Source of the DNA: an uncultured delta proteobacterium
GTDB lineage: Bacteria > Desulfobacterota > Syntrophia > Syntrophales > Smithellaceae
Assembly: GCA_963705555.1 (NCBI GenBank)
Contig: CAVPJZ010000004.1
Coordinates: forward strand, 213,788-277,787
DNA length: 64,000 bases
Direction of reading: 5' to 3'
Positions 1 through 64,000 of this stretch are shown here, piece by piece. Both the position numbers and the translations under genes were made by a program. Position 1 is the first letter of the stretch; each line of letters starts with the position of its first letter. The notes under the pieces are model-generated. The model did no database searches, was not told the DNA's origin, and worked only from the letters and a program-made list of their open reading frames with translations.

Positions 1-209
1 AGTTTAAACGTCATTACCTATAACAAATCCGCCTATTTTGTCAAACAGATATAAAGTAATGAGACGAGATTTTTTGTAAGTAAATTTAGGAAATTGTAAA
101 CTCAGGAAACGGATAAAACGAAAGTCAGCGATTTACGCCCTATTGTTGTTTAGATATAATTTTATGAGCTTTCCGGAACCTAGCAAATGTTTAACGGCAT
201 TCTATATTA

Positions 210-1124
210 TTATATTTTGAGTTGGGAATAAATTTCATTATGCAATGGTGTGGGAATGCCCAACTTTTTGCCCGATTTTATAATATACTTAGTAAAAATG
301 TCAATCTCCGTATCTTTCCCGCGTTCTCTATCCACCTGCATTGAAGTCTTGGTATCATAGGCAAAGCGGCCGATACTCTCCAGAGTTTTATTGACAATAT
401 CTTCCGGCAATTCGATTTTGCGGGCATCGGCAATTGATTTTACTTCTTTAATCATTTTCTTGAGCCTTTCTCTCCAATCGGCATTCTCCATTATTTCACC
501 AAATGTTTTATTTGTTGCGGTGGTCAAGCCCGCTAAAGGACAAATAAGCAGATATTTTGTCCACAAAGCTGTAGAGATTTTGTTGTTCAGTTCGGTATTG
601 ATCTTAGCTTGTAACAAAATATCCAAAATGTTTTTATATTGCTTTGCGGATTGATTGTCTGTACCAAAAACAAGCTTGCAAATACCTCCTGTTTGTCGCA
701 CAACCCCCGGCTTTTCGATAAAAGAAGAAATATAGACGCAACCGTGAACAATATTTGCCGCGGGCAATATTGAGTGCAATCTATCCGCTATATCGACTCC
801 ATTTAAAAGGGGAATGACCACAGTATTTTTATTGATATTGCTGCTAAGCTGTTTGGCAGAACTCGTGAGCGAATAACTTTTTACGCAGAAGAAAACCAAA
901 TCAAACACTCCGGCCTCAGCAGGAATATCCGTAGCTAATGTTGGTTTAGCAACATAATCGCCTTCTTTGGTGAATAACGTTAGTCCGCTTTTTTTTATGG
1001 CTAATAAATGCTCGCCGCGGGCGATAAAGATGATTTCATGCTTGCCGGATTGCCCATATTCCCGCGCCAGTTTCCCGCCAAAATACCCCCCTACCCCGCC
1101 GATACCGACTATACCTATTCTCAT
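210..1124 (-). CDS. panE: 2-dehydropantoate 2-reductase (ketopantoate reductase)
   Basis: N-terminal GIGGVGG Rossmann motif, CVKSY, PLLNG, LWTKY, TSMQVD and TEID motifs of the ApbA/PanE family. Confidence 0.9.
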   Translation of the reverse strand: MRIGIVGIGGVGGYFGGKLAREYGQSGKHEIIFIARGEHLLAIKKSGLTLFTKEGDYVAKPTLATDIPAEAGVFDLVFFCVKSYSLTSSAKQLSSNINKNTVVIPLLNGVDIADRLHSILPAANIVHGCVYISSFIEKPGVVRQTGGICKLVFGTDNQSAKQYKNILDILLQAKINTELNNKISTALWTKYLLICPLAGLTTATNKTFGEIMENADWRERLKKMIKEVKSIADARKIELPEDIVNKTLESIGRFAYDTKTSMQVDRERGKDTEIDIFTKYIIKSGKKLGIPTPLHNEIYSQLKI

Positions 1125-1172
1125 TTTTTCAACCTTTAGTCTCTTGTGCCCTGTAGGATATCAATATTTTTC

Positions 1173-3637
1173 TTATCCTGTCCTCGCCAAATCGAGTTTC
1201 CCCTGCCATTTCCAAAGTAATGTTTCTTTCAAAATTAAGTGTTCCGGTTTTTCTAAAAAAGGGTCGCTGGCAGCCAATTTAAAAGCGTCTTCCTTGGCAT
1301 CATTTAAAATCCGGGCATCGCGGATAATGCTGGCAATCCGAAAATCGGGCAGGCCGGATTGGCGGGTGCCTAAAAAATCACCGGGGCCGCGAATGGCCAA
1401 GTCTTCTTCAGCAATGATAAAACCATCGGTAGTTTTTTCCATCACCTTTAATCTTTTGCGGGCATCTTGTGAAGAAGCGTAATTGGCGAGCAAAACGCAG
1501 GTGGAAGCAATTTCCCGGCGGCCGACGCGGCCGCGCAATTGATGCAACTGCGAAAGGCCGAATCGTTCCGCATGTTCAATTACCATCAGCGATGCCCGCG
1601 GCACATCAATTCCCACTTCGATTACGGTTGTGGACACAAGGACATTGATTTTATTGGCCAGAAATTCTTTCATCACGGCATCTTTTTCTTTCTCCTTCAT
1701 CTTGCCGTGAATGAGGCCGACTTTATAATCAGGGAAAATATCGCTCTGTAAATGTTCCGCCATATTGGTTGCATCTTTCAAATCCAGATTCTCCGATTGC
1801 TCCACCAACGGATAAACGATAAAAGCCTGATGTCCTTTGGCCAATTCTTCGCTGATTAATTGATAAACATTGCCTCTTTTATTTTCACCCATCAAAACAG
1901 TGCGCACAGGTTTTTTTCCGGGGGGCATTTCATCGATTACGGAAACATCCAAATCGCCGTAAACTGTCATTGCCAATGTCCGCGGAATGGGTGTCGCCGT
2001 CATGACCAATACATCCGCATTAATTCCCTTGCCGCGTAAAGTTGCTCTTTGCATAACGCCAAAACGGTGCTGTTCATCAATAACAACCAGCCCCAGCTTA
2101 TGAAAATCAACACCTTCCGAAATCAATGCGTGTGTGCCGATAACTATATTTGCCTCTCCGCTGCCTATTTTATCCAGCGCTTCTTTTCTTTGCGCGGTAT
2201 TGAAGCCGCCGATAAGCAAAACCGCTTTTAGCCCCAGCGCGGATGCCCAGTTCTGAATATTCTCGATAATGCTGTTGAGCTAATATTTCAGTAGGCGCCA
2301 TTATCGCCGCCTGATATGAATTTTCGCAAGCTGTAACCATTGCCGCCATCGAAACGATTGTTTTCCCGCTGCCGACATCACCCTGCAATAGCCTGTTCAT
2401 CGCGCTTTCTTTAGCCAGGTCTGATTGTATTTCGTTGATCACTCTTTTTTGCGCCGCAGTTAACTCAAAAGGCAGGAGCGCAAGAAATTTATTTAAAAGA
2501 GTTCCCTCAATATTGAACTTAATACCGGCATCTAAAATCCGCCCCGTTTTTTTTATAGCCATCCCTAATTGAAAAAAGAAAAATTCATCGTAAATCAATC
2601 TGCGATGAGCCGGTGACCGGTTGGAATTGTATTCCTCCACATCTTTATTATTTTCCGGAAAATGTACCGACCTTAACGATTCCTGAATATTGGACAGATT
2701 GCGCTTTTCGACAAATATCCGCCGGTATGGGTGAAACTACATAGCGGGCGTAATTTTCCAGCGCCTGATACATGATTTTGCGCAGATACTTTTGATGCAG
2801 GCCTTCCGTCTCCGAATAAATAGGCACTATTCTTTTAAAATTTAAAAGATTTTCCGCTTCATCTTCTTCCAATATTTCGTATTCAGGATGAATCATCGCT
2901 TTTCCCGCGTAATTCGGCCTTGCTTCTCCTGTAAAAATTACTCTGGTCCCCTTCTTAAAGATGCCCAAGAGATAAGACATCTGACCTTTAAACCACTTCG
3001 CCGTTAAATTGGCGGTATTATCGCTGATTGTAACCTCTAAAATACGTTTCTTTCCGTAGTATTTGTATTGAGTGCCAACAACGCTGCCCGCTACAGTTTG
3101 AATTTTACCGGCTTCCAGATGATTGATTTTTTTTATTTCCCGCCTATCCTCATAAGTCCTGGGTAAAAAATACAATAAATCTTCGACTGTATTGATTTTT
3201 TTAGCTAATAAACGCTGTGCCATTTTCGGCCCAACGCCTTTCAAATATTGAACCGGCAGGGACAGCTTGGACAGAGCTTCTCTTAAATCAGAGACTCTTT
3301 GTATTGTCTGTGGATCATCAGTGTAAACTGAAGCTGTTGCTGACAAAGAATCAATAGCTTTTTTCAGTTTTTCCCAGATAACTTGAGCTTTATCCATTCT
3401 GTTCTTTTTTAATTCCAGCTTCTGCCAATCATAATCGGAGAATATCTCCGACAATTCCTCTACCAAATTAGAGGCATCATTATCGGCAGCCGACGGCAAC
3501 GAACCCTTAAGCAACGCCAGCAAATTCAAAAGAGATTTGCCTAAATCTTTTATGTGAGACAAATTTTTATAATTATCTTTGGAAGCAAAATTCAAAGGCT
3601 GTTCAATTTTTTGCAGAATCTTTTTTAGTGAATCCAT
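1173..3637 (-). CDS. recG: ATP-dependent DNA helicase RecG with an N-terminal extension; split into 3 ORFs by probable sequencing indels
   Basis: Wedge domain (LKGVGPK, LLYFLPRTYEDR), LLQGDVGSGKT, DEQHRFG, MTATPIPRTL, QLRGRVGR and EEDLAIRGPG across ORFs 2648-3637, 2170-2640 and 1173-2219. Confidence 0.93.
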
Positions 3638-3808
3638 TTAAGTCTCCGCAGTGGAAAGTTGGCAAAGCTAAATTATTTCCGATGAATTGATGCTTTTTTG
3701 TTAACAAATATCATTTATTTACGCAAGGAATGATTGACTTAAAAGATGATTTACGTTACATGATCGCGCACTATATTTTTACATAGAAAATCAAACTCAT
3801 AGGGGATT

Positions 3809-4864
3809 ATGCCAACTAAAATCACATACAAGTCAGCAGGCGTAGATATCGATACCGCCAATGAATTTGTCGACCGCATTAAACCATTGATCAAAACAAC
3901 AGCACGCAAAGAAGTTATTTCGGGAATCGGCGGTTTTGGCGGGCTTTTCCATCTGGATTCGGCAAAACTAAAAAATCCGATATTGGTTTCTTCCACCGAC
4001 GGTGTGGGCACTAAACTAAAAATCGCCCAATTAATGGATAAGCATGATACGATCGGGATTGATCTTGTAGCGATGTCAGTCAATGATGTTGTTGTTCAGG
4101 GCGCCGAACCTTTGTTCTTTCTCGATTATCTCTCCACGGGCAAAATCGATTTGGAAAAAAGCGTGCAAATTGTCGATGGCATTGTTCAGGGTTGTATTCA
4201 GGCCGGTTGTACCCTTTTAGGCGGAGAAACCTCTGAAATGCCCGGTTTCTATAAAGCCGGTGAATACGATCTTGCCGGTTTTTGTGTCGGTGTAGTGGAA
4301 TCCGATAAACTAATTGACGGCTCTACTATCAGCATTAATGACCGGGTGATCGGGCTTGCTTCCAGCGGTCTGCACAGTAACGGATTTTCTTTAGCCCGGA
4401 AAGTTCTACTGGAAAAAGGCAAATTTGGTGTTAAAGACAAAGTTCCCGGCTTGAATAAAACAATAGGCCTGGAACTTTTAGAACCGACACGAATTTATGT
4501 TAAATCTCTTCTTAATCTTTTTAAAAGCTTCAATATTAAGGGTATCGTCCACATTACCGGAGGTGGATTTTACGATAATATCCCGCGAATAATTCCTGAT
4601 TCCTGCCGGTGCGTGATTAACAAAAAGAGCTGGGATGTGCCACCCATTTTTGATGTCATCCGGGAAATAGGTAATATCGAAGAAAGAGAAATGTTTCGTG
4701 TATTTAATATGGGCATAGGTATGATGATCATTGTTTCGGAAAAGGAATGTCAGGGAGTTCTCGAGCAGTTGAAAATGCTGGCGCTGGGTGAAAAAGCCTA
4801 CTTACTTGGTACCGTAGAAAAAAGAGAAAATAGTCAGGATCAAGTTTGTCTTACTGAAAATTAG
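3809..4864 (+). CDS. purM: phosphoribosylformylglycinamidine cyclo-ligase (AIR synthetase)
   Basis: YKSAGVDI, GGFGGLF, TDGVGTK, GGETSEMPG, SSGLHSNG, HITGGG, FNMGIG. Confidence 0.97.
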   Translation: MPTKITYKSAGVDIDTANEFVDRIKPLIKTTARKEVISGIGGFGGLFHLDSAKLKNPILVSSTDGVGTKLKIAQLMDKHDTIGIDLVAMSVNDVVVQGAEPLFFLDYLSTGKIDLEKSVQIVDGIVQGCIQAGCTLLGGETSEMPGFYKAGEYDLAGFCVGVVESDKLIDGSTISINDRVIGLASSGLHSNGFSLARKVLLEKGKFGVKDKVPGLNKTIGLELLEPTRIYVKSLLNLFKSFNIKGIVHITGGGFYDNIPRIIPDSCRCVINKKSWDVPPIFDVIREIGNIEEREMFRVFNMGIGMMIIVSEKECQGVLEQLKMLALGEKAYLLGTVEKRENSQDQVCLTEN

Positions 4865-4874
4865 GGTCAAATTT

Positions 4875-5540
4875 ATGGCTGATTTATTGAAATTGGGAGT
4901 TTTAATCTCCGGAAACGGCTCTAATCTCCAATCAATTATTGATCATATCGAAAAAAGCTCGTTAAAAGCGGTTATCAAAATTGTTATCAGCAACAATCCT
5001 GATGCTTTCGGAATAACCAGAGCAAAAAAACACGACATTAAGATTTCTGTTTTAAATAATATGGACTTTAACTCCAAAGAAGACTTTGATTCCGAATTGA
5101 TAAATATTTTAAAAAAAAATGATGTTGACTTGGTTATTTTGGCCGGCTTTACGCGTATTCTTACCCCAAGCTTTTTGAAAGCCTTTCACCATAAAATTAT
5201 GAATATCCACCCTGCCCTGCTTCCGTCTTTTCCCGGATTGCACGGGCAAAAACAGGCCTTGGACTACGGCGTTAAATTTTCCGGCTGTACAGTGCATTTT
5301 GTCGATGAAGGCGTGGATACAGGACCGATAATCATTCAAAGTGTCGTGCACGTAAACGATGATGATACGGTAGATACGCTGGCAGCAAGAATATTAAAGG
5401 AAGAACATCGGATTTATCCGCAAGCGATCCAGTTTTACGCTGAAGGCAGGCTGAAGATAAAGGACCGTAAAGTGAAGTTTAAATTTGTAAAAAAATATTC
5501 TTCCCCTTCGCTACACAATCCGCCTTTGACCGGCTTTTGA
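4875..5540 (+). CDS. purN: phosphoribosylglycinamide formyltransferase
   Basis: SGNGSNLQ, NIHPALLPSFPG, GCTVHFVDEGVDTGPII; follows purM. Confidence 0.97.
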   Translation: MADLLKLGVLISGNGSNLQSIIDHIEKSSLKAVIKIVISNNPDAFGITRAKKHDIKISVLNNMDFNSKEDFDSELINILKKNDVDLVILAGFTRILTPSFLKAFHHKIMNIHPALLPSFPGLHGQKQALDYGVKFSGCTVHFVDEGVDTGPIIIQSVVHVNDDDTVDTLAARILKEEHRIYPQAIQFYAEGRLKIKDRKVKFKFVKKYSSPSLHNPPLTGF

Positions 5541-5586
5541 TGATTATTATCGAAATAAAATTGCATATAAGGGAATAAAATAATTT

Positions 5587-7029
5587 ATGTATGATCTTAT
5601 TGTGATTGGCGACGACCTTTCATCCTACATTGCCGCGGCTGTTGCTTCTCACTACGGACTCAGCACACTGCATATTGCACAAAACGATAGCTCAGTAAAA
5701 AATACGATTGACGGTTACGCTCTTAATATCGATCCGACACCCTTAACGGGTTTTGGCGTTAACCAAACTGGCTTTTCTCTTTTAGCTGAACTTAATATCC
5801 CATTCACTGAGCAAGAAGCTTCTTTATTAAATCCCGCTTATCAAATAATAATGCCGGAGCACAGGATTGATTTTTTCAACGATAGAGATTCACTCGTTGG
5901 CGAAATTATACGGGAATTTCCTGAAATGTCTAAGGAAATAAATAACTTTTATGATGTAGTTATAAGAAATTCCGCCGCCTTTACTAAATGGCTTCACGAT
6001 CATCCGTTTATTCAGCCAAAAAGTATAAAAGATTTCTTTAACTATCTAAAATTTTTCCCTCGTTTAATGAGATCTAAATTCGATGCCAAGAAAATTGAGC
6101 GAACAATCTTGCGAAATCCTTATTTGAGAAAAATTTTGGAGGCGCAATATGTTTTGCTTTCCTGCACTAAAAACGGTAATGATTCTTTTACTTCATATTT
6201 TCATTATTCTGCTCCTCTGCGCGGCGTCTACCACTTCCCGCAAGGAAAATATACACTTTTTAATTTGTTGACAAAAAAAATACAAGCCTCCAACGGTCAG
6301 TATCTAAGTGATAATAAATCTATCACATTTAAAAAAGGCAGAACAATCGAAGCTGAAGTAGAAAACAACGAAGGAATTATTTCTAATATATCCGCAAAAT
6401 ACATGATCATCAGTACTAAATCTGAAGAAATGTGCTTTTTGCTTAAAGGTAAAAAGAAAATCAATATCGCTAATCTGACCAAGCCGGTTAAAATTTCTCA
6501 TTACCCTTTTACTATTCATTTGGGCATTCTGCAAAAATGCATTCCTGAAAAAATGGCAAGACATGTTGCTGTAATATCCGACGTAAATAAAGATATTTAC
6601 GATAATAATTTGATCCTTTTAGAGTCGAATATCTCTCCTGAAGAAAAAAGAAGTCCTTCAGATAAAAAATTACTAACTGCGACTGTTTTTCTTTCCAATG
6701 ATTCAGCTGCCTGGTCGAAAGAAAATTTAGAGGCACAAGTTCAATCAATAATCGAACGCCTGGAATATTTTCTGCCTTTCTTAAAAGAAAACATTAAATT
6801 CATCAATATTGATAAATCAATCGATATTTCAATTAAATACCGTAATACAGTTAATCCAAAATATATGCCGGGAAAATCTTCTCTTACAGGCTTTTTCGCG
6901 AAAAACAATAAAACACGTTTTAGAAATATTTACCTAACCGGTGCTTCTTTATTAACGGACGCGGGTACCGATGGCGAAATCATTTCCGGTATGCTTGCCG
7001 TATACAGTGTACTTGATAAAAGGAAATGA
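5587..7029 (+). CDS. phytoene desaturase-like FAD-dependent oxidoreductase family protein with a degenerate dinucleotide-binding motif
   Basis: N-terminal YDLIVIG strand and C-terminal NIYLTG..G..G..SG motif; the GxGxxG position reads GDDLSS. Confidence 0.6.
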   Translation: MYDLIVIGDDLSSYIAAAVASHYGLSTLHIAQNDSSVKNTIDGYALNIDPTPLTGFGVNQTGFSLLAELNIPFTEQEASLLNPAYQIIMPEHRIDFFNDRDSLVGEIIREFPEMSKEINNFYDVVIRNSAAFTKWLHDHPFIQPKSIKDFFNYLKFFPRLMRSKFDAKKIERTILRNPYLRKILEAQYVLLSCTKNGNDSFTSYFHYSAPLRGVYHFPQGKYTLFNLLTKKIQASNGQYLSDNKSITFKKGRTIEAEVENNEGIISNISAKYMIISTKSEEMCFLLKGKKKINIANLTKPVKISHYPFTIHLGILQKCIPEKMARHVAVISDVNKDIYDNNLILLESNISPEEKRSPSDKKLLTATVFLSNDSAAWSKENLEAQVQSIIERLEYFLPFLKENIKFINIDKSIDISIKYRNTVNPKYMPGKSSLTGFFAKNNKTRFRNIYLTGASLLTDAGTDGEIISGMLAVYSVLDKRK

Positions 7030-7032
7030 TTT

Positions 7033-8331
7033 ATGAATTATAATTTTTCTATCAAGAATCTTGGCGAGAGGCTCATTAAATCCCCCCTAAATATCGGAAA
7101 TTTCACGCAAGATAAGAAAAGACTATTGTTTAACTCTTATTTAGACGACTATTCATCTTTCACCGATAAGGAAGGAAAACCTCTTTCCTTGGAACTTGCC
7201 GGCCCAAGAGGTAAAATATTTTTCGATCCACACCAAACAAAAGCGGCTATCGTAACATGTGGTGGCCTTTGCCCGGGTATCAATGATGTAATCAGATCAA
7301 TTACAATGACTCTCTTTCATCGTTACGGTGTCAAAGATATATTCGGTGTTAAATATGGGTTAAGAGGATTAAACCCAATATACCGGCACAAGTTAATCAA
7401 TTTAACTCCCGAAATTGTAAATGATATAACCAGTATCGGTGGCAGTATCCTTTCAACTTCGCGTGGTCCTCAAGATCCAGTACAAATTATGAACTCTCTT
7501 TCCCGGTTAAAAATTTGTATTCTTTTTTTTGTAGGCGGAGGCGGCACAATGCGGGCTGCCGCGCAATTAACCGACGTAATTTCCGAAAATAATTTAAAAA
7601 TATCGGTCGTTTGCATCCCTAAAACAATCGATAACGATCTCGATTTAATCGAGAAATCATTCGGCTTCGATACGGCGATAGAAAAAACCGTTGAAGCTAT
7701 TAGAGGCGCTCATGTGGAAGCCAAAGGTGCTTTCAACGGCATTGGTTTGATCAAAATCATGGGGCGTCTTTCCGGACATATAGCCGCTCACTCCGCTCTG
7801 GCCCAAAATGACGTTAATTTTGTTTTAATTCCCGAAGTGCCTTTTGATCTGGAAGGTAAAAAAGGATTTTTGAAGGCTCTGGAGACGCGTATAAAATCCA
7901 ACGGTCATGCCGTGGTTTTAGTTGCGGAAGGCGCGGGGCAAAATCTTTTCCAAAAAAATGACTCGGCTCCGGAAAGAGACGCTTCTGGAAATATTCGCTT
8001 GTTTGATATTGGACATTTTTTGAAAAGTTCCATCGAGGATTATTTCAATAGAATTGATCTGGAAATTAATTTGAAATACATAGAACCAAGCTACCTCATC
8101 CGCTCGGTCCCGGCCAATGCTGCGGACAGTATTTATTGCAGTTCACTTGGACAATACGCTGTACATGCGGGTATGGCCGGGAAAACAGGTCTTCTGGTGG
8201 CGCTGCGTAAAGATGAATACGTGCACTTGCCTCTAAGTTCAGCAATTTCGGGCCGTAGAATCGATCCACGAGGCAATGTCTGGTTGCGAGTACTGGAAAC
8301 GACAGGACAGCCTTCATCAATGTCAAATTAG
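7033..8331 (+). CDS. pfkA: 6-phosphofructokinase (long, ATP-dependent type)
   Basis: TCGGLCPGIN, GGSILSTSRG, PKTIDND, FGFDTA, MGRLSG, VAEGAG; the GGDG motif reads GGGG. Confidence 0.9.
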   Translation: MNYNFSIKNLGERLIKSPLNIGNFTQDKKRLLFNSYLDDYSSFTDKEGKPLSLELAGPRGKIFFDPHQTKAAIVTCGGLCPGINDVIRSITMTLFHRYGVKDIFGVKYGLRGLNPIYRHKLINLTPEIVNDITSIGGSILSTSRGPQDPVQIMNSLSRLKICILFFVGGGGTMRAAAQLTDVISENNLKISVVCIPKTIDNDLDLIEKSFGFDTAIEKTVEAIRGAHVEAKGAFNGIGLIKIMGRLSGHIAAHSALAQNDVNFVLIPEVPFDLEGKKGFLKALETRIKSNGHAVVLVAEGAGQNLFQKNDSAPERDASGNIRLFDIGHFLKSSIEDYFNRIDLEINLKYIEPSYLIRSVPANAADSIYCSSLGQYAVHAGMAGKTGLLVALRKDEYVHLPLSSAISGRRIDPRGNVWLRVLETTGQPSSMSN

Positions 8332-8447
8332 CAATCACCATTTGGCGGTATAATTCGACTTGCCAATCTCAACTTGTGACCTCGCGTGACACCTTGAGGT
8401 GGTTAGGTTATCAGGTTATGCATTGCGTTTTTATTATATTGTGTCAC

Positions 8448-8528
8448 TAATCCCGATTCGCTATGCTCACGGGATAATTCGACCTGCAGACTTCAGTGCA
8501 CTTTGTTTCTGAAGTTTGGGTCTCATTA
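8448..8528. repeat. TAATCCCG..CGGGATAA hairpin plus ~56-bp bulged-hairpin element (copy A)
   Basis: gacc-tg-cagacttcag-[12 nt]-ctgaagtttg-ggtc; similar to copies at 14367, 14492, 16983, 17039 and 36821. Confidence 0.75.
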
Positions 8529-8593
8529 AAATAATGCTTGCAAAATATTGCCTTATGTTCTAGTAACGACGCAGTTTTTAGGAGGATTTATTA

Positions 8594-8791
8594 ATGTCCC
8601 GTGTTTGTGATGTATGCGGTAAAAAACCGGCAATCGGCAATAGCGTCAGCCATGCTAACAATAAAACAAAAACAGTGTGGTATCCCAATTTACAAAGATT
8701 ACGTTGCGTTGACAAAAAAAACGGATCGGTGAAGAAAATGAAAGTCTGCACGCGATGTATTCGCTCCGGATTTGTTAAAAAAGCTATATGA
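8594..8791 (+). CDS. rpmB: 50S ribosomal protein L28 (Zn-binding, Cys-containing form)
   Basis: [34 protein letters not shown]; SD AGGAGG upstream. Confidence 0.97.
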
Positions 8792-9581
8792 GGGGTGGAA
8801 ACCAACCATATTTTTTTATAGTTTGAGCGGTTTCTTGAAGAAATAACTCATCATCGTCCTCAATTAAATCTTTTGCCTGCAGAAATAAATTTCTAATGCC
8901 TTCATAAAGCAATTGATCATTGCTTTTTAAGGAGAATTTGTTTGTATAGAGACGAATCCTGCCTTCAATATTCATGATGCGATCCATTCTTTCCTTTGTA
9001 ATATAGAAGGAAGCCTCTTTCATTACTTCTTTAATTTTACTTTCTCCCACATCATAAAGCCGGTTGACTGTGGCTGTAAATTCATCAATTTTATTTTTTG
9101 CTGTGAAATCTATTGCCTCCGCCAAAAGATCAACAGTTTTAAGTGAGTTGATCTGATTCAAGATTACAAGATCATAGACCATTTCGATGATGAGGTGGGA
9201 ACGGTAAGCCGCCTCATTATAAGAAATTTCCTTTTGAATAGTATTGTATAATTTCAAAATGGAGTTGATCAGAGGTTTTCCTTTGGTATAGGAATAACCT
9301 TGAGAATGGGGATCGAATTCTTCTTTACAATCCTGACAAATATACCCGTAATGAGCAAGGTCATCGACTAAAAGATGAAACATCACATAAGCCGATCGGG
9401 GGTAGCCTGCCGGAATTTGCAGAGTTCTTTTTATGCTATGAGTTTTGCTGGAACTTATTTGAGGGTGAATTGTTAATAAATCCGGTACAATATTATAAAC
9501 ATAAACATCCATATTTTTGTTTTTTATATCTGCCGAACCCAAAACTTTCTGCAAAAGATATGTATGGGTTAGCATCAGCAT
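8784..9581 (-). CDS. hypothetical protein, possibly Zn-dependent phospholipase C-like fold
   Basis: 265-aa ORF with N-terminal [15 protein letters not shown] and HLIIEMVYD, resembling the metal-ligand spacing of the Zn_dep_PLPC family. Confidence 0.5.
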
Positions 9582-9602
9582 AAATTATTTTCCTTTATAA
9601 TT

Positions 9603-9714
9603 AGTGGAGCCCCCCTCCGGTAGGAGCCGGAAGCTCCCTAAAACAACGCGACCTCCCGCGAGTCACGGCGCTTTCCTCCCCCGGCTGTAGCCGGGGAATT
9701 CCAAGTCGCGGGAT
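9603..9714. repeat. ~112-bp structured direct repeat, copy 1
   Basis: Near-identical to 9967-10079; contains ggagc..gctcc, cccgcga..tcgcggg and ccccggct..gccgggg stems. Confidence 0.9.
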
Positions 9715-9916
9715 CGATTTCCTCGATTTTATATTTATTTTTTAAATCATCAATAAGGCCGTTAATTTCCGAAATAAAATCACGCATAATCGAAATTTTT
9801 ATTATTGCGGCGTATGGATCAATCGTTGATACTGTGGCCATTCCTTCATAGCCTTCGATAATAAACTGTACGACGGCAATGTTACGACGATTTAATTTAA
9901 CCAATTTGTTTATCAT
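9638..9916 (-). CDS. DUF4911-like small protein with a repeat-derived C-terminal tail
   Basis: IAVVQFIIEGYEGMATVSTID core; the last ~25 codons lie within the repeat. Confidence 0.7.
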   Translation of the reverse strand: MINKLVKLNRRNIAVVQFIIEGYEGMATVSTIDPYAAIIKISIMRDFISEINGLIDDLKNKYKIEEIDPATWNSPATAGGGKRRDSREVALF

Positions 9917-9966
9917 TTTAGCTTCGCATTACCACTGATCTCCTTAAAGATCAAGATTAACGGCCA

Positions 9967-10079
9967 AGTGGAGCCTCCGGTAGGAGTCGAGCCGGAGGCT
10001 CTCTAAAACAACGCGACCTCCCGCGAATCACAGCGCTTTCCTACCCCGGCTGTAGCCGAGAGATTCCGAGTCGCGGGAT
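9967..10079. repeat. ~112-bp structured direct repeat, copy 2
   Basis: Near-identical to 9603-9714. Confidence 0.9.
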
Positions 10080-10107
10080 TGACGTATGCAGATAAACACT
10101 GTATGTT
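10079..10107 (+). promoter_or_regulatory. putative sigma70 promoter
   Basis: TTGACG-17 bp-TATGTT, 22 bp upstream of the ATG at 10130. Confidence 0.45.
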
Positions 10108-10129
10108 TAAAAAACACCTGAGGTGATCT

Positions 10130-12043
10130 ATGCGTATCGGCAGAATTATACTAATCTTTTTATTGTTATTTGTTTTATCTTGCTCGGCTACCAATTCCAA
10201 TATCAGAAGCATTACTGCCGGTGATGTCAATGCATATTTAAAGCAGGCTCCCCGGCCGGATGAATATCCTAATGCCGGTGCCGATATTTTGTATACCTAT
10301 TCTTATACCGAATTTTTTAATGATGGCACCAGCGTTACCAGAAATATAGAACGCATCAAAATATTCAATGAACGAGGGCGGCATTTCGCCTCCAAAACAA
10401 TTTCCTATCGAGAGCATTATCAGCAAGCCAAAATATTTTTTGCCAATACCATCAAGCCCAATGGACAAGTCATACCTGTTGATCGCAAAGATATTCATGA
10501 TTCTTCCGAATATGCGGGATATGAGTTTTATACAGATATTAAACAAAAGAGCTTTACAATGCCCGCCGTGGAAGATGGCTGCATTATCGAATATGCCTAC
10601 GAAATAAAAAACTTAAAACTTGTTCTCCCCTTCGATTTCTTCGCTACTTTTTACTGCCAAAATTTTTATCCTATGGAAGAAGATATAATGGAAATAGTAT
10701 TACCGCCGGATATCGAGTTAAAGTATAAAAAATTCAACACAAACCTAACGCCGCAAATAATTTCCAAGGAAAATAAAAAAACTTATATTTTTACCAATAG
10801 TAAACAAAAAGAAATAATTCCTGAACCGCGCATGCCCTCTTTAAGAGACAGAAATACTTTTCCCCAACTGACAGTCTGGACACTTAAAAATTGGGAGACT
10901 ATATCTCGCTGGTATATAAATCTTGTTCAGGAACAAATGAAATCCGATAATGAACTTACGAGTTTTACCAGGCAACTCGTAGGCGATAAAAATACTCAGG
11001 AAGAAAAAATCAACGCGATATTTAATTTTGTTTCGCAAAAGATTAGATATGTGGCCGTGCTTCTTGGGCCCTACACTCATAAGCCTCATGCCGCATACGA
11101 AATTTTCCAAAAAAGATACGGCGATTGTAAAGATAAGACGATTCTTTTACTCACTATGCTTAAAATTGCCGGTATTGAAGGCCAGCCTGCTCTTGTTCCG
11201 GCATATAGCGAATACTTTGATGAATCCGTGCCGTCTCTGGAGGCTTTTAACCATATCATTGCCGTAATTCCTTCCGGCGACAAATACTTCTGGTTAGACG
11301 CAACGAATGAGACAGCCGCATACAATTCTGTTCCCTTCTTCCGTCCCGCTAACGTTTTTATTATCAATACCGATGGATCTTATAAATTTATAAAAACACC
11401 GGGTTTAGATAATATAAAAGATTCATCATACACGGAAATTAAATATAAAATTGATAATGAAGGCGACGCTGATCTGAATTGCACCTATACCTATTCGGGA
11501 AAAGCAGCCGAATCGATACGATATCTCTATAAATATTCGCCGCCGGAACAAAGAAAGAAATATTTTGAAGGTAGAGGTATCTCCGTAAAAGAACTACATT
11601 TAAGCAACCTTACCGACACTCAGGAACCCTTTGTAATTAAGTTGAAAGGCTCTATGAAAAATCTGGCGCAAAAACCGGATAAAAATCTGATGGTATTATC
11701 TAACATTATTCAATTAGATTCTTACCGCGATATTACAGCAGCAAATGAACGAAAATATCCAATTGTCGTCAGATCTTCATATCAGTCTAAAGAAAATTAC
11801 AGCTACGTTTTCCCAACCGGCTTTAAGATAAAAAAATTACCTCCGGCTTTTTCCTTGAAAAAGCCATTTATACAAAGAAGCGAAAAATATTCTTTTCAAG
11901 GCACATCGCTAGAAGTAGCTGTAGAAAGAAAATCATTTGATCACACTATTGAATTAACAGATCTTAATGATTTTAAAAATTATGCGCTGGAACTACAAAA
12001 GCATGAATCATTGTTAAAAAACATTATTCTGGAAAAAAAGTGA
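10130..12043 (+). CDS. DUF3857 + transglutaminase-like domain lipoprotein
   Basis: Lipobox-like LSC after a hydrophobic stretch; IRYV, GDCKDK, FNHII and LDAT (Cys-His-Asp triad). Confidence 0.85.
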   Translation: MRIGRIILIFLLLFVLSCSATNSNIRSITAGDVNAYLKQAPRPDEYPNAGADILYTYSYTEFFNDGTSVTRNIERIKIFNERGRHFASKTISYREHYQQAKIFFANTIKPNGQVIPVDRKDIHDSSEYAGYEFYTDIKQKSFTMPAVEDGCIIEYAYEIKNLKLVLPFDFFATFYCQNFYPMEEDIMEIVLPPDIELKYKKFNTNLTPQIISKENKKTYIFTNSKQKEIIPEPRMPSLRDRNTFPQLTVWTLKNWETISRWYINLVQEQMKSDNELTSFTRQLVGDKNTQEEKINAIFNFVSQKIRYVAVLLGPYTHKPHAAYEIFQKRYGDCKDKTILLLTMLKIAGIEGQPALVPAYSEYFDESVPSLEAFNHIIAVIPSGDKYFWLDATNETAAYNSVPFFRPANVFIINTDGSYKFIKTPGLDNIKDSSYTEIKYKIDNEGDADLNCTYTYSGKAAESIRYLYKYSPPEQRKKYFEGRGISVKELHLSNLTDTQEPFVIKLKGSMKNLAQKPDKNLMVLSNIIQLDSYRDITAANERKYPIVVRSSYQSKENYSYVFPTGFKIKKLPPAFSLKKPFIQRSEKYSFQGTSLEVAVERKSFDHTIELTDLNDFKNYALELQKHESLLKNIILEKK

Positions 12044-12050
12044 TGCCAGC

Positions 12051-12078
12051 TTGACATTAAACCTTGCATTGATATGAT
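12051..12078 (+). promoter_or_regulatory. putative sigma70 promoter of recJ
   Basis: TTGACA-16 bp-TATGAT. Confidence 0.45.
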
Positions 12079-12112
12079 AAATGGAAAAGAAACCTAAGAT
12101 GAAGACAAAACA

Positions 12113-13852
12113 ATGACGATATCCAAACAACTGCCGACAACTCAATGGAAATTGAAAGAATCCGTCAACAAAGATATAGAACATTCTTTGAGTAAAGAAT
12201 TCGGCATTTATCCGATTATATCCCAAATTCTTGCCAACAGGGAAATTCTGGATATGGAAGGAGCCCGCCGCTATCTTTACCCTTCCCTTAATGATCTGCA
12301 TAGCCCCCTTTTAATGAAAGATATGAAAAAGGGTGTTTCGCGTCTGTTGAAAGCGATTCACGACCACGAAAAAATAGTTATTTATGGCGATTATGACGCC
12401 GACGGGATAACTTCCGTTGTAATACTTTTCAAGTTTATTCGGCAAATAACGCCTGATGTATCTTATTATATTCCGGACCGAGTACAAGAAGGTTACGGTT
12501 TAAAAACACCGGCAATAGACAAGTTTAAAAGCAATAATGTCAATCTGATCATTACTGTTGATTGCGGTATTTCCGATGCGGAACAAATTGCCTATGCTCA
12601 ATCAATCGGCATTGATACGATTGTTCTGGATCACCATGAAATATCAGGAGCACTTCCTCCCGCTGTCGCCTCCATAAATCCAAATCGCGAAGACTGTATT
12701 TTCCCTTTCAAAGATCTGGCCGGCGTGGGCATTGCCTATAACTTTCTCATCGCTTTGCGCGGCAGTTTGCGTAAGGAAGGATTCTGGAAAAACGAAGATT
12801 ATCCCAATTTAAAAGATTATCTCGATATTGTCGCTTTGGGAACTATTGGCGACATTGCGCCTCTTGTTGATGAAAACAGAATTTTTGCCAAAATCGGTTT
12901 GGAACTGATTACCGAAGGCAAACGGCCGGGAATTAAAGCCCTCAAAGAAGTTAGCGGCGTTGACGGCCAAACGATCGATTCTTTTAAAGCTTCTTTTTGT
13001 CTCATTCCCCGAATTAATGCCGCCGGACGCATCGCCTCTCCTCTGGATGCCGTGGAATTGCTTTTGACTGAAAATATTGACGAAGCTCGCATATTGGCCG
13101 AAAAGCTTGATTCCTATAACCGCCGCCGGCAATCAATGGAAAAAAATATTTTACACGAAATTCTCGAAAAAATCGGCAATATACCCGATATGGAAAAAAT
13201 GAACTCGCTGGTTTTTGCCTCTGATAAATGGCATCCGGGAGTTGTCGGCATTGTCGCCTCTCGTCTTGTCGACCTTTTCAGCCGTCCGACATTTGTCATT
13301 AGTTTGAATAAAGGTGTGGGCAAAGGCTCCGGCAGAAGCATTTCTGATTTTAATATTTACAAGGGAATTCAGCAATGCGCTTCTCTTTTGCTTTCTTATG
13401 GCGGTCATAGCCATGCGGCAGGAATTTCCATCAAGGAAGATGATATTGATGAATTTGCCAGTCTTTTGGATGAAATAATTCACGATAGCGTTCAATCTCC
13501 GGAACTTATTTCCCAAACCTTTATTGATTCGGAATGCCAACTTTCTGATATCAATCTGAATTTAATCGGTCAGATGGATATGCTCGCGCCCTTCGGCAGC
13601 AAAAATCCGGAACCGGTCCTTTGTGCCCGTAATATTAAAGTTTCGTCACCGTCAATAGTCGGCAATAATCATTTAAAAATGAGGCTCACGAGCAAAGGAA
13701 TGTCTTGTGATTCTATTTGGTTTAGTATGGGTAAATATCTGAATGCTCTTACGGGAGCCAATCTTGATGTTGCTTTCACGCCGCAAATTAACCATTGGAA
13801 TGGAGCTTCCGATATTCAGCTGAAGATGAAAGACGTTACTATTCTTTCTTAA
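12113..13852 (+). CDS. recJ: ssDNA-specific exonuclease RecJ
   Basis: YGDYDADG, ITVDCG, DHH, PRINAAGR, GSGRS, GGHSHAAG. Confidence 0.96.
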   Translation: MTISKQLPTTQWKLKESVNKDIEHSLSKEFGIYPIISQILANREILDMEGARRYLYPSLNDLHSPLLMKDMKKGVSRLLKAIHDHEKIVIYGDYDADGITSVVILFKFIRQITPDVSYYIPDRVQEGYGLKTPAIDKFKSNNVNLIITVDCGISDAEQIAYAQSIGIDTIVLDHHEISGALPPAVASINPNREDCIFPFKDLAGVGIAYNFLIALRGSLRKEGFWKNEDYPNLKDYLDIVALGTIGDIAPLVDENRIFAKIGLELITEGKRPGIKALKEVSGVDGQTIDSFKASFCLIPRINAAGRIASPLDAVELLLTENIDEARILAEKLDSYNRRRQSMEKNILHEILEKIGNIPDMEKMNSLVFASDKWHPGVVGIVASRLVDLFSRPTFVISLNKGVGKGSGRSISDFNIYKGIQQCASLLLSYGGHSHAAGISIKEDDIDEFASLLDEIIHDSVQSPELISQTFIDSECQLSDINLNLIGQMDMLAPFGSKNPEPVLCARNIKVSSPSIVGNNHLKMRLTSKGMSCDSIWFSMGKYLNALTGANLDVAFTPQINHWNGASDIQLKMKDVTILS

Positions 13853-13885
13853 TAACCAAACTTATTTTTTTGAGGAGGATAATTT

Positions 13886-14233
13886 ATTAACATAGCCACT
13901 AAAGCAGCATTATTAAGCGCATTGTTATTCCCCGGCTGGGGACAGTTGTATTTAAAAAAATATAAAAGAGGATTAGCGATTATGTTGCCTGTTGCGGCCG
14001 GAATTATCTATATTTGCTGGTCGTTAATGCAAGTAGCTATTAGTACTATAAAGGCGGCACCTCCAAAAAAAGGTTCAGTCGATTTAAACACTGTACTCAA
14101 ATTGACAGATGATTCGTTAAAAACTCTGGATTCAACAACTCTTTCCTTGATTATGCTTATTATTATCGGCCTGTGGATATATTCAATATTCGACGCCTAT
14201 TTGTTAGGAAAAAAGGCTAGTATAAAAAGCTGA
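13886..14233 (+). CDS. small membrane protein (PGWGQ motif; TM2/DUF6677-like); probable start is ATT at 13886
   Basis: KAALLSALLFPGWGQLY..RG and WIYSIFDAY motifs; SD GAGGAGG lies 7 nt before the in-frame ATT. Confidence 0.7.
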   Translation: MNIATKAALLSALLFPGWGQLYLKKYKRGLAIMLPVAAGIIYICWSLMQVAISTIKAAPPKKGSVDLNTVLKLTDDSLKTLDSTTLSLIMLIIIGLWIYSIFDAYLLGKKASIKS

Positions 14234-14340
14234 TGAACCCGTAAAAAGTCGAAAGTGTCCTTGATGTGTCATTCCGGCGAAAGCCGGAATCCAGTAATTA
14301 TAAATAGTTGTGAAAATCCTAGACCTCGGCCTTCTCCGGG
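14231..14340. repeat. REP-like palindrome pair (GTCATTCCGGCGAAAGCCGGAATCCAG plus a degenerate partner) preceded by TGATGAACCCGTAAAAAGTC
   Basis: Perfect attccggc-gaaa-gccggaat hairpin at 14271-14290; degenerate inverse copy at 14319-14340. Confidence 0.7.
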
Positions 14341-14366
14341 ATAATTCCCAATAGCCTTTGGCTATT

Positions 14367-14423
14367 GGATAATTCGGTTTATAAATTTCAATACGCTTTG
14401 CTTTTGAAATTTGAACCTCATTA
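14367..14423. repeat. ~56-bp bulged-hairpin element (copy C)
   Basis: ggtt-ta-taaatttcaa-[12]-ttgaaatttg-aacc. Confidence 0.7.
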
Positions 14424-14469
14424 CGATTAGCAAATCTAACTTCGCTACGCTTGTTTTCACTGTGTGTCA

Positions 14470-14549
14470 AATCCCGCGTCGCTCCGCTCCTGGGATAGTT
14501 CGACTTACAAATATTACCGCACTACGTTTGTTATATTTGAGTCTCACTA
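14470..14549. repeat. AATCCCG..GGGATA hairpin plus bulged-hairpin element (copy B), ending on the paaK stop
   Basis: gact-ta-caaatattac-[12]-gttatatttg-agtc. Confidence 0.7.
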
Positions 14550-15800
14550 CCACTGACGTTGATCGACAATCAACTTCTCGTCCGGTTTGATTTTACCTTT
14601 ATCCACATACTCCACTTGATCTACTTTCACGGTACAAATTTCTTTGAATATATTTTTAAAACTTTGCTCCCACTGAGCGCTGCCAATTTCCGACACGACC
14701 TTTTCGATAACAATTTTCAGTATGTCTTCATGGCCTTTACGATTCACAACCGCCTGCAATGGAATATTGTTGAATTTTGACTGAATCATTTTTAGCTGGC
14801 TTGGCGCTATAAACAGCCCTCGAATTTTCACCGCCTCCCCTATCCTTCCAGAGATTCCGGCAATCCGATACGATGTTCTTCCACACTTACATTTATCGGT
14901 AATTATTCGCGATAAATCTCCTGTCCCGAAACGCAACAGAAAAAATATTTCATTGAGTCTGGTAACTACAATTTCACCTAATTGTCCAGGAGCAACATTT
15001 TTCCCCGTTGCCGGATCGACAATTTCGACTATAGTTTCTTCGCAAATGTGCCAGCCATTCTTTTGCGAGCATTCATAAGCCACATCACCAACTTCAGTAG
15101 CTCCATACATCTGGTAAGTATCAATGCCATAATCATTTTCAAAAGAACGGCGCATGTCCGGAAACAAAGGTTCGGCCGCGAAGCAAGCCTTTTTCAGGCG
15201 GAAATCCTTCTTGAAATCAAAGCCCATCTCTTTTGCCTTAATAATTATCGCCATCAAAAAACTGGGCGTACCGACATAAGCGGCTACACGCAAATCTTTT
15301 ATTAATTGCACTTGAATCTGGGAAGAGGAAGTGCCGGAAGGAACAACAGTAGCGCCAACCCTGCGCAGTCCATTATGAAAAGTGAGCCCTGCCGCTACCA
15401 GATGATAAGAAAAGGCGTTAAGAGCAATATCGGCAGGACCAATACCTGCGGCGAAAAATGCACGTGCCCACAAATAATCATTTTCCGAAAGATGCGGTTC
15501 ATAAACAGGCCCAGGCGATGTGAAAATTCGATCAATTGGTATCGCGGCATTTTCCAATCCGGCATAAGGAGGATCATGCATTTCCATTTCCACCAGTTTT
15601 TCGCGCGATGTAACCGGGAGTTTTTCCAAATCCTCTCTAGTCTTGATGTTTTTTGGATTGATCATGTTTTGATCCAATATTGCTTTCAAGCGTTTTGATT
15701 TTTTATAGCCCAACTTCACCATACTGGCGAGACTCCCGTCCTGCCGCACTTTTCTCTCTTTATTACTACACGATTCTTTTCTATCAAATGTGCGATTCAT
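14547..15800 (-). CDS. phenylacetate--CoA ligase family protein
   Basis: DLEKLPVT, IFTSPGP, YVGTPS, YGATEVG, GEIVVT, RFGTGDLS, KCKCGR. Confidence 0.85.
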   Translation of the reverse strand: MNRTFDRKESCSNKERKVRQDGSLASMVKLGYKKSKRLKAILDQNMINPKNIKTREDLEKLPVTSREKLVEMEMHDPPYAGLENAAIPIDRIFTSPGPVYEPHLSENDYLWARAFFAAGIGPADIALNAFSYHLVAAGLTFHNGLRRVGATVVPSGTSSSQIQVQLIKDLRVAAYVGTPSFLMAIIIKAKEMGFDFKKDFRLKKACFAAEPLFPDMRRSFENDYGIDTYQMYGATEVGDVAYECSQKNGWHICEETIVEIVDPATGKNVAPGQLGEIVVTRLNEIFFLLRFGTGDLSRIITDKCKCGRTSYRIAGISGRIGEAVKIRGLFIAPSQLKMIQSKFNNIPLQAVVNRKGHEDILKIVIEKVVSEIGSAQWEQSFKNIFKEICTVKVDQVEYVDKGKIKPDEKLIVDQRQW

Positions 15801-15848
15801 ATATTTCCTTTTCGTTATAATAAATAATTTTATGCCTCGAGAATATCA

Positions 15849-15906
15849 TCTTAATGTTTGAGTTCAGCGGCTGCCACAGACAGTCCAGTGTAACGATGCG
15901 TTAGGC
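15849..15906 (-). mobile_element. integron attC-like site closing cassette 1 (R' degenerate)
   Basis: Minus strand GCCTAAC-gcatc-GTTACACT...GCTGAAC-tcaaac-ATTAAGA begins immediately after the ORF stop. Confidence 0.7.
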
Positions 15907-16686
15907 TTACCCTTCTTCGCTACAGTTGCCACAGCCTAGGCTCTCGAATCGCGGATATTGTTCAACTGCTAATCGTGTTCCTGTAGTAAGATCATATCCG
16001 TAGATAATAACCGGTTCGCAGATAACGCCATTATAAAGGCAGGTAGAATCACTCGCTTTGGCCACTAATGCCAAGCCACTCTCAGTTACATATGGAAAAC
16101 CAGGTAGTAATAATCCAGGATCGCAATATGGAGTGAATTCATATCGGTGGACTTGCCCGCTGTCGGTATTGAAGAACAAGAAAGTATCAAGACATCCTGG
16201 GCTTCCACCTACTTGGATGTAACCATATTTGCCGTTTTTTGTTAGGTAATAAAAAAAGTTGCTTGATGGACGATCAGGCGCTTTATCTCTTGATTTTTCA
16301 AACTCGTCTGCATTCGGTTGTTTAACAGACCAATAGTAAATAAATGAGAATGGCATCCTTTTAATAAGTTGTTTTCCACTTTCGTCAATAACCTCAAACC
16401 ATCCTCCTGAAGACCCTAAACCATGACCATAATCCTGCCCCTGTGTTGGGTTAAAGTAAATTGACAAATAACGGTGCGAGTCTAAGGACCTCGCTGCTAT
16501 CAAACCTCTTAACTCATCCTCACCTTTTGCCGTCACCCCTTGGTCTTGCTCTTCTCTGCATTGTTCCCCTTTCTGGGGCCAATGAAAATAAGAGCCTAAA
16601 AATAACCTACCCCCAACCAAAGCTATGGCAGCTGTGCAGAAAATTAATATCAGAATTCTAATGTGGCGATTCACGTTCCACCTCAA
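15907..16686 (-). CDS. hypothetical exported/membrane-anchored Cys-rich protein; integron gene cassette ORF (likely GTG start at 16674)
   Basis: N-terminal hydrophobic segment; GTTAGAC core at 16688-16694 upstream and attC downstream. Confidence 0.7.
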   Translation of the reverse strand: MRWNVNRHIRILILIFCTAAIALVGGRLFLGSYFHWPQKGEQCREEQDQGVTAKGEDELRGLIAARSLDSHRYLSIYFNPTQGQDYGHGLGSSGGWFEVIDESGKQLIKRMPFSFIYYWSVKQPNADEFEKSRDKAPDRPSSNFFYYLTKNGKYGYIQVGGSPGCLDTFLFFNTDSGQVHRYEFTPYCDPGLLLPGFPYVTESGLALVAKASDSTCLYNGVICEPVIIYGYDLTTGTRLAVEQYPRFESLGCGNCSEEG

Positions 16687-16982
16687 GGTCTAACAATGTT
16701 TATATGCATCATTGCGAATATTACAAACACCGCAATGCTGCCAGCATAACACCCTGCAGGAACAACTGCAATTTTAGGTCTAATAACTTAATATTAAACA
16801 ATGATCAATCTATTTCCTATTTTCTCAGTTAGGATATTATATGGATCAGTATAACATCCCAATTGATCTATTAAAGATTGTCCGTGATACTACTTGCCGT
16901 TAATTACGAGCGAAATGATATTTATCCCGACACGCTGCGCTATAGAGATACCACGGATATCTGTGTATCCTCTGCCTGCGGC

Positions 16983-17092
16983 GAGATAATTCAACAAGCA
17001 AATATTACTGCATTGAATTTGTAAAATTTGAGTTTTATTAATTCAACCTGCAAGCTTCAGCGCATTTTGTTTCTGGAGATCGGGTCTCATTA
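16983..17092. repeat. two tandem bulged-hairpin elements (copies D and E), ending on the ABC ATPase stop
   Basis: taattcaac..caaatattac-[12]-gtaaaatttg-agtt and taattcaacc-tg-caagcttcag-[12]-ctggagatcg-ggtctcatta. Confidence 0.7.
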
Positions 17093-17892
17093 TAACCAGC
17101 GTTTGCGGCGTCTATACGATTTGACATCTTTATAGGATTTGGCAATGCCGGAAGCGGCCATGCCCAGATAAAATTCTTTAACATCCGGATTTTTAGCTAG
17201 ATCATTAGCGATGCCTTCCATCACGATTTTGCCGTTTTCCATAACGTATCCGTAATGAGCGACTTGCAGAGCCATATTGGCGTTTTGTTCCACCAGGACT
17301 ATAGTTGTTCCATGCTCTTCGTTGATCTTTTTTATTATGCGAAATATTTCCTGAACAACCAGCGGTGCAAGCCCCAATGAAGGTTCATCTAGCATCAGCA
17401 AGTTGCGGATGAGCCATTAAAGCCCGGCCGATAACCAGCATCTGCAATTCGCCACCGCTGCAATATCCGGCCAGAGATTTTCTTCTCGGTATTAGTGCGG
17501 GAAAATATTTATAGACAAGTTCCAAATCCTGTTTATAGGGCTGGCCTGAATCGTGTAGCAGTACCTACACGCAGATTCTCTTCGATCGTGAGATATTTAA
17601 AAGGCTGACGTCCTTCCAGAACTTGAATTATACCCTGACGCGTAATGTATTCCGGCGCCTGATTTTGGATATTTTTACCGTTATAGATAATCGACCCATC
17701 CGTAACCTCGCCGTTTTCGGGCTTAAGCAGACCGGATATCGCTTTAAGCGTAGTTGTTTTTCCCGCACCGTTACTGCCTAATAATGAGACGATATGTCCC
17801 TTTTCCACAGATAAAGAAACACCTTTCAATACCTGAATAACATCTGAATATACAACGGAAATATTATTTAACTGTAAAAGCATCTCGCCCAT
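17090..17892 (-). CDS. branched-chain amino acid-type ABC transporter ATPase (LivF-like), frameshifted
   Basis: GSNGAGKTT, SGGELQML, LDEPSLGLAP, LVEQNA. Confidence 0.88.
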
Positions 17893-17901
17893 TTTTTATC
17901 C

Positions 17902-18004
17902 TAATCCCGATAAACGGGATAAGTGCTAACTTACTAATCCCGCTATGCGGGATAAGAAAATTTACGTATTTGCTTTTTATAAAAATGCAAATACTAATTT
18001 TCTA
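17902..18004. repeat. two TAATCCCG-n5-CGGGATAA hairpins plus a diverged bulged hairpin (copy H)
   Basis: taatcccgataaacgggataa, taatcccgctatgcgggataa, agaaaatt..gtatttgc..gcaaatac..aattttct. Confidence 0.65.
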
Positions 18005-19075
18005 ATATGAAAAAGGCCAGAGCCGGAAGCTGGAACGTGCAATTCGCCATAGTTCGGCCAAGCCTCGCGGTTCAAACAATATAAATAAAACAATAGCCAG
18101 CCCAAAAGACAAATTCCCGAAGCGGCGCCATATTCAAACCCAGGTTCGTGACAAAGCCGATATTCATGAGCAGGCCGGTAAAAAATCTCAAAAATTCATT
18201 TAATAAAGTAATAAAAGTGGCTCCGAAAATAGCTCCGGGAATGTTTCCCATTCCGCCGATTATGACCATCGCGATAAATTCTACGGAAAGCCCCAAATTA
18301 AATGGTTCCGTAGTTATGCTTACCATATAATAAGCCCAGAGTGCTCCGGCAAAACCGGCATAAAAAGAGCTGATGCGCAAAAGACAACAATTTGTATTTA
18401 AAAATGGGGATACCCATACCTTCTGCGGCACGGTCATTATCGCGGATGGCAATGAAAGCCCGGCCGTATTTACTGCGCATGATGTTTACCGCAAACCAGG
18501 TCATTAGAACCAGGCTGATAAAAATCAAAAAGAAAAATGCTTTATCTCCGGCAATTTCCCACTGGATAATTTTCGGCGCGGGCAAAGTAATGCCCATCGT
18601 TCCTTTGGTCAGGCTATCCCAATGAATCAAAACATATTCAATGATAAACTGTCCGGCCAGTGTCGCAATGGTCAAATAAAGTCCCTTTAAACGTCCCGAA
18701 GGAATACCGAATATCATTCCGACAAGGGCGGTTATAATACCCGCCGCCGGTATGGCTAAATAAAATCCCAATCCTAATCTGGTGGCCAAAATAGCGGCGG
18801 CATAAGCGCCGACTCCGAAAAAAGCGCCGTGACCCAAAGATATCTGCCCGGTATAACCGATAAGAATATTGAGCCCGATGGCGGCAATAGCCGCAATCCC
18901 GATCATATTCAAAATATACAGCATGTAAGGACTCACAACAAAAGGAGCAACACCAAAAAGCAAAATCAAAAATAATCCGAGGCAAATCCGGCCGAAATCA
19001 TGTTTCAAATATTTTTAATTCCTCAGCATAATCTTCGCGATAATTGCCGCAGGGATGAAATGAAAATTTTTTCAT
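18002..19075 (-). CDS. ABC transporter permease (LivM-like), frameshifted
   Basis: GYTGQISLGHGAFFGVGAY, LYLTIATLA, GRAFIAIRDN, MVIIGGMG, FEPRGL. Confidence 0.88.
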
Positions 19076-19956
19076 TTAAACCCTTTCAATTTCCACCAGG
19101 CCAAACAAGCCGTAAGGTTTGACCAGCAAAATAAAAACAAGCACAATATAAGGCACGACATCACGCAGTGAAGGCGACAAGTAGCCGCCGGTAAATGTTT
19201 CCAGAAGACCGATGATAATGCCGCCTACTAATCGCGCCGCCGATGCTGTCCAGCCCGCCTAAAATTACCACGGGAAATACTTTTAAGCCGATCGAACTCA
19301 AATCATGCACATTAACGCCATTGATTATGCCCAGCACGATACCGCTCATACTGGCTACCAGCGCGGCAATGGCCCAGGATAGCGCAAAGACCCGCCGGAC
19401 ATGAACTCCCAGAGAAAGAGCCGCTTTTTGATTATCGGCTACGGAACGCATATAAATTCCCTGAGCTGATTTTTTGAAAAACAGCCCGAATAAAACCAGA
19501 AAAATAATGCTGATGATCAGGGTAGCCGTATAAACAGGAGCAATGTATATGGACCCCAACTGCAGTGCCATTGATTCGCGTTAAAAATTCCGGATAGGTA
19601 TGCAAATTTCCGCCCCAGATCAGCAGAATAAATCCTTTAAACATGGCCGCCAAACCTACCGTCAGCATAATGACAAAAATCAGTTTTTCTCCGATTAACG
19701 GACGCAGAAAAAATTTCTCAATTAGAAATCCCAGAATAAAGCATCCAACCAGTGTCAAAATAAAAGCAATTAAAATCGGCAATTTAGCCCAGGTAATCAA
19801 TGCTAAAAAGAAGAAAGCTCCCAGGGCCAGAAGTTCGCCATGAGCAAAATTCAAAACGCTGGATGATTTAAAAATCATGACAAAGCCCATCGCGGATATG
19901 CCATAGAGAAGTCCGACGCAAACGCCGTTAACCAATAATTGCAGAAAAAAATCCAT
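19076..19956 (-). CDS. ABC transporter permease (LivH-like), frameshifted
   Basis: QLLVNG, LNFAHGE, MRSVADN, VVILGGLDSIGGA, KPYGLFG. Confidence 0.88.
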
Positions 19957-19967
19957 GGATAGATTCC

Positions 19968-21924
19968 TCAACTGACCTTGATAATATTTACTGTTGTTTC
20001 AATTTCGCCTATTCGTCCGTCACGGTAGCGAATTTTTCCGATTACCTTAACATTTTTTTCATCACGGTACATTGCTTCGATGATTTTAATATATAAACCG
20101 TAAACAAAACGGCGTCGAACTTTGCCGGTACGCGTCAATTCTTCTTCATCCGCGTCCAGAAGTTTATACAGCAAAATAAATTTTTTGATCTTCATCACAT
20201 CGGGCAGCTGCTCATTGACCTTACGCACTTCTTTTAAAATCAATTCTTCCACTGCCGGCTGCTGGGAAAGATCCATATATGTCGTGTAGGGAATCATGCG
20301 GTCTTCCGCCCAGTTGCCGACATTTCCCATATCGATATTAATCATGGCGGTAATGAATGGACGGCTCTCACCGAAAATGACCGCTTCTTTAATATAGGGG
20401 CTGAATTTTAAGCGGGTTTCAATAAAATCAGGAGAAAAAGCCTCGCCGCTTTTGTTGCGGATAATATCTTCTTTGCGGCCAATGATCAATAGATGTCCGT
20501 CGCTATCGATGTAACCGGCATCACCGGTTTTGAGCCAGCCGTCTTCAAAAGCGGCTTGCGTTGCCTGATAATCATTATAATAGCCGGAAAAATTGGCTTC
20601 GGATTTAACCAGCACTTCCTGATCATCGGCAATTTTCACTTCGGTCAGCGGCAAGGGTTTACCCACGGTTTCCAGCTTTACTTCATTATCCGGCTGAATT
20701 TGAAATATGCCGCCTGCTTCGGTTAGATCCATAGCATTGTTTTAAATTCAAACCGATGGCGCGGAAAAACAAAATTACATCGGGACTGATCGGATGGCCA
20801 CCGGTAAAGGCGCTGCGAAAACGAGAGCAGCCCATACGATCCAAAAGCGGACGGTAAACGACGATAGACATTAATTTATATAAAACATTTAAGGACAGAG
20901 GAACTCTAGCTTTTTTTGCTCGTTTTTTTAACAACGGCTTTACCTATGATCTCTCCCCAGTAAAATAAATTTCTTCTTTATCCAGCCCGCATCGGATATT
21001 TTTACGCGAATGCGCGAAGCCATATCTTCCCAAAAGCGCGATGCCGTAATTATCATGGAAGGACCGATTTCCCGGAAATCTTCCAGTACCGTTTCCGCGG
21101 TTTCCGGAAAATTCATTGTCATTGCGCTCTACAAGCGCCACGCCCATACCCCACATCTGATCAACAATCCAGGCCGGCGGCGACATGGATAGCCAATTTT
21201 CTTCGGGTTTAATCCCTTGCTGCTTCTATCCATTGAGCAGCCATTTGCATAAAATTGCGATGGGAAAGCATGGCCAATTTGGGAATGCCTGTTGTGCCCG
21301 AAGTTTGAATCATAACGGCGATATCGTCAGGCCGGCCTTTGTTCTATTTCCTCATCAATAAAGCGAGGATTTTCTAAATTAAATTTTTCTCCTTCCTTTA
21401 AAAGCCGGGCATAGCTGATCAACCAGGAATCATTCTCATAAGATGTCATCCCGGTGGGATCAATATAAACAACTTTCTTGATTTGCGGCAGCTTCTCTTT
21501 AACTTCCAGAAGTTTATCTACTTGTTCCTGATCCTGAACTACAACGATTGAGGAATTAACGCGTTTAATAGATGTGCATAATTCTTCGGCGATAGATGAT
21601 GTGAATAAATTCAGTGTGGTTGCGCCCAGAGCATGGGCGGCAATTTCGGAAAAAAGCCATTCCGGATGATTTTCGACAATCAGGCAAACAGTTTCACCGC
21701 GCTGAAGATTCAAGAGCGGCAAATCCGCCGGCCGTTTTCTTCATATAACGATAATAATCAGACCAGCTGTATTTTTGCCAGATGCCGTATGCTTTTTCCC
21801 GAATAGCTGTTTTTGTTTCGCCGTACTTGGACGGCGTTTTCGGCCAGGATTTGCGGTATCGTTAAATTATATCCGTACGATTGTTTTTGTGTCACAATGC
21901 CCAAATTATTTACGCCTTTTTCAT
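19968..21924 (-). CDS. long-chain acyl-CoA synthetase-like AMP-binding enzyme, multiply frameshifted
   Basis: TSGTTGIPK region at 21275-21305, YG-TEAGG, GWLKTGDAG, ELTRTGKVRR. Confidence 0.85.
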
Positions 21925-21928
21925 ATCT

Positions 21929-22757
21929 TTATAATGTACCGGAATCGCCCAGATAGGCTTTGATAACTTCGGGATGGCTGCTGATTTCTTCAGCGGTGCC
22001 CTCACCCATTTTTTCACCAAAATTCAAAACCATAATGCGCTGGGAAATACTCATGACTATGGACATATCATGCTCCACCAAAATCATCGTCAGGCCCCAT
22101 CTCTGATTTAATTCCAGAAGAAAACGAACCATATCTTCCTTTTCTTCCAGATTCATTCCGGCAAAAGGTTCATCCAAAATAAGAAGCCTGGGCTCCAGCG
22201 CCAGCGCCCTTCCCAACTCAACCCTTTTCATCATTCCGTAAGGCAAAGAACCAACTGTTTTTTTCCGGATTGACTGCATTTCCAGAAAATCAATGATTTC
22301 TTCCAATATTTGTCGGTGGCGAATTTCTTCATTTTTTACCGCTGGAGAAAAAAGACAGGATTTAATGAAGCTGTAATGGCAGTGAATGTGGCGGGCCAGT
22401 GTCATATTGGCCAGCACCGTCATTCCCGGAAAAAGCTCAATATTCTGAAATGTTCTGCCGATACCGACATTTAACAAGCTGGTGAGTGTGTAAGTCGGTA
22501 ATATCCTCGCCGTTAAAGATTATTCGGCCTTTTTGGGGGCGGTAAAATCCGGTGATGCAGTTGAGCAGACTGGTTTTACCCGCCCCATTCGGACCAATGA
22601 TTGCCATTAATTCACCGGTATGAACGTTGAGATCAACATCTTTTACAGCTGTAACGCCGCCAAAACTAAGATGCAGATTTTTAATTTCCAGTTCAGCTTT
22701 TTTATTTTCTTCTCGCCGGCTGATCATTATCGATGGCCGACTGCGGAAAGCTTTCAT
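21929..22757 (-). CDS. ABC transporter ATPase (LivG-like), frameshifted
   Basis: GPNGAGKT, GIGRTFQN, LPYGMMKRVELGRAL, LDEPFAG, VEHDM. Confidence 0.88.
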
Positions 22758-22870
22758 TATAATCCTTCAGTTGCTTCGCAAAAAATTAATCTGCGGCGTT
22801 TACCCTGCATAGACTCGGGTTTCTCTACATCCATATTCTCTCGTCACAATTAAGAAATATTTGCGATTAA

Positions 22871-24077
22871 CTATTTCTTGAGCAATTTAATTTTGTCTTT
22901 GCCCGGAACATAAAAATTAGTCAGTGGTATATATGTTCCGTCTTCTTTTACTTTGACCATGCGGGCAGTGAATGACGCTCCGTGATCATCTTTAGTGTAT
23001 GTTATATTGGGAACTAAACCGCCGAAATTTTCATTCTTAAATGATTCCATGGCGGCATTGATGGTTTCCGGATTTATTTTCTTGCTCTTTTCATAAGCAC
23101 GCATAAATGCTCTTTCCATAATCATTCCGATAACAACACCCTCCCAATAGGAAGCATCAAATTTTTCCACTGTCTTATAACGCTTCCATAATTCTTTCAT
23201 TATCTTCATTCCGCCTGGATTTGTCCGCCGGCAATGCTCCGGGAAATTGAATGACAAGCCTATCACGAATCAGCCCGCCGCTCATTTTGAAGAAATCCGG
23301 ATCGGTGGATGTCCATGTTCCCAAAAACAGAGGACTGAAATTAATGCGGTCGGCGCTTTTGAAAGCGGTTATTATCGCTGAAGGCAGCATTTGCATAAAG
23401 ATATATTCCGCTCCGGCTTTCTGCAGACGAAGCAGTTCAGTGTTCAGATCAACTGTTTTCGGTGGAAATTCCTCAATAGCAACGATATTAATATTTAGTT
23501 TAGCGGCGTATTCTTTGCTGGGCTCGTGAATTGACCGGCCATAAGCGTTATTATAGGTGAGAAGACCGACTTTAGGAGTTTCTTTGCCTTTGTGGATTGC
23601 TTTAATATATTCCAACACGGCGTGACAATCCATTTTATAACTGCCGAAAGGAAGATACATATAATCCACCGGCTTTTCGAGTATTTCCCAACTGGTGGAA
23701 TAATTGATCGTCGGCACCTTGTATTTTTGAACTATCGGTTTTGCTGCCAATCCTTCACCGGCGCCCCAGGTGGCGATCATATCTACCTTATCCTGCAAAA
23801 CGAATTTCTGTACAGCAGCCTGAGCCTCCGGCACTTTATAAGCCGTGTCCACGGTGATCATTTCTATCTTGTTGCCGAATACTCCTCCCTTAACTTCATT
23901 TACATAGCGGAAATAATCGCGCTGACCTTTTTCATGAAACTGGCCCCAAGTCGAAGCCGGCCCGGTCAAGTTGATAGCCGCACCTACTTTGATCGTCTTG
24001 GCCTGCGCATTGATAAGAGCGGCAAACAAGAAAACAGTAACCATCAATGCAATTAAAATACCAATCCTCTTTTTCAT
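22871..24077 (-). CDS. ABC transporter periplasmic substrate-binding protein (LivJ/K-like family 6), frameshifted
   Basis: Signal peptide, IKVGAAINLTGPAS, NEVKGGV, DTAYK. Confidence 0.85.
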
Positions 24078-24125
24078 TTTCCCCTCCCATTATTCTGCAA
24101 ATATTTGTTTTCCATGCTTCACGAC

Positions 24126-24164
24126 AAAAAAAAACCGTGGGCTGATATTTATCTGCCCACGGTT
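24126..24164 (-). terminator. intrinsic terminator in the 5' leader of the ABC operon
   Basis: Minus strand aaccgtgggc-agataaatatca-gcccacggtt ending in a 9-T run, about 50 nt upstream of the SBP start codon. Confidence 0.8.
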
Positions 24165-24290
24165 CATTTCCCTTATATAACCGGTCATGACTCTATAAGG
24201 CAGACCCTTATAGTTGATAAAGCTAAAAAAGTATATAAAAGCCGCTGCCCTTTTAAAAACCAATTTCTCAATCATACCATTCTCTCCTCT
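24126..24290 (-). promoter_or_regulatory. candidate ribosome-mediated attenuator with a Phe/Tyr-rich leader peptide (ATG at 24275)
   Basis: SD GAGGAG, ORF MIEKLVFKRAAAFIYFFSFINY, alternative stems and terminator. Confidence 0.5.
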
Positions 24291-24494
24291 TGTATGGCGC
24301 ATATAGAGCAAATATGCGGAAAAAGTCAAGAAAAAAGTAAATAACCATTTTCGACAATCTTTAAAATATTATCGACTCATTAATAGCCAACAACGTTATG
24401 GCTAATCAAAAATCCACGCTATTGACCTTATATTTTCTCAACAGAATTAATAAGTTTTTATGCTAAAACTACGATATCATGTAGTTTAATTTTC

Positions 24495-24523
24495 TTGACA
24501 CATGCAGACCATTTTCATATAGT
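24495..24523 (+). promoter_or_regulatory. putative sigma70 promoter of the pilT-like gene
   Basis: TTGACA-17 bp-TATAGT. Confidence 0.6.
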
Positions 24524-24606
24524 TAGGACACCGGATACAGTTTTTTTCGGAGAGGAAGCATATAATCATTATCGCGATAGCACAAATAACCTCTTAGGAA
24601 GTATAT

Positions 24607-25881
24607 ATGAATAAGCGTTTTACAGATTTGATCCTAGCCGCCATCAAGCAAAGACTTTCGGACCTCCATATTACGGGAGGTTTTCCCTTGATCTTCCGTA
24701 GAGACGGCGTCATCCATTTCGATAAAAACATCAAATGGTCGCACACGGAAATAGACGCTATGGTTAAGGAAATGTTGAGCGACAGGCAATTACAGACCCT
24801 CAGGAAAAGATGGTCTGTCGACTTCGCTCTTTCCTTCAACCATGTGCGGGCGCGTATCAATGCGTTTTATACCACCCGTGGGTTGAGTCTGGCCATCCGC
24901 CTGCTTCCCGATAAGATTCCTGACCTCACCGCGCTCAACCTGCATCCCTCGCTTAGCCAGATTGTTGAACTTCAATCCGGTCTTATACTGGTTTGTGGAA
25001 GTACAGGTTTCGGCAAATCGACCACCGTAGCCGCCATCATTGAAGAAATCAACCGCACCAAACCCGCCCATATTATAACAATTGAAGATCCTATCGAATA
25101 CAGGTTTAAACCTAAGAAATCTTTCATCGAACAGCGCGAAGTCGGTGTACACGTCCCTTCCTTCAACCAAGGACTTCTGGACGTTCTGAGAGAAAATCCC
25201 GATGTGATCTTCGTAGGAGAATTAAGAGAACCGGATACAATTCGACTAACCCTCAATGCCGCCGAATCCGGGCACCTCGTTTTCGCGACGCTGCACGCAG
25301 CCAATGCCGAAGATGCGGTCTACCGCATTAACAACTGCGTGACCGGCGAGAATCAGGATGTCATACGCTACCAGTTTGCATCAATGCTTTCCTGGCTAGT
25401 TGTTCAGCAGTTGACCTTTATTGAAAGAGTTGGATTCCGCGTACCGATCCTTTCCATCTTAAAGGGGACATCATCGGTTCAGAGCAGTATCCGAGAAAAC
25501 AAGCTGACACAGTTGGAAAATATTATGCTGACTAGTAGAAACGAAGGCATGTTCACGATGAACCTTTATGAAAAGGAATTTATCAGCAACCGCCTTTCGT
25601 TTGTCCATCCGTACAAGAGCTTTGGCATGGGGGCGGATTCCTCCAAGGAAAAGGATTACGTTTCTTCTCTTATCGATCCCAATGCTGTTCAGGATGTAAT
25701 TTATATGTCATCTGTAGATGATGCCAATAAAACCGACAGTACTACAAAATTAACCCTCGGTGACGACGATGAGCAACGTTATGTAATCTTGGAAGACCAT
25801 GACGTGGATCTCAAAGACCTTCTCGCCCAGTACGATGAATCAAAAGAAGAACAAATCAAGAAAAAGCGCCCCAAAAAATAA
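24607..25881 (+). CDS. PilT/PilU-family type IV pilus ATPase, divergent, with a charged C-terminal extension
   Basis: SDLHI, GSTGFGKSTT, TIEDPIEY, QREVG, VGELRE, AESGHLVFATLH. Confidence 0.88.
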   Translation: MNKRFTDLILAAIKQRLSDLHITGGFPLIFRRDGVIHFDKNIKWSHTEIDAMVKEMLSDRQLQTLRKRWSVDFALSFNHVRARINAFYTTRGLSLAIRLLPDKIPDLTALNLHPSLSQIVELQSGLILVCGSTGFGKSTTVAAIIEEINRTKPAHIITIEDPIEYRFKPKKSFIEQREVGVHVPSFNQGLLDVLRENPDVIFVGELREPDTIRLTLNAAESGHLVFATLHAANAEDAVYRINNCVTGENQDVIRYQFASMLSWLVVQQLTFIERVGFRVPILSILKGTSSVQSSIRENKLTQLENIMLTSRNEGMFTMNLYEKEFISNRLSFVHPYKSFGMGADSSKEKDYVSSLIDPNAVQDVIYMSSVDDANKTDSTTKLTLGDDDEQRYVILEDHDVDLKDLLAQYDESKEEQIKKKRPKK

Positions 25882-25935
25882 CGTTCGGCATCAGCAGCAG
25901 CGCGAAGCGTCGTCCGCTGCATGCCGTTGTTCGGC
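25876..25935 (-). mobile_element. integron attC-like site overlapping the pilT stop codon
   Basis: Minus strand GCCGAAC-aacgg-catgcagc...gctgatgc-cgaac-GTTATTT; 60 bp with an extrahelical G in L''. Confidence 0.75.
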
Positions 25936-26092
25936 TGTTTCGCTCACATGCTTCGGCGAACATTGCCCTCCAAACGCCAGTTTTCGACAACACGGGGGTG
26001 CACGGTAAAAGTAGTTTTGCACCAGTAGGCCACTTAGCCTGCCGTAACCATGTTTCTGTTAATATTTTTCTTTAGGCCAAACATATTATAAA

Positions 26093-27457
26093 CTATTCCA
26101 CACCTAATTTCTCCATACGATAACGCAGGGAATCAAAGGTGACGTGCAAAAGCTCCGCGGCTTTTGTTTTTGAGCCATTAGTTTTTCGTAGAGCTTTTAC
26201 GATCATCATTTTTTCTATTCTTTCCAACTCCGAATTCAAGTCAATTCCTGCGTCTGTAATCCCGACATCAAAATTTTGTACGCCGGAGGCGGCATTTGCT
26301 GCTAATACTAAGTTTTCCGGCAAGATTATATTGGAGCTTTCCATCGCCACACCGCGTTCGATTATGTTTTCCAATTCGCGAATATTTCCGGGAAAGGCAT
26401 AATTCATCAACAACTCCATAGCATATGAAGAAATTGTTCTTATTTCCTTGCCGAATTCTTTCGCGTATTTTTCAATAAAATGCTTCGTTAGAAGAGGTAT
26501 ATCTTCTTTTCTGTCTCTCAGCGGCGGCATATGAATAGGAATGACATTCAGCCGAAAATAAAGATCTTCTCTAAATTCTCCCTTCTTGACTTTTTCTTCC
26601 AGATTTTGATTGGTGGCAGAAATTATCCGCACATCAACTTTGATATCCTCAGCACCACCGATGCGCCGAAAGGTTTTTTCCTGAACAACACGTAAAAGTT
26701 TTACTTGAAGTACAGGAGGTAACTCACCGATTTCATCAAGAAATATTGTACCACCTTTTGCCATTTCGAAAAGTCCCGGCTTATCGGCATAAGCGCCGGT
26801 AAAAGAACCTTTCATATAGCCGAAAAGTTCACTCTCGAGCAGATTTTCCGGAATTCCGCCGCTGTTAATAGCATTAAAAGGCATTTTAGAACGAGGTGAG
26901 TTTTCATGAATTGCACGCGCAACCAGTTCTTTGCCCGTTCCGCTTTCTCCCAAGATCAAAATATTTGCCGGAGTGTCGGCTACTTTTTTGATTGTCGCAA
27001 ATACTTTCATCATTTCCCGGCTTGTTCCAATCATCCCGCCAAACGTTATATCCTCGACTTGCTCTTTTTTTACAGTTTGATTTTCGGTTAATAACCCTTT
27101 TTTCACCAAAGCGGCGCGCACGATCTTTTTCAGTTCTTCAATACTGCCTCCTTTTTCCACATAATCATAAGCACCTTCTTTCATGGCGTTTACTGCTGTT
27201 TCTCCTGAGGCATAGGCTGTAATAAGAATAACTATTGTTTCCGGTTTTTTATCCTTAATGGCTTTAAGAAACTCAATGCCGTCGATTTTAGGCATTCTCA
27301 AATCAGTGATAACCAGATCAAAGTCTTTTTTGTTGCAGAGAGTGATTGCTTTAGACGGATCTTCGGCGCAAGTTACATTATAGCCTTCTTTTGTTAACAT
27401 TATCTCCATAAATTCTCTCATGCCCTGATCGTCATCAACAACCAAAATTCTAGCCAT
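26093..27457 (-). CDS. pilR: sigma54-dependent response regulator (PilR/NtrC family)
   Basis: Receiver domain, GESGTGKE, GSFTGA, FLDEIGE, FPGNIRELEN, Fis-type HTH; paired with a PilS-like kinase. Confidence 0.8.
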   Translation of the reverse strand: MARILVVDDDQGMREFMEIMLTKEGYNVTCAEDPSKAITLCNKKDFDLVITDLRMPKIDGIEFLKAIKDKKPETIVILITAYASGETAVNAMKEGAYDYVEKGGSIEELKKIVRAALVKKGLLTENQTVKKEQVEDITFGGMIGTSREMMKVFATIKKVADTPANILILGESGTGKELVARAIHENSPRSKMPFNAINSGGIPENLLESELFGYMKGSFTGAYADKPGLFEMAKGGTIFLDEIGELPPVLQVKLLRVVQEKTFRRIGGAEDIKVDVRIISATNQNLEEKVKKGEFREDLYFRLNVIPIHMPPLRDRKEDIPLLTKHFIEKYAKEFGKEIRTISSYAMELLMNYAFPGNIRELENIIERGVAMESSNIILPENLVLAANAASGVQNFDVGITDAGIDLNSELERIEKMMIVKALRKTNGSKTKAAELLHVTFDSLRYRMEKLGVE

Positions 27458-27476
27458 AGCCTCACCTCGGTTTTAC

Positions 27477-29184
27477 TTACACATTATATAAATTTTTTTG
27501 CTGAATATTTTCATCTATTACAGGCAGCCAAACTGCGCAACTTGTACCAATATTTATACTGCTCTCTATCTTTATTTTTCCACTGTAGCCTTCAACAATA
27601 CGGCCGACTATCGTTAAACCTAAACCGGTTCCCTTATCTTTATTGGTAAAGAAAGGTTCAAATATTTTCCTCAAATTTTCTTGATCAATGCCACAACCGG
27701 TATCAGTAATTTTAATTTCAGCGTATTCCTTTTTATCGTCCAATTTTACCAATGCAATTTCCACAGATAAAACGCCTCCTTTTTCCATTGCCTGAACAGC
27801 ATTAAGAACAAGGTTGTGAATAATTTGTCTGATCTGTCCCCTATTGGCAAAAATAGCGGCATTATCTGAAAATACTTTCATAATTTTTATTTTACTCGAC
27901 CATTCACTGGATAATTTCATGTTCTCAAGAACTTCTTCGGCAACTATGTTTACATCAACCAACTCCCTGGACAAAGGAATGGGACGCGCCAGCAGAAGAA
28001 AGTCCCGCACAAAGCTATCCAGTTGATTTTTACCGCGTAAAATTATCTGCATCAGACGCTTATCGGTTTTTTCTAAGTTCAATCCCTGCTTTAAAAGCTC
28101 AATTGAACCGGTTATCGAAGCCAGCGGATTTCTCATTTCATGCGCCAATCCCGCGGCCATTTCTCCGATTAAAGCTAATCTCTTACTCTTTTCGAGGTTC
28201 TCTTCCATCCGTCTTAATTTCTGTGATGTCCTGAAAAATCAAGATATTCCCTATCTGTTTTTCGTTTTTGTCCTTTAACGGAGAAATTGCACAACCCAGA
28301 TTAATTTTTCCACCTCTTGGCGTCTTGATAATGGCTTCTATTCGACTTTTGCTTTGTTCAGTCATTTTATTTTCTGAAAAAAATGGCATAAATTCCGGGA
28401 AAAATTCCTCAATTTGTCTGTTTTCTATATCGCGTAGCGGAAATCCGGTAATCTCTTCGGCAGCTCGATTAAAAGTTTTTATTCGACCTTGTAAATCTAT
28501 CGTCATTACACCAGTGTCAACGGATTCAATTATACTGCGAAACAGCAAGTCCAGTTGTGCAAAAGCCGATTCTTTTTCTTGCAATAAATATCTTGTTTTC
28601 TTTTCTTGTTCGACAACAAAACTGGCTAAAAATGCTATAATATAAAATGAGACAATGTGCACCAAAACACGAATTAGAACATCTCCAGTGCTGACATTGT
28701 AATCATGATCAACAACTGAAATGGAAGGTATCCATCCGTAAAATTCCAGGTCTAAGAGCAGTCCATAAAATATGCAGGAGGCTGAGGCGACAATTAAACC
28801 TCCTCTACGGCCAAGGAAAATTACCGAATATATTATAACTAGCGTATAAAGAAGTGAATAATTACTGCGGAAACTACCGGTGAAATAGACAAGGAAAGTA
28901 ATAAGTATGATGTCTACGGTTAGCTGCAGGTAAATATTGAAGCGCAAATCTTTAATATATTTCAAGAGTAAGGCATAAACAACGGAGATTATATAAGTTA
29001 AGGTGATAATAGAATAAAGCAAGTAGAGTGTGGTATTTGATGAAACTGGTGATCCCTGCTTCTTTATATCGATATAAATTGCAATCCCCAGAAACAGAGT
29101 CATGATGATAACTCTGAATATGATTAAAAACCGTAACCGCCTTTTATCTTTTTCATCTATGGAGGTTTCTTTATACATCACCAT
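27477..29184 (-). CDS. pilS: PAS-domain sensor histidine kinase (PilS-like), frameshifted near 28210
   Basis: Multiple TM helices, PAS (FNRAAEEITG), AHEMRNPL, DTGCGI, GTGLGL. Confidence 0.78.
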
Positions 29185-29294
29185 CTTCTCAATTATTTCT
29201 GGGCGCTATAATTTCAACATCATGCTATAATATTTTACGAATTTTGGCTAATAAATTTGAACTCTTTTTTGAAAAAAGAAATATTTAAAAATGT

Positions 29295-31778
29295 ATGCGC
29301 GGACCGTTAATTTATCCCTTAATCGCTCTAATTGCCGGTATTATCAGCAGTTATTATCTGGCCATTCCTGGATATTTGTTGTTCGGAGGAATCACAGTAA
29401 TACTTATTTCTCTTCTTGTGACCATAATAAAAAAATGGACTGCGGCAAGCTTCCTTTTAATTATCAGTTTTACATTCCTGCTTGGTTACTTCGATATTCA
29501 AAGTCAAGAATATTTAATTCGATCGGATAAACATATAACCCGCTATATCAATGCGGGCAAATTGGCTTTCGAAGGCATTGTCATCGAAAATCCCTTCACT
29601 CATCCTCCCGATAAAACAATTTTATTTGTTCGCTGTCAGCGCATTATCACCGATAAATCATATACTCCGGTTACAGGTAATATTCGCCTGGTAATTCCTT
29701 CTGATTTAAGTTTCCAATATGGTGATTTTATTCGGTTTCATTCTGCATTGAAGAAAATACAAAGCTTTCAAAATCCCGGGGGTTTTGATTATGAACGCTA
29801 TATGAATCTCCAGGGTATTTACGCCACCGGGTTTGTTGCCAATAATTCACAAATTGTACTGCTGAGAAAAAATGCCGCCAGTGGCATGAGATTAAAATTA
29901 GAATCATTTAGATCATATCTAAAGCAGATAATTTATAAAAACGCTCCTTCCCCGCAAAGAGAAATTATCGAAGCGATGACGATCGGCAATCAAAATGAAA
30001 TTCCGGCTGATGTGCGTGAAAATTTCAATAAGACAGGAACATCTCATATCCTTTCTATTTCCGGCCTGCATATTGGAATAGTAGCGACTACGGCCTTTTT
30101 CTTCATTTTTCTTATTTTAAAATCATCGGAATATCTGATGCTCAGATTTAATATCATTAAACTAGCTTCGGCGGGAGCATTCATTATCGTTTTAATATAC
30201 ACGTTAATTGCCGGAATGGGAATAACTGTTGTCAGATCCAGTCTGATGGCTTTAATCTTTTTGAGTGCCTTGCTTTTAGGCAAACAAAAAGATATTTACA
30301 ACGTCCTGACGCTGTCTGGATTAATCATTTTGCTTGTTTCGCCGGAAGCTATTTTCGATATATCCTTTCAGCTTTCTTTCACGGCAGTGTTAGCGATCAT
30401 TTATCTCGTGCCCCGTTTCAGCGATACCTCCTTTTCTTTTATCGCATCATGGCCGATTGTGGTGCAAAAAATCATCAAACAAATTTATTTATCAATAATA
30501 GTATGTATTGCGGCAACTATCGGCACAATGCCCTTAATTGTCTTTTATTTTAATCGTGTATCCGCCATTACAATTATCGCCAATTTAATCATAGTTCCTT
30601 TATTGGGAACTATTGCCCTGGCTCTTTCCATGCCTTTTATTCTCGGCGCTTTTATTTCTCCGGCAATTGCCGGTTTTTTTATTAAATTGTCTTCATTTTT
30701 TGTTCAAATCTCGGTAGATATTATCAACAAAATGGCTGCGTTATCCTGGTCATCTTTTACCTTCACGAAGCCCACTATCGCCGAAATTTTCTTTTTTTAT
30801 CTTTTCATTTCTATTTTGATGCAATTTTTTGATTTGCGCTATGCTCTAATGAACAGGAAAGGTTTTCTTCAACGCCATCCTCTTATTTTAAAATCTCTTC
30901 TGGTCATTTTCCTTTGTTTTTTTATTGCCGACGCCCTTTATCTTACCCTCAAGGATAAATTTTCCTCTGATTTGAGGGTAACGGCAATTGATGTAGGCCA
31001 GGGCTCCTCGATTTTAGTGCGTTTCCCGACAGGCAAAAATATGCTCATCGACGGCGGAGGGTTTAGCGAAAGTTCTTTCGACATGGGTAAACTTGTCGTT
31101 GCCCCTTTTCTTTACCACGAAAGAATCAGCACTATTGATACAGTGGTGCTTACCCATCCGCATCCCGACCATCTCCAGGGCCTTCTCTACATTACTGAAA
31201 ATTTTAACGTAAAGGAAGTGTGGAGCACAGGACAGCTATCGAAAGACGAAATTTTTCAGCAGTGGCAAAAAATAATTGTACAGAAAAAAATCAAAATGAA
31301 TTTTATATCGGCGCAATCACCCCCCGCAAAAATAAACGGTGTGCAATTGAATTTTTTATGGCCTTTGAAACCTATTTCCGCAGATACTGGTGATTTATCT
31401 TATCGTAAAGTTAATAATGATTCTCTTGTATTAAAGATGAAATATGGAAACGTGAGTTTTCTCTGCCCTGCCGATATATCCTCCTTAGTGGAAAGTTCAT
31501 TAATTAAATCAAAACGCGATTTACATAGCGACGTTTTATTCGTCCCCCATCATGGTTCATACCATTCCAGCAGCATCGACTTTATTAAAAAAGTATCATG
31601 CCGCTATGCCGTAATTAGTGCCGGAAAAGCGAATGTTTTTCATCATCCGCATCAACGCACTTTGGATCGATACAAATCTCTTCAGGTTAATATCCTCCGT
31701 ACGGATAAAGACGGCGCGATAACACTGACAACCGATGGTACAATTTTGCACGTTAATACTTTTCTAAAAAGCAGATAA
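29295..31778 (+). CDS. comEC: DNA internalization competence protein ComEC/Rec2
   Basis: NPGGFDY, SHILSISGLH, ISFQLSF, DVGQG, THPHPDH, PHHGS. Confidence 0.93.
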   Translation: MRGPLIYPLIALIAGIISSYYLAIPGYLLFGGITVILISLLVTIIKKWTAASFLLIISFTFLLGYFDIQSQEYLIRSDKHITRYINAGKLAFEGIVIENPFTHPPDKTILFVRCQRIITDKSYTPVTGNIRLVIPSDLSFQYGDFIRFHSALKKIQSFQNPGGFDYERYMNLQGIYATGFVANNSQIVLLRKNAASGMRLKLESFRSYLKQIIYKNAPSPQREIIEAMTIGNQNEIPADVRENFNKTGTSHILSISGLHIGIVATTAFFFIFLILKSSEYLMLRFNIIKLASAGAFIIVLIYTLIAGMGITVVRSSLMALIFLSALLLGKQKDIYNVLTLSGLIILLVSPEAIFDISFQLSFTAVLAIIYLVPRFSDTSFSFIASWPIVVQKIIKQIYLSIIVCIAATIGTMPLIVFYFNRVSAITIIANLIIVPLLGTIALALSMPFILGAFISPAIAGFFIKLSSFFVQISVDIINKMAALSWSSFTFTKPTIAEIFFFYLFISILMQFFDLRYALMNRKGFLQRHPLILKSLLVIFLCFFIADALYLTLKDKFSSDLRVTAIDVGQGSSILVRFPTGKNMLIDGGGFSESSFDMGKLVVAPFLYHERISTIDTVVLTHPHPDHLQGLLYITENFNVKEVWSTGQLSKDEIFQQWQKIIVQKKIKMNFISAQSPPAKINGVQLNFLWPLKPISADTGDLSYRKVNNDSLVLKMKYGNVSFLCPADISSLVESSLIKSKRDLHSDVLFVPHHGSYHSSSIDFIKKVSCRYAVISAGKANVFHHPHQRTLDRYKSLQVNILRTDKDGAITLTTDGTILHVNTFLKSR

Positions 31779-31859
31779 GTCCTTGCCGTTTAATCATTTT
31801 TTTTCATTGCGAACATGCATACTGTATGCTATAAATTTCTTTATTTTGGTCAATGACTT

Positions 31860-33130
31860 ATGGAAAAAATTACAGCAATTAAGGGTATTAAAGATATTTT
31901 GCCCGAAGATTCTCCCACTTGGAATCATATCGAATCAATCGCTCGTCAGGTTTTTGGTTCTTTCGGTTTTCGCGAAATTCGTGTCCCGATTATGGAAAAA
32001 ACCGAATTATTTAAAAGAAGTATTGGGGAAACAACGGATATCGTCGAAAAAGAAATGTACACTTTTCGTGATCGCGATGATGAACTGTTGACATTGCGTC
32101 CGGAAGCCACGGCCTCCGTTATCCGTGCCTATATCGAACATAATATGCACTCTTTTGACCAGATTACGAAACTCTATACAATCGGGCCGATGTTTCGACG
32201 GGAAAGACCGCAGAAAGGCCGTTTCCGTCAATTTCACCAGATTGACGTTGAGTTATTCGGCGATGAGAAGCCTCAATCTGATGCGGAAGTTATTTTCATG
32301 CTGATGCATTTTCTGCAATCGACGGCAATTGAAGAATTATCTCTGGAAATTAATTCTCTCGGCTGTAAAACTTGCCGTCCGGTTTTTTCACAAGCTATCA
32401 TCAAGTATTTAAAAGGATCGGAAAAAGCTCTTTGTCCCGATTGTCAAAGACGTATGAATACCAATCCTTTGCGGGTATTCGACTGTAAAGTAGAAAGCTG
32501 TAATTCAATTATCGCCAAAGCTCCGCAAATTCTCGACTACTTGTGCTCTGACTGCAAAGAACATTTTACTCAGGTAAAATCGTATTTAACCGATTTGAAT
32601 GTTACTTACGGCATTAACCCGAAAATGGTGCGCGGTTTGGATTATTATACCAGAACGGCTTTTGAAGTTAAATCAGGATTACTGGGCTGGGAGCACAAAA
32701 TGCGCTGGCCGGCGGCGGCAGATATGACGGTCTGGTTAATTTCTTAGGCGGACCGGAAGTATCCGGTATTGGATTTGCCGTAGGTGTTGAACGTCTTCTT
32801 GCTTGTCTGCCTGATAATGAAAAAAATATAATATTCCAGACGGATTTATTTATTGCCGCTCTCGGCGAACGCGCGCAAAAGATGGCCTTCGGTCTGACTA
32901 ACGAATTGCGCCGGGCCGGTATTTCCGCGGAAATGGATTACAGCGATAAAAGTTTGAAAAGCCAGATGAAACGCGCCGACAAATTAAATAGCTCCTTTAC
33001 ACTGATTGTCGGCGATAAAGAGATTGATGAAAAACGCGTCGAGTTAAGAAATATGAACACTAAAAACCAGCAAGTTTTGCCTATGAACAACTTGCTGGAA
33101 ACAATAATTAAAATTATTAAGGAAAGGTGA
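31860..33130 (+). CDS. hisS: histidine--tRNA ligase, frameshifted near 32690
   Basis: DIVEKEMY, LRPEATA, FRRERPQKGRFRQF, VRGLDYY, GGGRYDG; C-terminal anticodon domain in ORF 32882-33130. Confidence 0.95.
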
Positions 33131-33136
33131 AATCTT

Positions 33137-34908
33137 TTGGCCAATTTTTTAACCACAGATAAAAGAACGCATTATTGCGGCAATTTGAACATTTCCCATG
33201 CCGGTAAAGAAGTAATTTTAATGGGCTGGGCGCATCGCCGGCGCGATCACGGCGGTGTTATTTTTGTCGATTTGCGCGATCGCGAAGGAATTGTTCAGAT
33301 CGTTTTCAATCCCGACGCCGGAGAAGCTGTTCATGGAGAAGCGCATAAAATCCGCAGTGAATTTGTCCTGGCGGTTAAAGGAACTGTGCGCAAAAGGCCG
33401 CAGGGCATGGAAAATCCGGCCCTGAAAACAGGTGAAATCGAAGTCATCGTCTCGGAATTGGAAATAATGAATGAATCCAAAACACCTCCCTTCTCTTTTG
33501 ACGAGGAAGAAATATCGGAAAACGTTCGTCTTAAATACCGCTATCTGGATTTACGCCGTCCGGCGCTCCAGCAAAATTTGTTTTTGCGCAGTAAACTGGC
33601 CGCCGCTACGCGCAATTACTTCGATAAAAACGGTTTTATTGAAGTGGAAACGCCTTTTCTGACAAAAAGCACTCCGGAAGGCGCTCGCGATTATCTTGTC
33701 CCCAGCCGAATTTACAAAGGGATGTTTTACGCCCTGCCGCAATCGCCGCAGATTTTCAAGCAATTGCTGATGGTTTCCGGTTTTGACCGTTATTATCAAA
33801 TTGTGAAATGTTTCCGCGATGAAGATTTACGGGCCGACCGTCAACCGGAATTTACGCAAATCGATGTGGAAATGTCCTTCATCACCGAAGAAGATATAAT
33901 GAAAATCATGGAAGGATTGATGGCGCAAATATTTAAGGCATGTCTCGACCGTGAGCTTAAACTCCCCTTCCCCCGCCTCACCTATCACGATGCCGTAAAC
34001 CGCTATGGTAAAGATAATCCCGATACGCGTTTCGATATGGAACTAGTGGATATTACGTCAATAGTAAGTAATTCCGGCTTTAAGCTTTTTCAGGAAGTCG
34101 TTGCCTCGGGTGGAATTGTCAAAGCGATTAAAGTGGAACAAGCTTCCGGCCTTTCACGCAAAGACCTCGACGAGCTAAAGGATTACGTTGCCATTTACGG
34201 CGCCAAGGGTCTGGCCTGGGCAAGAATTAACGCCGCCGACTGGACTTCACCCATTTATAAATTTTTACGGCCGGAGGAAGTTGAAAAAATAAATAAAGCA
34301 ATGGGCGCGAAAGAAAGTGATATTATATTTTTTGTTGCCGATGTTCCCCGCGTTGTTAACGATTCTCTCGGCAATTTACGTCTGCATCTGGCGAAGAAAC
34401 TGAATTTATTTAAACCGGATGATTTAGCCTTCACTTGGATTACCGAATTTCCGCTGATGGAATATTCCGACTCGGAAAAGCGTTATGTCTCCATGCATCA
34501 TCCTTTCACATCGCCTGTTCTGGAAGATGTTGCGTTACTTAACTCTCAGCCGGGCAAAGTTCGCGCACGCGCTTACGATCTTGTGTTGAATGGTTCGGAA
34601 ATCGGCGGCGGCAGTATTCGGATCCATAGGAAGGATGTACAGGCTCAAGTGTTCAAAGCTTTAGGTTTAAGCAATGACGAAGCCCGCACAAAGTTTGGTT
34701 TTCTTCTGGATGCTTTGGAATACGGCGCTCCGCCTCACGGAGGAATTGCCTTCGGTCTGGATAGGCTCACTATGATTATGACTCACGCGGAATCAATCCG
34801 CGATGTGATTGCTTTCCCGAAGACGCAAAAAGCGGCTTGTCTCTTATCGGATGCGCCATCAAAAGTCGCATCGAACAACTTATGGAACTTTCTTTAAAAA
34901 TTGTTTAG
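33137..34908 (+). CDS. aspS: aspartate--tRNA ligase, probably the non-discriminating Asp/Asn type; frameshift in the last codons
   Basis: [46 protein letters not shown]; the His in RRDHG and Gly in RPQG match ND-AspRS. Confidence 0.95.
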
Positions 34909-34929
34909 CTATAAATTTATGGAGAATAA

Positions 34930-36823
34930 ATGATGGCAAAATTGAGTAAAGTAAAAAAATCACCCGCTAATAAAAAGAACTGGAAATATAAGTTAAAGGA
35001 ACTCGATAAACCTAATTTATATAAAGATATATTCCCCTACACTGAAGTAAGTAAAGTTGTTTTTGACCACAAAATCTTACCCGTTAGTCAGGCCAAGGAA
35101 ATATTTATTACGGACACTACTTTTCGAGATGGACAGCAAGCTCGTCCTCCTTATACGGTAGAACAAATTGTTAATATTTTTCAACTTCTGAGTAAACTCG
35201 GCGGGCCCAATGGCGTAATCCGGCAATCGGAATTTTTCCTTTACAGCAAAAAAGATAAGGAAGCGGTAGAAAAATGTCAGGCACTGGGTCTCTCTTACCC
35301 GGAAATCACCGGTTGGATCAGAGCGGCAAAAGAAGATATACCCCTGGTTAAAAACGCCGGTATCAAAGAAACAGGATTGCTCACATCAGTTTCCGATTAT
35401 CACATTTTTCTTAAAGCTGAACAAGAAAAGAAGCGAAGCCATGGATGATTATCTGGGCATCGTCAAATCTATTTTGGAATTAGGCATCATTCCCCGCTGC
35501 CATTTCGAAGACGTTACCCGCGCCGATATTTACGGCTTCTGCATTCCTTTTGCGCTGGAACTAATGAAACTGAGGGAAGAAAGCGGCATCGATATCAAAA
35601 TCAGGCTTTGCGATACAATGGGCTACGGCATAACATATCCCGGAGCGGCTCTTCCCCGCAGTGTGGATAAACTGGTCCGCGCTTTTATTGATGAAGCCGG
35701 GGTGCCCGGCCATCTTTTGGAATGGCACGGCCACAATGATTTTCACCGGGCCATGACCAATGCCACGACTGCCTGGCTTTATGGCTGCAGTGCGGCCAAT
35801 TCGACTCTTTTGGGCCTAGGCGAACGAACAGGCAATCCCCCGATTGAGGGTCTGATTATTGAATATATCGCGCTTAAAGGGAATAATAACGGAATTGATA
35901 CGACCGTAATTACCGATATAGCCGAATATTTTGAAGCCGAACTGGGAGTGAAGATACCTCACAATTATCCTTTTGTCGGTTCGGAGTTCAATGTCACCCG
36001 CGCGGGCGTTCATGCTGACGGCCTTATTAAATGCGAAGAAATTTATAACATCTTCGATACCAACAAAATTTTAAAAAGACCTATTGTCACCATGATCACC
36101 GACAAATCGGGCAATGCCGGTATAGCCTTCTGGATTAATCAGCGCTTCGGCCTTAAAAGTGACAGCGTTGTGGATAAAAGGCATCCGGGAATTTCAAAAA
36201 TCAATAAATGGATTGCGGAACAATATGATTCCGGCCGAGTTACCACGATTTCTCCCGAAGAGATGGAAAAAAGGGTGCGCTTGTATTTGCCGGAATATTT
36301 TATGTCGGCATTGGAAAAAATCAAATATATGGCGGAAAAAGCCGCCGTGGCCGCCGTTAATAAGATTATCGAACATCCGTTAATGAAGAGCATGAATACC
36401 GAACAACAAGAGCCTCTGATGCAAGAATTCGTCGACGAACATCCGTCTATTCAGTTTGCGTATATAGTGGATATGAACGGCAGAAAGACTACTAAAAACA
36501 TTACCAACATTGCTGATCGTGCTAAATATGAAAATTATGGAGTAGGCATCGACCAATCCGACCGGGAATGGTTTATAAAACCTTTGCAGACGGGAAAAGT
36601 TCATGTTACCGATTTCTTCATTTCCAAGATGACCGCTGTTTTATGCTTCACCGTTTCCGCGCCTATCGTTAATGATAAAGATGAAATGATCGGCATTTTT
36701 GGCGTAGACATTCAGTTTGAGGATTGGGTTAAAAGTGCGGAAGACATGGCGGACATGGATCACATAGCTTTGCGCGCGGAATATGAAGAAGTAAAAAGTA
36801 AAGCGAAATATGACCGACATTAG
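34930..36823 (+). CDS. Re-citrate synthase-like DRE-TIM enzyme fused to a C-terminal Cache/PDC domain, frameshifted near 35415
   Basis: DTTFRDGQQ, HGHND, GLGERTGN, AGVHADG; C-terminal DREWF..VTDFFISKMT..CFTVSAPI..GIFGVDI. Confidence 0.75.
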
Positions 36824-36880
36824 AGAAACTCACATTTCAGAAACGAAGTGAACTGAAATGTGTTAGTTTCACTTATCCCG
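36821..36880. repeat. bulged-hairpin element (copy F, inverted), starting on the stop codon
   Basis: gaaact-cacatttcag-[12]-ctgaaatgtg-tt-agtttc followed by ttatcccg. Confidence 0.7.
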
Positions 36881-36910
36881 CAAACGCAGATTTGCGGCGT
36901 TAATCACACT

Positions 36911-38884
36911 TTAATAATCGTTATAAAGTTTCCACTGCTCAAAAGGGCGATTTTCATCTTGATCAGAAAGTGGAACTATTTCTTTGATGAAGCGCGATTG
37001 CGCAAGCATTATACTTCCTGAAGCGCGGCTATAATCCAAGGCAGGGCAGCACAAATATAGCTGATCTTTTGCTCGCGTCAAGGCGACATAAAAGAGCCTT
37101 CTTTCTTCTTCTTCTCCGCCTGGTTCCTTCAATGACCGTTGCAGAGGAATCATTCCGTCTACACACCAAATCAAGAATACATAAGACCATTCCAGCCCTT
37201 TAGCCTGATGAATTGTACTCAATATTACCTTGCTTTCTTTTTCTTCTTCTTCATAAGCATCTTCCTTGGCCATATTTGTAAGCAAGGCCAATTCATTTAA
37301 AAAATCTTCCATTTGCGAATATTTAGCGGAGAAATTTCCCAACTGAATCAAATCTTCCTCTCGAAATACTGCGTCGGAATAATTTTCCTGCAGATGGGAT
37401 CGGTAGCCTCCCTCATTTAATAATACATCGATAATTTTTTCCGGTCTGCGGTCATGGGGATGCAACTCTAAAAGCGACTGCATAGTTTTACGGCATTGAT
37501 CTATTCCTGTTTTTGCCGGTACCGGCACAACTTGCATAAATTCACTAGCCAAAAACGCTTCCAGGGCATTTTCTTTTTTTGATAAATATTTCCAGATTTT
37601 TTCAAAAGTTATCTTTCCTATTTTGGGATACATTGTCAGCACGCGTCTCCAGGCCAGCTCATCCAAAGGATTGACTAAAATTCTCATAAATGAAGTTACA
37701 TCTTTAATATGCGCCTGTTCGAAAAAACGAATGCCGGAACGAATATCGAAAGGAATGTCTCTGCGCACTAATTCCATTTGCAATTCCATGGAATGGTAAT
37801 GCGCGCGGTATAGGACTGCTATTTCCTGCAAGGGCACACCGCCACGGTTCAATTCTTCAATTCTCTGCGCCACAAAATCAGCCTGTTTCAAAACATTTTG
37901 AGCGTAAACCATAACCGGCCGCATGCCGTTATTGCGCACCGCTTTTAATACTTTGGGAAATTGTTTTTCATTATTATTTATACTTAAATTCGCCAGATGC
38001 AATATTTCCGGTGTACTGCGGTAATTTGTTTCCAACTTATAGATTTTACAATCCGGATAGCGTTGAGGAAAATTAATTATGTTGCTGAAACTTGCGCCGC
38101 GAAAGGAATAAATACTTTGTGAATCGTCGCCGACTACCATTAAATTTCGATGCCCGGTGGCCAGCATATCTATAATATCGGCTTGAATGATATTGACATC
38201 CTGATACTCATCTACCAAAATATGTTGAAATCTGCCGGAATAATTTTTTAATACATCCGAATTTTCCATTAAAAGTCGGCGCCAATTTTGGAGCAGGTCA
38301 TCAAAATCCATTACGGATAGCTCTTTCTTTTTTTGTATATACAGACAGGCAATTTGATTAATTTCATTTGATCAGATGGAGAAAGAAAGGATATCGGGAT
38401 TGAAGCACGTCTTCCAAATCGAATTTTGAGTATTAATAGCCAAGCTGATGATTTCGGCAATTATATTACTTTTGGGAAATTTGCTGAGTTTCGGGTCAAT
38501 TTTTAATTCGGAAAGGCAGGTAGCGATCAACTGGCGCGAATCTTCGCTATCCAGTATGGAAAAATTACTTCGATAGCCGAGGCGGAAAGCGTAATTTCTC
38601 AGAAACATATGGGCAATATGATGAAACGTGCCGCCCATTATTTTTCCGGTATATAAGCTAATCAGGCTTTCCACTCGATTTAACATGGAACGAGCCGCTT
38701 TGTTGGTGAATGTTGCCAGTAAAATATTTTCCGGTTGAATGCCGCTTTCCAACAGACGGGCGACGCGGTATGTTAACGTCCGTGTTTTGCCGCTTCCCGC
38801 TCCGGCCAAAACAAGAAGCACCCCGCCTTCTTCCATTACTACACGATATTGCTCCGGATTGAGTTCTTTTTCATAATCAATCAT
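36911..38884 (-). CDS. UvrD/PcrA family ATP-dependent helicase, frameshifted
   Basis: AGAGSGKT, TFTNKAA, VDEYQD, VGDDSQSIYSFRG, NYRS, TIHQAKGLE, EERRLFYVALTRA. Confidence 0.93.
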
Positions 38885-38894
38885 TTAAATTATA

Positions 38895-39563
38895 TTAAAC
38901 GGCAACAACTCTTTTTTTATTTTTAACGCATTTTTTAATTTCAGCAACAGTTTCCGGGGCAATTAGCGATGGAACATTTTCCAACAAACCTTCGTTTCTA
39001 TAGAAACCGATAAGCGGCGCGGTTTTTTGGTTGTATATCTTTATTCTGTCGGAGATTGCTTCGGCTGTCTCGTCCTCTCTCTGGATAACATCATGACCGC
39101 ATTTTTTACATTTTCCTCCCTGGGCCGGAGGATTGTTTTTAACATTGTAAATTTCCTGACAAGACGAATTTACACATGTTCGTCTGGTAGAAAGCCTTTC
39201 TAAAATAATATTTAGCGGAACTTCCAAATTGACCACAAAATCCAGCTCTATATTTAATTTGGCCAGTATTTTTTTTAATTCCTGCGCTTGTTGTATCGTC
39301 CGGGGAAAACCGTCCAATATAAAACCATTCCGGCAATCAGGCTCCTGCAAAAGCGCTTCCATAATCTCCATTATCAGCGAATCAGGAACAAGGTCTCCAC
39401 TATCCATATATTTTTTTGCTTTTTTCCCTAAATCGGTTCCCTTTTTGACCGCTGAACGTAAAATATCTCCGGTGGATATTTGAATCGAGCCGTCATATTC
39501 CGTAAGAAGCTTCGCTACAGTGCCCTTCCCCGCTCCCGGAGATCCTAATAAAATTATTCTCAT
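38895..39563 (-). CDS. adk: adenylate kinase (Cys4 LID)
   Basis: GSPGAGKGT, ISTGDILR, LDGFPRT, QREDET. Confidence 0.95.
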   Translation of the reverse strand: MRIILLGSPGAGKGTVAKLLTEYDGSIQISTGDILRSAVKKGTDLGKKAKKYMDSGDLVPDSLIMEIMEALLQEPDCRNGFILDGFPRTIQQAQELKKILAKLNIELDFVVNLEVPLNIILERLSTRRTCVNSSCQEIYNVKNNPPAQGGKCKKCGHDVIQREDETAEAISDRIKIYNQKTAPLIGFYRNEGLLENVPSLIAPETVAEIKKCVKNKKRVVAV

Positions 39564-39640
39564 GATTTTCTCCAGATAAATCTTTAATCACGGGTATGAG
39601 CCCAAAAGCAAGCTGCGGAGTCTCATACCATCCGCTTTGC

Positions 39641-39698
39641 GGGATTGTCAGCTAACCAATTCCGCTGCGCTACACTTTCGGAATCGGAGTTTCACAAT
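39641..39698. repeat. diverged bulged-hairpin element (copy G)
   Basis: gggattgt..agct-aa-ccaattccg-[14]-cggaatcgg-agtt..acaat. Confidence 0.5.
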
Positions 39699-39716
39699 AA
39701 ACTTTGGTATTTACTT

Positions 39717-40538
39717 TTAATCTTTAAGTAAAACTTTAATTTCAAAAATATTCGGCCAGAGTTTCCCGGTAACAAAAATCCTGTCCCGGTTATCATCATA
39801 AGCTATTCCATTCAACACATCTATCCGGTTATGTTCCGGAATTAAAGAATAAAGTTGGCTTAAATCTATCCACCCTAAAACTTTACCTGTTACCGGCGAA
39901 ATACGCACAATCAAGTCTTTTTGGAAAATGTTTGCCCAAATTTCTCCTTTAATAAATTCCAACTCATTGAGATTGCCGATTTGTTGCTGTCCTTCGTGAA
40001 CAATAATTTTTCGGTGAACGGCAAAAGTCACCGGATCAATACAGGAAATAACCGCTGATCCATCGCTCATAAACAGGTATTGGCCGTCTGTCGTTAACCC
40101 CCACCCTTCCCCCTGATAGGAAAATGTTTTTACTTTCTTGAAATCTACCAGATCGTAAACAAAACCGGTTTTATTTCGCCATGTAAGCTGATAAATATTT
40201 TTGCCGAGAATGGTTATTCCTTCACCAAAATATTCATGCGCCAATTTAATTATCTTTATAATTTTTCCTGTTTTAATCTCCACCTTTCTTAAAGTTGACT
40301 TTCCATTGAGACCCGTGGATTCATATAAATATCCTTTGTAATAAATAAGGCCTTGTGTAAACGCGTCAGGATCATGCGGAAAGATGTTAATGACCTTTAT
40401 TTCTGATATGGGGGCTTTTGTTTTCACTTGAAGGGCGTAGGACGGCCATTGCCGAACTTCATCAGCAATCAGGGCGGATCCCAGGCAAAGGAAAAATACG
40501 GGCAACAATAGAATAATTCGTACTAAATTCATACGCAT
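39717..40538 (-). CDS. glutaminyl-peptide cyclotransferase (bacterial/plant-type QC)
   Basis: Signal peptide, PHDPDAFTQGL, ESTG, FGEG, EGWGL, LNELE, VLNGIAY, TGKLWP. Confidence 0.93.
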   Translation of the reverse strand: MRMNLVRIILLLPVFFLCLGSALIADEVRQWPSYALQVKTKAPISEIKVINIFPHDPDAFTQGLIYYKGYLYESTGLNGKSTLRKVEIKTGKIIKIIKLAHEYFGEGITILGKNIYQLTWRNKTGFVYDLVDFKKVKTFSYQGEGWGLTTDGQYLFMSDGSAVISCIDPVTFAVHRKIIVHEGQQQIGNLNELEFIKGEIWANIFQKDLIVRISPVTGKVLGWIDLSQLYSLIPEHNRIDVLNGIAYDDNRDRIFVTGKLWPNIFEIKVLLKD

Positions 40539-41563
40539 CAGCCGCCAAAACCGATTTGGCGGGCATATTCAAATTGCCTTCCCCAGGGAATATTTCGGTG
40601 CGCTTGATTAATACAATCAGCGCCTAATAATTTAATTGATTCGGCATCGGCCGTAACCGGATTATAAGCTCCGATAAAACCTTTATCTTCAGCAATTGAG
40701 CGATGATTTCCCGGCAAACAATCGCATTCGGCTACAATATTAAGCAAAGCATTGATAATAACTGTTTTATTATGGATTATTCTCCAGACCGCAGCAGCCG
40801 TCTCCACAAGCTTTTCCTGAAATATTTTAATATCGGTATCCCAAAATATTTTCAGCGCCGTTTCCGGACACATGGCAATGCACTGTGCACAGCCGATACA
40901 CTTTGTCAGATCGTAAGAAGGGTATACATCCCCTTCCATTTTTGCTGCTCCGGTAGGACAAACCTCTACACACTCTCCGCATTGAATACATTTAGCCTCA
41001 ATGAGCTTTGGTTTGGCATCGGCATGCATACGTTGTTTCTGTGCCCGCGATGCAAAACCCATGGAAATATTTTTTATCGCCCCTCCGAATCCGGTTTCCA
41101 TATGACCTTTGAAATGGGAGAAAATAATAAAGCCGTCTGCCTGATGAACTACTTTCCCCACCTGAACCTTCTCAAAATTTTTGTAATCTGCAGTTAGATC
41201 AACAACGCTTTTACCATCAAGGCCATCGCCTATTTTTACGGGGCAGCCTAAATAATCCTGGCTATAGTTATGCGTTTCTGCAGTTTTTAATGATTGTTTC
41301 CCATCACGTCTTCCGCCGGAGTAAAGAACCGTATTGTCAAAAACAAAGGGATTAAAATCATTTTTCTTCAGCCATTGAACAATTGTTCTTGCATATATCG
41401 GCGGTAAGAAATTTTTATTGCCGATTTCCCCCCAGTGCAATTTGATGCCGATAGAGTCATTTTTTTTAAAAGGCACTTGAATCCATTGCAGAACGGCATT
41501 TAAAGCCTTCAGCCGAGATTCTTCCGTCGATAAACAGTTTTCGTATAATGTAGATTTATTCAT
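40538..41563 (-). CDS. DUF362 domain / 2x[4Fe-4S] protein
   Basis: IKLHWGE, SHFKGH, GGAIKNISMG, two CxxCxxCxxxCP motifs, ECDC. Confidence 0.88.
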   Translation of the reverse strand: MNKSTLYENCLSTEESRLKALNAVLQWIQVPFKKNDSIGIKLHWGEIGNKNFLPPIYARTIVQWLKKNDFNPFVFDNTVLYSGGRRDGKQSLKTAETHNYSQDYLGCPVKIGDGLDGKSVVDLTADYKNFEKVQVGKVVHQADGFIIFSHFKGHMETGFGGAIKNISMGFASRAQKQRMHADAKPKLIEAKCIQCGECVEVCPTGAAKMEGDVYPSYDLTKCIGCAQCIAMCPETALKIFWDTDIKIFQEKLVETAAAVWRIIHNKTVIINALLNIVAECDCLPGNHRSIAEDKGFIGAYNPVTADAESIKLLGADCINQAHRNIPWGRQFEYARQIGFGG

Positions 41564-42249
41564 GATTCGAATAGTCCTTTTTTCGGACGAGCATCTGCCG
41601 GACGCAGATAGACAGGAGTTAATGTTTCGGCATTCAGCAAATCTTTCCGGTAAAATTTCTCAATACCTAAAATACCAACAGATGAAGCCTTGATATATTT
41701 GGGTAGTTTTGAATTAATTACTATTTTTTTATTTTTGCCTATGACATCAGCGTAGTTAACAGCTCCGTCACCGACTAATTCTATTTCTTCGTCTATACCG
41801 GTTAATACGTTTTCCGGTTGAACGGCTTTTTCCACACCAATCTGCTCTAAATATTCATTTTTATCGCACCGGTAAAAAGCTGTGTAAACCTGCCCCCGTC
41901 CGGCATCCATTACGGAACATATTAATTTGGAAGTTTTGCCGGCGTTTAATGCCAGCGCCGCCAAGGAAGAAATTCCGGCGGCAGGTTTTCTTGTCGCCAG
42001 CACCAGTCCCTTGAGAGTGCTGACACCGATGCGCAGGCCGGTGAATGAACCGGGACCTATTGTGCAGGCAAAGAAATCTACATCTTTTATTTTTACTGAT
42101 ATCGCCCTTAAAGCATCATCAATTGCCGGCATTAGCACTTCCGAGTGTTTTAAGCCTGTATTAACGATGTTGTCGTACAGTATATCGCTATCTCTTAACA
42201 GTGCGACGGCGGCAGTTTTAGAAGAAGTATCAAAAGCTAAGGTTAACAT
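41560..42249 (-). CDS. tsaB: tRNA threonylcarbamoyladenosine biosynthesis protein TsaB
   Basis: LAFDTS, HSEVLMP, GPGSFTGLRIG, PVYLR. Confidence 0.95.
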   Translation of the reverse strand: MLTLAFDTSSKTAAVALLRDSDILYDNIVNTGLKHSEVLMPAIDDALRAISVKIKDVDFFACTIGPGSFTGLRIGVSTLKGLVLATRKPAAGISSLAALALNAGKTSKLICSVMDAGRGQVYTAFYRCDKNEYLEQIGVEKAVQPENVLTGIDEEIELVGDGAVNYADVIGKNKKIVINSKLPKYIKASSVGILGIEKFYRKDLLNAETLTPVYLRPADARPKKGLFES

Positions 42250-42252
42250 TGC

Positions 42253-43350
42253 TCATTTGAAATGTTTCATAATGTCATCAACAAATTTTAGATTCAATCG
42301 TTCAACATCGACCATGACGACAAATATCATCAGCATCAGCAAAAACACGAAGCCGATTTGTTGAAAAATTCCCTGCCATTTCATGCTCACAGGTTTACGC
42401 CGGACAAGTTCGATTATATTGAACATTATATGGCCGCCGTCAAGAATAGGTATCGGGAATAGGTTAATTATGGCTAAATTTACGGAAAGCAGTGCCATTA
42501 AAAAAAGAAATGGGACAATCCCTTCCTTGGCAACTGCTCCTGCGGCTTGAGCAATGAATATCGGTCCCCCCAAATTTCTCGGTGAAACCTCTCCTTTAAT
42601 CATTTTGACAAAGACAATAATTGTGAGTTCACTGAATTGCCAGGTCTTTTTCAAGGCAATAATTGACGATTCCCAAGGATTTCTTCTTTCTATCACGATA
42701 TTGTTCGAAGGAGTAATCCCCACAAGATAAGCTGATACCTCTTCACCAAAAATATTTTTTGCTTTTGACAATCTCGGCTTAATAAACATTTTTTTTGTTT
42801 GTCTTTCTCTTTCCAAGATGAATTCCAACTCTTGACCTTTGCTCTCAGATATTATCGGTTTTATCTCCTCCCAATATGTTATCTTATTTCCATTAATAGA
42901 AATAATTTTATCGTTTTTTTTCATTCCTGATTCAGAAGCGGCGGATTTTTTTTGTACTTCGCCAACCACATTGCTTAACGCCGGAATACCATACATATAG
43001 ATGAAGGCATAAATCAGCACTGCCAATAAAAAATTGAAAAAAGGCCCGGCAAAGATAATCATCATTCTTTTCCAGACCGACTTTTTTGTAAACGACATTT
43101 TTTCGTCTTCGGCCGACAATTTTTCGTTTCCATCTTCGCCCAGAAGCTTAACGTAGCCGCCTAAAGGAATCAGAGAAAGAACATATTCTGTTTTTCCTAT
43201 TTTTTTGCCGACTATTTTCGGACCGAATCCCAGAGAAAATTTAACTACACCTACACCGGCAAAACGCGCCGCCAGAAAATGGCCGAATTCATGAAAAAAA
43301 ATCAACACACCCAATAAAATTATAACGGAAACAATAGATATTCCTATCAA
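42253..43350 (-). CDS. rseP: RIP metalloprotease RseP
   Basis: HEFGH, FSLGFG, AGPFFN, PDZ domain, NLFPIPILDGGH; probable TTG start at 43350. Confidence 0.93.
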   Translation of the reverse strand: MIGISIVSVIILLGVLIFFHEFGHFLAARFAGVGVVKFSLGFGPKIVGKKIGKTEYVLSLIPLGGYVKLLGEDGNEKLSAEDEKMSFTKKSVWKRMMIIFAGPFFNFLLAVLIYAFIYMYGIPALSNVVGEVQKKSAASESGMKKNDKIISINGNKITYWEEIKPIISESKGQELEFILERERQTKKMFIKPRLSKAKNIFGEEVSAYLVGITPSNNIVIERRNPWESSIIALKKTWQFSELTIIVFVKMIKGEVSPRNLGGPIFIAQAAGAVAKEGIVPFLFLMALLSVNLAIINLFPIPILDGGHIMFNIIELVRRKPVSMKWQGIFQQIGFVFLLMLMIFVVMVDVERLNLKFVDDIMKHFK

Positions 43351-44513
43351 GATATCATCCTTTCTATGTTCTTTTTCGTCTGCATTCTCGCCCACTGATC
43401 AGCTTGAAGTATTTCTTCTAAAGACGGATCAACTGACGAATCATGCATGTTAAGAACTTTTTCAATTATTTCAGGTAAATCGGTAAATTTTATTTTTTCG
43501 TCTAAATAAGACTTCTACGGCGATTTCATTGGCGGCGTTTAAAACAGCCGGAGCAGTACCTCCGCAAATGCCGGCCCTGTAAGCCAGCCCCAAGACACGG
43601 AAACTTATTTATATCCGGCTGGGAAAATTCTAAATTTTGAGCTTCGCGAAAGATTAAGAGACGGTAAATCATTGATGATTCTTTCCGGATAAGTTAAAGC
43701 ATAAGCAATAGGTATTCTCATATCAGGAATGCCCATTTGCGCCAAAACAGCACCGTCAATAAACTCAACCATGGAATGCACTATGCTCTGCGGATGAATT
43801 AGAACATCAATATTACCGATGTCCATATTAAACAGCCATTTTGCTTCGATTACTTCCAACCCTTTATTCATTAATGATGCTGAATCAATAGTTATTTTCT
43901 TACCCATTTTCCACTTTGGATGTTGCAATGCCTGACGAGGCTTAACTTCTTTTAATTCATTTTTAGTAAAATTCAAAAAAGGTCCGCCGGAAGCAGTCAA
44001 AATTATCCGCCGTATATTTTTGTATTTTCTCCCCTCCAAACACTGAAATATTGCGCTGTGTTCGCTATCAACGGGAATAATATTTACACCTTTCTTTTTT
44101 GCTTTTTTTGTTACAATCTCTCCGGCTGTTACCATTGTCTCTTTGTTGGCTAAAGCGACATCCTTACCCGCTTCAATTGCTGCCAGGGTCGGCATTAAAC
44201 CAGCAGCACCCGATATAGAGGAAATTACAATATTGGCCGAGGGAAAAGAAGCAATTTCTTTTAAACCATCTTCGCCGTAAAGAATTTTGATCTTGTTCTT
44301 AACACTTAGAGCTTCCTGTAATTTTTGAGCGCTTTCTTTAGTACCTACAGCGACTATTTTTGGCCGAAATTCTATTATTTGCTCTCTTAGTAAAGCTATA
44401 TTCTGCCCTGCGGCCAGTGCCACGACTTGAAAACGTTCCGGATTTTTTCTTACAATATCCAGCGCATTACATCCAATCGAACCTGTTGAGCCTAAAATCG
44501 CTATTTTCTTCAT
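43347..44513 (-). CDS. dxr: 1-deoxy-D-xylulose-5-phosphate reductoisomerase, frameshifted near the 3' end
   Basis: [39 protein letters not shown]. Confidence 0.95.
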
Positions 44514-45310
44514 CAACGAATCACAAATATCCGGTAATAATAAACAAAAGGCACTATGAAAATCAGGCAATCCATCCGATCCAAAAGACCGCCATGGCCG
44601 GGCAGAAGCGAACTTGCATCTTTGAGCCCATAATTTCTTTTAAGCGCCGATTCACAAAGATCTCCCAACTGACCTATAATACTTCCCACAAAAGCAAGAA
44701 TGGCTATATGAATTAACGATACTTTGGGGAATAAAAAATAACTGAAGATCGAGCAAGCCATAGTGCTTCCTAAAACTAATCCTATCGTGCCTTCAACAGT
44801 TTTACCGGGGCTGACCAAGGGAATTAATTTATGTTTACCGAAATATTTTCCAACATACAACGCCACTGTATCTCCCGCAAAGGCAAGAACCAAAACAAAC
44901 AATACCCAGAATACTCCGTTTTCCAACATTCTCAGCAAAATTAAATGAGACATCAAAAAAGGTATGTACATCATCCCGAAAATAACTTTTGCCACTGAGG
45001 AGATATCAATGGTTGATTCTTTAATCTGCCAGAGAAATAAAATAAATACTGATAAAATACAAAATGTTATGACAGCAATCAAAATTTGATTATTAGCAGA
45101 TAAAACAACCAGTGGTATTAAAACAGCAAAAATCAATCCTTCGATTTTTTCCTTGATAAACCCTTTACCAAAGACAATATTATTGTATTCCCAGACGCCG
45201 CCGAATATGAATATAGTAATAACACCAGCCAGTGCCTCTGTAGAACAAAATAGAATAATCACAAGTATTATGGCCGCTAAAATAATACCGGTCAACCATC
45301 TTTTTTGCAT
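44513..45310 (-). CDS. cdsA: phosphatidate cytidylyltransferase
   Basis: [36 protein letters not shown]. Confidence 0.95.
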
Positions 45311-45334
45311 ATATTTTCCGTTTTTAAAATTATT

Positions 45335-46066
45335 CTATCCCTGCAATTGCTCCGTTGTCAGGCCAAAACGTCTTTCCCGTTTTTGATAACTGGCGATTGC
45401 TTTGAAAAGTTCGTTCTTTGTAAAATCAGGCCAAAGAACATTTGTAAAATAAAGTTCTGTGTAGGCTATTTGCCAGAGTAAAAAATTACTGATGCGATAT
45501 TCACCGCCGGTACGAATCAACAAGTCGGGATCAGGCATCCCGCAGGTATATAGATAGCGTTGAAAAGTTTCCTTATTGATCTCATTTATATTAACTTTAC
45601 CTTTTTTACTATCTTCATTTATTTTTTTTACGGCGTAGATAATTTCATCCTGACCTCCGTAACTTAACGCCAAATTTAAAATCATCTCATTATTTTTTGC
45701 CGTTTTTGCTTTTGCCTGCAGAAGTTTTCTCTTCACTTCGGGATGGAAACGATTTATTTCGCCGATAGTCGTAAGCCTTATTCTTTTTTTTTGCAATTCT
45801 TTAGTTTCTTTGGTTAAATATTCTTCCAGTAGGGACATTAAAGCATTTACTTCTTCTTCCGGACGCCCCCAATTTTCTATGGAAAAAGCAAACAGGGTAA
45901 GATACTTTATACCGATTTCACGGCAAGCACGTACCGTTGCCCTTACCGCTTGAGCTCCTTTCTTATGCCCTCTTATTCTGCCGATTGTATGTCGTTTTGC
46001 CCAGCGTCCGTTTCCATCCATAATTATAGCTATATGCTGAGGCAGATTATTCCAATCAATTTTCAT
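45335..46066 (-). CDS. uppS: undecaprenyl diphosphate synthase
   Basis: HIAIIMDGNGRWA, FSIENW, DLLIRTGGE.RISNFLLWQ. Confidence 0.96.
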   Translation of the reverse strand: MKIDWNNLPQHIAIIMDGNGRWAKRHTIGRIRGHKKGAQAVRATVRACREIGIKYLTLFAFSIENWGRPEEEVNALMSLLEEYLTKETKELQKKRIRLTTIGEINRFHPEVKRKLLQAKAKTAKNNEMILNLALSYGGQDEIIYAVKKINEDSKKGKVNINEINKETFQRYLYTCGMPDPDLLIRTGGEYRISNFLLWQIAYTELYFTNVLWPDFTKNELFKAIASYQKRERRFGLTTEQLQG

Positions 46067-46205
46067 GAATATTCTTCTCCCGGGTAATATGCACTTTAAC
46101 AGACAGATAAGTTCTTTTCAATCGAAGATCTGCTTTTCAAAAATTAGAAATATTTCTTATTTTTCCTGAATTAAATAACGACCATGCCGAAGACAAAAAG
46201 TGCCC

Positions 46206-46242
46206 AAAAAACAAATGGGGAGCTTTTGACTCCCCATTTGTT
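46206..46242 (-). terminator. intrinsic terminator downstream of frr
   Basis: aacaaatggggag..ctccccatttgtt inverted repeat with a T tract on the minus strand. Confidence 0.75.
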
Positions 46243-46260
46243 GATTCTATAAAGTTAACT

Positions 46261-46818
46261 CTATAGTTCCATAATTTCTTTTTCTTTAGCCACGAGGATT
46301 TTATCCGTTTTTTCGATATAGCGATCAGTTAATTTCTGAACTTCTTCCTGCGCACCAAAAAGTTCGTCTTCGGCCATTTTATTATTTTTTTTGAGGTCTT
46401 TCAATTCTTCATTTGCGTCTCTGCGCGCGTTACGTAACTTGATTTTACCTTCTTCGGCCATCTTTTTTACGACTTTAACCAGTTCTTTGCGCCTTTCTTC
46501 CGTTAATTGCGGAATAGAAAGACGTATTATTTTGCCGTCATTGGCCGGCATTAAACCTAAATCCGATTTTTGAATTGCTTTCTCGATTGCGCCGATTATA
46601 GATATATCCCACGGCACTATAACAATTAAACGGCTTTCCGGCACAGAAAGTGTGGCCACTTGAGCAATGGGAGTAGGAACACCGTAATAATCAACTTTAA
46701 TTCCATCCAGCAGCGAAACGGATGCTCTTCCTGTTCTTACCCTGCCGAAAGACTTATCTAAACTTGTAATAATCTTTTCCATTTCATCTTTAAGTTTCTG
46801 AAAAATATTTTCTTTCAT
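46261..46818 (-). CDS. frr: ribosome recycling factor
   Basis: [28 protein letters not shown]. Confidence 0.96.
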
Positions 46819-46819
46819 A

Positions 46820-47552
<733 letters not shown>

Positions 47553-48158
47553 TTATTTTTTAATTTCCTCTCCCAGCTGAAATCTGGCGAATCTCCGAAT
47601 AATAATATTTTCACCTGTTTTGGCAATCATATTATTAACAAGCGTCTCTACAGTAATATCTGTATTTTTTATAAATTTCTGTTCTGTTAAACACACATCT
47701 TCATAATATTTCTTTAATTTTCCCTCTATTATTTTATCCCATATTTTTTCCGGTTTCTTTTCTTCGCGCAACTGACTACGGTATATTTCTTTTTCTCTAT
47801 TTAAAGCTTCCGGCGGAATTTCATCCGGCCGGACATAAAGCGGATTAGACGCGGCAATATGCATAGCAATATCCTTGGCCATTGCCTGAAAATCATCTGT
47901 TTTAGCCACAAAATCTGTTTCACAATTTATTTCCACCATAACGCCGATTCTACCGCCCATATGAATATATGAAGCTACGGTACCATCTTTAGCTGCTTTC
48001 GAAGATCTTTTTGTTGCCGCGGACAATCCCTTTTTCCTTAAAATATCAATAGCTTTTTCAAAATCACCACCTGCTGCCGTTAACGCTTCTTTGCAATCCA
48101 TCATGCCGGCGCCGGTTTTTTCTCTCAATTCTTTAACCATTGCTGACGATATTTCCAA
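47553..48158 (-). CDS. tsf: elongation factor Ts (short form)
   Basis: VKELREKTGAGMMDCK, NCETDFVA; probable TTG start. Confidence 0.96.
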   Translation of the reverse strand: MEISSAMVKELREKTGAGMMDCKEALTAAGGDFEKAIDILRKKGLSAATKRSSKAAKDGTVASYIHMGGRIGVMVEINCETDFVAKTDDFQAMAKDIAMHIAASNPLYVRPDEIPPEALNREKEIYRSQLREEKKPEKIWDKIIEGKLKKYYEDVCLTEQKFIKNTDITVETLVNNMIAKTGENIIIRRFARFQLGEEIKK

Positions 48159-48222
48159 TTTATATTCCCTCCTTAATATTTTCAACAAGAACTGTGACTA
48201 ATTATTTATATGACTTACGTCG

Positions 48223-49036
48223 CTATATTCTTCTGATGTCCTCAGTCTTTTCTTCCATTTCTACACTTTCAGGAATATCTGTTTCCCGGTTTTGTTCTCT
48301 TCGACTGCAGCTCCCGATTGCTTTATTCGATTCGGCAGATAGTTTTTCTTCAAACCGCTTTTTTCCTTCTAAAACCGCATCGGCAAATTTAGAGGCAAAT
48401 AGTTTTATCGCCCTGATAGCGTCATCATTTCCGGGAATGACATAATCAATATCATCGGGATCGCAATTCGTATCTACTATTGCCACTATAGGAATTTTTA
48501 ATTTTTTCGCTTCTTTAATTGTTATATGTTCACGATTAGGATCGACAATAAAAACAGCTGCGGGATGAGATTTCAGATTTCTAATTCCGCCTAAGACATT
48601 TTCCAGCTTTTCCTTCTCTTTCTGCAGCATTGTTATTTCTTTTTTGGGAAATGCCTTGATGGAATCATCGTCAAACATGCCGGTTAAAGTATTTAGACGG
48701 TCAATGCTCTTTTTTATCGTAAAGAAATTTGTCAACATACCGCCCAAGCCAGCGCTGATTGACATAAGGCATGCCGCAACGCACAGCTTCTTCTTTAATA
48801 GCTTCCTGTGATTGCTTTTTGGTTCCGACAAAAAGAACATCTTTACCCTGGCTGACAGTATCAACAACAAAGTTATAAGCAGTTTGAAACATACCGACGG
48901 TTTGTTGCAGATCAATAATGTAAATATTGTTTCTCGCCCCAAAAATATACGGCTTCATTTTGGGGTTCCATTTGTTGGTCTGATGCCCGAAATGGACACC
49001 CGCTTCCAGTAAAAGTTTCATTGAAATTGCAGACAT
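48223..49036 (-). CDS. rpsB: 30S ribosomal protein S2, frameshifted near 48750
   Basis: [36 protein letters not shown]. Confidence 0.96.
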
Positions 49037-49053
49037 ATTTTTCTCCTTATTTT

Positions 49054-49133
49054 GTTTTTTCCTCCATCCTTTTCAACTTACACGGCACACTTTAATTAAA
49101 AAGCAACATACCGGCAATCCAAGGATGTGTGAA
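49054..49133 (-). ncRNA. rpsB 5' leader (t44 / S2 autoregulatory RNA)
   Basis: Minus strand cacacatcctt...gccgg...aaggatggagg directly upstream of the rpsB SD; basal stem catcctt/aaggatg with CACAC and GGAGG flanks. Confidence 0.65.
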
Positions 49134-49226
49134 ATTTGATTTGGCGGCAATTAACATAAATAATCTAAATGATCAAGTTTAAATAACTGTTTTCAGTCAA
49201 TAATATTAATATCTTTTATCTGTGCA

Positions 49227-50430
49227 TTAAGTTGAATAATCAGCGTTTATTTTCACGTAATCATAGGAAAGATCAGATGTATAAACACAATATGATTTAT
49301 CGCCACCCCCCAACCCAATACGCACATCAATTCGGTCTTTTTGAAATACTTCTTTCAATTTATTTAAATTAATATTGACCGGTGAATCCTGGGAAAATAC
49401 CAATATATCTCCTATTGATAGGCTTACTCTTTCCTTTTCCAGAGGTATTCCTGAAGAACCAAGGGCGGCAATAATTCTTCCCCAATTAGGATCTTCTCCA
49501 AAAAAAGCCGTTTTTACTAAATTGGAGTTGGCAATAGCATAAGCGGCGCACCGAGCATCTGACTCTGGATTTTGCTCCTTCGACCATGATAGAAATAAAT
49601 TTTGTTGCCCCTTCACCGTCTCTAACAACTGCCTGGCAAAGTTCCATTAAAACATCGGATAAGCATATCACGAAAACGCTGCAATCGGGCCTGCGCCCTT
49701 TCCAGGGGATTGTTGCCGGCTAAACCGTTGGCTAAAATAATCGCCATATCATTGGTGCTCATACAACCGTCAACACTGATGGAATTGAAAGTGGAATCAA
49801 TCGCCTGATGAAATACCGTATTTAAAGCTTTGGAATCAATTAAAGCGTCGGTCATTACATAAGTCAGCAAAGTGGCCATATTGGGTTCAATCATACCGGC
49901 GCCTTTGGCTATGCCGCAAATGGTAATATCTTTTGCTCCGACAATTCCTTTCCGTATGGCAATTTTGGGATATTTATCGGTGGTCATCATCGCCGTTTCC
50001 GCATCTTCAATGCCGGATTCATTTAATCCTTTGACCAGTTTACCGATACCGCCTTCTATCTTTTTTAACGGGAAGTCTTTTTCCGATAACTCCTGTCGAA
50101 CCCACCAATATAAGTTCTTCCTTTATTTTCAATTGTTTGGCTAATGCGGCGGAAACAGCTAAAGCATCCTTGTAACCTTCTTTTCCTGTTGCGGCATTGG
50201 CACATCCGCTATTGGTAATTATCGCCTGAGCCATTCCTTTTTTAACACGCTCTGCATCAATTAACAGTGGTGCGGCTTTAAAAGTATTCTTAGTAAATAC
50301 GGCCGCTACTTTCGCCGGTACGGTTGAATAAATCAAACCGAGGTCTTTCTGATCCGAATCTTTAATCCCGACGGAAATTCCATTGGCCAAAAAACCGGGA
50401 ACGCTGACTCTATTTTTTTTTTTTAGCCAT
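49227..50430 (-). CDS. argJ: bifunctional ornithine acetyltransferase/N-acetylglutamate synthase, frameshifted
   Basis: NSGCANAATG, STGVIG, MMTTD, KGAGMIEPNMAT, STND, DGEGATK, DPNWGRI. Confidence 0.94.
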
Positions 50431-50455
50431 GAAGCCTACTCCTCTATTAAATAAC

Positions 50456-52983
50456 TTAAGCACCGCAGCATTTTTTATATTTTTTACCGCTTCCACAGGG
50501 ACAAGGATCATTCCGTCCGACTTTACCGCTTTCATGTTTAATTGTTTGTGCTTGGCCGGCATATCTTCTCCACGGCTTAAAATGTAATCTTGTTTTTGTT
50601 TTTGCCTGATATTCTTCTACTTCTTCTTCTCTTTGTATTCTGACCAAACATAATTTTTCCAATGTATCCATTTTAATACGGAAGATCATTTCCATGAACA
50701 TTTCATAACCTTCACGCTGATACTCTCTTACGGGATCCTTTTGACCGTAACCGCGCAAACCAATTCCTTCCCTTAAATGATCCATGGCCAGCAAATGTTC
50801 TTTCCAGTGAGTATCGATTGCCTGCAGCATGATTACTTTCATCAAGTAATCCATTAGTTCTTTGCCGAAATTCTTTTTCTTTTTCACGCAAGAAGTTTTT
50901 GGACATTTTCAATTATAAATTCACGGATAGGATTGAGCGGAAGCTAATTTGATCTCGAATTAGCCAAATTAAGTTTTAAATTGAATTGCTTAAATATGGC
51001 GTCATCAAGTCCTTTAAGATTCCAGTCTTCGGCATGTCCTTTTTCATCAATATATTCGAATAAAAGATCATCAACAATTTCTTCAACCATTTCTTCAATA
51101 TCTGCCCATAAGTTATCTCCACGTAATACTTTTTTCCGTTGTTCATAGATGACTTTTCTCTGTCTGTTCATTACATCATCATAATCCAAAAGATGTTTGC
51201 GGATATCAAAGTTTTGTCCTTCAACACGTTTCTGGGCATTTTCAATAGCACGGGAAATATATTTATGTTCAATCGGCTGATCTTCTTCAATACCGATCCT
51301 GTCCATAATTGACGATATTCTTTCGGCGCCGAATATACGCAGCAAGTCATCTTCCAAAGAAAGATAAAAGCGCGAAGAACCATCATCGCCCTGACGTCCG
51401 GATCGGCCTCTTAATTGATTGTCGATACGGCGGCTTTCGTGACGTTCTGTGCCTAAAATATGCAGACCTCCTATTTCGGCAACTTTTTCGCCCAAACGAA
51501 TATCCGTCCCGCGACCGGCCATATTGGTGGATATGGTAACCATGCCCGGCTGACCGGCCTGAGCAACTATTTCCGCTTCTTTTTCATGATTTTTAGCATT
51601 CAGAACATGATGCTTAATACCGGCACGGGTAAGATATTTACTTAACAGTTCTGATTTTTCGATGGAAATAGTTCCAATCAGCACTGGCCTTTTCTCTTTA
51701 TTCAGAGCTCTGACTTCTTCGATAACAGCCTTAATCTTTTCTTTTTCAGTTTTGTAAATAAGATCATTATTATCTTTACGAATCATCGGCATATTGGTCG
51801 GCACGACAACAACATCCAGATTATATATTTTCTTAAATTCGGCCGCTTCCGTATCCGCGGTTCCTGTCATACCGGCCAGTTTTTTGTACATTCTAAAATA
51901 ATTTTGAAAAGTAATGGAAGCCAGTGTTTGATTTTCTCTCTCAATTTTTACTTTTTCCTTGGCTTCCAGCGCCTGATGCAAACCATCGCTGTAACGCCTT
52001 CCGGGCATAACTCTTCCGGTGAATTCATCAACAATTATAACTTGCCCATCTTTGACGAGATAATCGACATCCCTTTTGAACAAAGTATGGGCGCGCAGAG
52101 CTTGATTTACATGATGGACAATTTCAATATTTCGCGGCTCGTAAAGATTTTGCACATTTAAAAATCCCTCAACATGCGCAACTCCTTCTTCCGTCAGAAC
52201 AACCGTACGGCTTTTTTCATCAATCGTATAATCTTTATCTTTCTTTAATCTTGGAATTATCTGGTTTATTTTATAATATTTATCCGTTGATTCTTCCGAT
52301 GGGCCGGAAATAATCAAAGGGGTTCTGGCTTCATCAATTAGAATACTGTCCACTTCATCGACTATGGCATAATTAAATTCTCGCTGAACGTAATCCTCAA
52401 GGTTGAACTTCATATTATCGCGAAGATAATCAAAACCAAATTCGTTATTAGTGCCGTAGGTTATATCAGCGTGATATGCTTCTCTTCTTTCATCATCATC
52501 CATACCATGAACAATAACTCCTACGCTTAAACCCAGAAAGTTATAAATCGGCCCCATCCATTCGGCGTCTCTTTTGGCCAGATAATCATTTACGGTAACA
52601 ACATGGCAGCCTTTTCCTTCCAGCGCATTAAGATATAAGGGCATGGTCGCGGCCAGCGTTTTTCCTTCGCCTGTTTTCATTTCGGCAATCTTGCCTTCAT
52701 GTAAAACAATTCCGCCGATTACCTGAACATCAAAGGGACGCATCAATAAAGTGCGGCGTGATACTTCTCTGGCCACGGCAAATGCTTCCGCAAGAATATC
52801 ATCAAGGGTTGAACCATTTTTCAACTTTTCCTTGAAATAAGGAGTTTTTGCCCGCAATTCTTCGTCAGTCAAAGACATCATCAGCGATTCAAAATTATTT
52901 ACTTCATCCAAAAGCAATGAATATCGCTTCAATTCGCGATCATTTTTCGTTCCCACAATTTTTTTCAATATCATTTCGATCAT
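50456..52983 (-). CDS. secA: preprotein translocase SecA, frameshifted near the C-terminus
   Basis: [46 protein letters not shown] motif [18 protein letters not shown]. Confidence 0.97.
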
Positions 52984-53000
52984 TGATCACCTTACCTTAC

Positions 53001-53027
53001 TAAAAAAAAACCGGCATATTTACCGGT
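53001..53027 (-). terminator. possible weak intrinsic terminator between the M23 gene and secA
   Basis: Minus strand accgg-taaatatg-ccgg followed by a T9 run. Confidence 0.4.
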
Positions 53028-53163
53028 GGATTCGACAAGATTAATTTATTAACAATAAGATATCAGGCCATGAGGCGGAATTTTCGCCAAAGAAAACGAA
53101 TATTTTTATTTTGCTCCTTAATTTTCGCCATAAGACGAGAATCGCATTTTGCGCTTCCGCTTT

Positions 53164-54078
53164 TTAGAACTTATTTTTCAAATACCTTCGTGGATTGACA
53201 GGTACTTTATTAACAAAAACAGCGTAGTGAAGATGCGAACCTGTGCTGCGGCCGGTATCGCCTACATAGCCGATTACGTCTCCTCTTTTAACTCTTACTC
53301 CGTATTTCACGGCTATCTTCGACAAATGAGCATAAGCGGTAACCAAACCGTGGCCATGATCTATTTTTACTAAATTGCCATCTTGAGAATGGTAAGAAGC
53401 ATCAATTACAAGCCCGTCCGCCGTTGACAGCACTTCTTTTCCAAATCTAGTTGCTATATCAATTCCTTTATGAAATTCAACACCGGATGAAAAAGGCGAT
53501 TCTCTTGAGCCAAAATCAGAAGTTATCCACCCTTTAACCGGCCAGATAGTCGGTGTAGCGGCAAGAATTGACTTTTGTTCATGCAAGAAAGCTAATAACT
53601 CATTAAAACTCTTTTCCCGATAATTAGCATCTTCATTTAACGCAGTAATGTTTTTACGCATCCCAAAGATCAACCTCTTTTGATCTTTATCCAATAATTC
53701 TTTTAATCTTGTTTCAGTATTAGCTGCTCCGCCAATACCCAATGGTAGTTTTTTATCTCGTCCTGTCTGATGGGTGGCTAATATTCTAAGCTTTGTATCA
53801 ACTTGCCTTAGTTCCTCCATGCGATCGGAAAATTCATCCACGCGCAGAGCTAAATCTTGAACTTGCTGAGATTGTTCTTTATTTAGTTCTCTTAGCCTGA
53901 CTAACTCAGCTCTATCTCTTTTTATACTCGCATAATCATAAATAAAATAAAGTGCTATGAGGATAGCGACGAAAGAAACTACAAGAAAACTGCTAACTAA
54001 AATTCTGGGAAGTGATATTTTTTTTACGGCACTGTTCGTACGCGAAATAACCATTAAAGTAAACAGGTTACCCGACAT
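53164..54078 (-). CDS. M23 family metallopeptidase with N-terminal TM and coiled coil (start uncertain)
   Basis: WPVKG.ITS.FG, FHKGID, YAHL, GRSTGSHLHY. Confidence 0.9.
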   Translation of the reverse strand: MSGNLFTLMVISRTNSAVKKISLPRILVSSFLVVSFVAILIALYFIYDYASIKRDRAELVRLRELNKEQSQQVQDLALRVDEFSDRMEELRQVDTKLRILATHQTGRDKKLPLGIGGAANTETRLKELLDKDQKRLIFGMRKNITALNEDANYREKSFNELLAFLHEQKSILAATPTIWPVKGWITSDFGSRESPFSSGVEFHKGIDIATRFGKEVLSTADGLVIDASYHSQDGNLVKIDHGHGLVTAYAHLSKIAVKYGVRVKRGDVIGYVGDTGRSTGSHLHYAVFVNKVPVNPRRYLKNKF

Positions 54079-54451
54079 TTTATGTTTTAATATAGATTTG
54101 AAGGATTGCCAGTTTAACATAAGGCTCTTACCTATCATAAAAAAGAGAAAAGTCAAGAATTACTAATTATTAGTCACTTTTTTAAATTCTTCTATATCTA
54201 AGACCACCTGCCGACTGATTTTTATATGATAATATTAAGATTTCTCATATTTATTACCTATAGTTATGTCATAGTGTATTGGGATATCAAGGAAATTATC
54301 AGTACTTTTTTGAACACATTTTTATGAAAACATTGAGAAACTATTGCCTTTTTGGTAATATTTTTGTAATCGCTCAAAGTGGTAATTAAATATCTCTTAT
54401 TGAAATTGCACCTTTTTTCCATTAAAACAATAAAAAAATGAGTTTAACTGC

Positions 54452-55190
54452 TTGGTAAAAATTATAAAATTTTTCAGAATTTATCTCTCGTTAACCGTCT
54501 TTTTGGTGATTCTTTCTTTGTCGGCATGTCTCTTGCGTCCTTCAGCTTCCATACTTAATATAGAAACCATATCCACATTTTCTGAAGACAAAATCGGCAA
54601 ATCCAGACAGATTCTTCTCGTAACCACCGATACTGTATTTTTTTTTACTGAACAAAAAATTTACGTCGTTGAAAAATATGCTGATAAATGGGTTTTAGTT
54701 TTTGAGCCCTTTAATGCCGTAATCGGGAAAAATGGTTTTGCACAGCCCGGAGAAAAAAGAGAAGGCGATGGTAAAACCCCTTCCGGCATCTTTCCTCTTA
54801 AAATGACTTTCGGCTATGATGAGTCCATCAAAACAAAAATGCCCTATCGTCAGGCGCTAGCAGATGATCTCTGGATCGATGACGTGAATGCCGATGATTA
54901 TAACTGTTGGGTCAAAAAAGGCGAGTACGCAAGCTAAATCCTATGAAAAAATGAAACGTGATGATAATCTATACAAATATGGTATTGTCATCGAATATAA
55001 CACCAACCCGGTTATCAAAGGATATGGCAGTGCCATCTTCTTCCATGTCTGGGGAGGAGCTGATATAACTACGGAAGGCTGTGTAGCAGTTTCCGAAGAA
55101 AACATCATTAAAATTCTCGAATGGCTTGATCCAAAGGCAGAGCCGCTCATTATTATGGGAATCGAAGACACAACGTGGAGGCTTCCCTGA
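54452..55190 (+). CDS. L,D-transpeptidase (YkuD-like) family lipoprotein, frameshifted near 54920
   Basis: LSAC lipobox, KREGDGKTPSG, GSAIFFH...TEGCVA (His/Cys dyad). Confidence 0.82.
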
Positions 55191-55967
55191 TGAAATCAAG
55201 AATCGTATTTTCTATATTTCTATTCATAGCTTTATGCTTTTCCGAATTCGCAGTTAGTTCTTTCTGCGCAGATGCAGATAAGGTTCCTGATGGATTTGTC
55301 GATATAAAAGAAATGATTCTTGATATACAGCTCGATATTCGTTATTTCGGTTCTCATAACTTCGTCGGAGAAAGGGTTGACTGGTTACCTGGCGCCAAAA
55401 TGTTTCCTGACAAAAGAAGCGGCCGAAGCGCTCTCCTGACGTCCAGAAAGATCTAGAGCCAGTTTTCACTTGACGCTGAAGATTTACGATTGTTATCGCC
55501 CACAGCGCGCCGTGGATCACTTTGTGCGCTGGGCCAAGGAAATTGATAACTCCAAAACCAAAAAAGAGTTCTATCCGACAGTGGATAAAAGAAACCTTTT
55601 TCGGGATGGCTATATCGACAGCAAATCAGGCCACAGCCGCGGCAGTACTGTTGATTTGACCATCGTCCCCTTACCTACTCCCACGCAGGAAAAATACATT
55701 CCCGGCCAGAAATTACATGAATGTTACCTACCAGCAGCAAAACGCTTTGGGGATAATAGTATTGATATGGGAACTGGTTTTGATTGTTTCCATGAACTAT
55801 CGCATACTGCCAATAAAAGTATTGACCAGCAGCAAAAAATTAACCGGCTTCTGCTTAAAACGCTCATGGAAAAACACGGATTTAAAAATTATGATTTGGA
55901 GTGGTGGCACTACACACTGAAGAATGAACCTTATCCGGATACATATTTTGATTTTGTGATTGAGTGA
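55190..55967 (+). CDS. ddpX: D-alanyl-D-alanine dipeptidase (VanX/DdpX, M15D) with signal peptide, frameshifted
   Basis: DIRY..HNFVG, IYDCYRPQRAV, SGHSRGSTVD, DMGTGFD, EWWHY. Confidence 0.88.
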
Positions 55968-55972
55968 AAAAT

Positions 55973-57210
55973 ATGAAAATTAAATTACCGGCAATTTTTA
56001 AAGTCATACGGATTTTCAATTATCCTGATTGTATCCATCATTATCGGTGCGATTATCGGAATTATTTTCAAGAAAGACGCCGCTGTCCTAAAACCCTTGG
56101 GTGATATTTTCCTAAATCTTCTCTTTACCACCATTGTTCCTCTCGTCTTTTTCTCCATATCATCGGCGGTTGCCGGAATGACTAATATCCGGCGCTTAGG
56201 GAAAATCTTATCGGCGATGATCTTTGTGTTCGTAATCACCGGCCTGATTGCTTCGATTGTCATGCTAGTCGGAGTCATACTTTACCCTCCTGCAGTCGGT
56301 GTCAATGTGAGCTTCGGTAACAGCGTAAATCTCGAACAGTTTAAGGCCTCCGAAGAAATAGTGAAGGCTTTTACAGTCAGCGATTTTACCGATCTTTTAT
56401 CCAAGAAGAATATGCTCGCGCTTATCATCTTTGCCGTCCTCACGGGTCTGGCGACTTCAGCATCGGGCGAACGCGGCAAGAATTTTGCAAATTTCCTGAC
56501 CTCGGCAAGTCAGGTTATGATGAAACTAATCTTCTTCATCATGTACTATGCACCGATCGGTCTTTGCGCTTACTTCGCCTATCTCGTCGGCGTCTTCGGA
56601 CCGGAACTGCTGGGCTCATACGCCAGAGTTGTGATTCTATATTACCCGACGGCCATTTTGTACTTCTTCATTGCCTTCACCCTTTATGTCTTTGTAGCCG
56701 CCAGAAGCGAAGGTCTGCGGCGTTTTTGGCGCAACATCATACCGCCGTCTCTTATTGCTCTGGCTACAGGAAGCTCTATAGCCACAATTCCCGCCAATCT
56801 GGAAGCAGCAGACAAAACTGGTGTGCCCCAGGAAATCAGCGAAGTTTGTCATCCCCGTTGGCGCGACCATGCATATGGAGGGCTCCTGCCTTGCCGCTGT
56901 TGTGAAGATTGCCTTTCTGTTTGGGATATTCAATATTAGTTTTTCAGGAGTTGAAACCATCGCGACAGCGCTCGGTATAGCACTTCTGGTCGGTGTAGTG
57001 GTGAGCGGCATACCAGGAGGCGGTACAATCGGCGAAATTCTAATAATTTCCGTTTATGGCTTTCCGATGGAAGCCTTCCCGCTTATCACGATGATCGGAA
57101 CACTGGTTGACGCTCCGGCCACAATGGTCAACGCTGTCGGCGACAATGTCTCCAGTATTCTTGTCGCGCGAATGCTGGGCGGTAAGGCTTGGATGAAAGG
57201 CGGGCAATGA
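55973..57210 (+). CDS. dicarboxylate/amino acid:cation symporter (DAACS), frameshifted
   Basis: PLGDIFLNL, YAPIG, TGSSIATIP, GATMHMEG, GIPGGG, TMVNAVGD. Confidence 0.88.
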
Positions 57211-57452
57211 CTTTAAATGGAACCGTCACCAATTCTACATGCATCTCAAATGCATTTACCACTTTAAGGAACTTTTCAAAAAGTATATATCCATTCTCTG
57301 CCGGATCCATTTAAGACAAACCGAAAGGATAGAGACACCTTTAAGAAGGCAAAATAAAAATAGAGGAAGTCCCGTTGAGCATGTGGTATATATTGCCGAA
57401 CGGACCGGAGCAGCCATAACTGTGCACACATTTTTTAACAATTACCCGGGTA

Positions 57453-58298
57453 ATGGCTAATCGAATGATGCCCCAAAACAAAAACACCGTAATTGTGTCG
57501 AAGCCGGAAGGAATTTACCGCGGATTTACGAAGTTCATCATTCTCGTTTTAATCCCCCTGCTGTTTCTGCTTTTTACCCTCAGCAGCGTCGCCGATAAAG
57601 CGCCGGCCAGGGCAATCCCTTTTCAGCCCGGGGAAAAACTTACATACAAGGGAAGATGGGGAATAATTCCGGCCGGAGAACTCACACTGGAAGTTCTTCC
57701 TAAACAAACCATCAATGGTATTGAAGCCTATCACTTTGTAATGATTACTAAAACTAGTGCACTAGTCGACCTCATCTATAAAATCCGGGAGAGACAGGAT
57801 TCCTATGTCGATACCGGCATGACTCATAGCATCTTCTATAAAAAAAAGACGGAAAGTGAACATCCGCGTGATGAAAACATAAATTTTAACTGGGAAAAAC
57901 TGGAAGCCACTTATACCAATTTCGGCGAGACGAGGCCGCCGATTCATATCTTACCGGGTACCTTCGATCCGCTTGGTCTTTTTTACGCTCTTCGCCTTCA
58001 TAATCTGATAGAAAATTCAGAAATTTATCTGCCGCTGACCGACGGCAACCTCAACATCGATGTCAGAGCAATTGTCGGTAAAAGAGATATGATCGAAATT
58101 GAAGGAAAAATGTATGACACCATTGAAATTACGCCTAATATGCAAATGTTGGATAAACTGGATAAAGTAGTAAAAAAAAGCGATCATCCGCAACTCAAAG
58201 TCTGGGTAACTGCTGATGAAAAAAAGATCCCCATAAAAATCAGGAGTAAAGTGGGGGTAATTTCGTTTGATTTTGATCTTGTATTAGGTCCATCTTGA
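57453..58298 (+). CDS. DUF3108 domain protein
   Basis: N-terminal TM, PFQPGEKLTY..WG.IPAG, VWVTADEKKIPIKI. Confidence 0.75.
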   Translation: MANRMMPQNKNTVIVSKPEGIYRGFTKFIILVLIPLLFLLFTLSSVADKAPARAIPFQPGEKLTYKGRWGIIPAGELTLEVLPKQTINGIEAYHFVMITKTSALVDLIYKIRERQDSYVDTGMTHSIFYKKKTESEHPRDENINFNWEKLEATYTNFGETRPPIHILPGTFDPLGLFYALRLHNLIENSEIYLPLTDGNLNIDVRAIVGKRDMIEIEGKMYDTIEITPNMQMLDKLDKVVKKSDHPQLKVWVTADEKKIPIKIRSKVGVISFDFDLVLGPS

Positions 58299-58550
58299 AA
58301 CAATATATGCAAGTACATTTTTTACAACCCGGCTCTGTGTACTGCGATAACCTCGGTGTAGTATTTGAAACAAAAAAATCGGCTCTTCCGACTACTCCGA
58401 GGGAGACAGGACGAAAGGCCCGGAGTGACCAATTGCCATTTCTTGACTTTTTTAAATCCATTAAGATATTATATAATAAAATTTAAAGCGTTTCTATTGC
58501 ACTGCAGCTTAAAATTATGCTCTTCCAAAATTAAAGTGAGGTGGAATCTC

Positions 58551-59145
58551 ATGAAAACATTTTACAATTCACTGGTCGTGGTCGTCTTATTAATGATGTT
58601 GACAGGGTGCGTCAGGCTTCTGCCGTCCAGCAAGATAACTGTACAATCACCCTGGCAGGATTTCGATGGCGCCAGATTAGCCTATGAAAAAATAATTCCT
58701 GGTGTAACCACTGTGGATGATATGAAAAAACTTGGGTTTGATCCTTTTTTATTGCCCAATATCAGGGTCATGAACTGTCACAGAGGTTATCAACCTATTC
58801 TTGCCGAATCCTTCTATTAAAAAGGAGGATTTAGATCCCGGCATTCAAAAATGCATCGAGAGTAAGGACCGCTGTACGGCTTACCAAATTTTGCCCAGCA
58901 TGGTAAATGTCAATCGAATAGGTAATTTCTGGCTGGATTTGTTCACATTCAAACGCCATACAGTAAATACCGGATGGGAATTCAAGGGGTTAATCACAAT
59001 TGTTGATAATGTTGTTACTTACAGAGACCCGCCCGGAGGCCGACCCTTAATTCATACGGAACAAGTTGACATTAAACCTTTAGGCCCGCTGCAGGAAGCT
59101 GGATCCGTGGTCATTACCGAGGTTCCGAGACTCTTCGGATTATAA
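58551..59145 (+). CDS. hypothetical lipoprotein, frameshifted near 58780
   Basis: SD GAGGTGG, MKTF..LLMMLTGC lipobox; reading continues in ORF 58801-59145. Confidence 0.7.
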
Positions 59146-59182
59146 GCAACGGCAATCCGGTTAATGATTATATGCATTCCCG

Positions 59183-59380
59183 ATTCCCGGCGGCGGAACG
59201 ATCGGCGAATTGTTAATCATCTCTTTATATGGTTTTCGTCTGGAGGCTTTCCCGCATTATCACGATGATTGGGACATTGGTTGACGCTCCGGCAAAATGG
59301 TCAATGCCATCTGCGATAATGTCTCTAGTATGCTTGTCGCACGAATGCTGGGCGGTAAGGACTGGATGGAGGAGGCTTAA
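59183..59380 (+). pseudogene. 3' fragment of a second DAACS transporter allele
   Basis: Encodes IPGGGTIGELLIISLYGF / ITMIGTLVDAPA / DNVSSMLVARMLGGKDWMEEA*, paralogous to 57010-57210. Confidence 0.85.
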
Positions 59381-59424
59381 TTTATCAATCGAAGTTCGTA
59401 CATTAATTGTTAGAGGCAAGAATA

Positions 59425-59925
59425 ATGAATAATAAACTGATAATGATAGGTATTCTGTTCGTCTTGTTTCTCACTTCAACCTGCGCAATGGCCGATGATG
59501 GGGTAACGAAGTTTTCCTGCGGAAAAACTTCCATCACTCTTTACAACGGCAATACAGCGGAATCTCCCTTCTTCGTCATTACTGTTTGGAATGGAAAATC
59601 AAAGAAATATTATCCCTTCCCCGTGACTAACGAATTCCTTGATGTGAGGTGCGAAAAAGATAAGAAAGGTAAAGACTACCTTCTTGTTAACCACTTCTGC
59701 GGCGGTAGTGGGTGCGCAGAGTCTAATTATGCACTAATCGATCTCGCCACTAATAAGGAAGTCTTAAAAGCCTCGGAGCAATATAATAGAGGTAATAATA
59801 AAGCCGCATCTTTACTGGGCAAGACCGTCACGCCATTTTCGTGCGAAAAACGAGCGAAAGGTTCATCTACACCGAATGACAATGGGGAATTTTGTATAGT
59901 TTCTCCGATAGGAAGGTTAAAATAA
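59425..59925 (+). CDS. hypothetical secreted Cys-rich protein; integron gene cassette ORF
   Basis: Signal peptide (AMA-DD), 6 Cys in the mature part; GTTAGAG at 59409-59415 upstream and CTCTAAC downstream. Confidence 0.75.
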   Translation: MNNKLIMIGILFVLFLTSTCAMADDGVTKFSCGKTSITLYNGNTAESPFFVITVWNGKSKKYYPFPVTNEFLDVRCEKDKKGKDYLLVNHFCGGSGCAESNYALIDLATNKEVLKASEQYNRGNNKAASLLGKTVTPFSCEKRAKGSSTPNDNGEFCIVSPIGRLK

Positions 59926-59932
59926 CAGGAAC

Positions 59933-59990
59933 CTCTAACAACGGCTTGCAGCTGGTCGTATGCCGCTCCCGCTGAAGCCGAGCCTAATAG
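59933..59990 (+). mobile_element. integron attC-like site closing cassette 2 (R' degenerate)
   Basis: CTCTAAC-aa-cggctt(g)cagc...gctgaagccg; R'' is the exact complement of the GTTAGAG upstream of the ORF. Confidence 0.75.
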
Positions 59991-60031
59991 AACAATGAGT
60001 TCTAATAATACACAGCTTGGTTTTTACTTTT

Positions 60032-60316
60032 ATGAACATTTGTTACAAATGTAAAAAAGAAATCTCACAGGATTTTTTTGTCGGCAGGCAAGCGCAATGT
60101 CCCTCCTGCGGAGCTGATCTGCATTGTTGCCTCAATTGCTCCTTTTATGATGCAGGCTCTTATAATGACTGCCGCGAACCTCAGGCCGAAAGAGTATTGG
60201 ATAAAAGCCGCTCCAATTTTTGTGATTTTTTCAGCTTTAAACAAATAACGAAACCTTCCGGCACGACTGATTTAAAAACTAAAGATAAGTTGGAAGGGTT
60301 ATTTAAGAAAGGCTGA
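60032..60316 (+). CDS. conserved hypothetical Cys-rich (Zn-ribbon-like) protein
   Basis: CYKC, CPSCGADLHCCLNCSFYD, CRE, NFCDFF. Confidence 0.75.
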   Translation: MNICYKCKKEISQDFFVGRQAQCPSCGADLHCCLNCSFYDAGSYNDCREPQAERVLDKSRSNFCDFFSFKQITKPSGTTDLKTKDKLEGLFKKG

Positions 60317-60336
60317 TAATAAAAGTTTTAAACTAT

Positions 60337-61197
60337 CTATACAGCACAAGCCGAATGGCGACCGGGGAGTAATTCCATTTTGTATTTGCGCTTGTGGAAG
60401 GCTTTTAATATCCAGCTTTTGTTTGATTTCCTTTAGCGGCACTACTTCTATACCCATGTTGATCGCATCTTTTAAAAGCTCTCTGAATTGATTTTGAAAG
60501 ATGCCCCCTTCAACTTCGGCGTGAACCGGCAGGACATGTGTTTGCACCATCTTTAATCAAGTCCGTAATAATTGATACGCCTTTTTGTGCGTCAATTTCC
60601 TCAAAGCAAGGCAAGTCTGAGGGTATCTCCAGAACATCAGCTATTTCATGAATAAAAGGCGCTTTAGCCCGCGTACAACTTAGATAATCACAATTGTATT
60701 CTTTAATTATTCTCAGCACTCGATCATCAATAACCCACGAAGGAGCACCGAAACGCTGTTGGTTTCTTTCCGGTTAATTTTTCAAAACCGGCAATGCCTT
60801 TGCTAAACCACTCTCGAATCCAGTTTTCGGATTTGTGCGGCAGTTCATCTTGCCAGCGGCGGTGATCCCAGGCATGAAATTGAACTTCATGGCCAGCGGC
60901 AATTATATCATTTACAATTTGCGGAAAAGAAAGCGCGATCATGGGTGCCGGAAGCAATGTGCCGTATAGCGCTGTTTTCCAGCCATAGAGGCCTATCGCA
61001 TTTGTCCGCATCATTTTCTTTAAAAAAAGTGGATTCTTAATTAACTGCAATGCCGCCCTACCGGAATTATCCGGCCCGATGCTTAGAAAAAATGTTCCTT
61101 TTATTTGGAATTGTTTTAAGATTTCCAAAAGACATGGCACGCCATTTTTCATGCCCCAGTAGGTATCTACATCTATTTTTAATCCGAGCATTGCCAT
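60337..61197 (-). CDS. arnD: ArnD-like polysaccharide deacetylase/deformylase, frameshifted
   Basis: LKIDVDT, GPDNSGRA, LYGTLLPAP, HAWDH, VHAEVEG; arn context. Confidence 0.8.
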
Positions 61198-61198
61198 T

Positions 61199-62236
61199 TT
61201 ATTTGATGTCGGCGTCTTTGTTTTCTTCCAAAAACGAATTGAGGGTTAGTCGAAGTGATTCTTCCAAGCCTACTTTCGGCTCCCAATTTAAAAGTTTTCT
61301 CGCCTTCTCGATGCTGGGCTTGCGTGTGTAAATATCCTGATAGCCTTTGCCGTAGTAGCTATCCGCGGAAACATCGATTATATCTGAATAGCTTTTATCA
61401 TTTTTATGATCAGGGTGTTCTTTGAATAGCTTTTTTAAAATATTGGCCAGTTCTTTCACTGAGCATTCGTTTTCAGGATTGCCAATGTTGATAATCTGGT
61501 TTTTACAAATATCATTTTTATTTTCTAATATCTTCATCAGCGCGGCTATTCCATCATCAACATAGGTAAAACAGCGTTTTTGCTTTCCGCCGTCAACAAG
61601 ATTTATCGGCCGTTTCATGAACAATTCCGCGATAAATTGCGTGACGACGCGAGAACTTCCTTCCTTCGCCGCGTAGAGTGAATCAAGCCGAGGGCCAATC
61701 CAGTTAAACGGTCTAAACAAGGTAAATTCCAAATGCCCTCTTGTTCCATAGCCGTAAATTACACGATCAAGAAGTTGCTTACAGCAGGAATATATCCAGC
61801 GTTCCTTATTGATGGGACCTACGACCAAAAAGCTTTCATCTTCTTTGAATTCGGGATCAGTGCAGGCACCATAAACTTCCGAAGTCGAGGGAAAAACAAC
61901 CCGCTTATGATATTTTACGCATTTTTTGATAATATCTACATTCATCTCAAAATCAAGATTGTAAACGGCAATGGGATCTTCCACGTAAAGCTTCGGAGTG
62001 GCAATAGCTACGAGCGGCATGATGACATCGCATTTTTTTATCTGCAGTTCAATCCACTCCCGGTTGATGGCAATATCGCCTTCCAAAAAATTAAAACGCG
62101 GATTATTCATATTCTTGCCGAGGCGGTCTGTGCCTAAATCCATGCCGTAAACTATCCAATCTTTTTTTTCGGTGAGGATTTTATTAATCAGATGATGTCC
62201 GATAAATCCATTTACACCCAGTATCAATATTTTCAT
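61199..62236 (-). CDS. UDP-glucuronic acid oxidase/decarboxylase (ArnA C-terminal domain as a stand-alone protein)
   Basis: ILGVNGFIGHHL, PLVAIATP, FPSTSEVYG, RWIY...KQLLDRVI, RPFNWIGPRLD. Confidence 0.92.
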   Translation of the reverse strand: MKILILGVNGFIGHHLINKILTEKKDWIVYGMDLGTDRLGKNMNNPRFNFLEGDIAINREWIELQIKKCDVIMPLVAIATPKLYVEDPIAVYNLDFEMNVDIIKKCVKYHKRVVFPSTSEVYGACTDPEFKEDESFLVVGPINKERWIYSCCKQLLDRVIYGYGTRGHLEFTLFRPFNWIGPRLDSLYAAKEGSSRVVTQFIAELFMKRPINLVDGGKQKRCFTYVDDGIAALMKILENKNDICKNQIINIGNPENECSVKELANILKKLFKEHPDHKNDKSYSDIIDVSADSYYGKGYQDIYTRKPSIEKARKLLNWEPKVGLEESLRLTLNSFLEENKDADIK

Positions 62237-63192
62237 TTTATCTTTATCACCTTCCCTTTTTGAAAATATTCGGAAATTTGCGAACCTTTCATGCGCCTTC
62301 CCTGAACTTCGACATCAATGAGTTTTATAGCATCTTTGCCGGTATAGACGCGAATATTTTCTGTGCTTATTTCTACCTCGCCGGGACCTTTGGATATGTT
62401 TGATTTTACCGGCTCTGCCCACCAGATAATTAATTTTCCGCCATTTTCCAGAATCGCAAAAGCTCCCGGATAAGGTTCTGTGACACCGCGAATCAAATTG
62501 TAAATATCTTCTGCTGATTTATTCCAGTCGATACAGCCGTCCTCAGGACGCCTTCCTCCGTAATAACTCCCCGCCGCTAAATTTTGTTTACGGCACGGAA
62601 TTTGGCCTTTTTTAATTAAGGGCAATATTTCATCAAAGAGCGTTTTGGCGGTATGACAGAGCTTTTCATACAAAATTCTTGCCGTATCCGTAAAGCTGAT
62701 TTCGACCTCTTTTTGGCCGACGATATCTCCTGCATCGGGTTTATCAATCATGTAATGAAGCGTAACGCCGGTGCGTTTTTCCCCGTTGATCAAAACCCAG
62801 TTTACCGGACAGCGTCCCCGATAGGCAGGCAGTAGCGAGCCGTGCAAGTTAAACGCGCCCAGCCTGGGGATTTCCAGAATCTCGTGGCAGATCATTTTTC
62901 GATAATAAAAGGAAAATATAATATCGGGCTTGAGCTCGCCAATTTTTTTAATCCATTGCAGTTCATTTATTTTTTCGTCAGTGTATACGGTAATATTTCT
63001 TTTTACAGCCCAATCGTTAACCGAACCGAACCAGCAATTCTCATCAGGGTCGTCTTCATGTGTAAACACAGCGGCAATATCAAAACCATGCTGGAAAAGC
63101 GCTTCCAACCCGGCAATGCCCATATTGTGATACGCAAAAACAACCGCTTTCAAATTATTTATTCTTTCCTTCTGCGCTGTAAATGTTTTCAA
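62233..63192 (-). CDS. UDP-L-Ara4N formyltransferase (ArnA N-terminal domain as a stand-alone protein)
   Basis: AVVFAYHNMG, FSFYYR, NLHGSLLPAYRGRCPVNW, PYPGAF. Confidence 0.9.
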   Translation of the reverse strand: MKTFTAQKERINNLKAVVFAYHNMGIAGLEALFQHGFDIAAVFTHEDDPDENCWFGSVNDWAVKRNITVYTDEKINELQWIKKIGELKPDIIFSFYYRKMICHEILEIPRLGAFNLHGSLLPAYRGRCPVNWVLINGEKRTGVTLHYMIDKPDAGDIVGQKEVEISFTDTARILYEKLCHTAKTLFDEILPLIKKGQIPCRKQNLAAGSYYGGRRPEDGCIDWNKSAEDIYNLIRGVTEPYPGAFAILENGGKLIIWWAEPVKSNISKGPGEVEISTENIRVYTGKDAIKLIDVEVQGRRMKGSQISEYFQKGKVIKIK

Positions 63193-64000
63193 TCACATAT
63201 TCCGGCCGCTTGCGTACCTCCCGGTAAATTCGACCGATGTATTCACCGATAACGCCCAGGGCAAAAAATTGCAGACCGACAAATACAAACAAGATGGCAA
63301 ACAAAGTAAATATCCCCTCCGCCGCCCAGCGCGCGCCATAAAACAACCTCGCTATTGCCAGAAAAATACCGAAACAAACGCCCAGCAGTGACATCAATAT
63401 GCCGCCATACATAATAAGCTTTATCGGTAAATTCGAAAAAGCCGCCACCAGATCAAATTGGAGATTAATCAATTTTCTTAAAGGGTAGCTTGATTTTCCG
63501 CCATACCGCTCATCATGAGCCACTTCTATTTCCGTTACGCGCTTAGAGAAAAGCGTTGCCAAAGCCGGAATGAATGTAGAGTGCTCATGGCATTGGATCA
63601 TTCTTTCGACCACACTGCGCCGGTATGCCCGCAGCATACATCCCCAATCCCGTAGACTGACGCCCGTAATCTTTCGCGCAACCACATTAATAATTTTCGA
63701 GGGAATAATTCGCCAGAAGGAATCTTTGCGTCCCCTTCTGATCGAGCTGACAACATCATAATTGCCCTCATCCATCACTTTAACTAAATTAGGTATCTCT
63801 TCGGGAGGATTCTGTAAATCCGCATCCATGGTAATGACAATTTCAGCACTGGATACGGAAAAGCCCGCTAAGATGGCCGCATGCTGTCCGTAATTTCGCG
63901 TTAATTCTACTATCTTCACCGATGGTTTTTGAGAAAATTCTTTCAGAATTTCGAGTGAATTATCGCGGCTGCCGTCATCAATGAATATTATTTCGTAACT
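63155..64000 (-). CDS. arnC: undecaprenyl-phosphate Ara4FN transferase (GT2); 5' end lies outside the window
   Basis: IIFIDDGSRD, RNYGQHAA, MDADLQNPPEEIP, GCMLRAY, GEYIGRIY. Confidence 0.88.
   Translation of the reverse strand, partial: SYEIIFIDDGSRDNSLEILKEFSQKPSVKIVELTRNYGQHAAILAGFSVSSAEIVITMDADLQNPPEEIPNLVKVMDEGNYDVVSSIRRGRKDSFWRIIPSKIINVVARKITGVSLRDWGCMLRAYRRSVVERMIQCHEHSTFIPALATLFSKRVTEIEVAHDERYGGKSSYPLRKLINLQFDLVAAFSNLPIKLIMYGGILMSLLGVCFGIFLAIARLFYGARWAAEGIFTLFAILFVFVGLQFFALGVIGEYIGRIYREVRKRPEYVIENIYSAEGKNK

Follow-up and report, generated by a model that had tools for sequence, protein, structure and literature searches.

Three single attC sites in a Smithellaceae genome as probable SALIN-type relics on orphan attI sites

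Here we report that three attC sites within 64 kb of the genome of an uncultured delta proteobacterium (Smithellaceae; GCA_963705555.1, contig CAVPJZ010000004.1) most likely represent, with a probability of roughly 70%, the 3' ends of single cassettes in integrase-less mini-integrons, each composed of an orphan attI, one cassette and an attC. We regard the sites, termed S1, S2 and S3, as SALIN-type relics on orphan attI sites. The 64-kb stretch analysed, hereafter the window, belongs to a 2.42-Mb assembly that is 73.5% complete. The features of the three loci are as follows.

15849..15906 (-): S1 attC, decayed, ending a one-gene cassette (R3 model, 19.0 bits, E 0.039, full length)
15907..16686 (-): S1 cassette ORF, 259 aa from the first TTG (ORF list)
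16690..16899 (-): orphan attI platform, type 1 (nhmmer, profile positions 56-266, E 1.9e-38)
25876..25935 (-): S2 attC, intact (R3 model, 25.8 bits, E 5.8e-4; R2 model, 17.8 bits; fold)
25936..26048 (-): ORF-less remnant from S2 to a GTTACGG motif about 45 nt past the pilR stop codon (sequence)
59389..59411 (+): orphan attI core, type 2b, TCGAAGTTCGTACATTAATTG|TT (one mismatch to a 23-mer of G089:C185)
59407..59925 (+): S3 cassette ORF, 172 aa from TTG (ORF list)
59933..59990 (+): S3 attC, decayed, of the same subtype as S2 (R3 core match, fold, shared scaffold)

The three sequences are found at these coordinates and on these strands, where a preliminary description of the window had placed attC-like sites, each standing alone, and the covariance-model search that it suggested as a check bore this out. 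Two clade-specific models were built in this analysis, distinct from IntegronFinder's own attC model. The R2 model was trained on 25 attC sites that neighbour IntI genes of 7 other genomes, and nothing from this genome entered it; the R3 model was trained on 55 sites, none of them from the window, which are in part orthologous S1 and S2 loci of relatives together with other sites of this genome. With E-values that are rough for both models, R3 gave four matches at E ≤ 10 in the 64 kb, the top three being S1, S2 and S3 on the expected strands; the match to S3 covers only the L''-loop-L' core at 59945-59977(+) (14.4 bits, E 0.64). The fourth, at 3162-3205 within an ORF (13.7 bits, E about 1), was taken as noise. 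At the same threshold, the sole R2 match over the whole window is S2, exactly 25876-25935(-) at full length (E 0.087), on a scale where the true first attC beside an IntI gene (L052:2283-2346, in a bona fide array) reaches 18.5 bits; outside this window-wide list, S1 and S3 scored 10.2 and 9.0 bits, respectively. Judged by score alone, only S2 would stand clearly beyond chance, and the cases of S1 and S3 are carried by their context. The R3 helices show compensatory change, with 82.9% of cells paired in an alignment fitted to the model, compared with 72.4% in shuffles and 18-50% in slid alignments.

Each site is a single attC with no same-strand attC nor integron integrase nearby, which is how a SALIN is defined. 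There is no second R3 match near S1, S2 or S3, and the integron integrase profile TIGR02249 (curated cut-off 265 bits) has no match on the contig; the best match in the genome reaches 81.6 bits, and no integron integrase was found in this 73.5% complete assembly. The absence of an integrase or an array from the window, as first described, was thus upheld. The R''-5 nt-L'' spacing and the extra L'' base that had been noticed from the letters are visible in the model alignments of all three sites, with one mismatch in S1. S1 has R'' GCCTAAC, an L''/L' helix with a bulged A and one mismatch, and R' ATTAAGA, in which the core G is gone. The boxes of S2 are R'' GCCGAAC, spacer AACGG, L'' CATGCAGC with a bulged G, L' GCTGATG and R' GTTATTT. 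Those of S3 are R'' CTCTAAC, spacer AACGG, L'' CTTGCAGC with a bulged G and L' GCTGAAG, with R' replaced by CTAATAG. The R'' core AAC is therefore present in all three sites, and the R' core GTT in S2 only; many split genes in the assembly put single-base features of this kind at some risk. DNA folding of S2 and S3 gave the attC geometry with the bulged G, whereas the minimum-energy fold of S1 is not the attC hairpin. The common scaffold proposed for two of the sites is likewise real: the 13-mer AACGGCWTGCAGC occurs at only two places in the 2.42-Mb genome, S2 and S3, and the scaffold recurs at platform-linked sites in this genome (G000:C1:298977-299037) and in a relative (G018:C87:1367-1426).

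Ordinary hairpins, such as terminators or repeats, might resemble attC by chance. S2 sits in the gap of a convergent gene pair, with a T-run after it, the S1 fold departs from the hairpin, Rfam has no match for the three sites, and purely geometric attC scanners did no better than chance: at an equal threshold, the real genome gave 33 matches and shuffled genomes about 37 each. Such a coincidence is nevertheless highly improbable, given that the sites are the top three matches of a model built elsewhere, that strong attC sites occupy orthologous positions in relatives, that a terminator scan flagged none of the three and that the shared 13-mer is confined to S2 and S3. We place S1, S2 and S3 in the attC family of the clade.

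The integrons of this clade fall into three or more types, which differ in their attI sequences. The type 1 attI ends in ...CCATATAAACAWTG|TT just after a co-directional intI, at about 170-185 nt past its stop codon (L042-L050, L074), and the type 2 attI ends in ...GTAYATTAATTG|TT upstream of a divergent intI, at about 140-150 nt before its start (L072, L097). In these relatives the sequences lie between intI and the first cassette and appear to be exchanged at G|TT, as an attI would be; the window copies are without intI. A type 1 platform profile for nhmmer was assembled from 7 IntI-linked sequences spanning the intI end and the attI region.

S1 begins immediately after the stop codon of a same-strand ORF, the likelier start of which is a GTG at 16674 preceded by GAGGTGG. 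Directly ahead of this ORF lies the 210-nt type 1 platform, composed of about 28 nt of the intI 3' end, a palindrome and an attI region that ends in TATAAACATTG|TTA (16704 down to 16691); it aligns with loci where the region directly follows an intI stop codon. S3 begins 7 nt after the stop codon of its same-strand ORF, and this cassette starts directly after the attI core at 59389..59411. In G089:C185 the corresponding 23-mer precedes a divergent intI by about 140 nt; next to the 23-mer come a cassette and then an attC-like site (seen by eye and unscored). A related form of the junction adjoins intI in G008:C80. The S3 ORF is likely to start at the ATG at 59425, giving 166 aa, and its N-terminus looks by eye like a signal peptide. 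Neither cassette ORF has a Pfam match at E ≤ 1 or a known family. In both loci the attC thus follows an ORF with its start at an attI-type junction, and the S1 platform retains a scar of the intI 3' end.

At S2 the attC follows an ORF-less stretch, and a cassette without an ORF is permitted in an attC context; we infer that 25936..26048 is the rest of the S2 cassette. The platform profile found no match at this locus in our genome. In relatives, a platform is present at the same locus in G011 (profile positions 96-266, E 4e-10) and weakly in G005, and other attC sites abut the S2 junction in G006 (30.4 bits) and G012 (14.3 bits), so that the same G|TTATTT junction carries three different attC sites in three genomes. 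The intergenic spacer at this locus measures between 26 and 817 bp. The attI architecture proposed for S2 rests on these relatives, because no platform is detectable here.

Among relatives, each of the three loci varies or stands empty. The S1 locus is empty in G006 (22 bp), G007 and G013, where the cassette ORF is absent, and G008, G009 and G012 have different genes in place of this ORF; strong attC sites occupy the S1 position in these last three genomes (38.4, 38.7 and 29.4 bits, respectively), and the right junction is orthologous to GTTAGATG of G012. The variable region at S3 extends from 16 nt (G003) to 1275 nt (G021). At the S3 locus of relatives, no attC match at E ≤ 1 was found in the variable stretch of 13 loci. 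Between the congeners G008 and G009, the S1 flanks are 94-95% identical and the cassettes are unrelated, with homology ending exactly at the attI junction and at R'. This pattern indicates that the cassette at the S1 locus was exchanged precisely between attI G|TT and attC G|TT, and would lend indirect support to recombination of the folded single-stranded attC by IntI. Both genomes encode IntI elsewhere and their S1 locus itself is integrase-less, which supports, in relatives, the earlier suggestion that such sites are served in trans.

The original proposal had further held that IntI in trans inserted the cassettes at secondary GTT sites. Such attC x attG recombination, which would leave ordinary host DNA on the left of a single cassette, is the SALIN origin proposed in a survey that reports 3400 SALINs in 21,105 genomes together with experimental insertion (10.1101/2022.09.11.507474). 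In its favour, no attI platform is detectable at S2 in this genome, the R' of S2 fuses with the stop codon of the pilT-like gene, to which its TTA is complementary, and IntI is present in 6 of 14 congeners. The left flanks of S1 and S3, however, are not ordinary host DNA; these are copies of intI-adjacent attI sequence, namely the 210-nt intI-end/attI copy before S1 and the G089 23-mer before S3. In addition, the S2 locus bears a platform in G011 and G005, and the G008/G009 swap uses the attI junction. We therefore consider attG insertion distinctly unlikely, and the claim of arbitrary target sites was not borne out.

The favoured reading, an orphan attI with one cassette and its attC, is also supported beyond the window. 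Integrons are common in this lineage: IntI scores exceed the curated cut-off in 128 of the order's 339 genomes, 6 of 14 congeners among the carriers, and L052 is a bona fide array beside IntI. This genome contains many orphan copies of two attI types, and no intI was found in its 73.5% complete assembly. Of the type 1 platform, there are five clear copies, each followed within 1.5 kb by a same-strand R3 match (63.8 to 15.8 bits). Junction motifs exceed the chance expectation, at 8 versus 0.45 for type 1 and 7 versus 0.2 in shuffles for the 14-nt core of type 2. The stricter type 2b 23-mer, at no more than one mismatch, occurs five times in this genome (G000) and in 27 of 116 family genomes, with none for the reversed control. 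Type 2 copies at C2:608908 and C6:72460 lead to attC sites of 47.8 and 27.0 bits; altogether, an attC was detected after only 5 of the 8 type 1 junction copies of this genome and after only 2-3 of the 7 type 2 copies. As had been anticipated, scattered attC sites are a feature of the whole genome: besides the window sites there are a three-site cluster behind a platform copy (C2:807457-808893) and at least five more single sites. Such sites are present in 15 of 15 genus genomes, at 1-31 each and including IntI-less ones, for instance 15 in G010, which has no IntI and is 95% complete.

These observations lead us to a putative model in which the loci are decapitated integrons, or copied attI ends, that IntI would have served in trans for as long as the cell possessed an integrase. 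S1 (core ATT) and S3 (core CTA) would now be frozen in this genome, their present mobility being doubtful because the GTT cores are mutated, and S2 (core GTT) could recombine again given IntI. The junction region would probably drive expression of the cassette genes; a simple sigma-70 scan did not flag the junctions as promoters.

How the attI copies arose may be asked from their left ends. All platform copies retain less than about 90 nt of intI; matches to the type 1 profile start at positions 5, 23, 55, 56 and 71 here and between 67 and 96 in relatives, and the longest intI remnant beside a platform encodes 26 aa (C2:809741-809818, tblastn). Such uniformly short scars would be odd under random deletion. 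One alternative is that attI-cassette-attC modules are themselves mobile or copied, for example as circles excised from a secondary site near the intI end to a downstream attC and then re-inserted, so that the copies would not be the remains of many separate integrons. No type 1 copy begins farther than about 90 nt from the intI stop codon, empty sites exist, and the S1 locus carries a type 1 platform in G000, G008 and G009, whereas G012 and G005, which are more closely related, have a type 2 junction there; Loot et al. report that excision can be imprecise and fall outside the insertion point. On the other hand, the left boundaries vary in base, the S1 locus is without a clear GTT-type joint or target duplication, homologous replacement via conserved flanks would yield the same pattern, and no circular or duplicated intermediate was found. 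We thus hold mobile modules to be unlikely. A tentative reading that is likewise improbable on balance is a distributed integron, in which dozens of orphan attI sites of two or three types, dispersed along the chromosome, would carry 1-3 cassettes each, be served in trans by any IntI present and spread as modules to new loci and hot spots; such spread would account for the fact that no copy begins more than about 90 nt from the intI stop codon.

In our preferred reading, the loci belong to a known kind of integron relic, and what is unusual is that the docking sites are copied many times. Like SALINs, each comprises one attC and a cassette with no integrase nearby, there are several per genome, and cassette function is without assignment. 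Unlike in the attC x attG origin proposed for SALINs, the left side here is an attI copy, with an intI scar at S1, and two of the three attC cores are mutated. The integrase-less cassettes, together with the three-site cluster of the same genome, are also reminiscent of CALINs, for which integrase loss is one proposed origin. In the 2016 CALIN survey (PMC4889954), 95% of CALINs have no recognisable intI pseudogene within 10 kb, in a search by protein profiles with more than 50% coverage required; the intI scars here measure only 28-90 nt and come to light solely in DNA comparisons, by way of the conserved attI region. With the complete chromosomal integrons of relatives (for example, L052 in G128, L072 in G008, L048 in G009), the loci share the attC family, the attI junctions and the G|TT exchange points, and differ in having platforms without an adjoining intI, one cassette per window locus and copies over several contigs.

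Co-directional ("inverted integrase") integrons are described for spirochaetes and others. Type 1 integrons of the clade resemble them in that intI and the cassettes run in the same direction with attI after the intI stop codon, of which the window holds the orphan platform only. Taken alone, the window has modest significance, with three relic cassettes, no known family for their ORFs and two sites that are probably immobile. For the origin of integrase-less cassettes (CALINs and SALINs), the clade offers single sites and small clusters headed by attI copies, one of them with an intI scar, and can be used to ask whether orphan attI sites work in trans and how the copies multiply. These findings suggest that many SALINs and CALINs elsewhere could be classified anew by searches that take attI into account; if the distributed integron were true, many of those in other phyla may be unrecognised modules with an attI at their head, and neither attG insertions nor random debris. 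The earlier suggestion that cassettes might arrive as ssDNA through a competence/pilus system has its basis in gene adjacency, the window also encoding a pilT-like gene, pilR/pilS and comEC. Repeated motifs were seen by eye within the platforms.

As judged from sequence, the three attC sites in the window are best read as the ends of mini-integrons that lack an integrase, each holding one cassette and starting with an orphan attI. All three sequences, here S1, S2 and S3, were recovered at the positions and on the strands proposed in the preliminary description:

15849-15906, minus strand: S1, GCCTAAC / GCATC / GTTACACT ... GCTGAAC / TCAAAC / ATTAAGA
25876-25935, minus strand: S2, GCCGAAC / AACGG / CATGCAGC ... 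GCTGATG / CCGAAC / GTTATTT
59933-59990, plus strand: S3, CTCTAAC / AACGG / CTTGCAGC ... GCTGAAG / CCGAGC / CTAATAG

As DNA, S2 (-14.9 kcal/mol) and S3 (-11.5 kcal/mol) each fold into a single hairpin whose 5' arm has a bulged G, a shape that the best fold of S1 lacks. The scaffold said to be common to S2 and S3 was confirmed by a 13-mer, AACGGCWTGCAGC, found at these two sites only in the whole source genome (G000). Among the three sites, only S2 keeps the GTT core in R'. A terminator scan flagged none of them, and the reading as terminators was dropped. Rfam gave nothing relevant at gathering thresholds across the window or at E≤10 near each site. Short-word BLAST (blastn-short) of the sites against arrays and genome returned only words of 10-16 nt, at chance level, and three home-made geometric or energy-based attC scanners were discarded, being noisy on true arrays and reporting 33 hits in the genome versus ~37 per shuffle.

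Given that these quick tests were uninformative, clade-specific covariance models were built from true integrons. Matches to the integron integrase profile TIGR02249 pass the curated cut-off in 128 of the order's 339 genomes and, within the genus, in 6 of the 14 genomes besides G000. In one relative (G128, locus L052), IntI is followed by some dozen regularly arrayed repeats of attC form. Five equal-format L052 repeats, realigned with Infernal, seeded the first model (R1), because MAFFT displaced the R'' box when attC sites of mixed spacing were aligned. The second model (R2) was trained on 25 sites found by R1 around IntI genes in seven genomes, with nothing from G000; these sites had E-values no higher than 0.25, and the four weakest ranged from 0.0012 to 0.25. 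The third (R3) was trained on 55 sites that R2 found in loci totalling 373 kb, none in the window; they include attC sites at the relatives' orthologous S1 and S2 loci. Compensatory change is seen in the paired columns of the R3 alignment, which is fitted to the model and thus favours structure: 82.9% of the cells are paired, versus 72.4% when shuffled and 18-50% when slid. The E-values of all models are rough by construction.

Over the whole window at E≤10, R2 returned one match, S2 at its exact coordinates (17.8 bits, E 0.087); for comparison, a genuine first attC adjoining IntI scores 18.5 bits. R1 and R2 are skewed to one attC subtype, and the window-wide R2 search overlooked S1 and S3, which reached 10.2 and 9.0 bits on small stretches. 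R3 gave four matches at E≤10. S2 led (25.8 bits, E 5.8e-4), followed by S1 (19.0 bits, E 0.039) and the S3 core (14.4 bits, E 0.64); the fourth match, at 13.7 bits, falls within a gene. On R2 and R3 score, S2 can be regarded as an attC in its own right, and the identification of S1 and S3 depends on context. According to the IntegronFinder 2 paper, single-site CALINs can be true positives (PMC9024848).

At the S1 locus, read on the minus strand, an ABC ATPase gene is followed by a variable stretch and an AMP-binding enzyme gene. The empty sites sought among relatives were found here: the two flanking genes lie 22 bp apart in G006, and G007 and G013 are likewise empty. Three other relatives (G008, G009 and G012) carry one gene and then a strong attC at the S1 position (R2 38.4, 38.7 and 29.4 bits, none in R2 training). 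The corresponding gap of G000 contains an ORF without a Pfam match, then S1, and upstream of this cassette ORF lies the following element:

16690-16899 (210 nt), minus strand: attI platform of type 1, ending TATAAACATTG followed by TTA

Its counterpart, ending TATAAACAATG followed by TT, stands directly after the intI stop codon at loci L042-L050 and L074 of relatives, where intI and cassettes are co-directional. Seven IntI-linked loci supplied a DNA profile that covers the final 83 nt of intI and the region after it. The window copy matched this profile with E 1.9e-38 from profile position 56 onwards, so that the copy includes ~28 nt of the intI end. As the window element is the same as the intI-adjacent element of relatives, it is the attI region of a type 1 integron, here without integrase. 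Moreover, the flanks of the S1 locus are 94-95% identical on both sides between G008 and G009; their homology breaks off precisely where the attI junction ends and starts again with the attC R' box, and unrelated cassettes of 796 and 580 nt lie in between. Boundaries of this kind would be expected from IntI-mediated exchange at attI. The locus carries no intI, and both genomes encode IntI elsewhere. Exchange at integrase-less loci in relatives supports service in trans within the genus, as first proposed. In chromosomal integrons, cassette shuffling is reported to be linked to natural transformation (2025; PMC12614218), which is relevant in general terms to the proposed arrival of cassettes through the competence system.

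In the S3 region, between 16 nt (G003) and 1275 nt (G021) of unrelated content separate a fragment of a transporter gene from the conserved gene that follows. S3 itself starts 7 nt past the stop of an ORF, again with no Pfam match, and this ORF is preceded by the junction TCGAAGTTCGTACATTAATTG followed by TTAGAG. The 14-nt core of the junction occurs seven times in G000 versus 0.2 times in shuffles, and attC sites follow two of the other copies (47.8 and 27.0 bits). A 23-mer, GCGAAGTTYGTAYATTRATTGTT, is present with at most one mismatch in 27 of 116 family genomes, up to nine copies each (reversed control, 0). On contig C185 of G089 it lies ~140 nt upstream of a divergent intI, followed by a cassette and a sequence judged attC-like by eye, without a model score; a related form heads the array on contig C80 of G008. 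The L boxes of S3 are common to S2 and to two sites after type 1 platforms (G000:C1:298977-299037 and G018:C87:1367-1426). At the S3 locus of relatives, no attC was found at E≤1. Sequence coding for the C-terminal part of a sodium:dicarboxylate symporter occurs here in two copies with 81% identity (57010-57195 and 59183-59368); the second, a frameshifted fragment, stops immediately ahead of the S3 cassette.

The preliminary description had single cassettes inserted by IntI at secondary genomic GTT sites. In the literature, a single attC without integrase (SALIN) is indeed attributed to attC x attG insertion (10.1101/2022.09.11.507474). Here, in contrast, the S1 and S3 cassettes are headed by copies of attI junctions that adjoin intI in relatives; secondary-site insertion is thus not the best fit for these two sites, and it is possible for S2. 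The S2 site lies between convergent pilT-like and pilR genes, and the stop codon of the pilT-like gene is complementary to the TTA in the R' of S2. The intergenic length is 209 bp in G000, 26 bp in G019 and 585-817 bp in four congeners. Different attC sites in G006 and G012 (R2 30.4 and 14.3 bits) end on the same CGTTATTT junction as S2, and a type 1 platform is present at this locus in G011 (E 4e-10) and weakly in G005. At the S2 locus of G000 itself, where ~110 nt of unassigned sequence lies between S2 and pilR, no platform is detectable. In G010 (L011), the intergenic region has an extra ~250 nt with several short repeats between the cassette gene and pilR. The junctions were not flagged by a sigma-70 scan, so no promoter claim is made.

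The absence of an integrase extends from the window to the available genome: in the G000 assembly (2.42 Mb, six contigs, rated 73.5% complete), the best TIGR02249 match scores 81.6 bits against a cut-off of 265. The only matches of a tblastn search of G000 with the IntI of G009 were XerC/D-like genes and, next to a platform, a C-terminal remnant of 26 aa, the longest piece of intI found there. Given the mutated cores and the lack of an integrase in the available 73.5%, S1 and S3 are probably now frozen. An R2/R3 search of G000, in which R3 scored the best 150 of ~1100 first-look candidates and S1 and S2 are not among the matches listed, found at least these attC sites:

C2:807457-808893: cluster of three attC sites
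C1:325543, C2:490602, C2:608222, C1:657670, C4:46244, C1:298977: single attC sites

The type 1 platform has five clear copies in G000, and an R3 match follows within 1.5 kb on the same strand in 5/5. R2 matches with E≤0.01 occur in all 15 genus genomes, 1-31 each, including nearly complete IntI-less ones.

CALINs are clusters of integrase-less attC sites, and 95% of them have no recognisable intI pseudogene nearby, according to one survey (PMC4889954). Each copy of the type 1 platform retains less than ~90 nt of intI. The attI type at the S1 locus differs among close relatives. As to how the attI copies multiplied, these scars and differing types fit spreading modules, flank-mediated replacement or repeated decapitation equally. 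A literature search outside subscription journals found no relevant paper on orphan or multiple attI sites.

A third attI type, with repeated ATAAGTGGAA boxes and its exchange point between TTCCRYYTATTACACTG and TT, stands beside a divergent intI at L051, L052 and L058 (G003, G128 and G053); this intI-adjacent form (...TTATTACACTG followed by TT) is not present in G000. A 50-nt GC-rich hairpin with AAC...GTT ends (G000:C2:120043-120092, minus strand) lies ~500 nt after a type 1 platform and is possibly an atypical or short attC; the R3 match is not this hairpin but a site further on, at C2:119100-119166.

Within the platform of the window, a palindrome at 16800-16840 (minus strand; GGGATRTTATAC...GTATAAYATCCC, arms of ~13-14 bp, spacer of ~6-7 nt) immediately follows the intI stop codon or what is left of intI and is retained in orphan copies; the arm motif recurs a third time ~45 nt before the exchange point. 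The palindrome may be a site of protein binding or of recombination. At the attI junctions of L046, L047 and L074 (about 2630, 2630 and 5086), the first feature is a 33-nt perfect-looking palindrome, GTTCGNCCGCCGC...GCGGNCGAAC, composed of an R'-like and then an R''-like box with almost nothing between; it may represent an empty or minimal cassette joint. A repeat of 55-58 nt (17039-17096, also 8475-8531; 84-90% identity) has dozens of copies in every genus genome, and its longer form spans ~16922-17096, between the ABC gene and the attI platform. Many genes at 16900-24100 and 27477-29184 are in pieces (ABC ATPase, branched-chain permease, AMP-binding enzyme, periplasmic binding protein and pilS, the last in two parts, 27477-28208 and 28183-29184), which points to frameshifts, from assembly indel errors or real pseudogenes.
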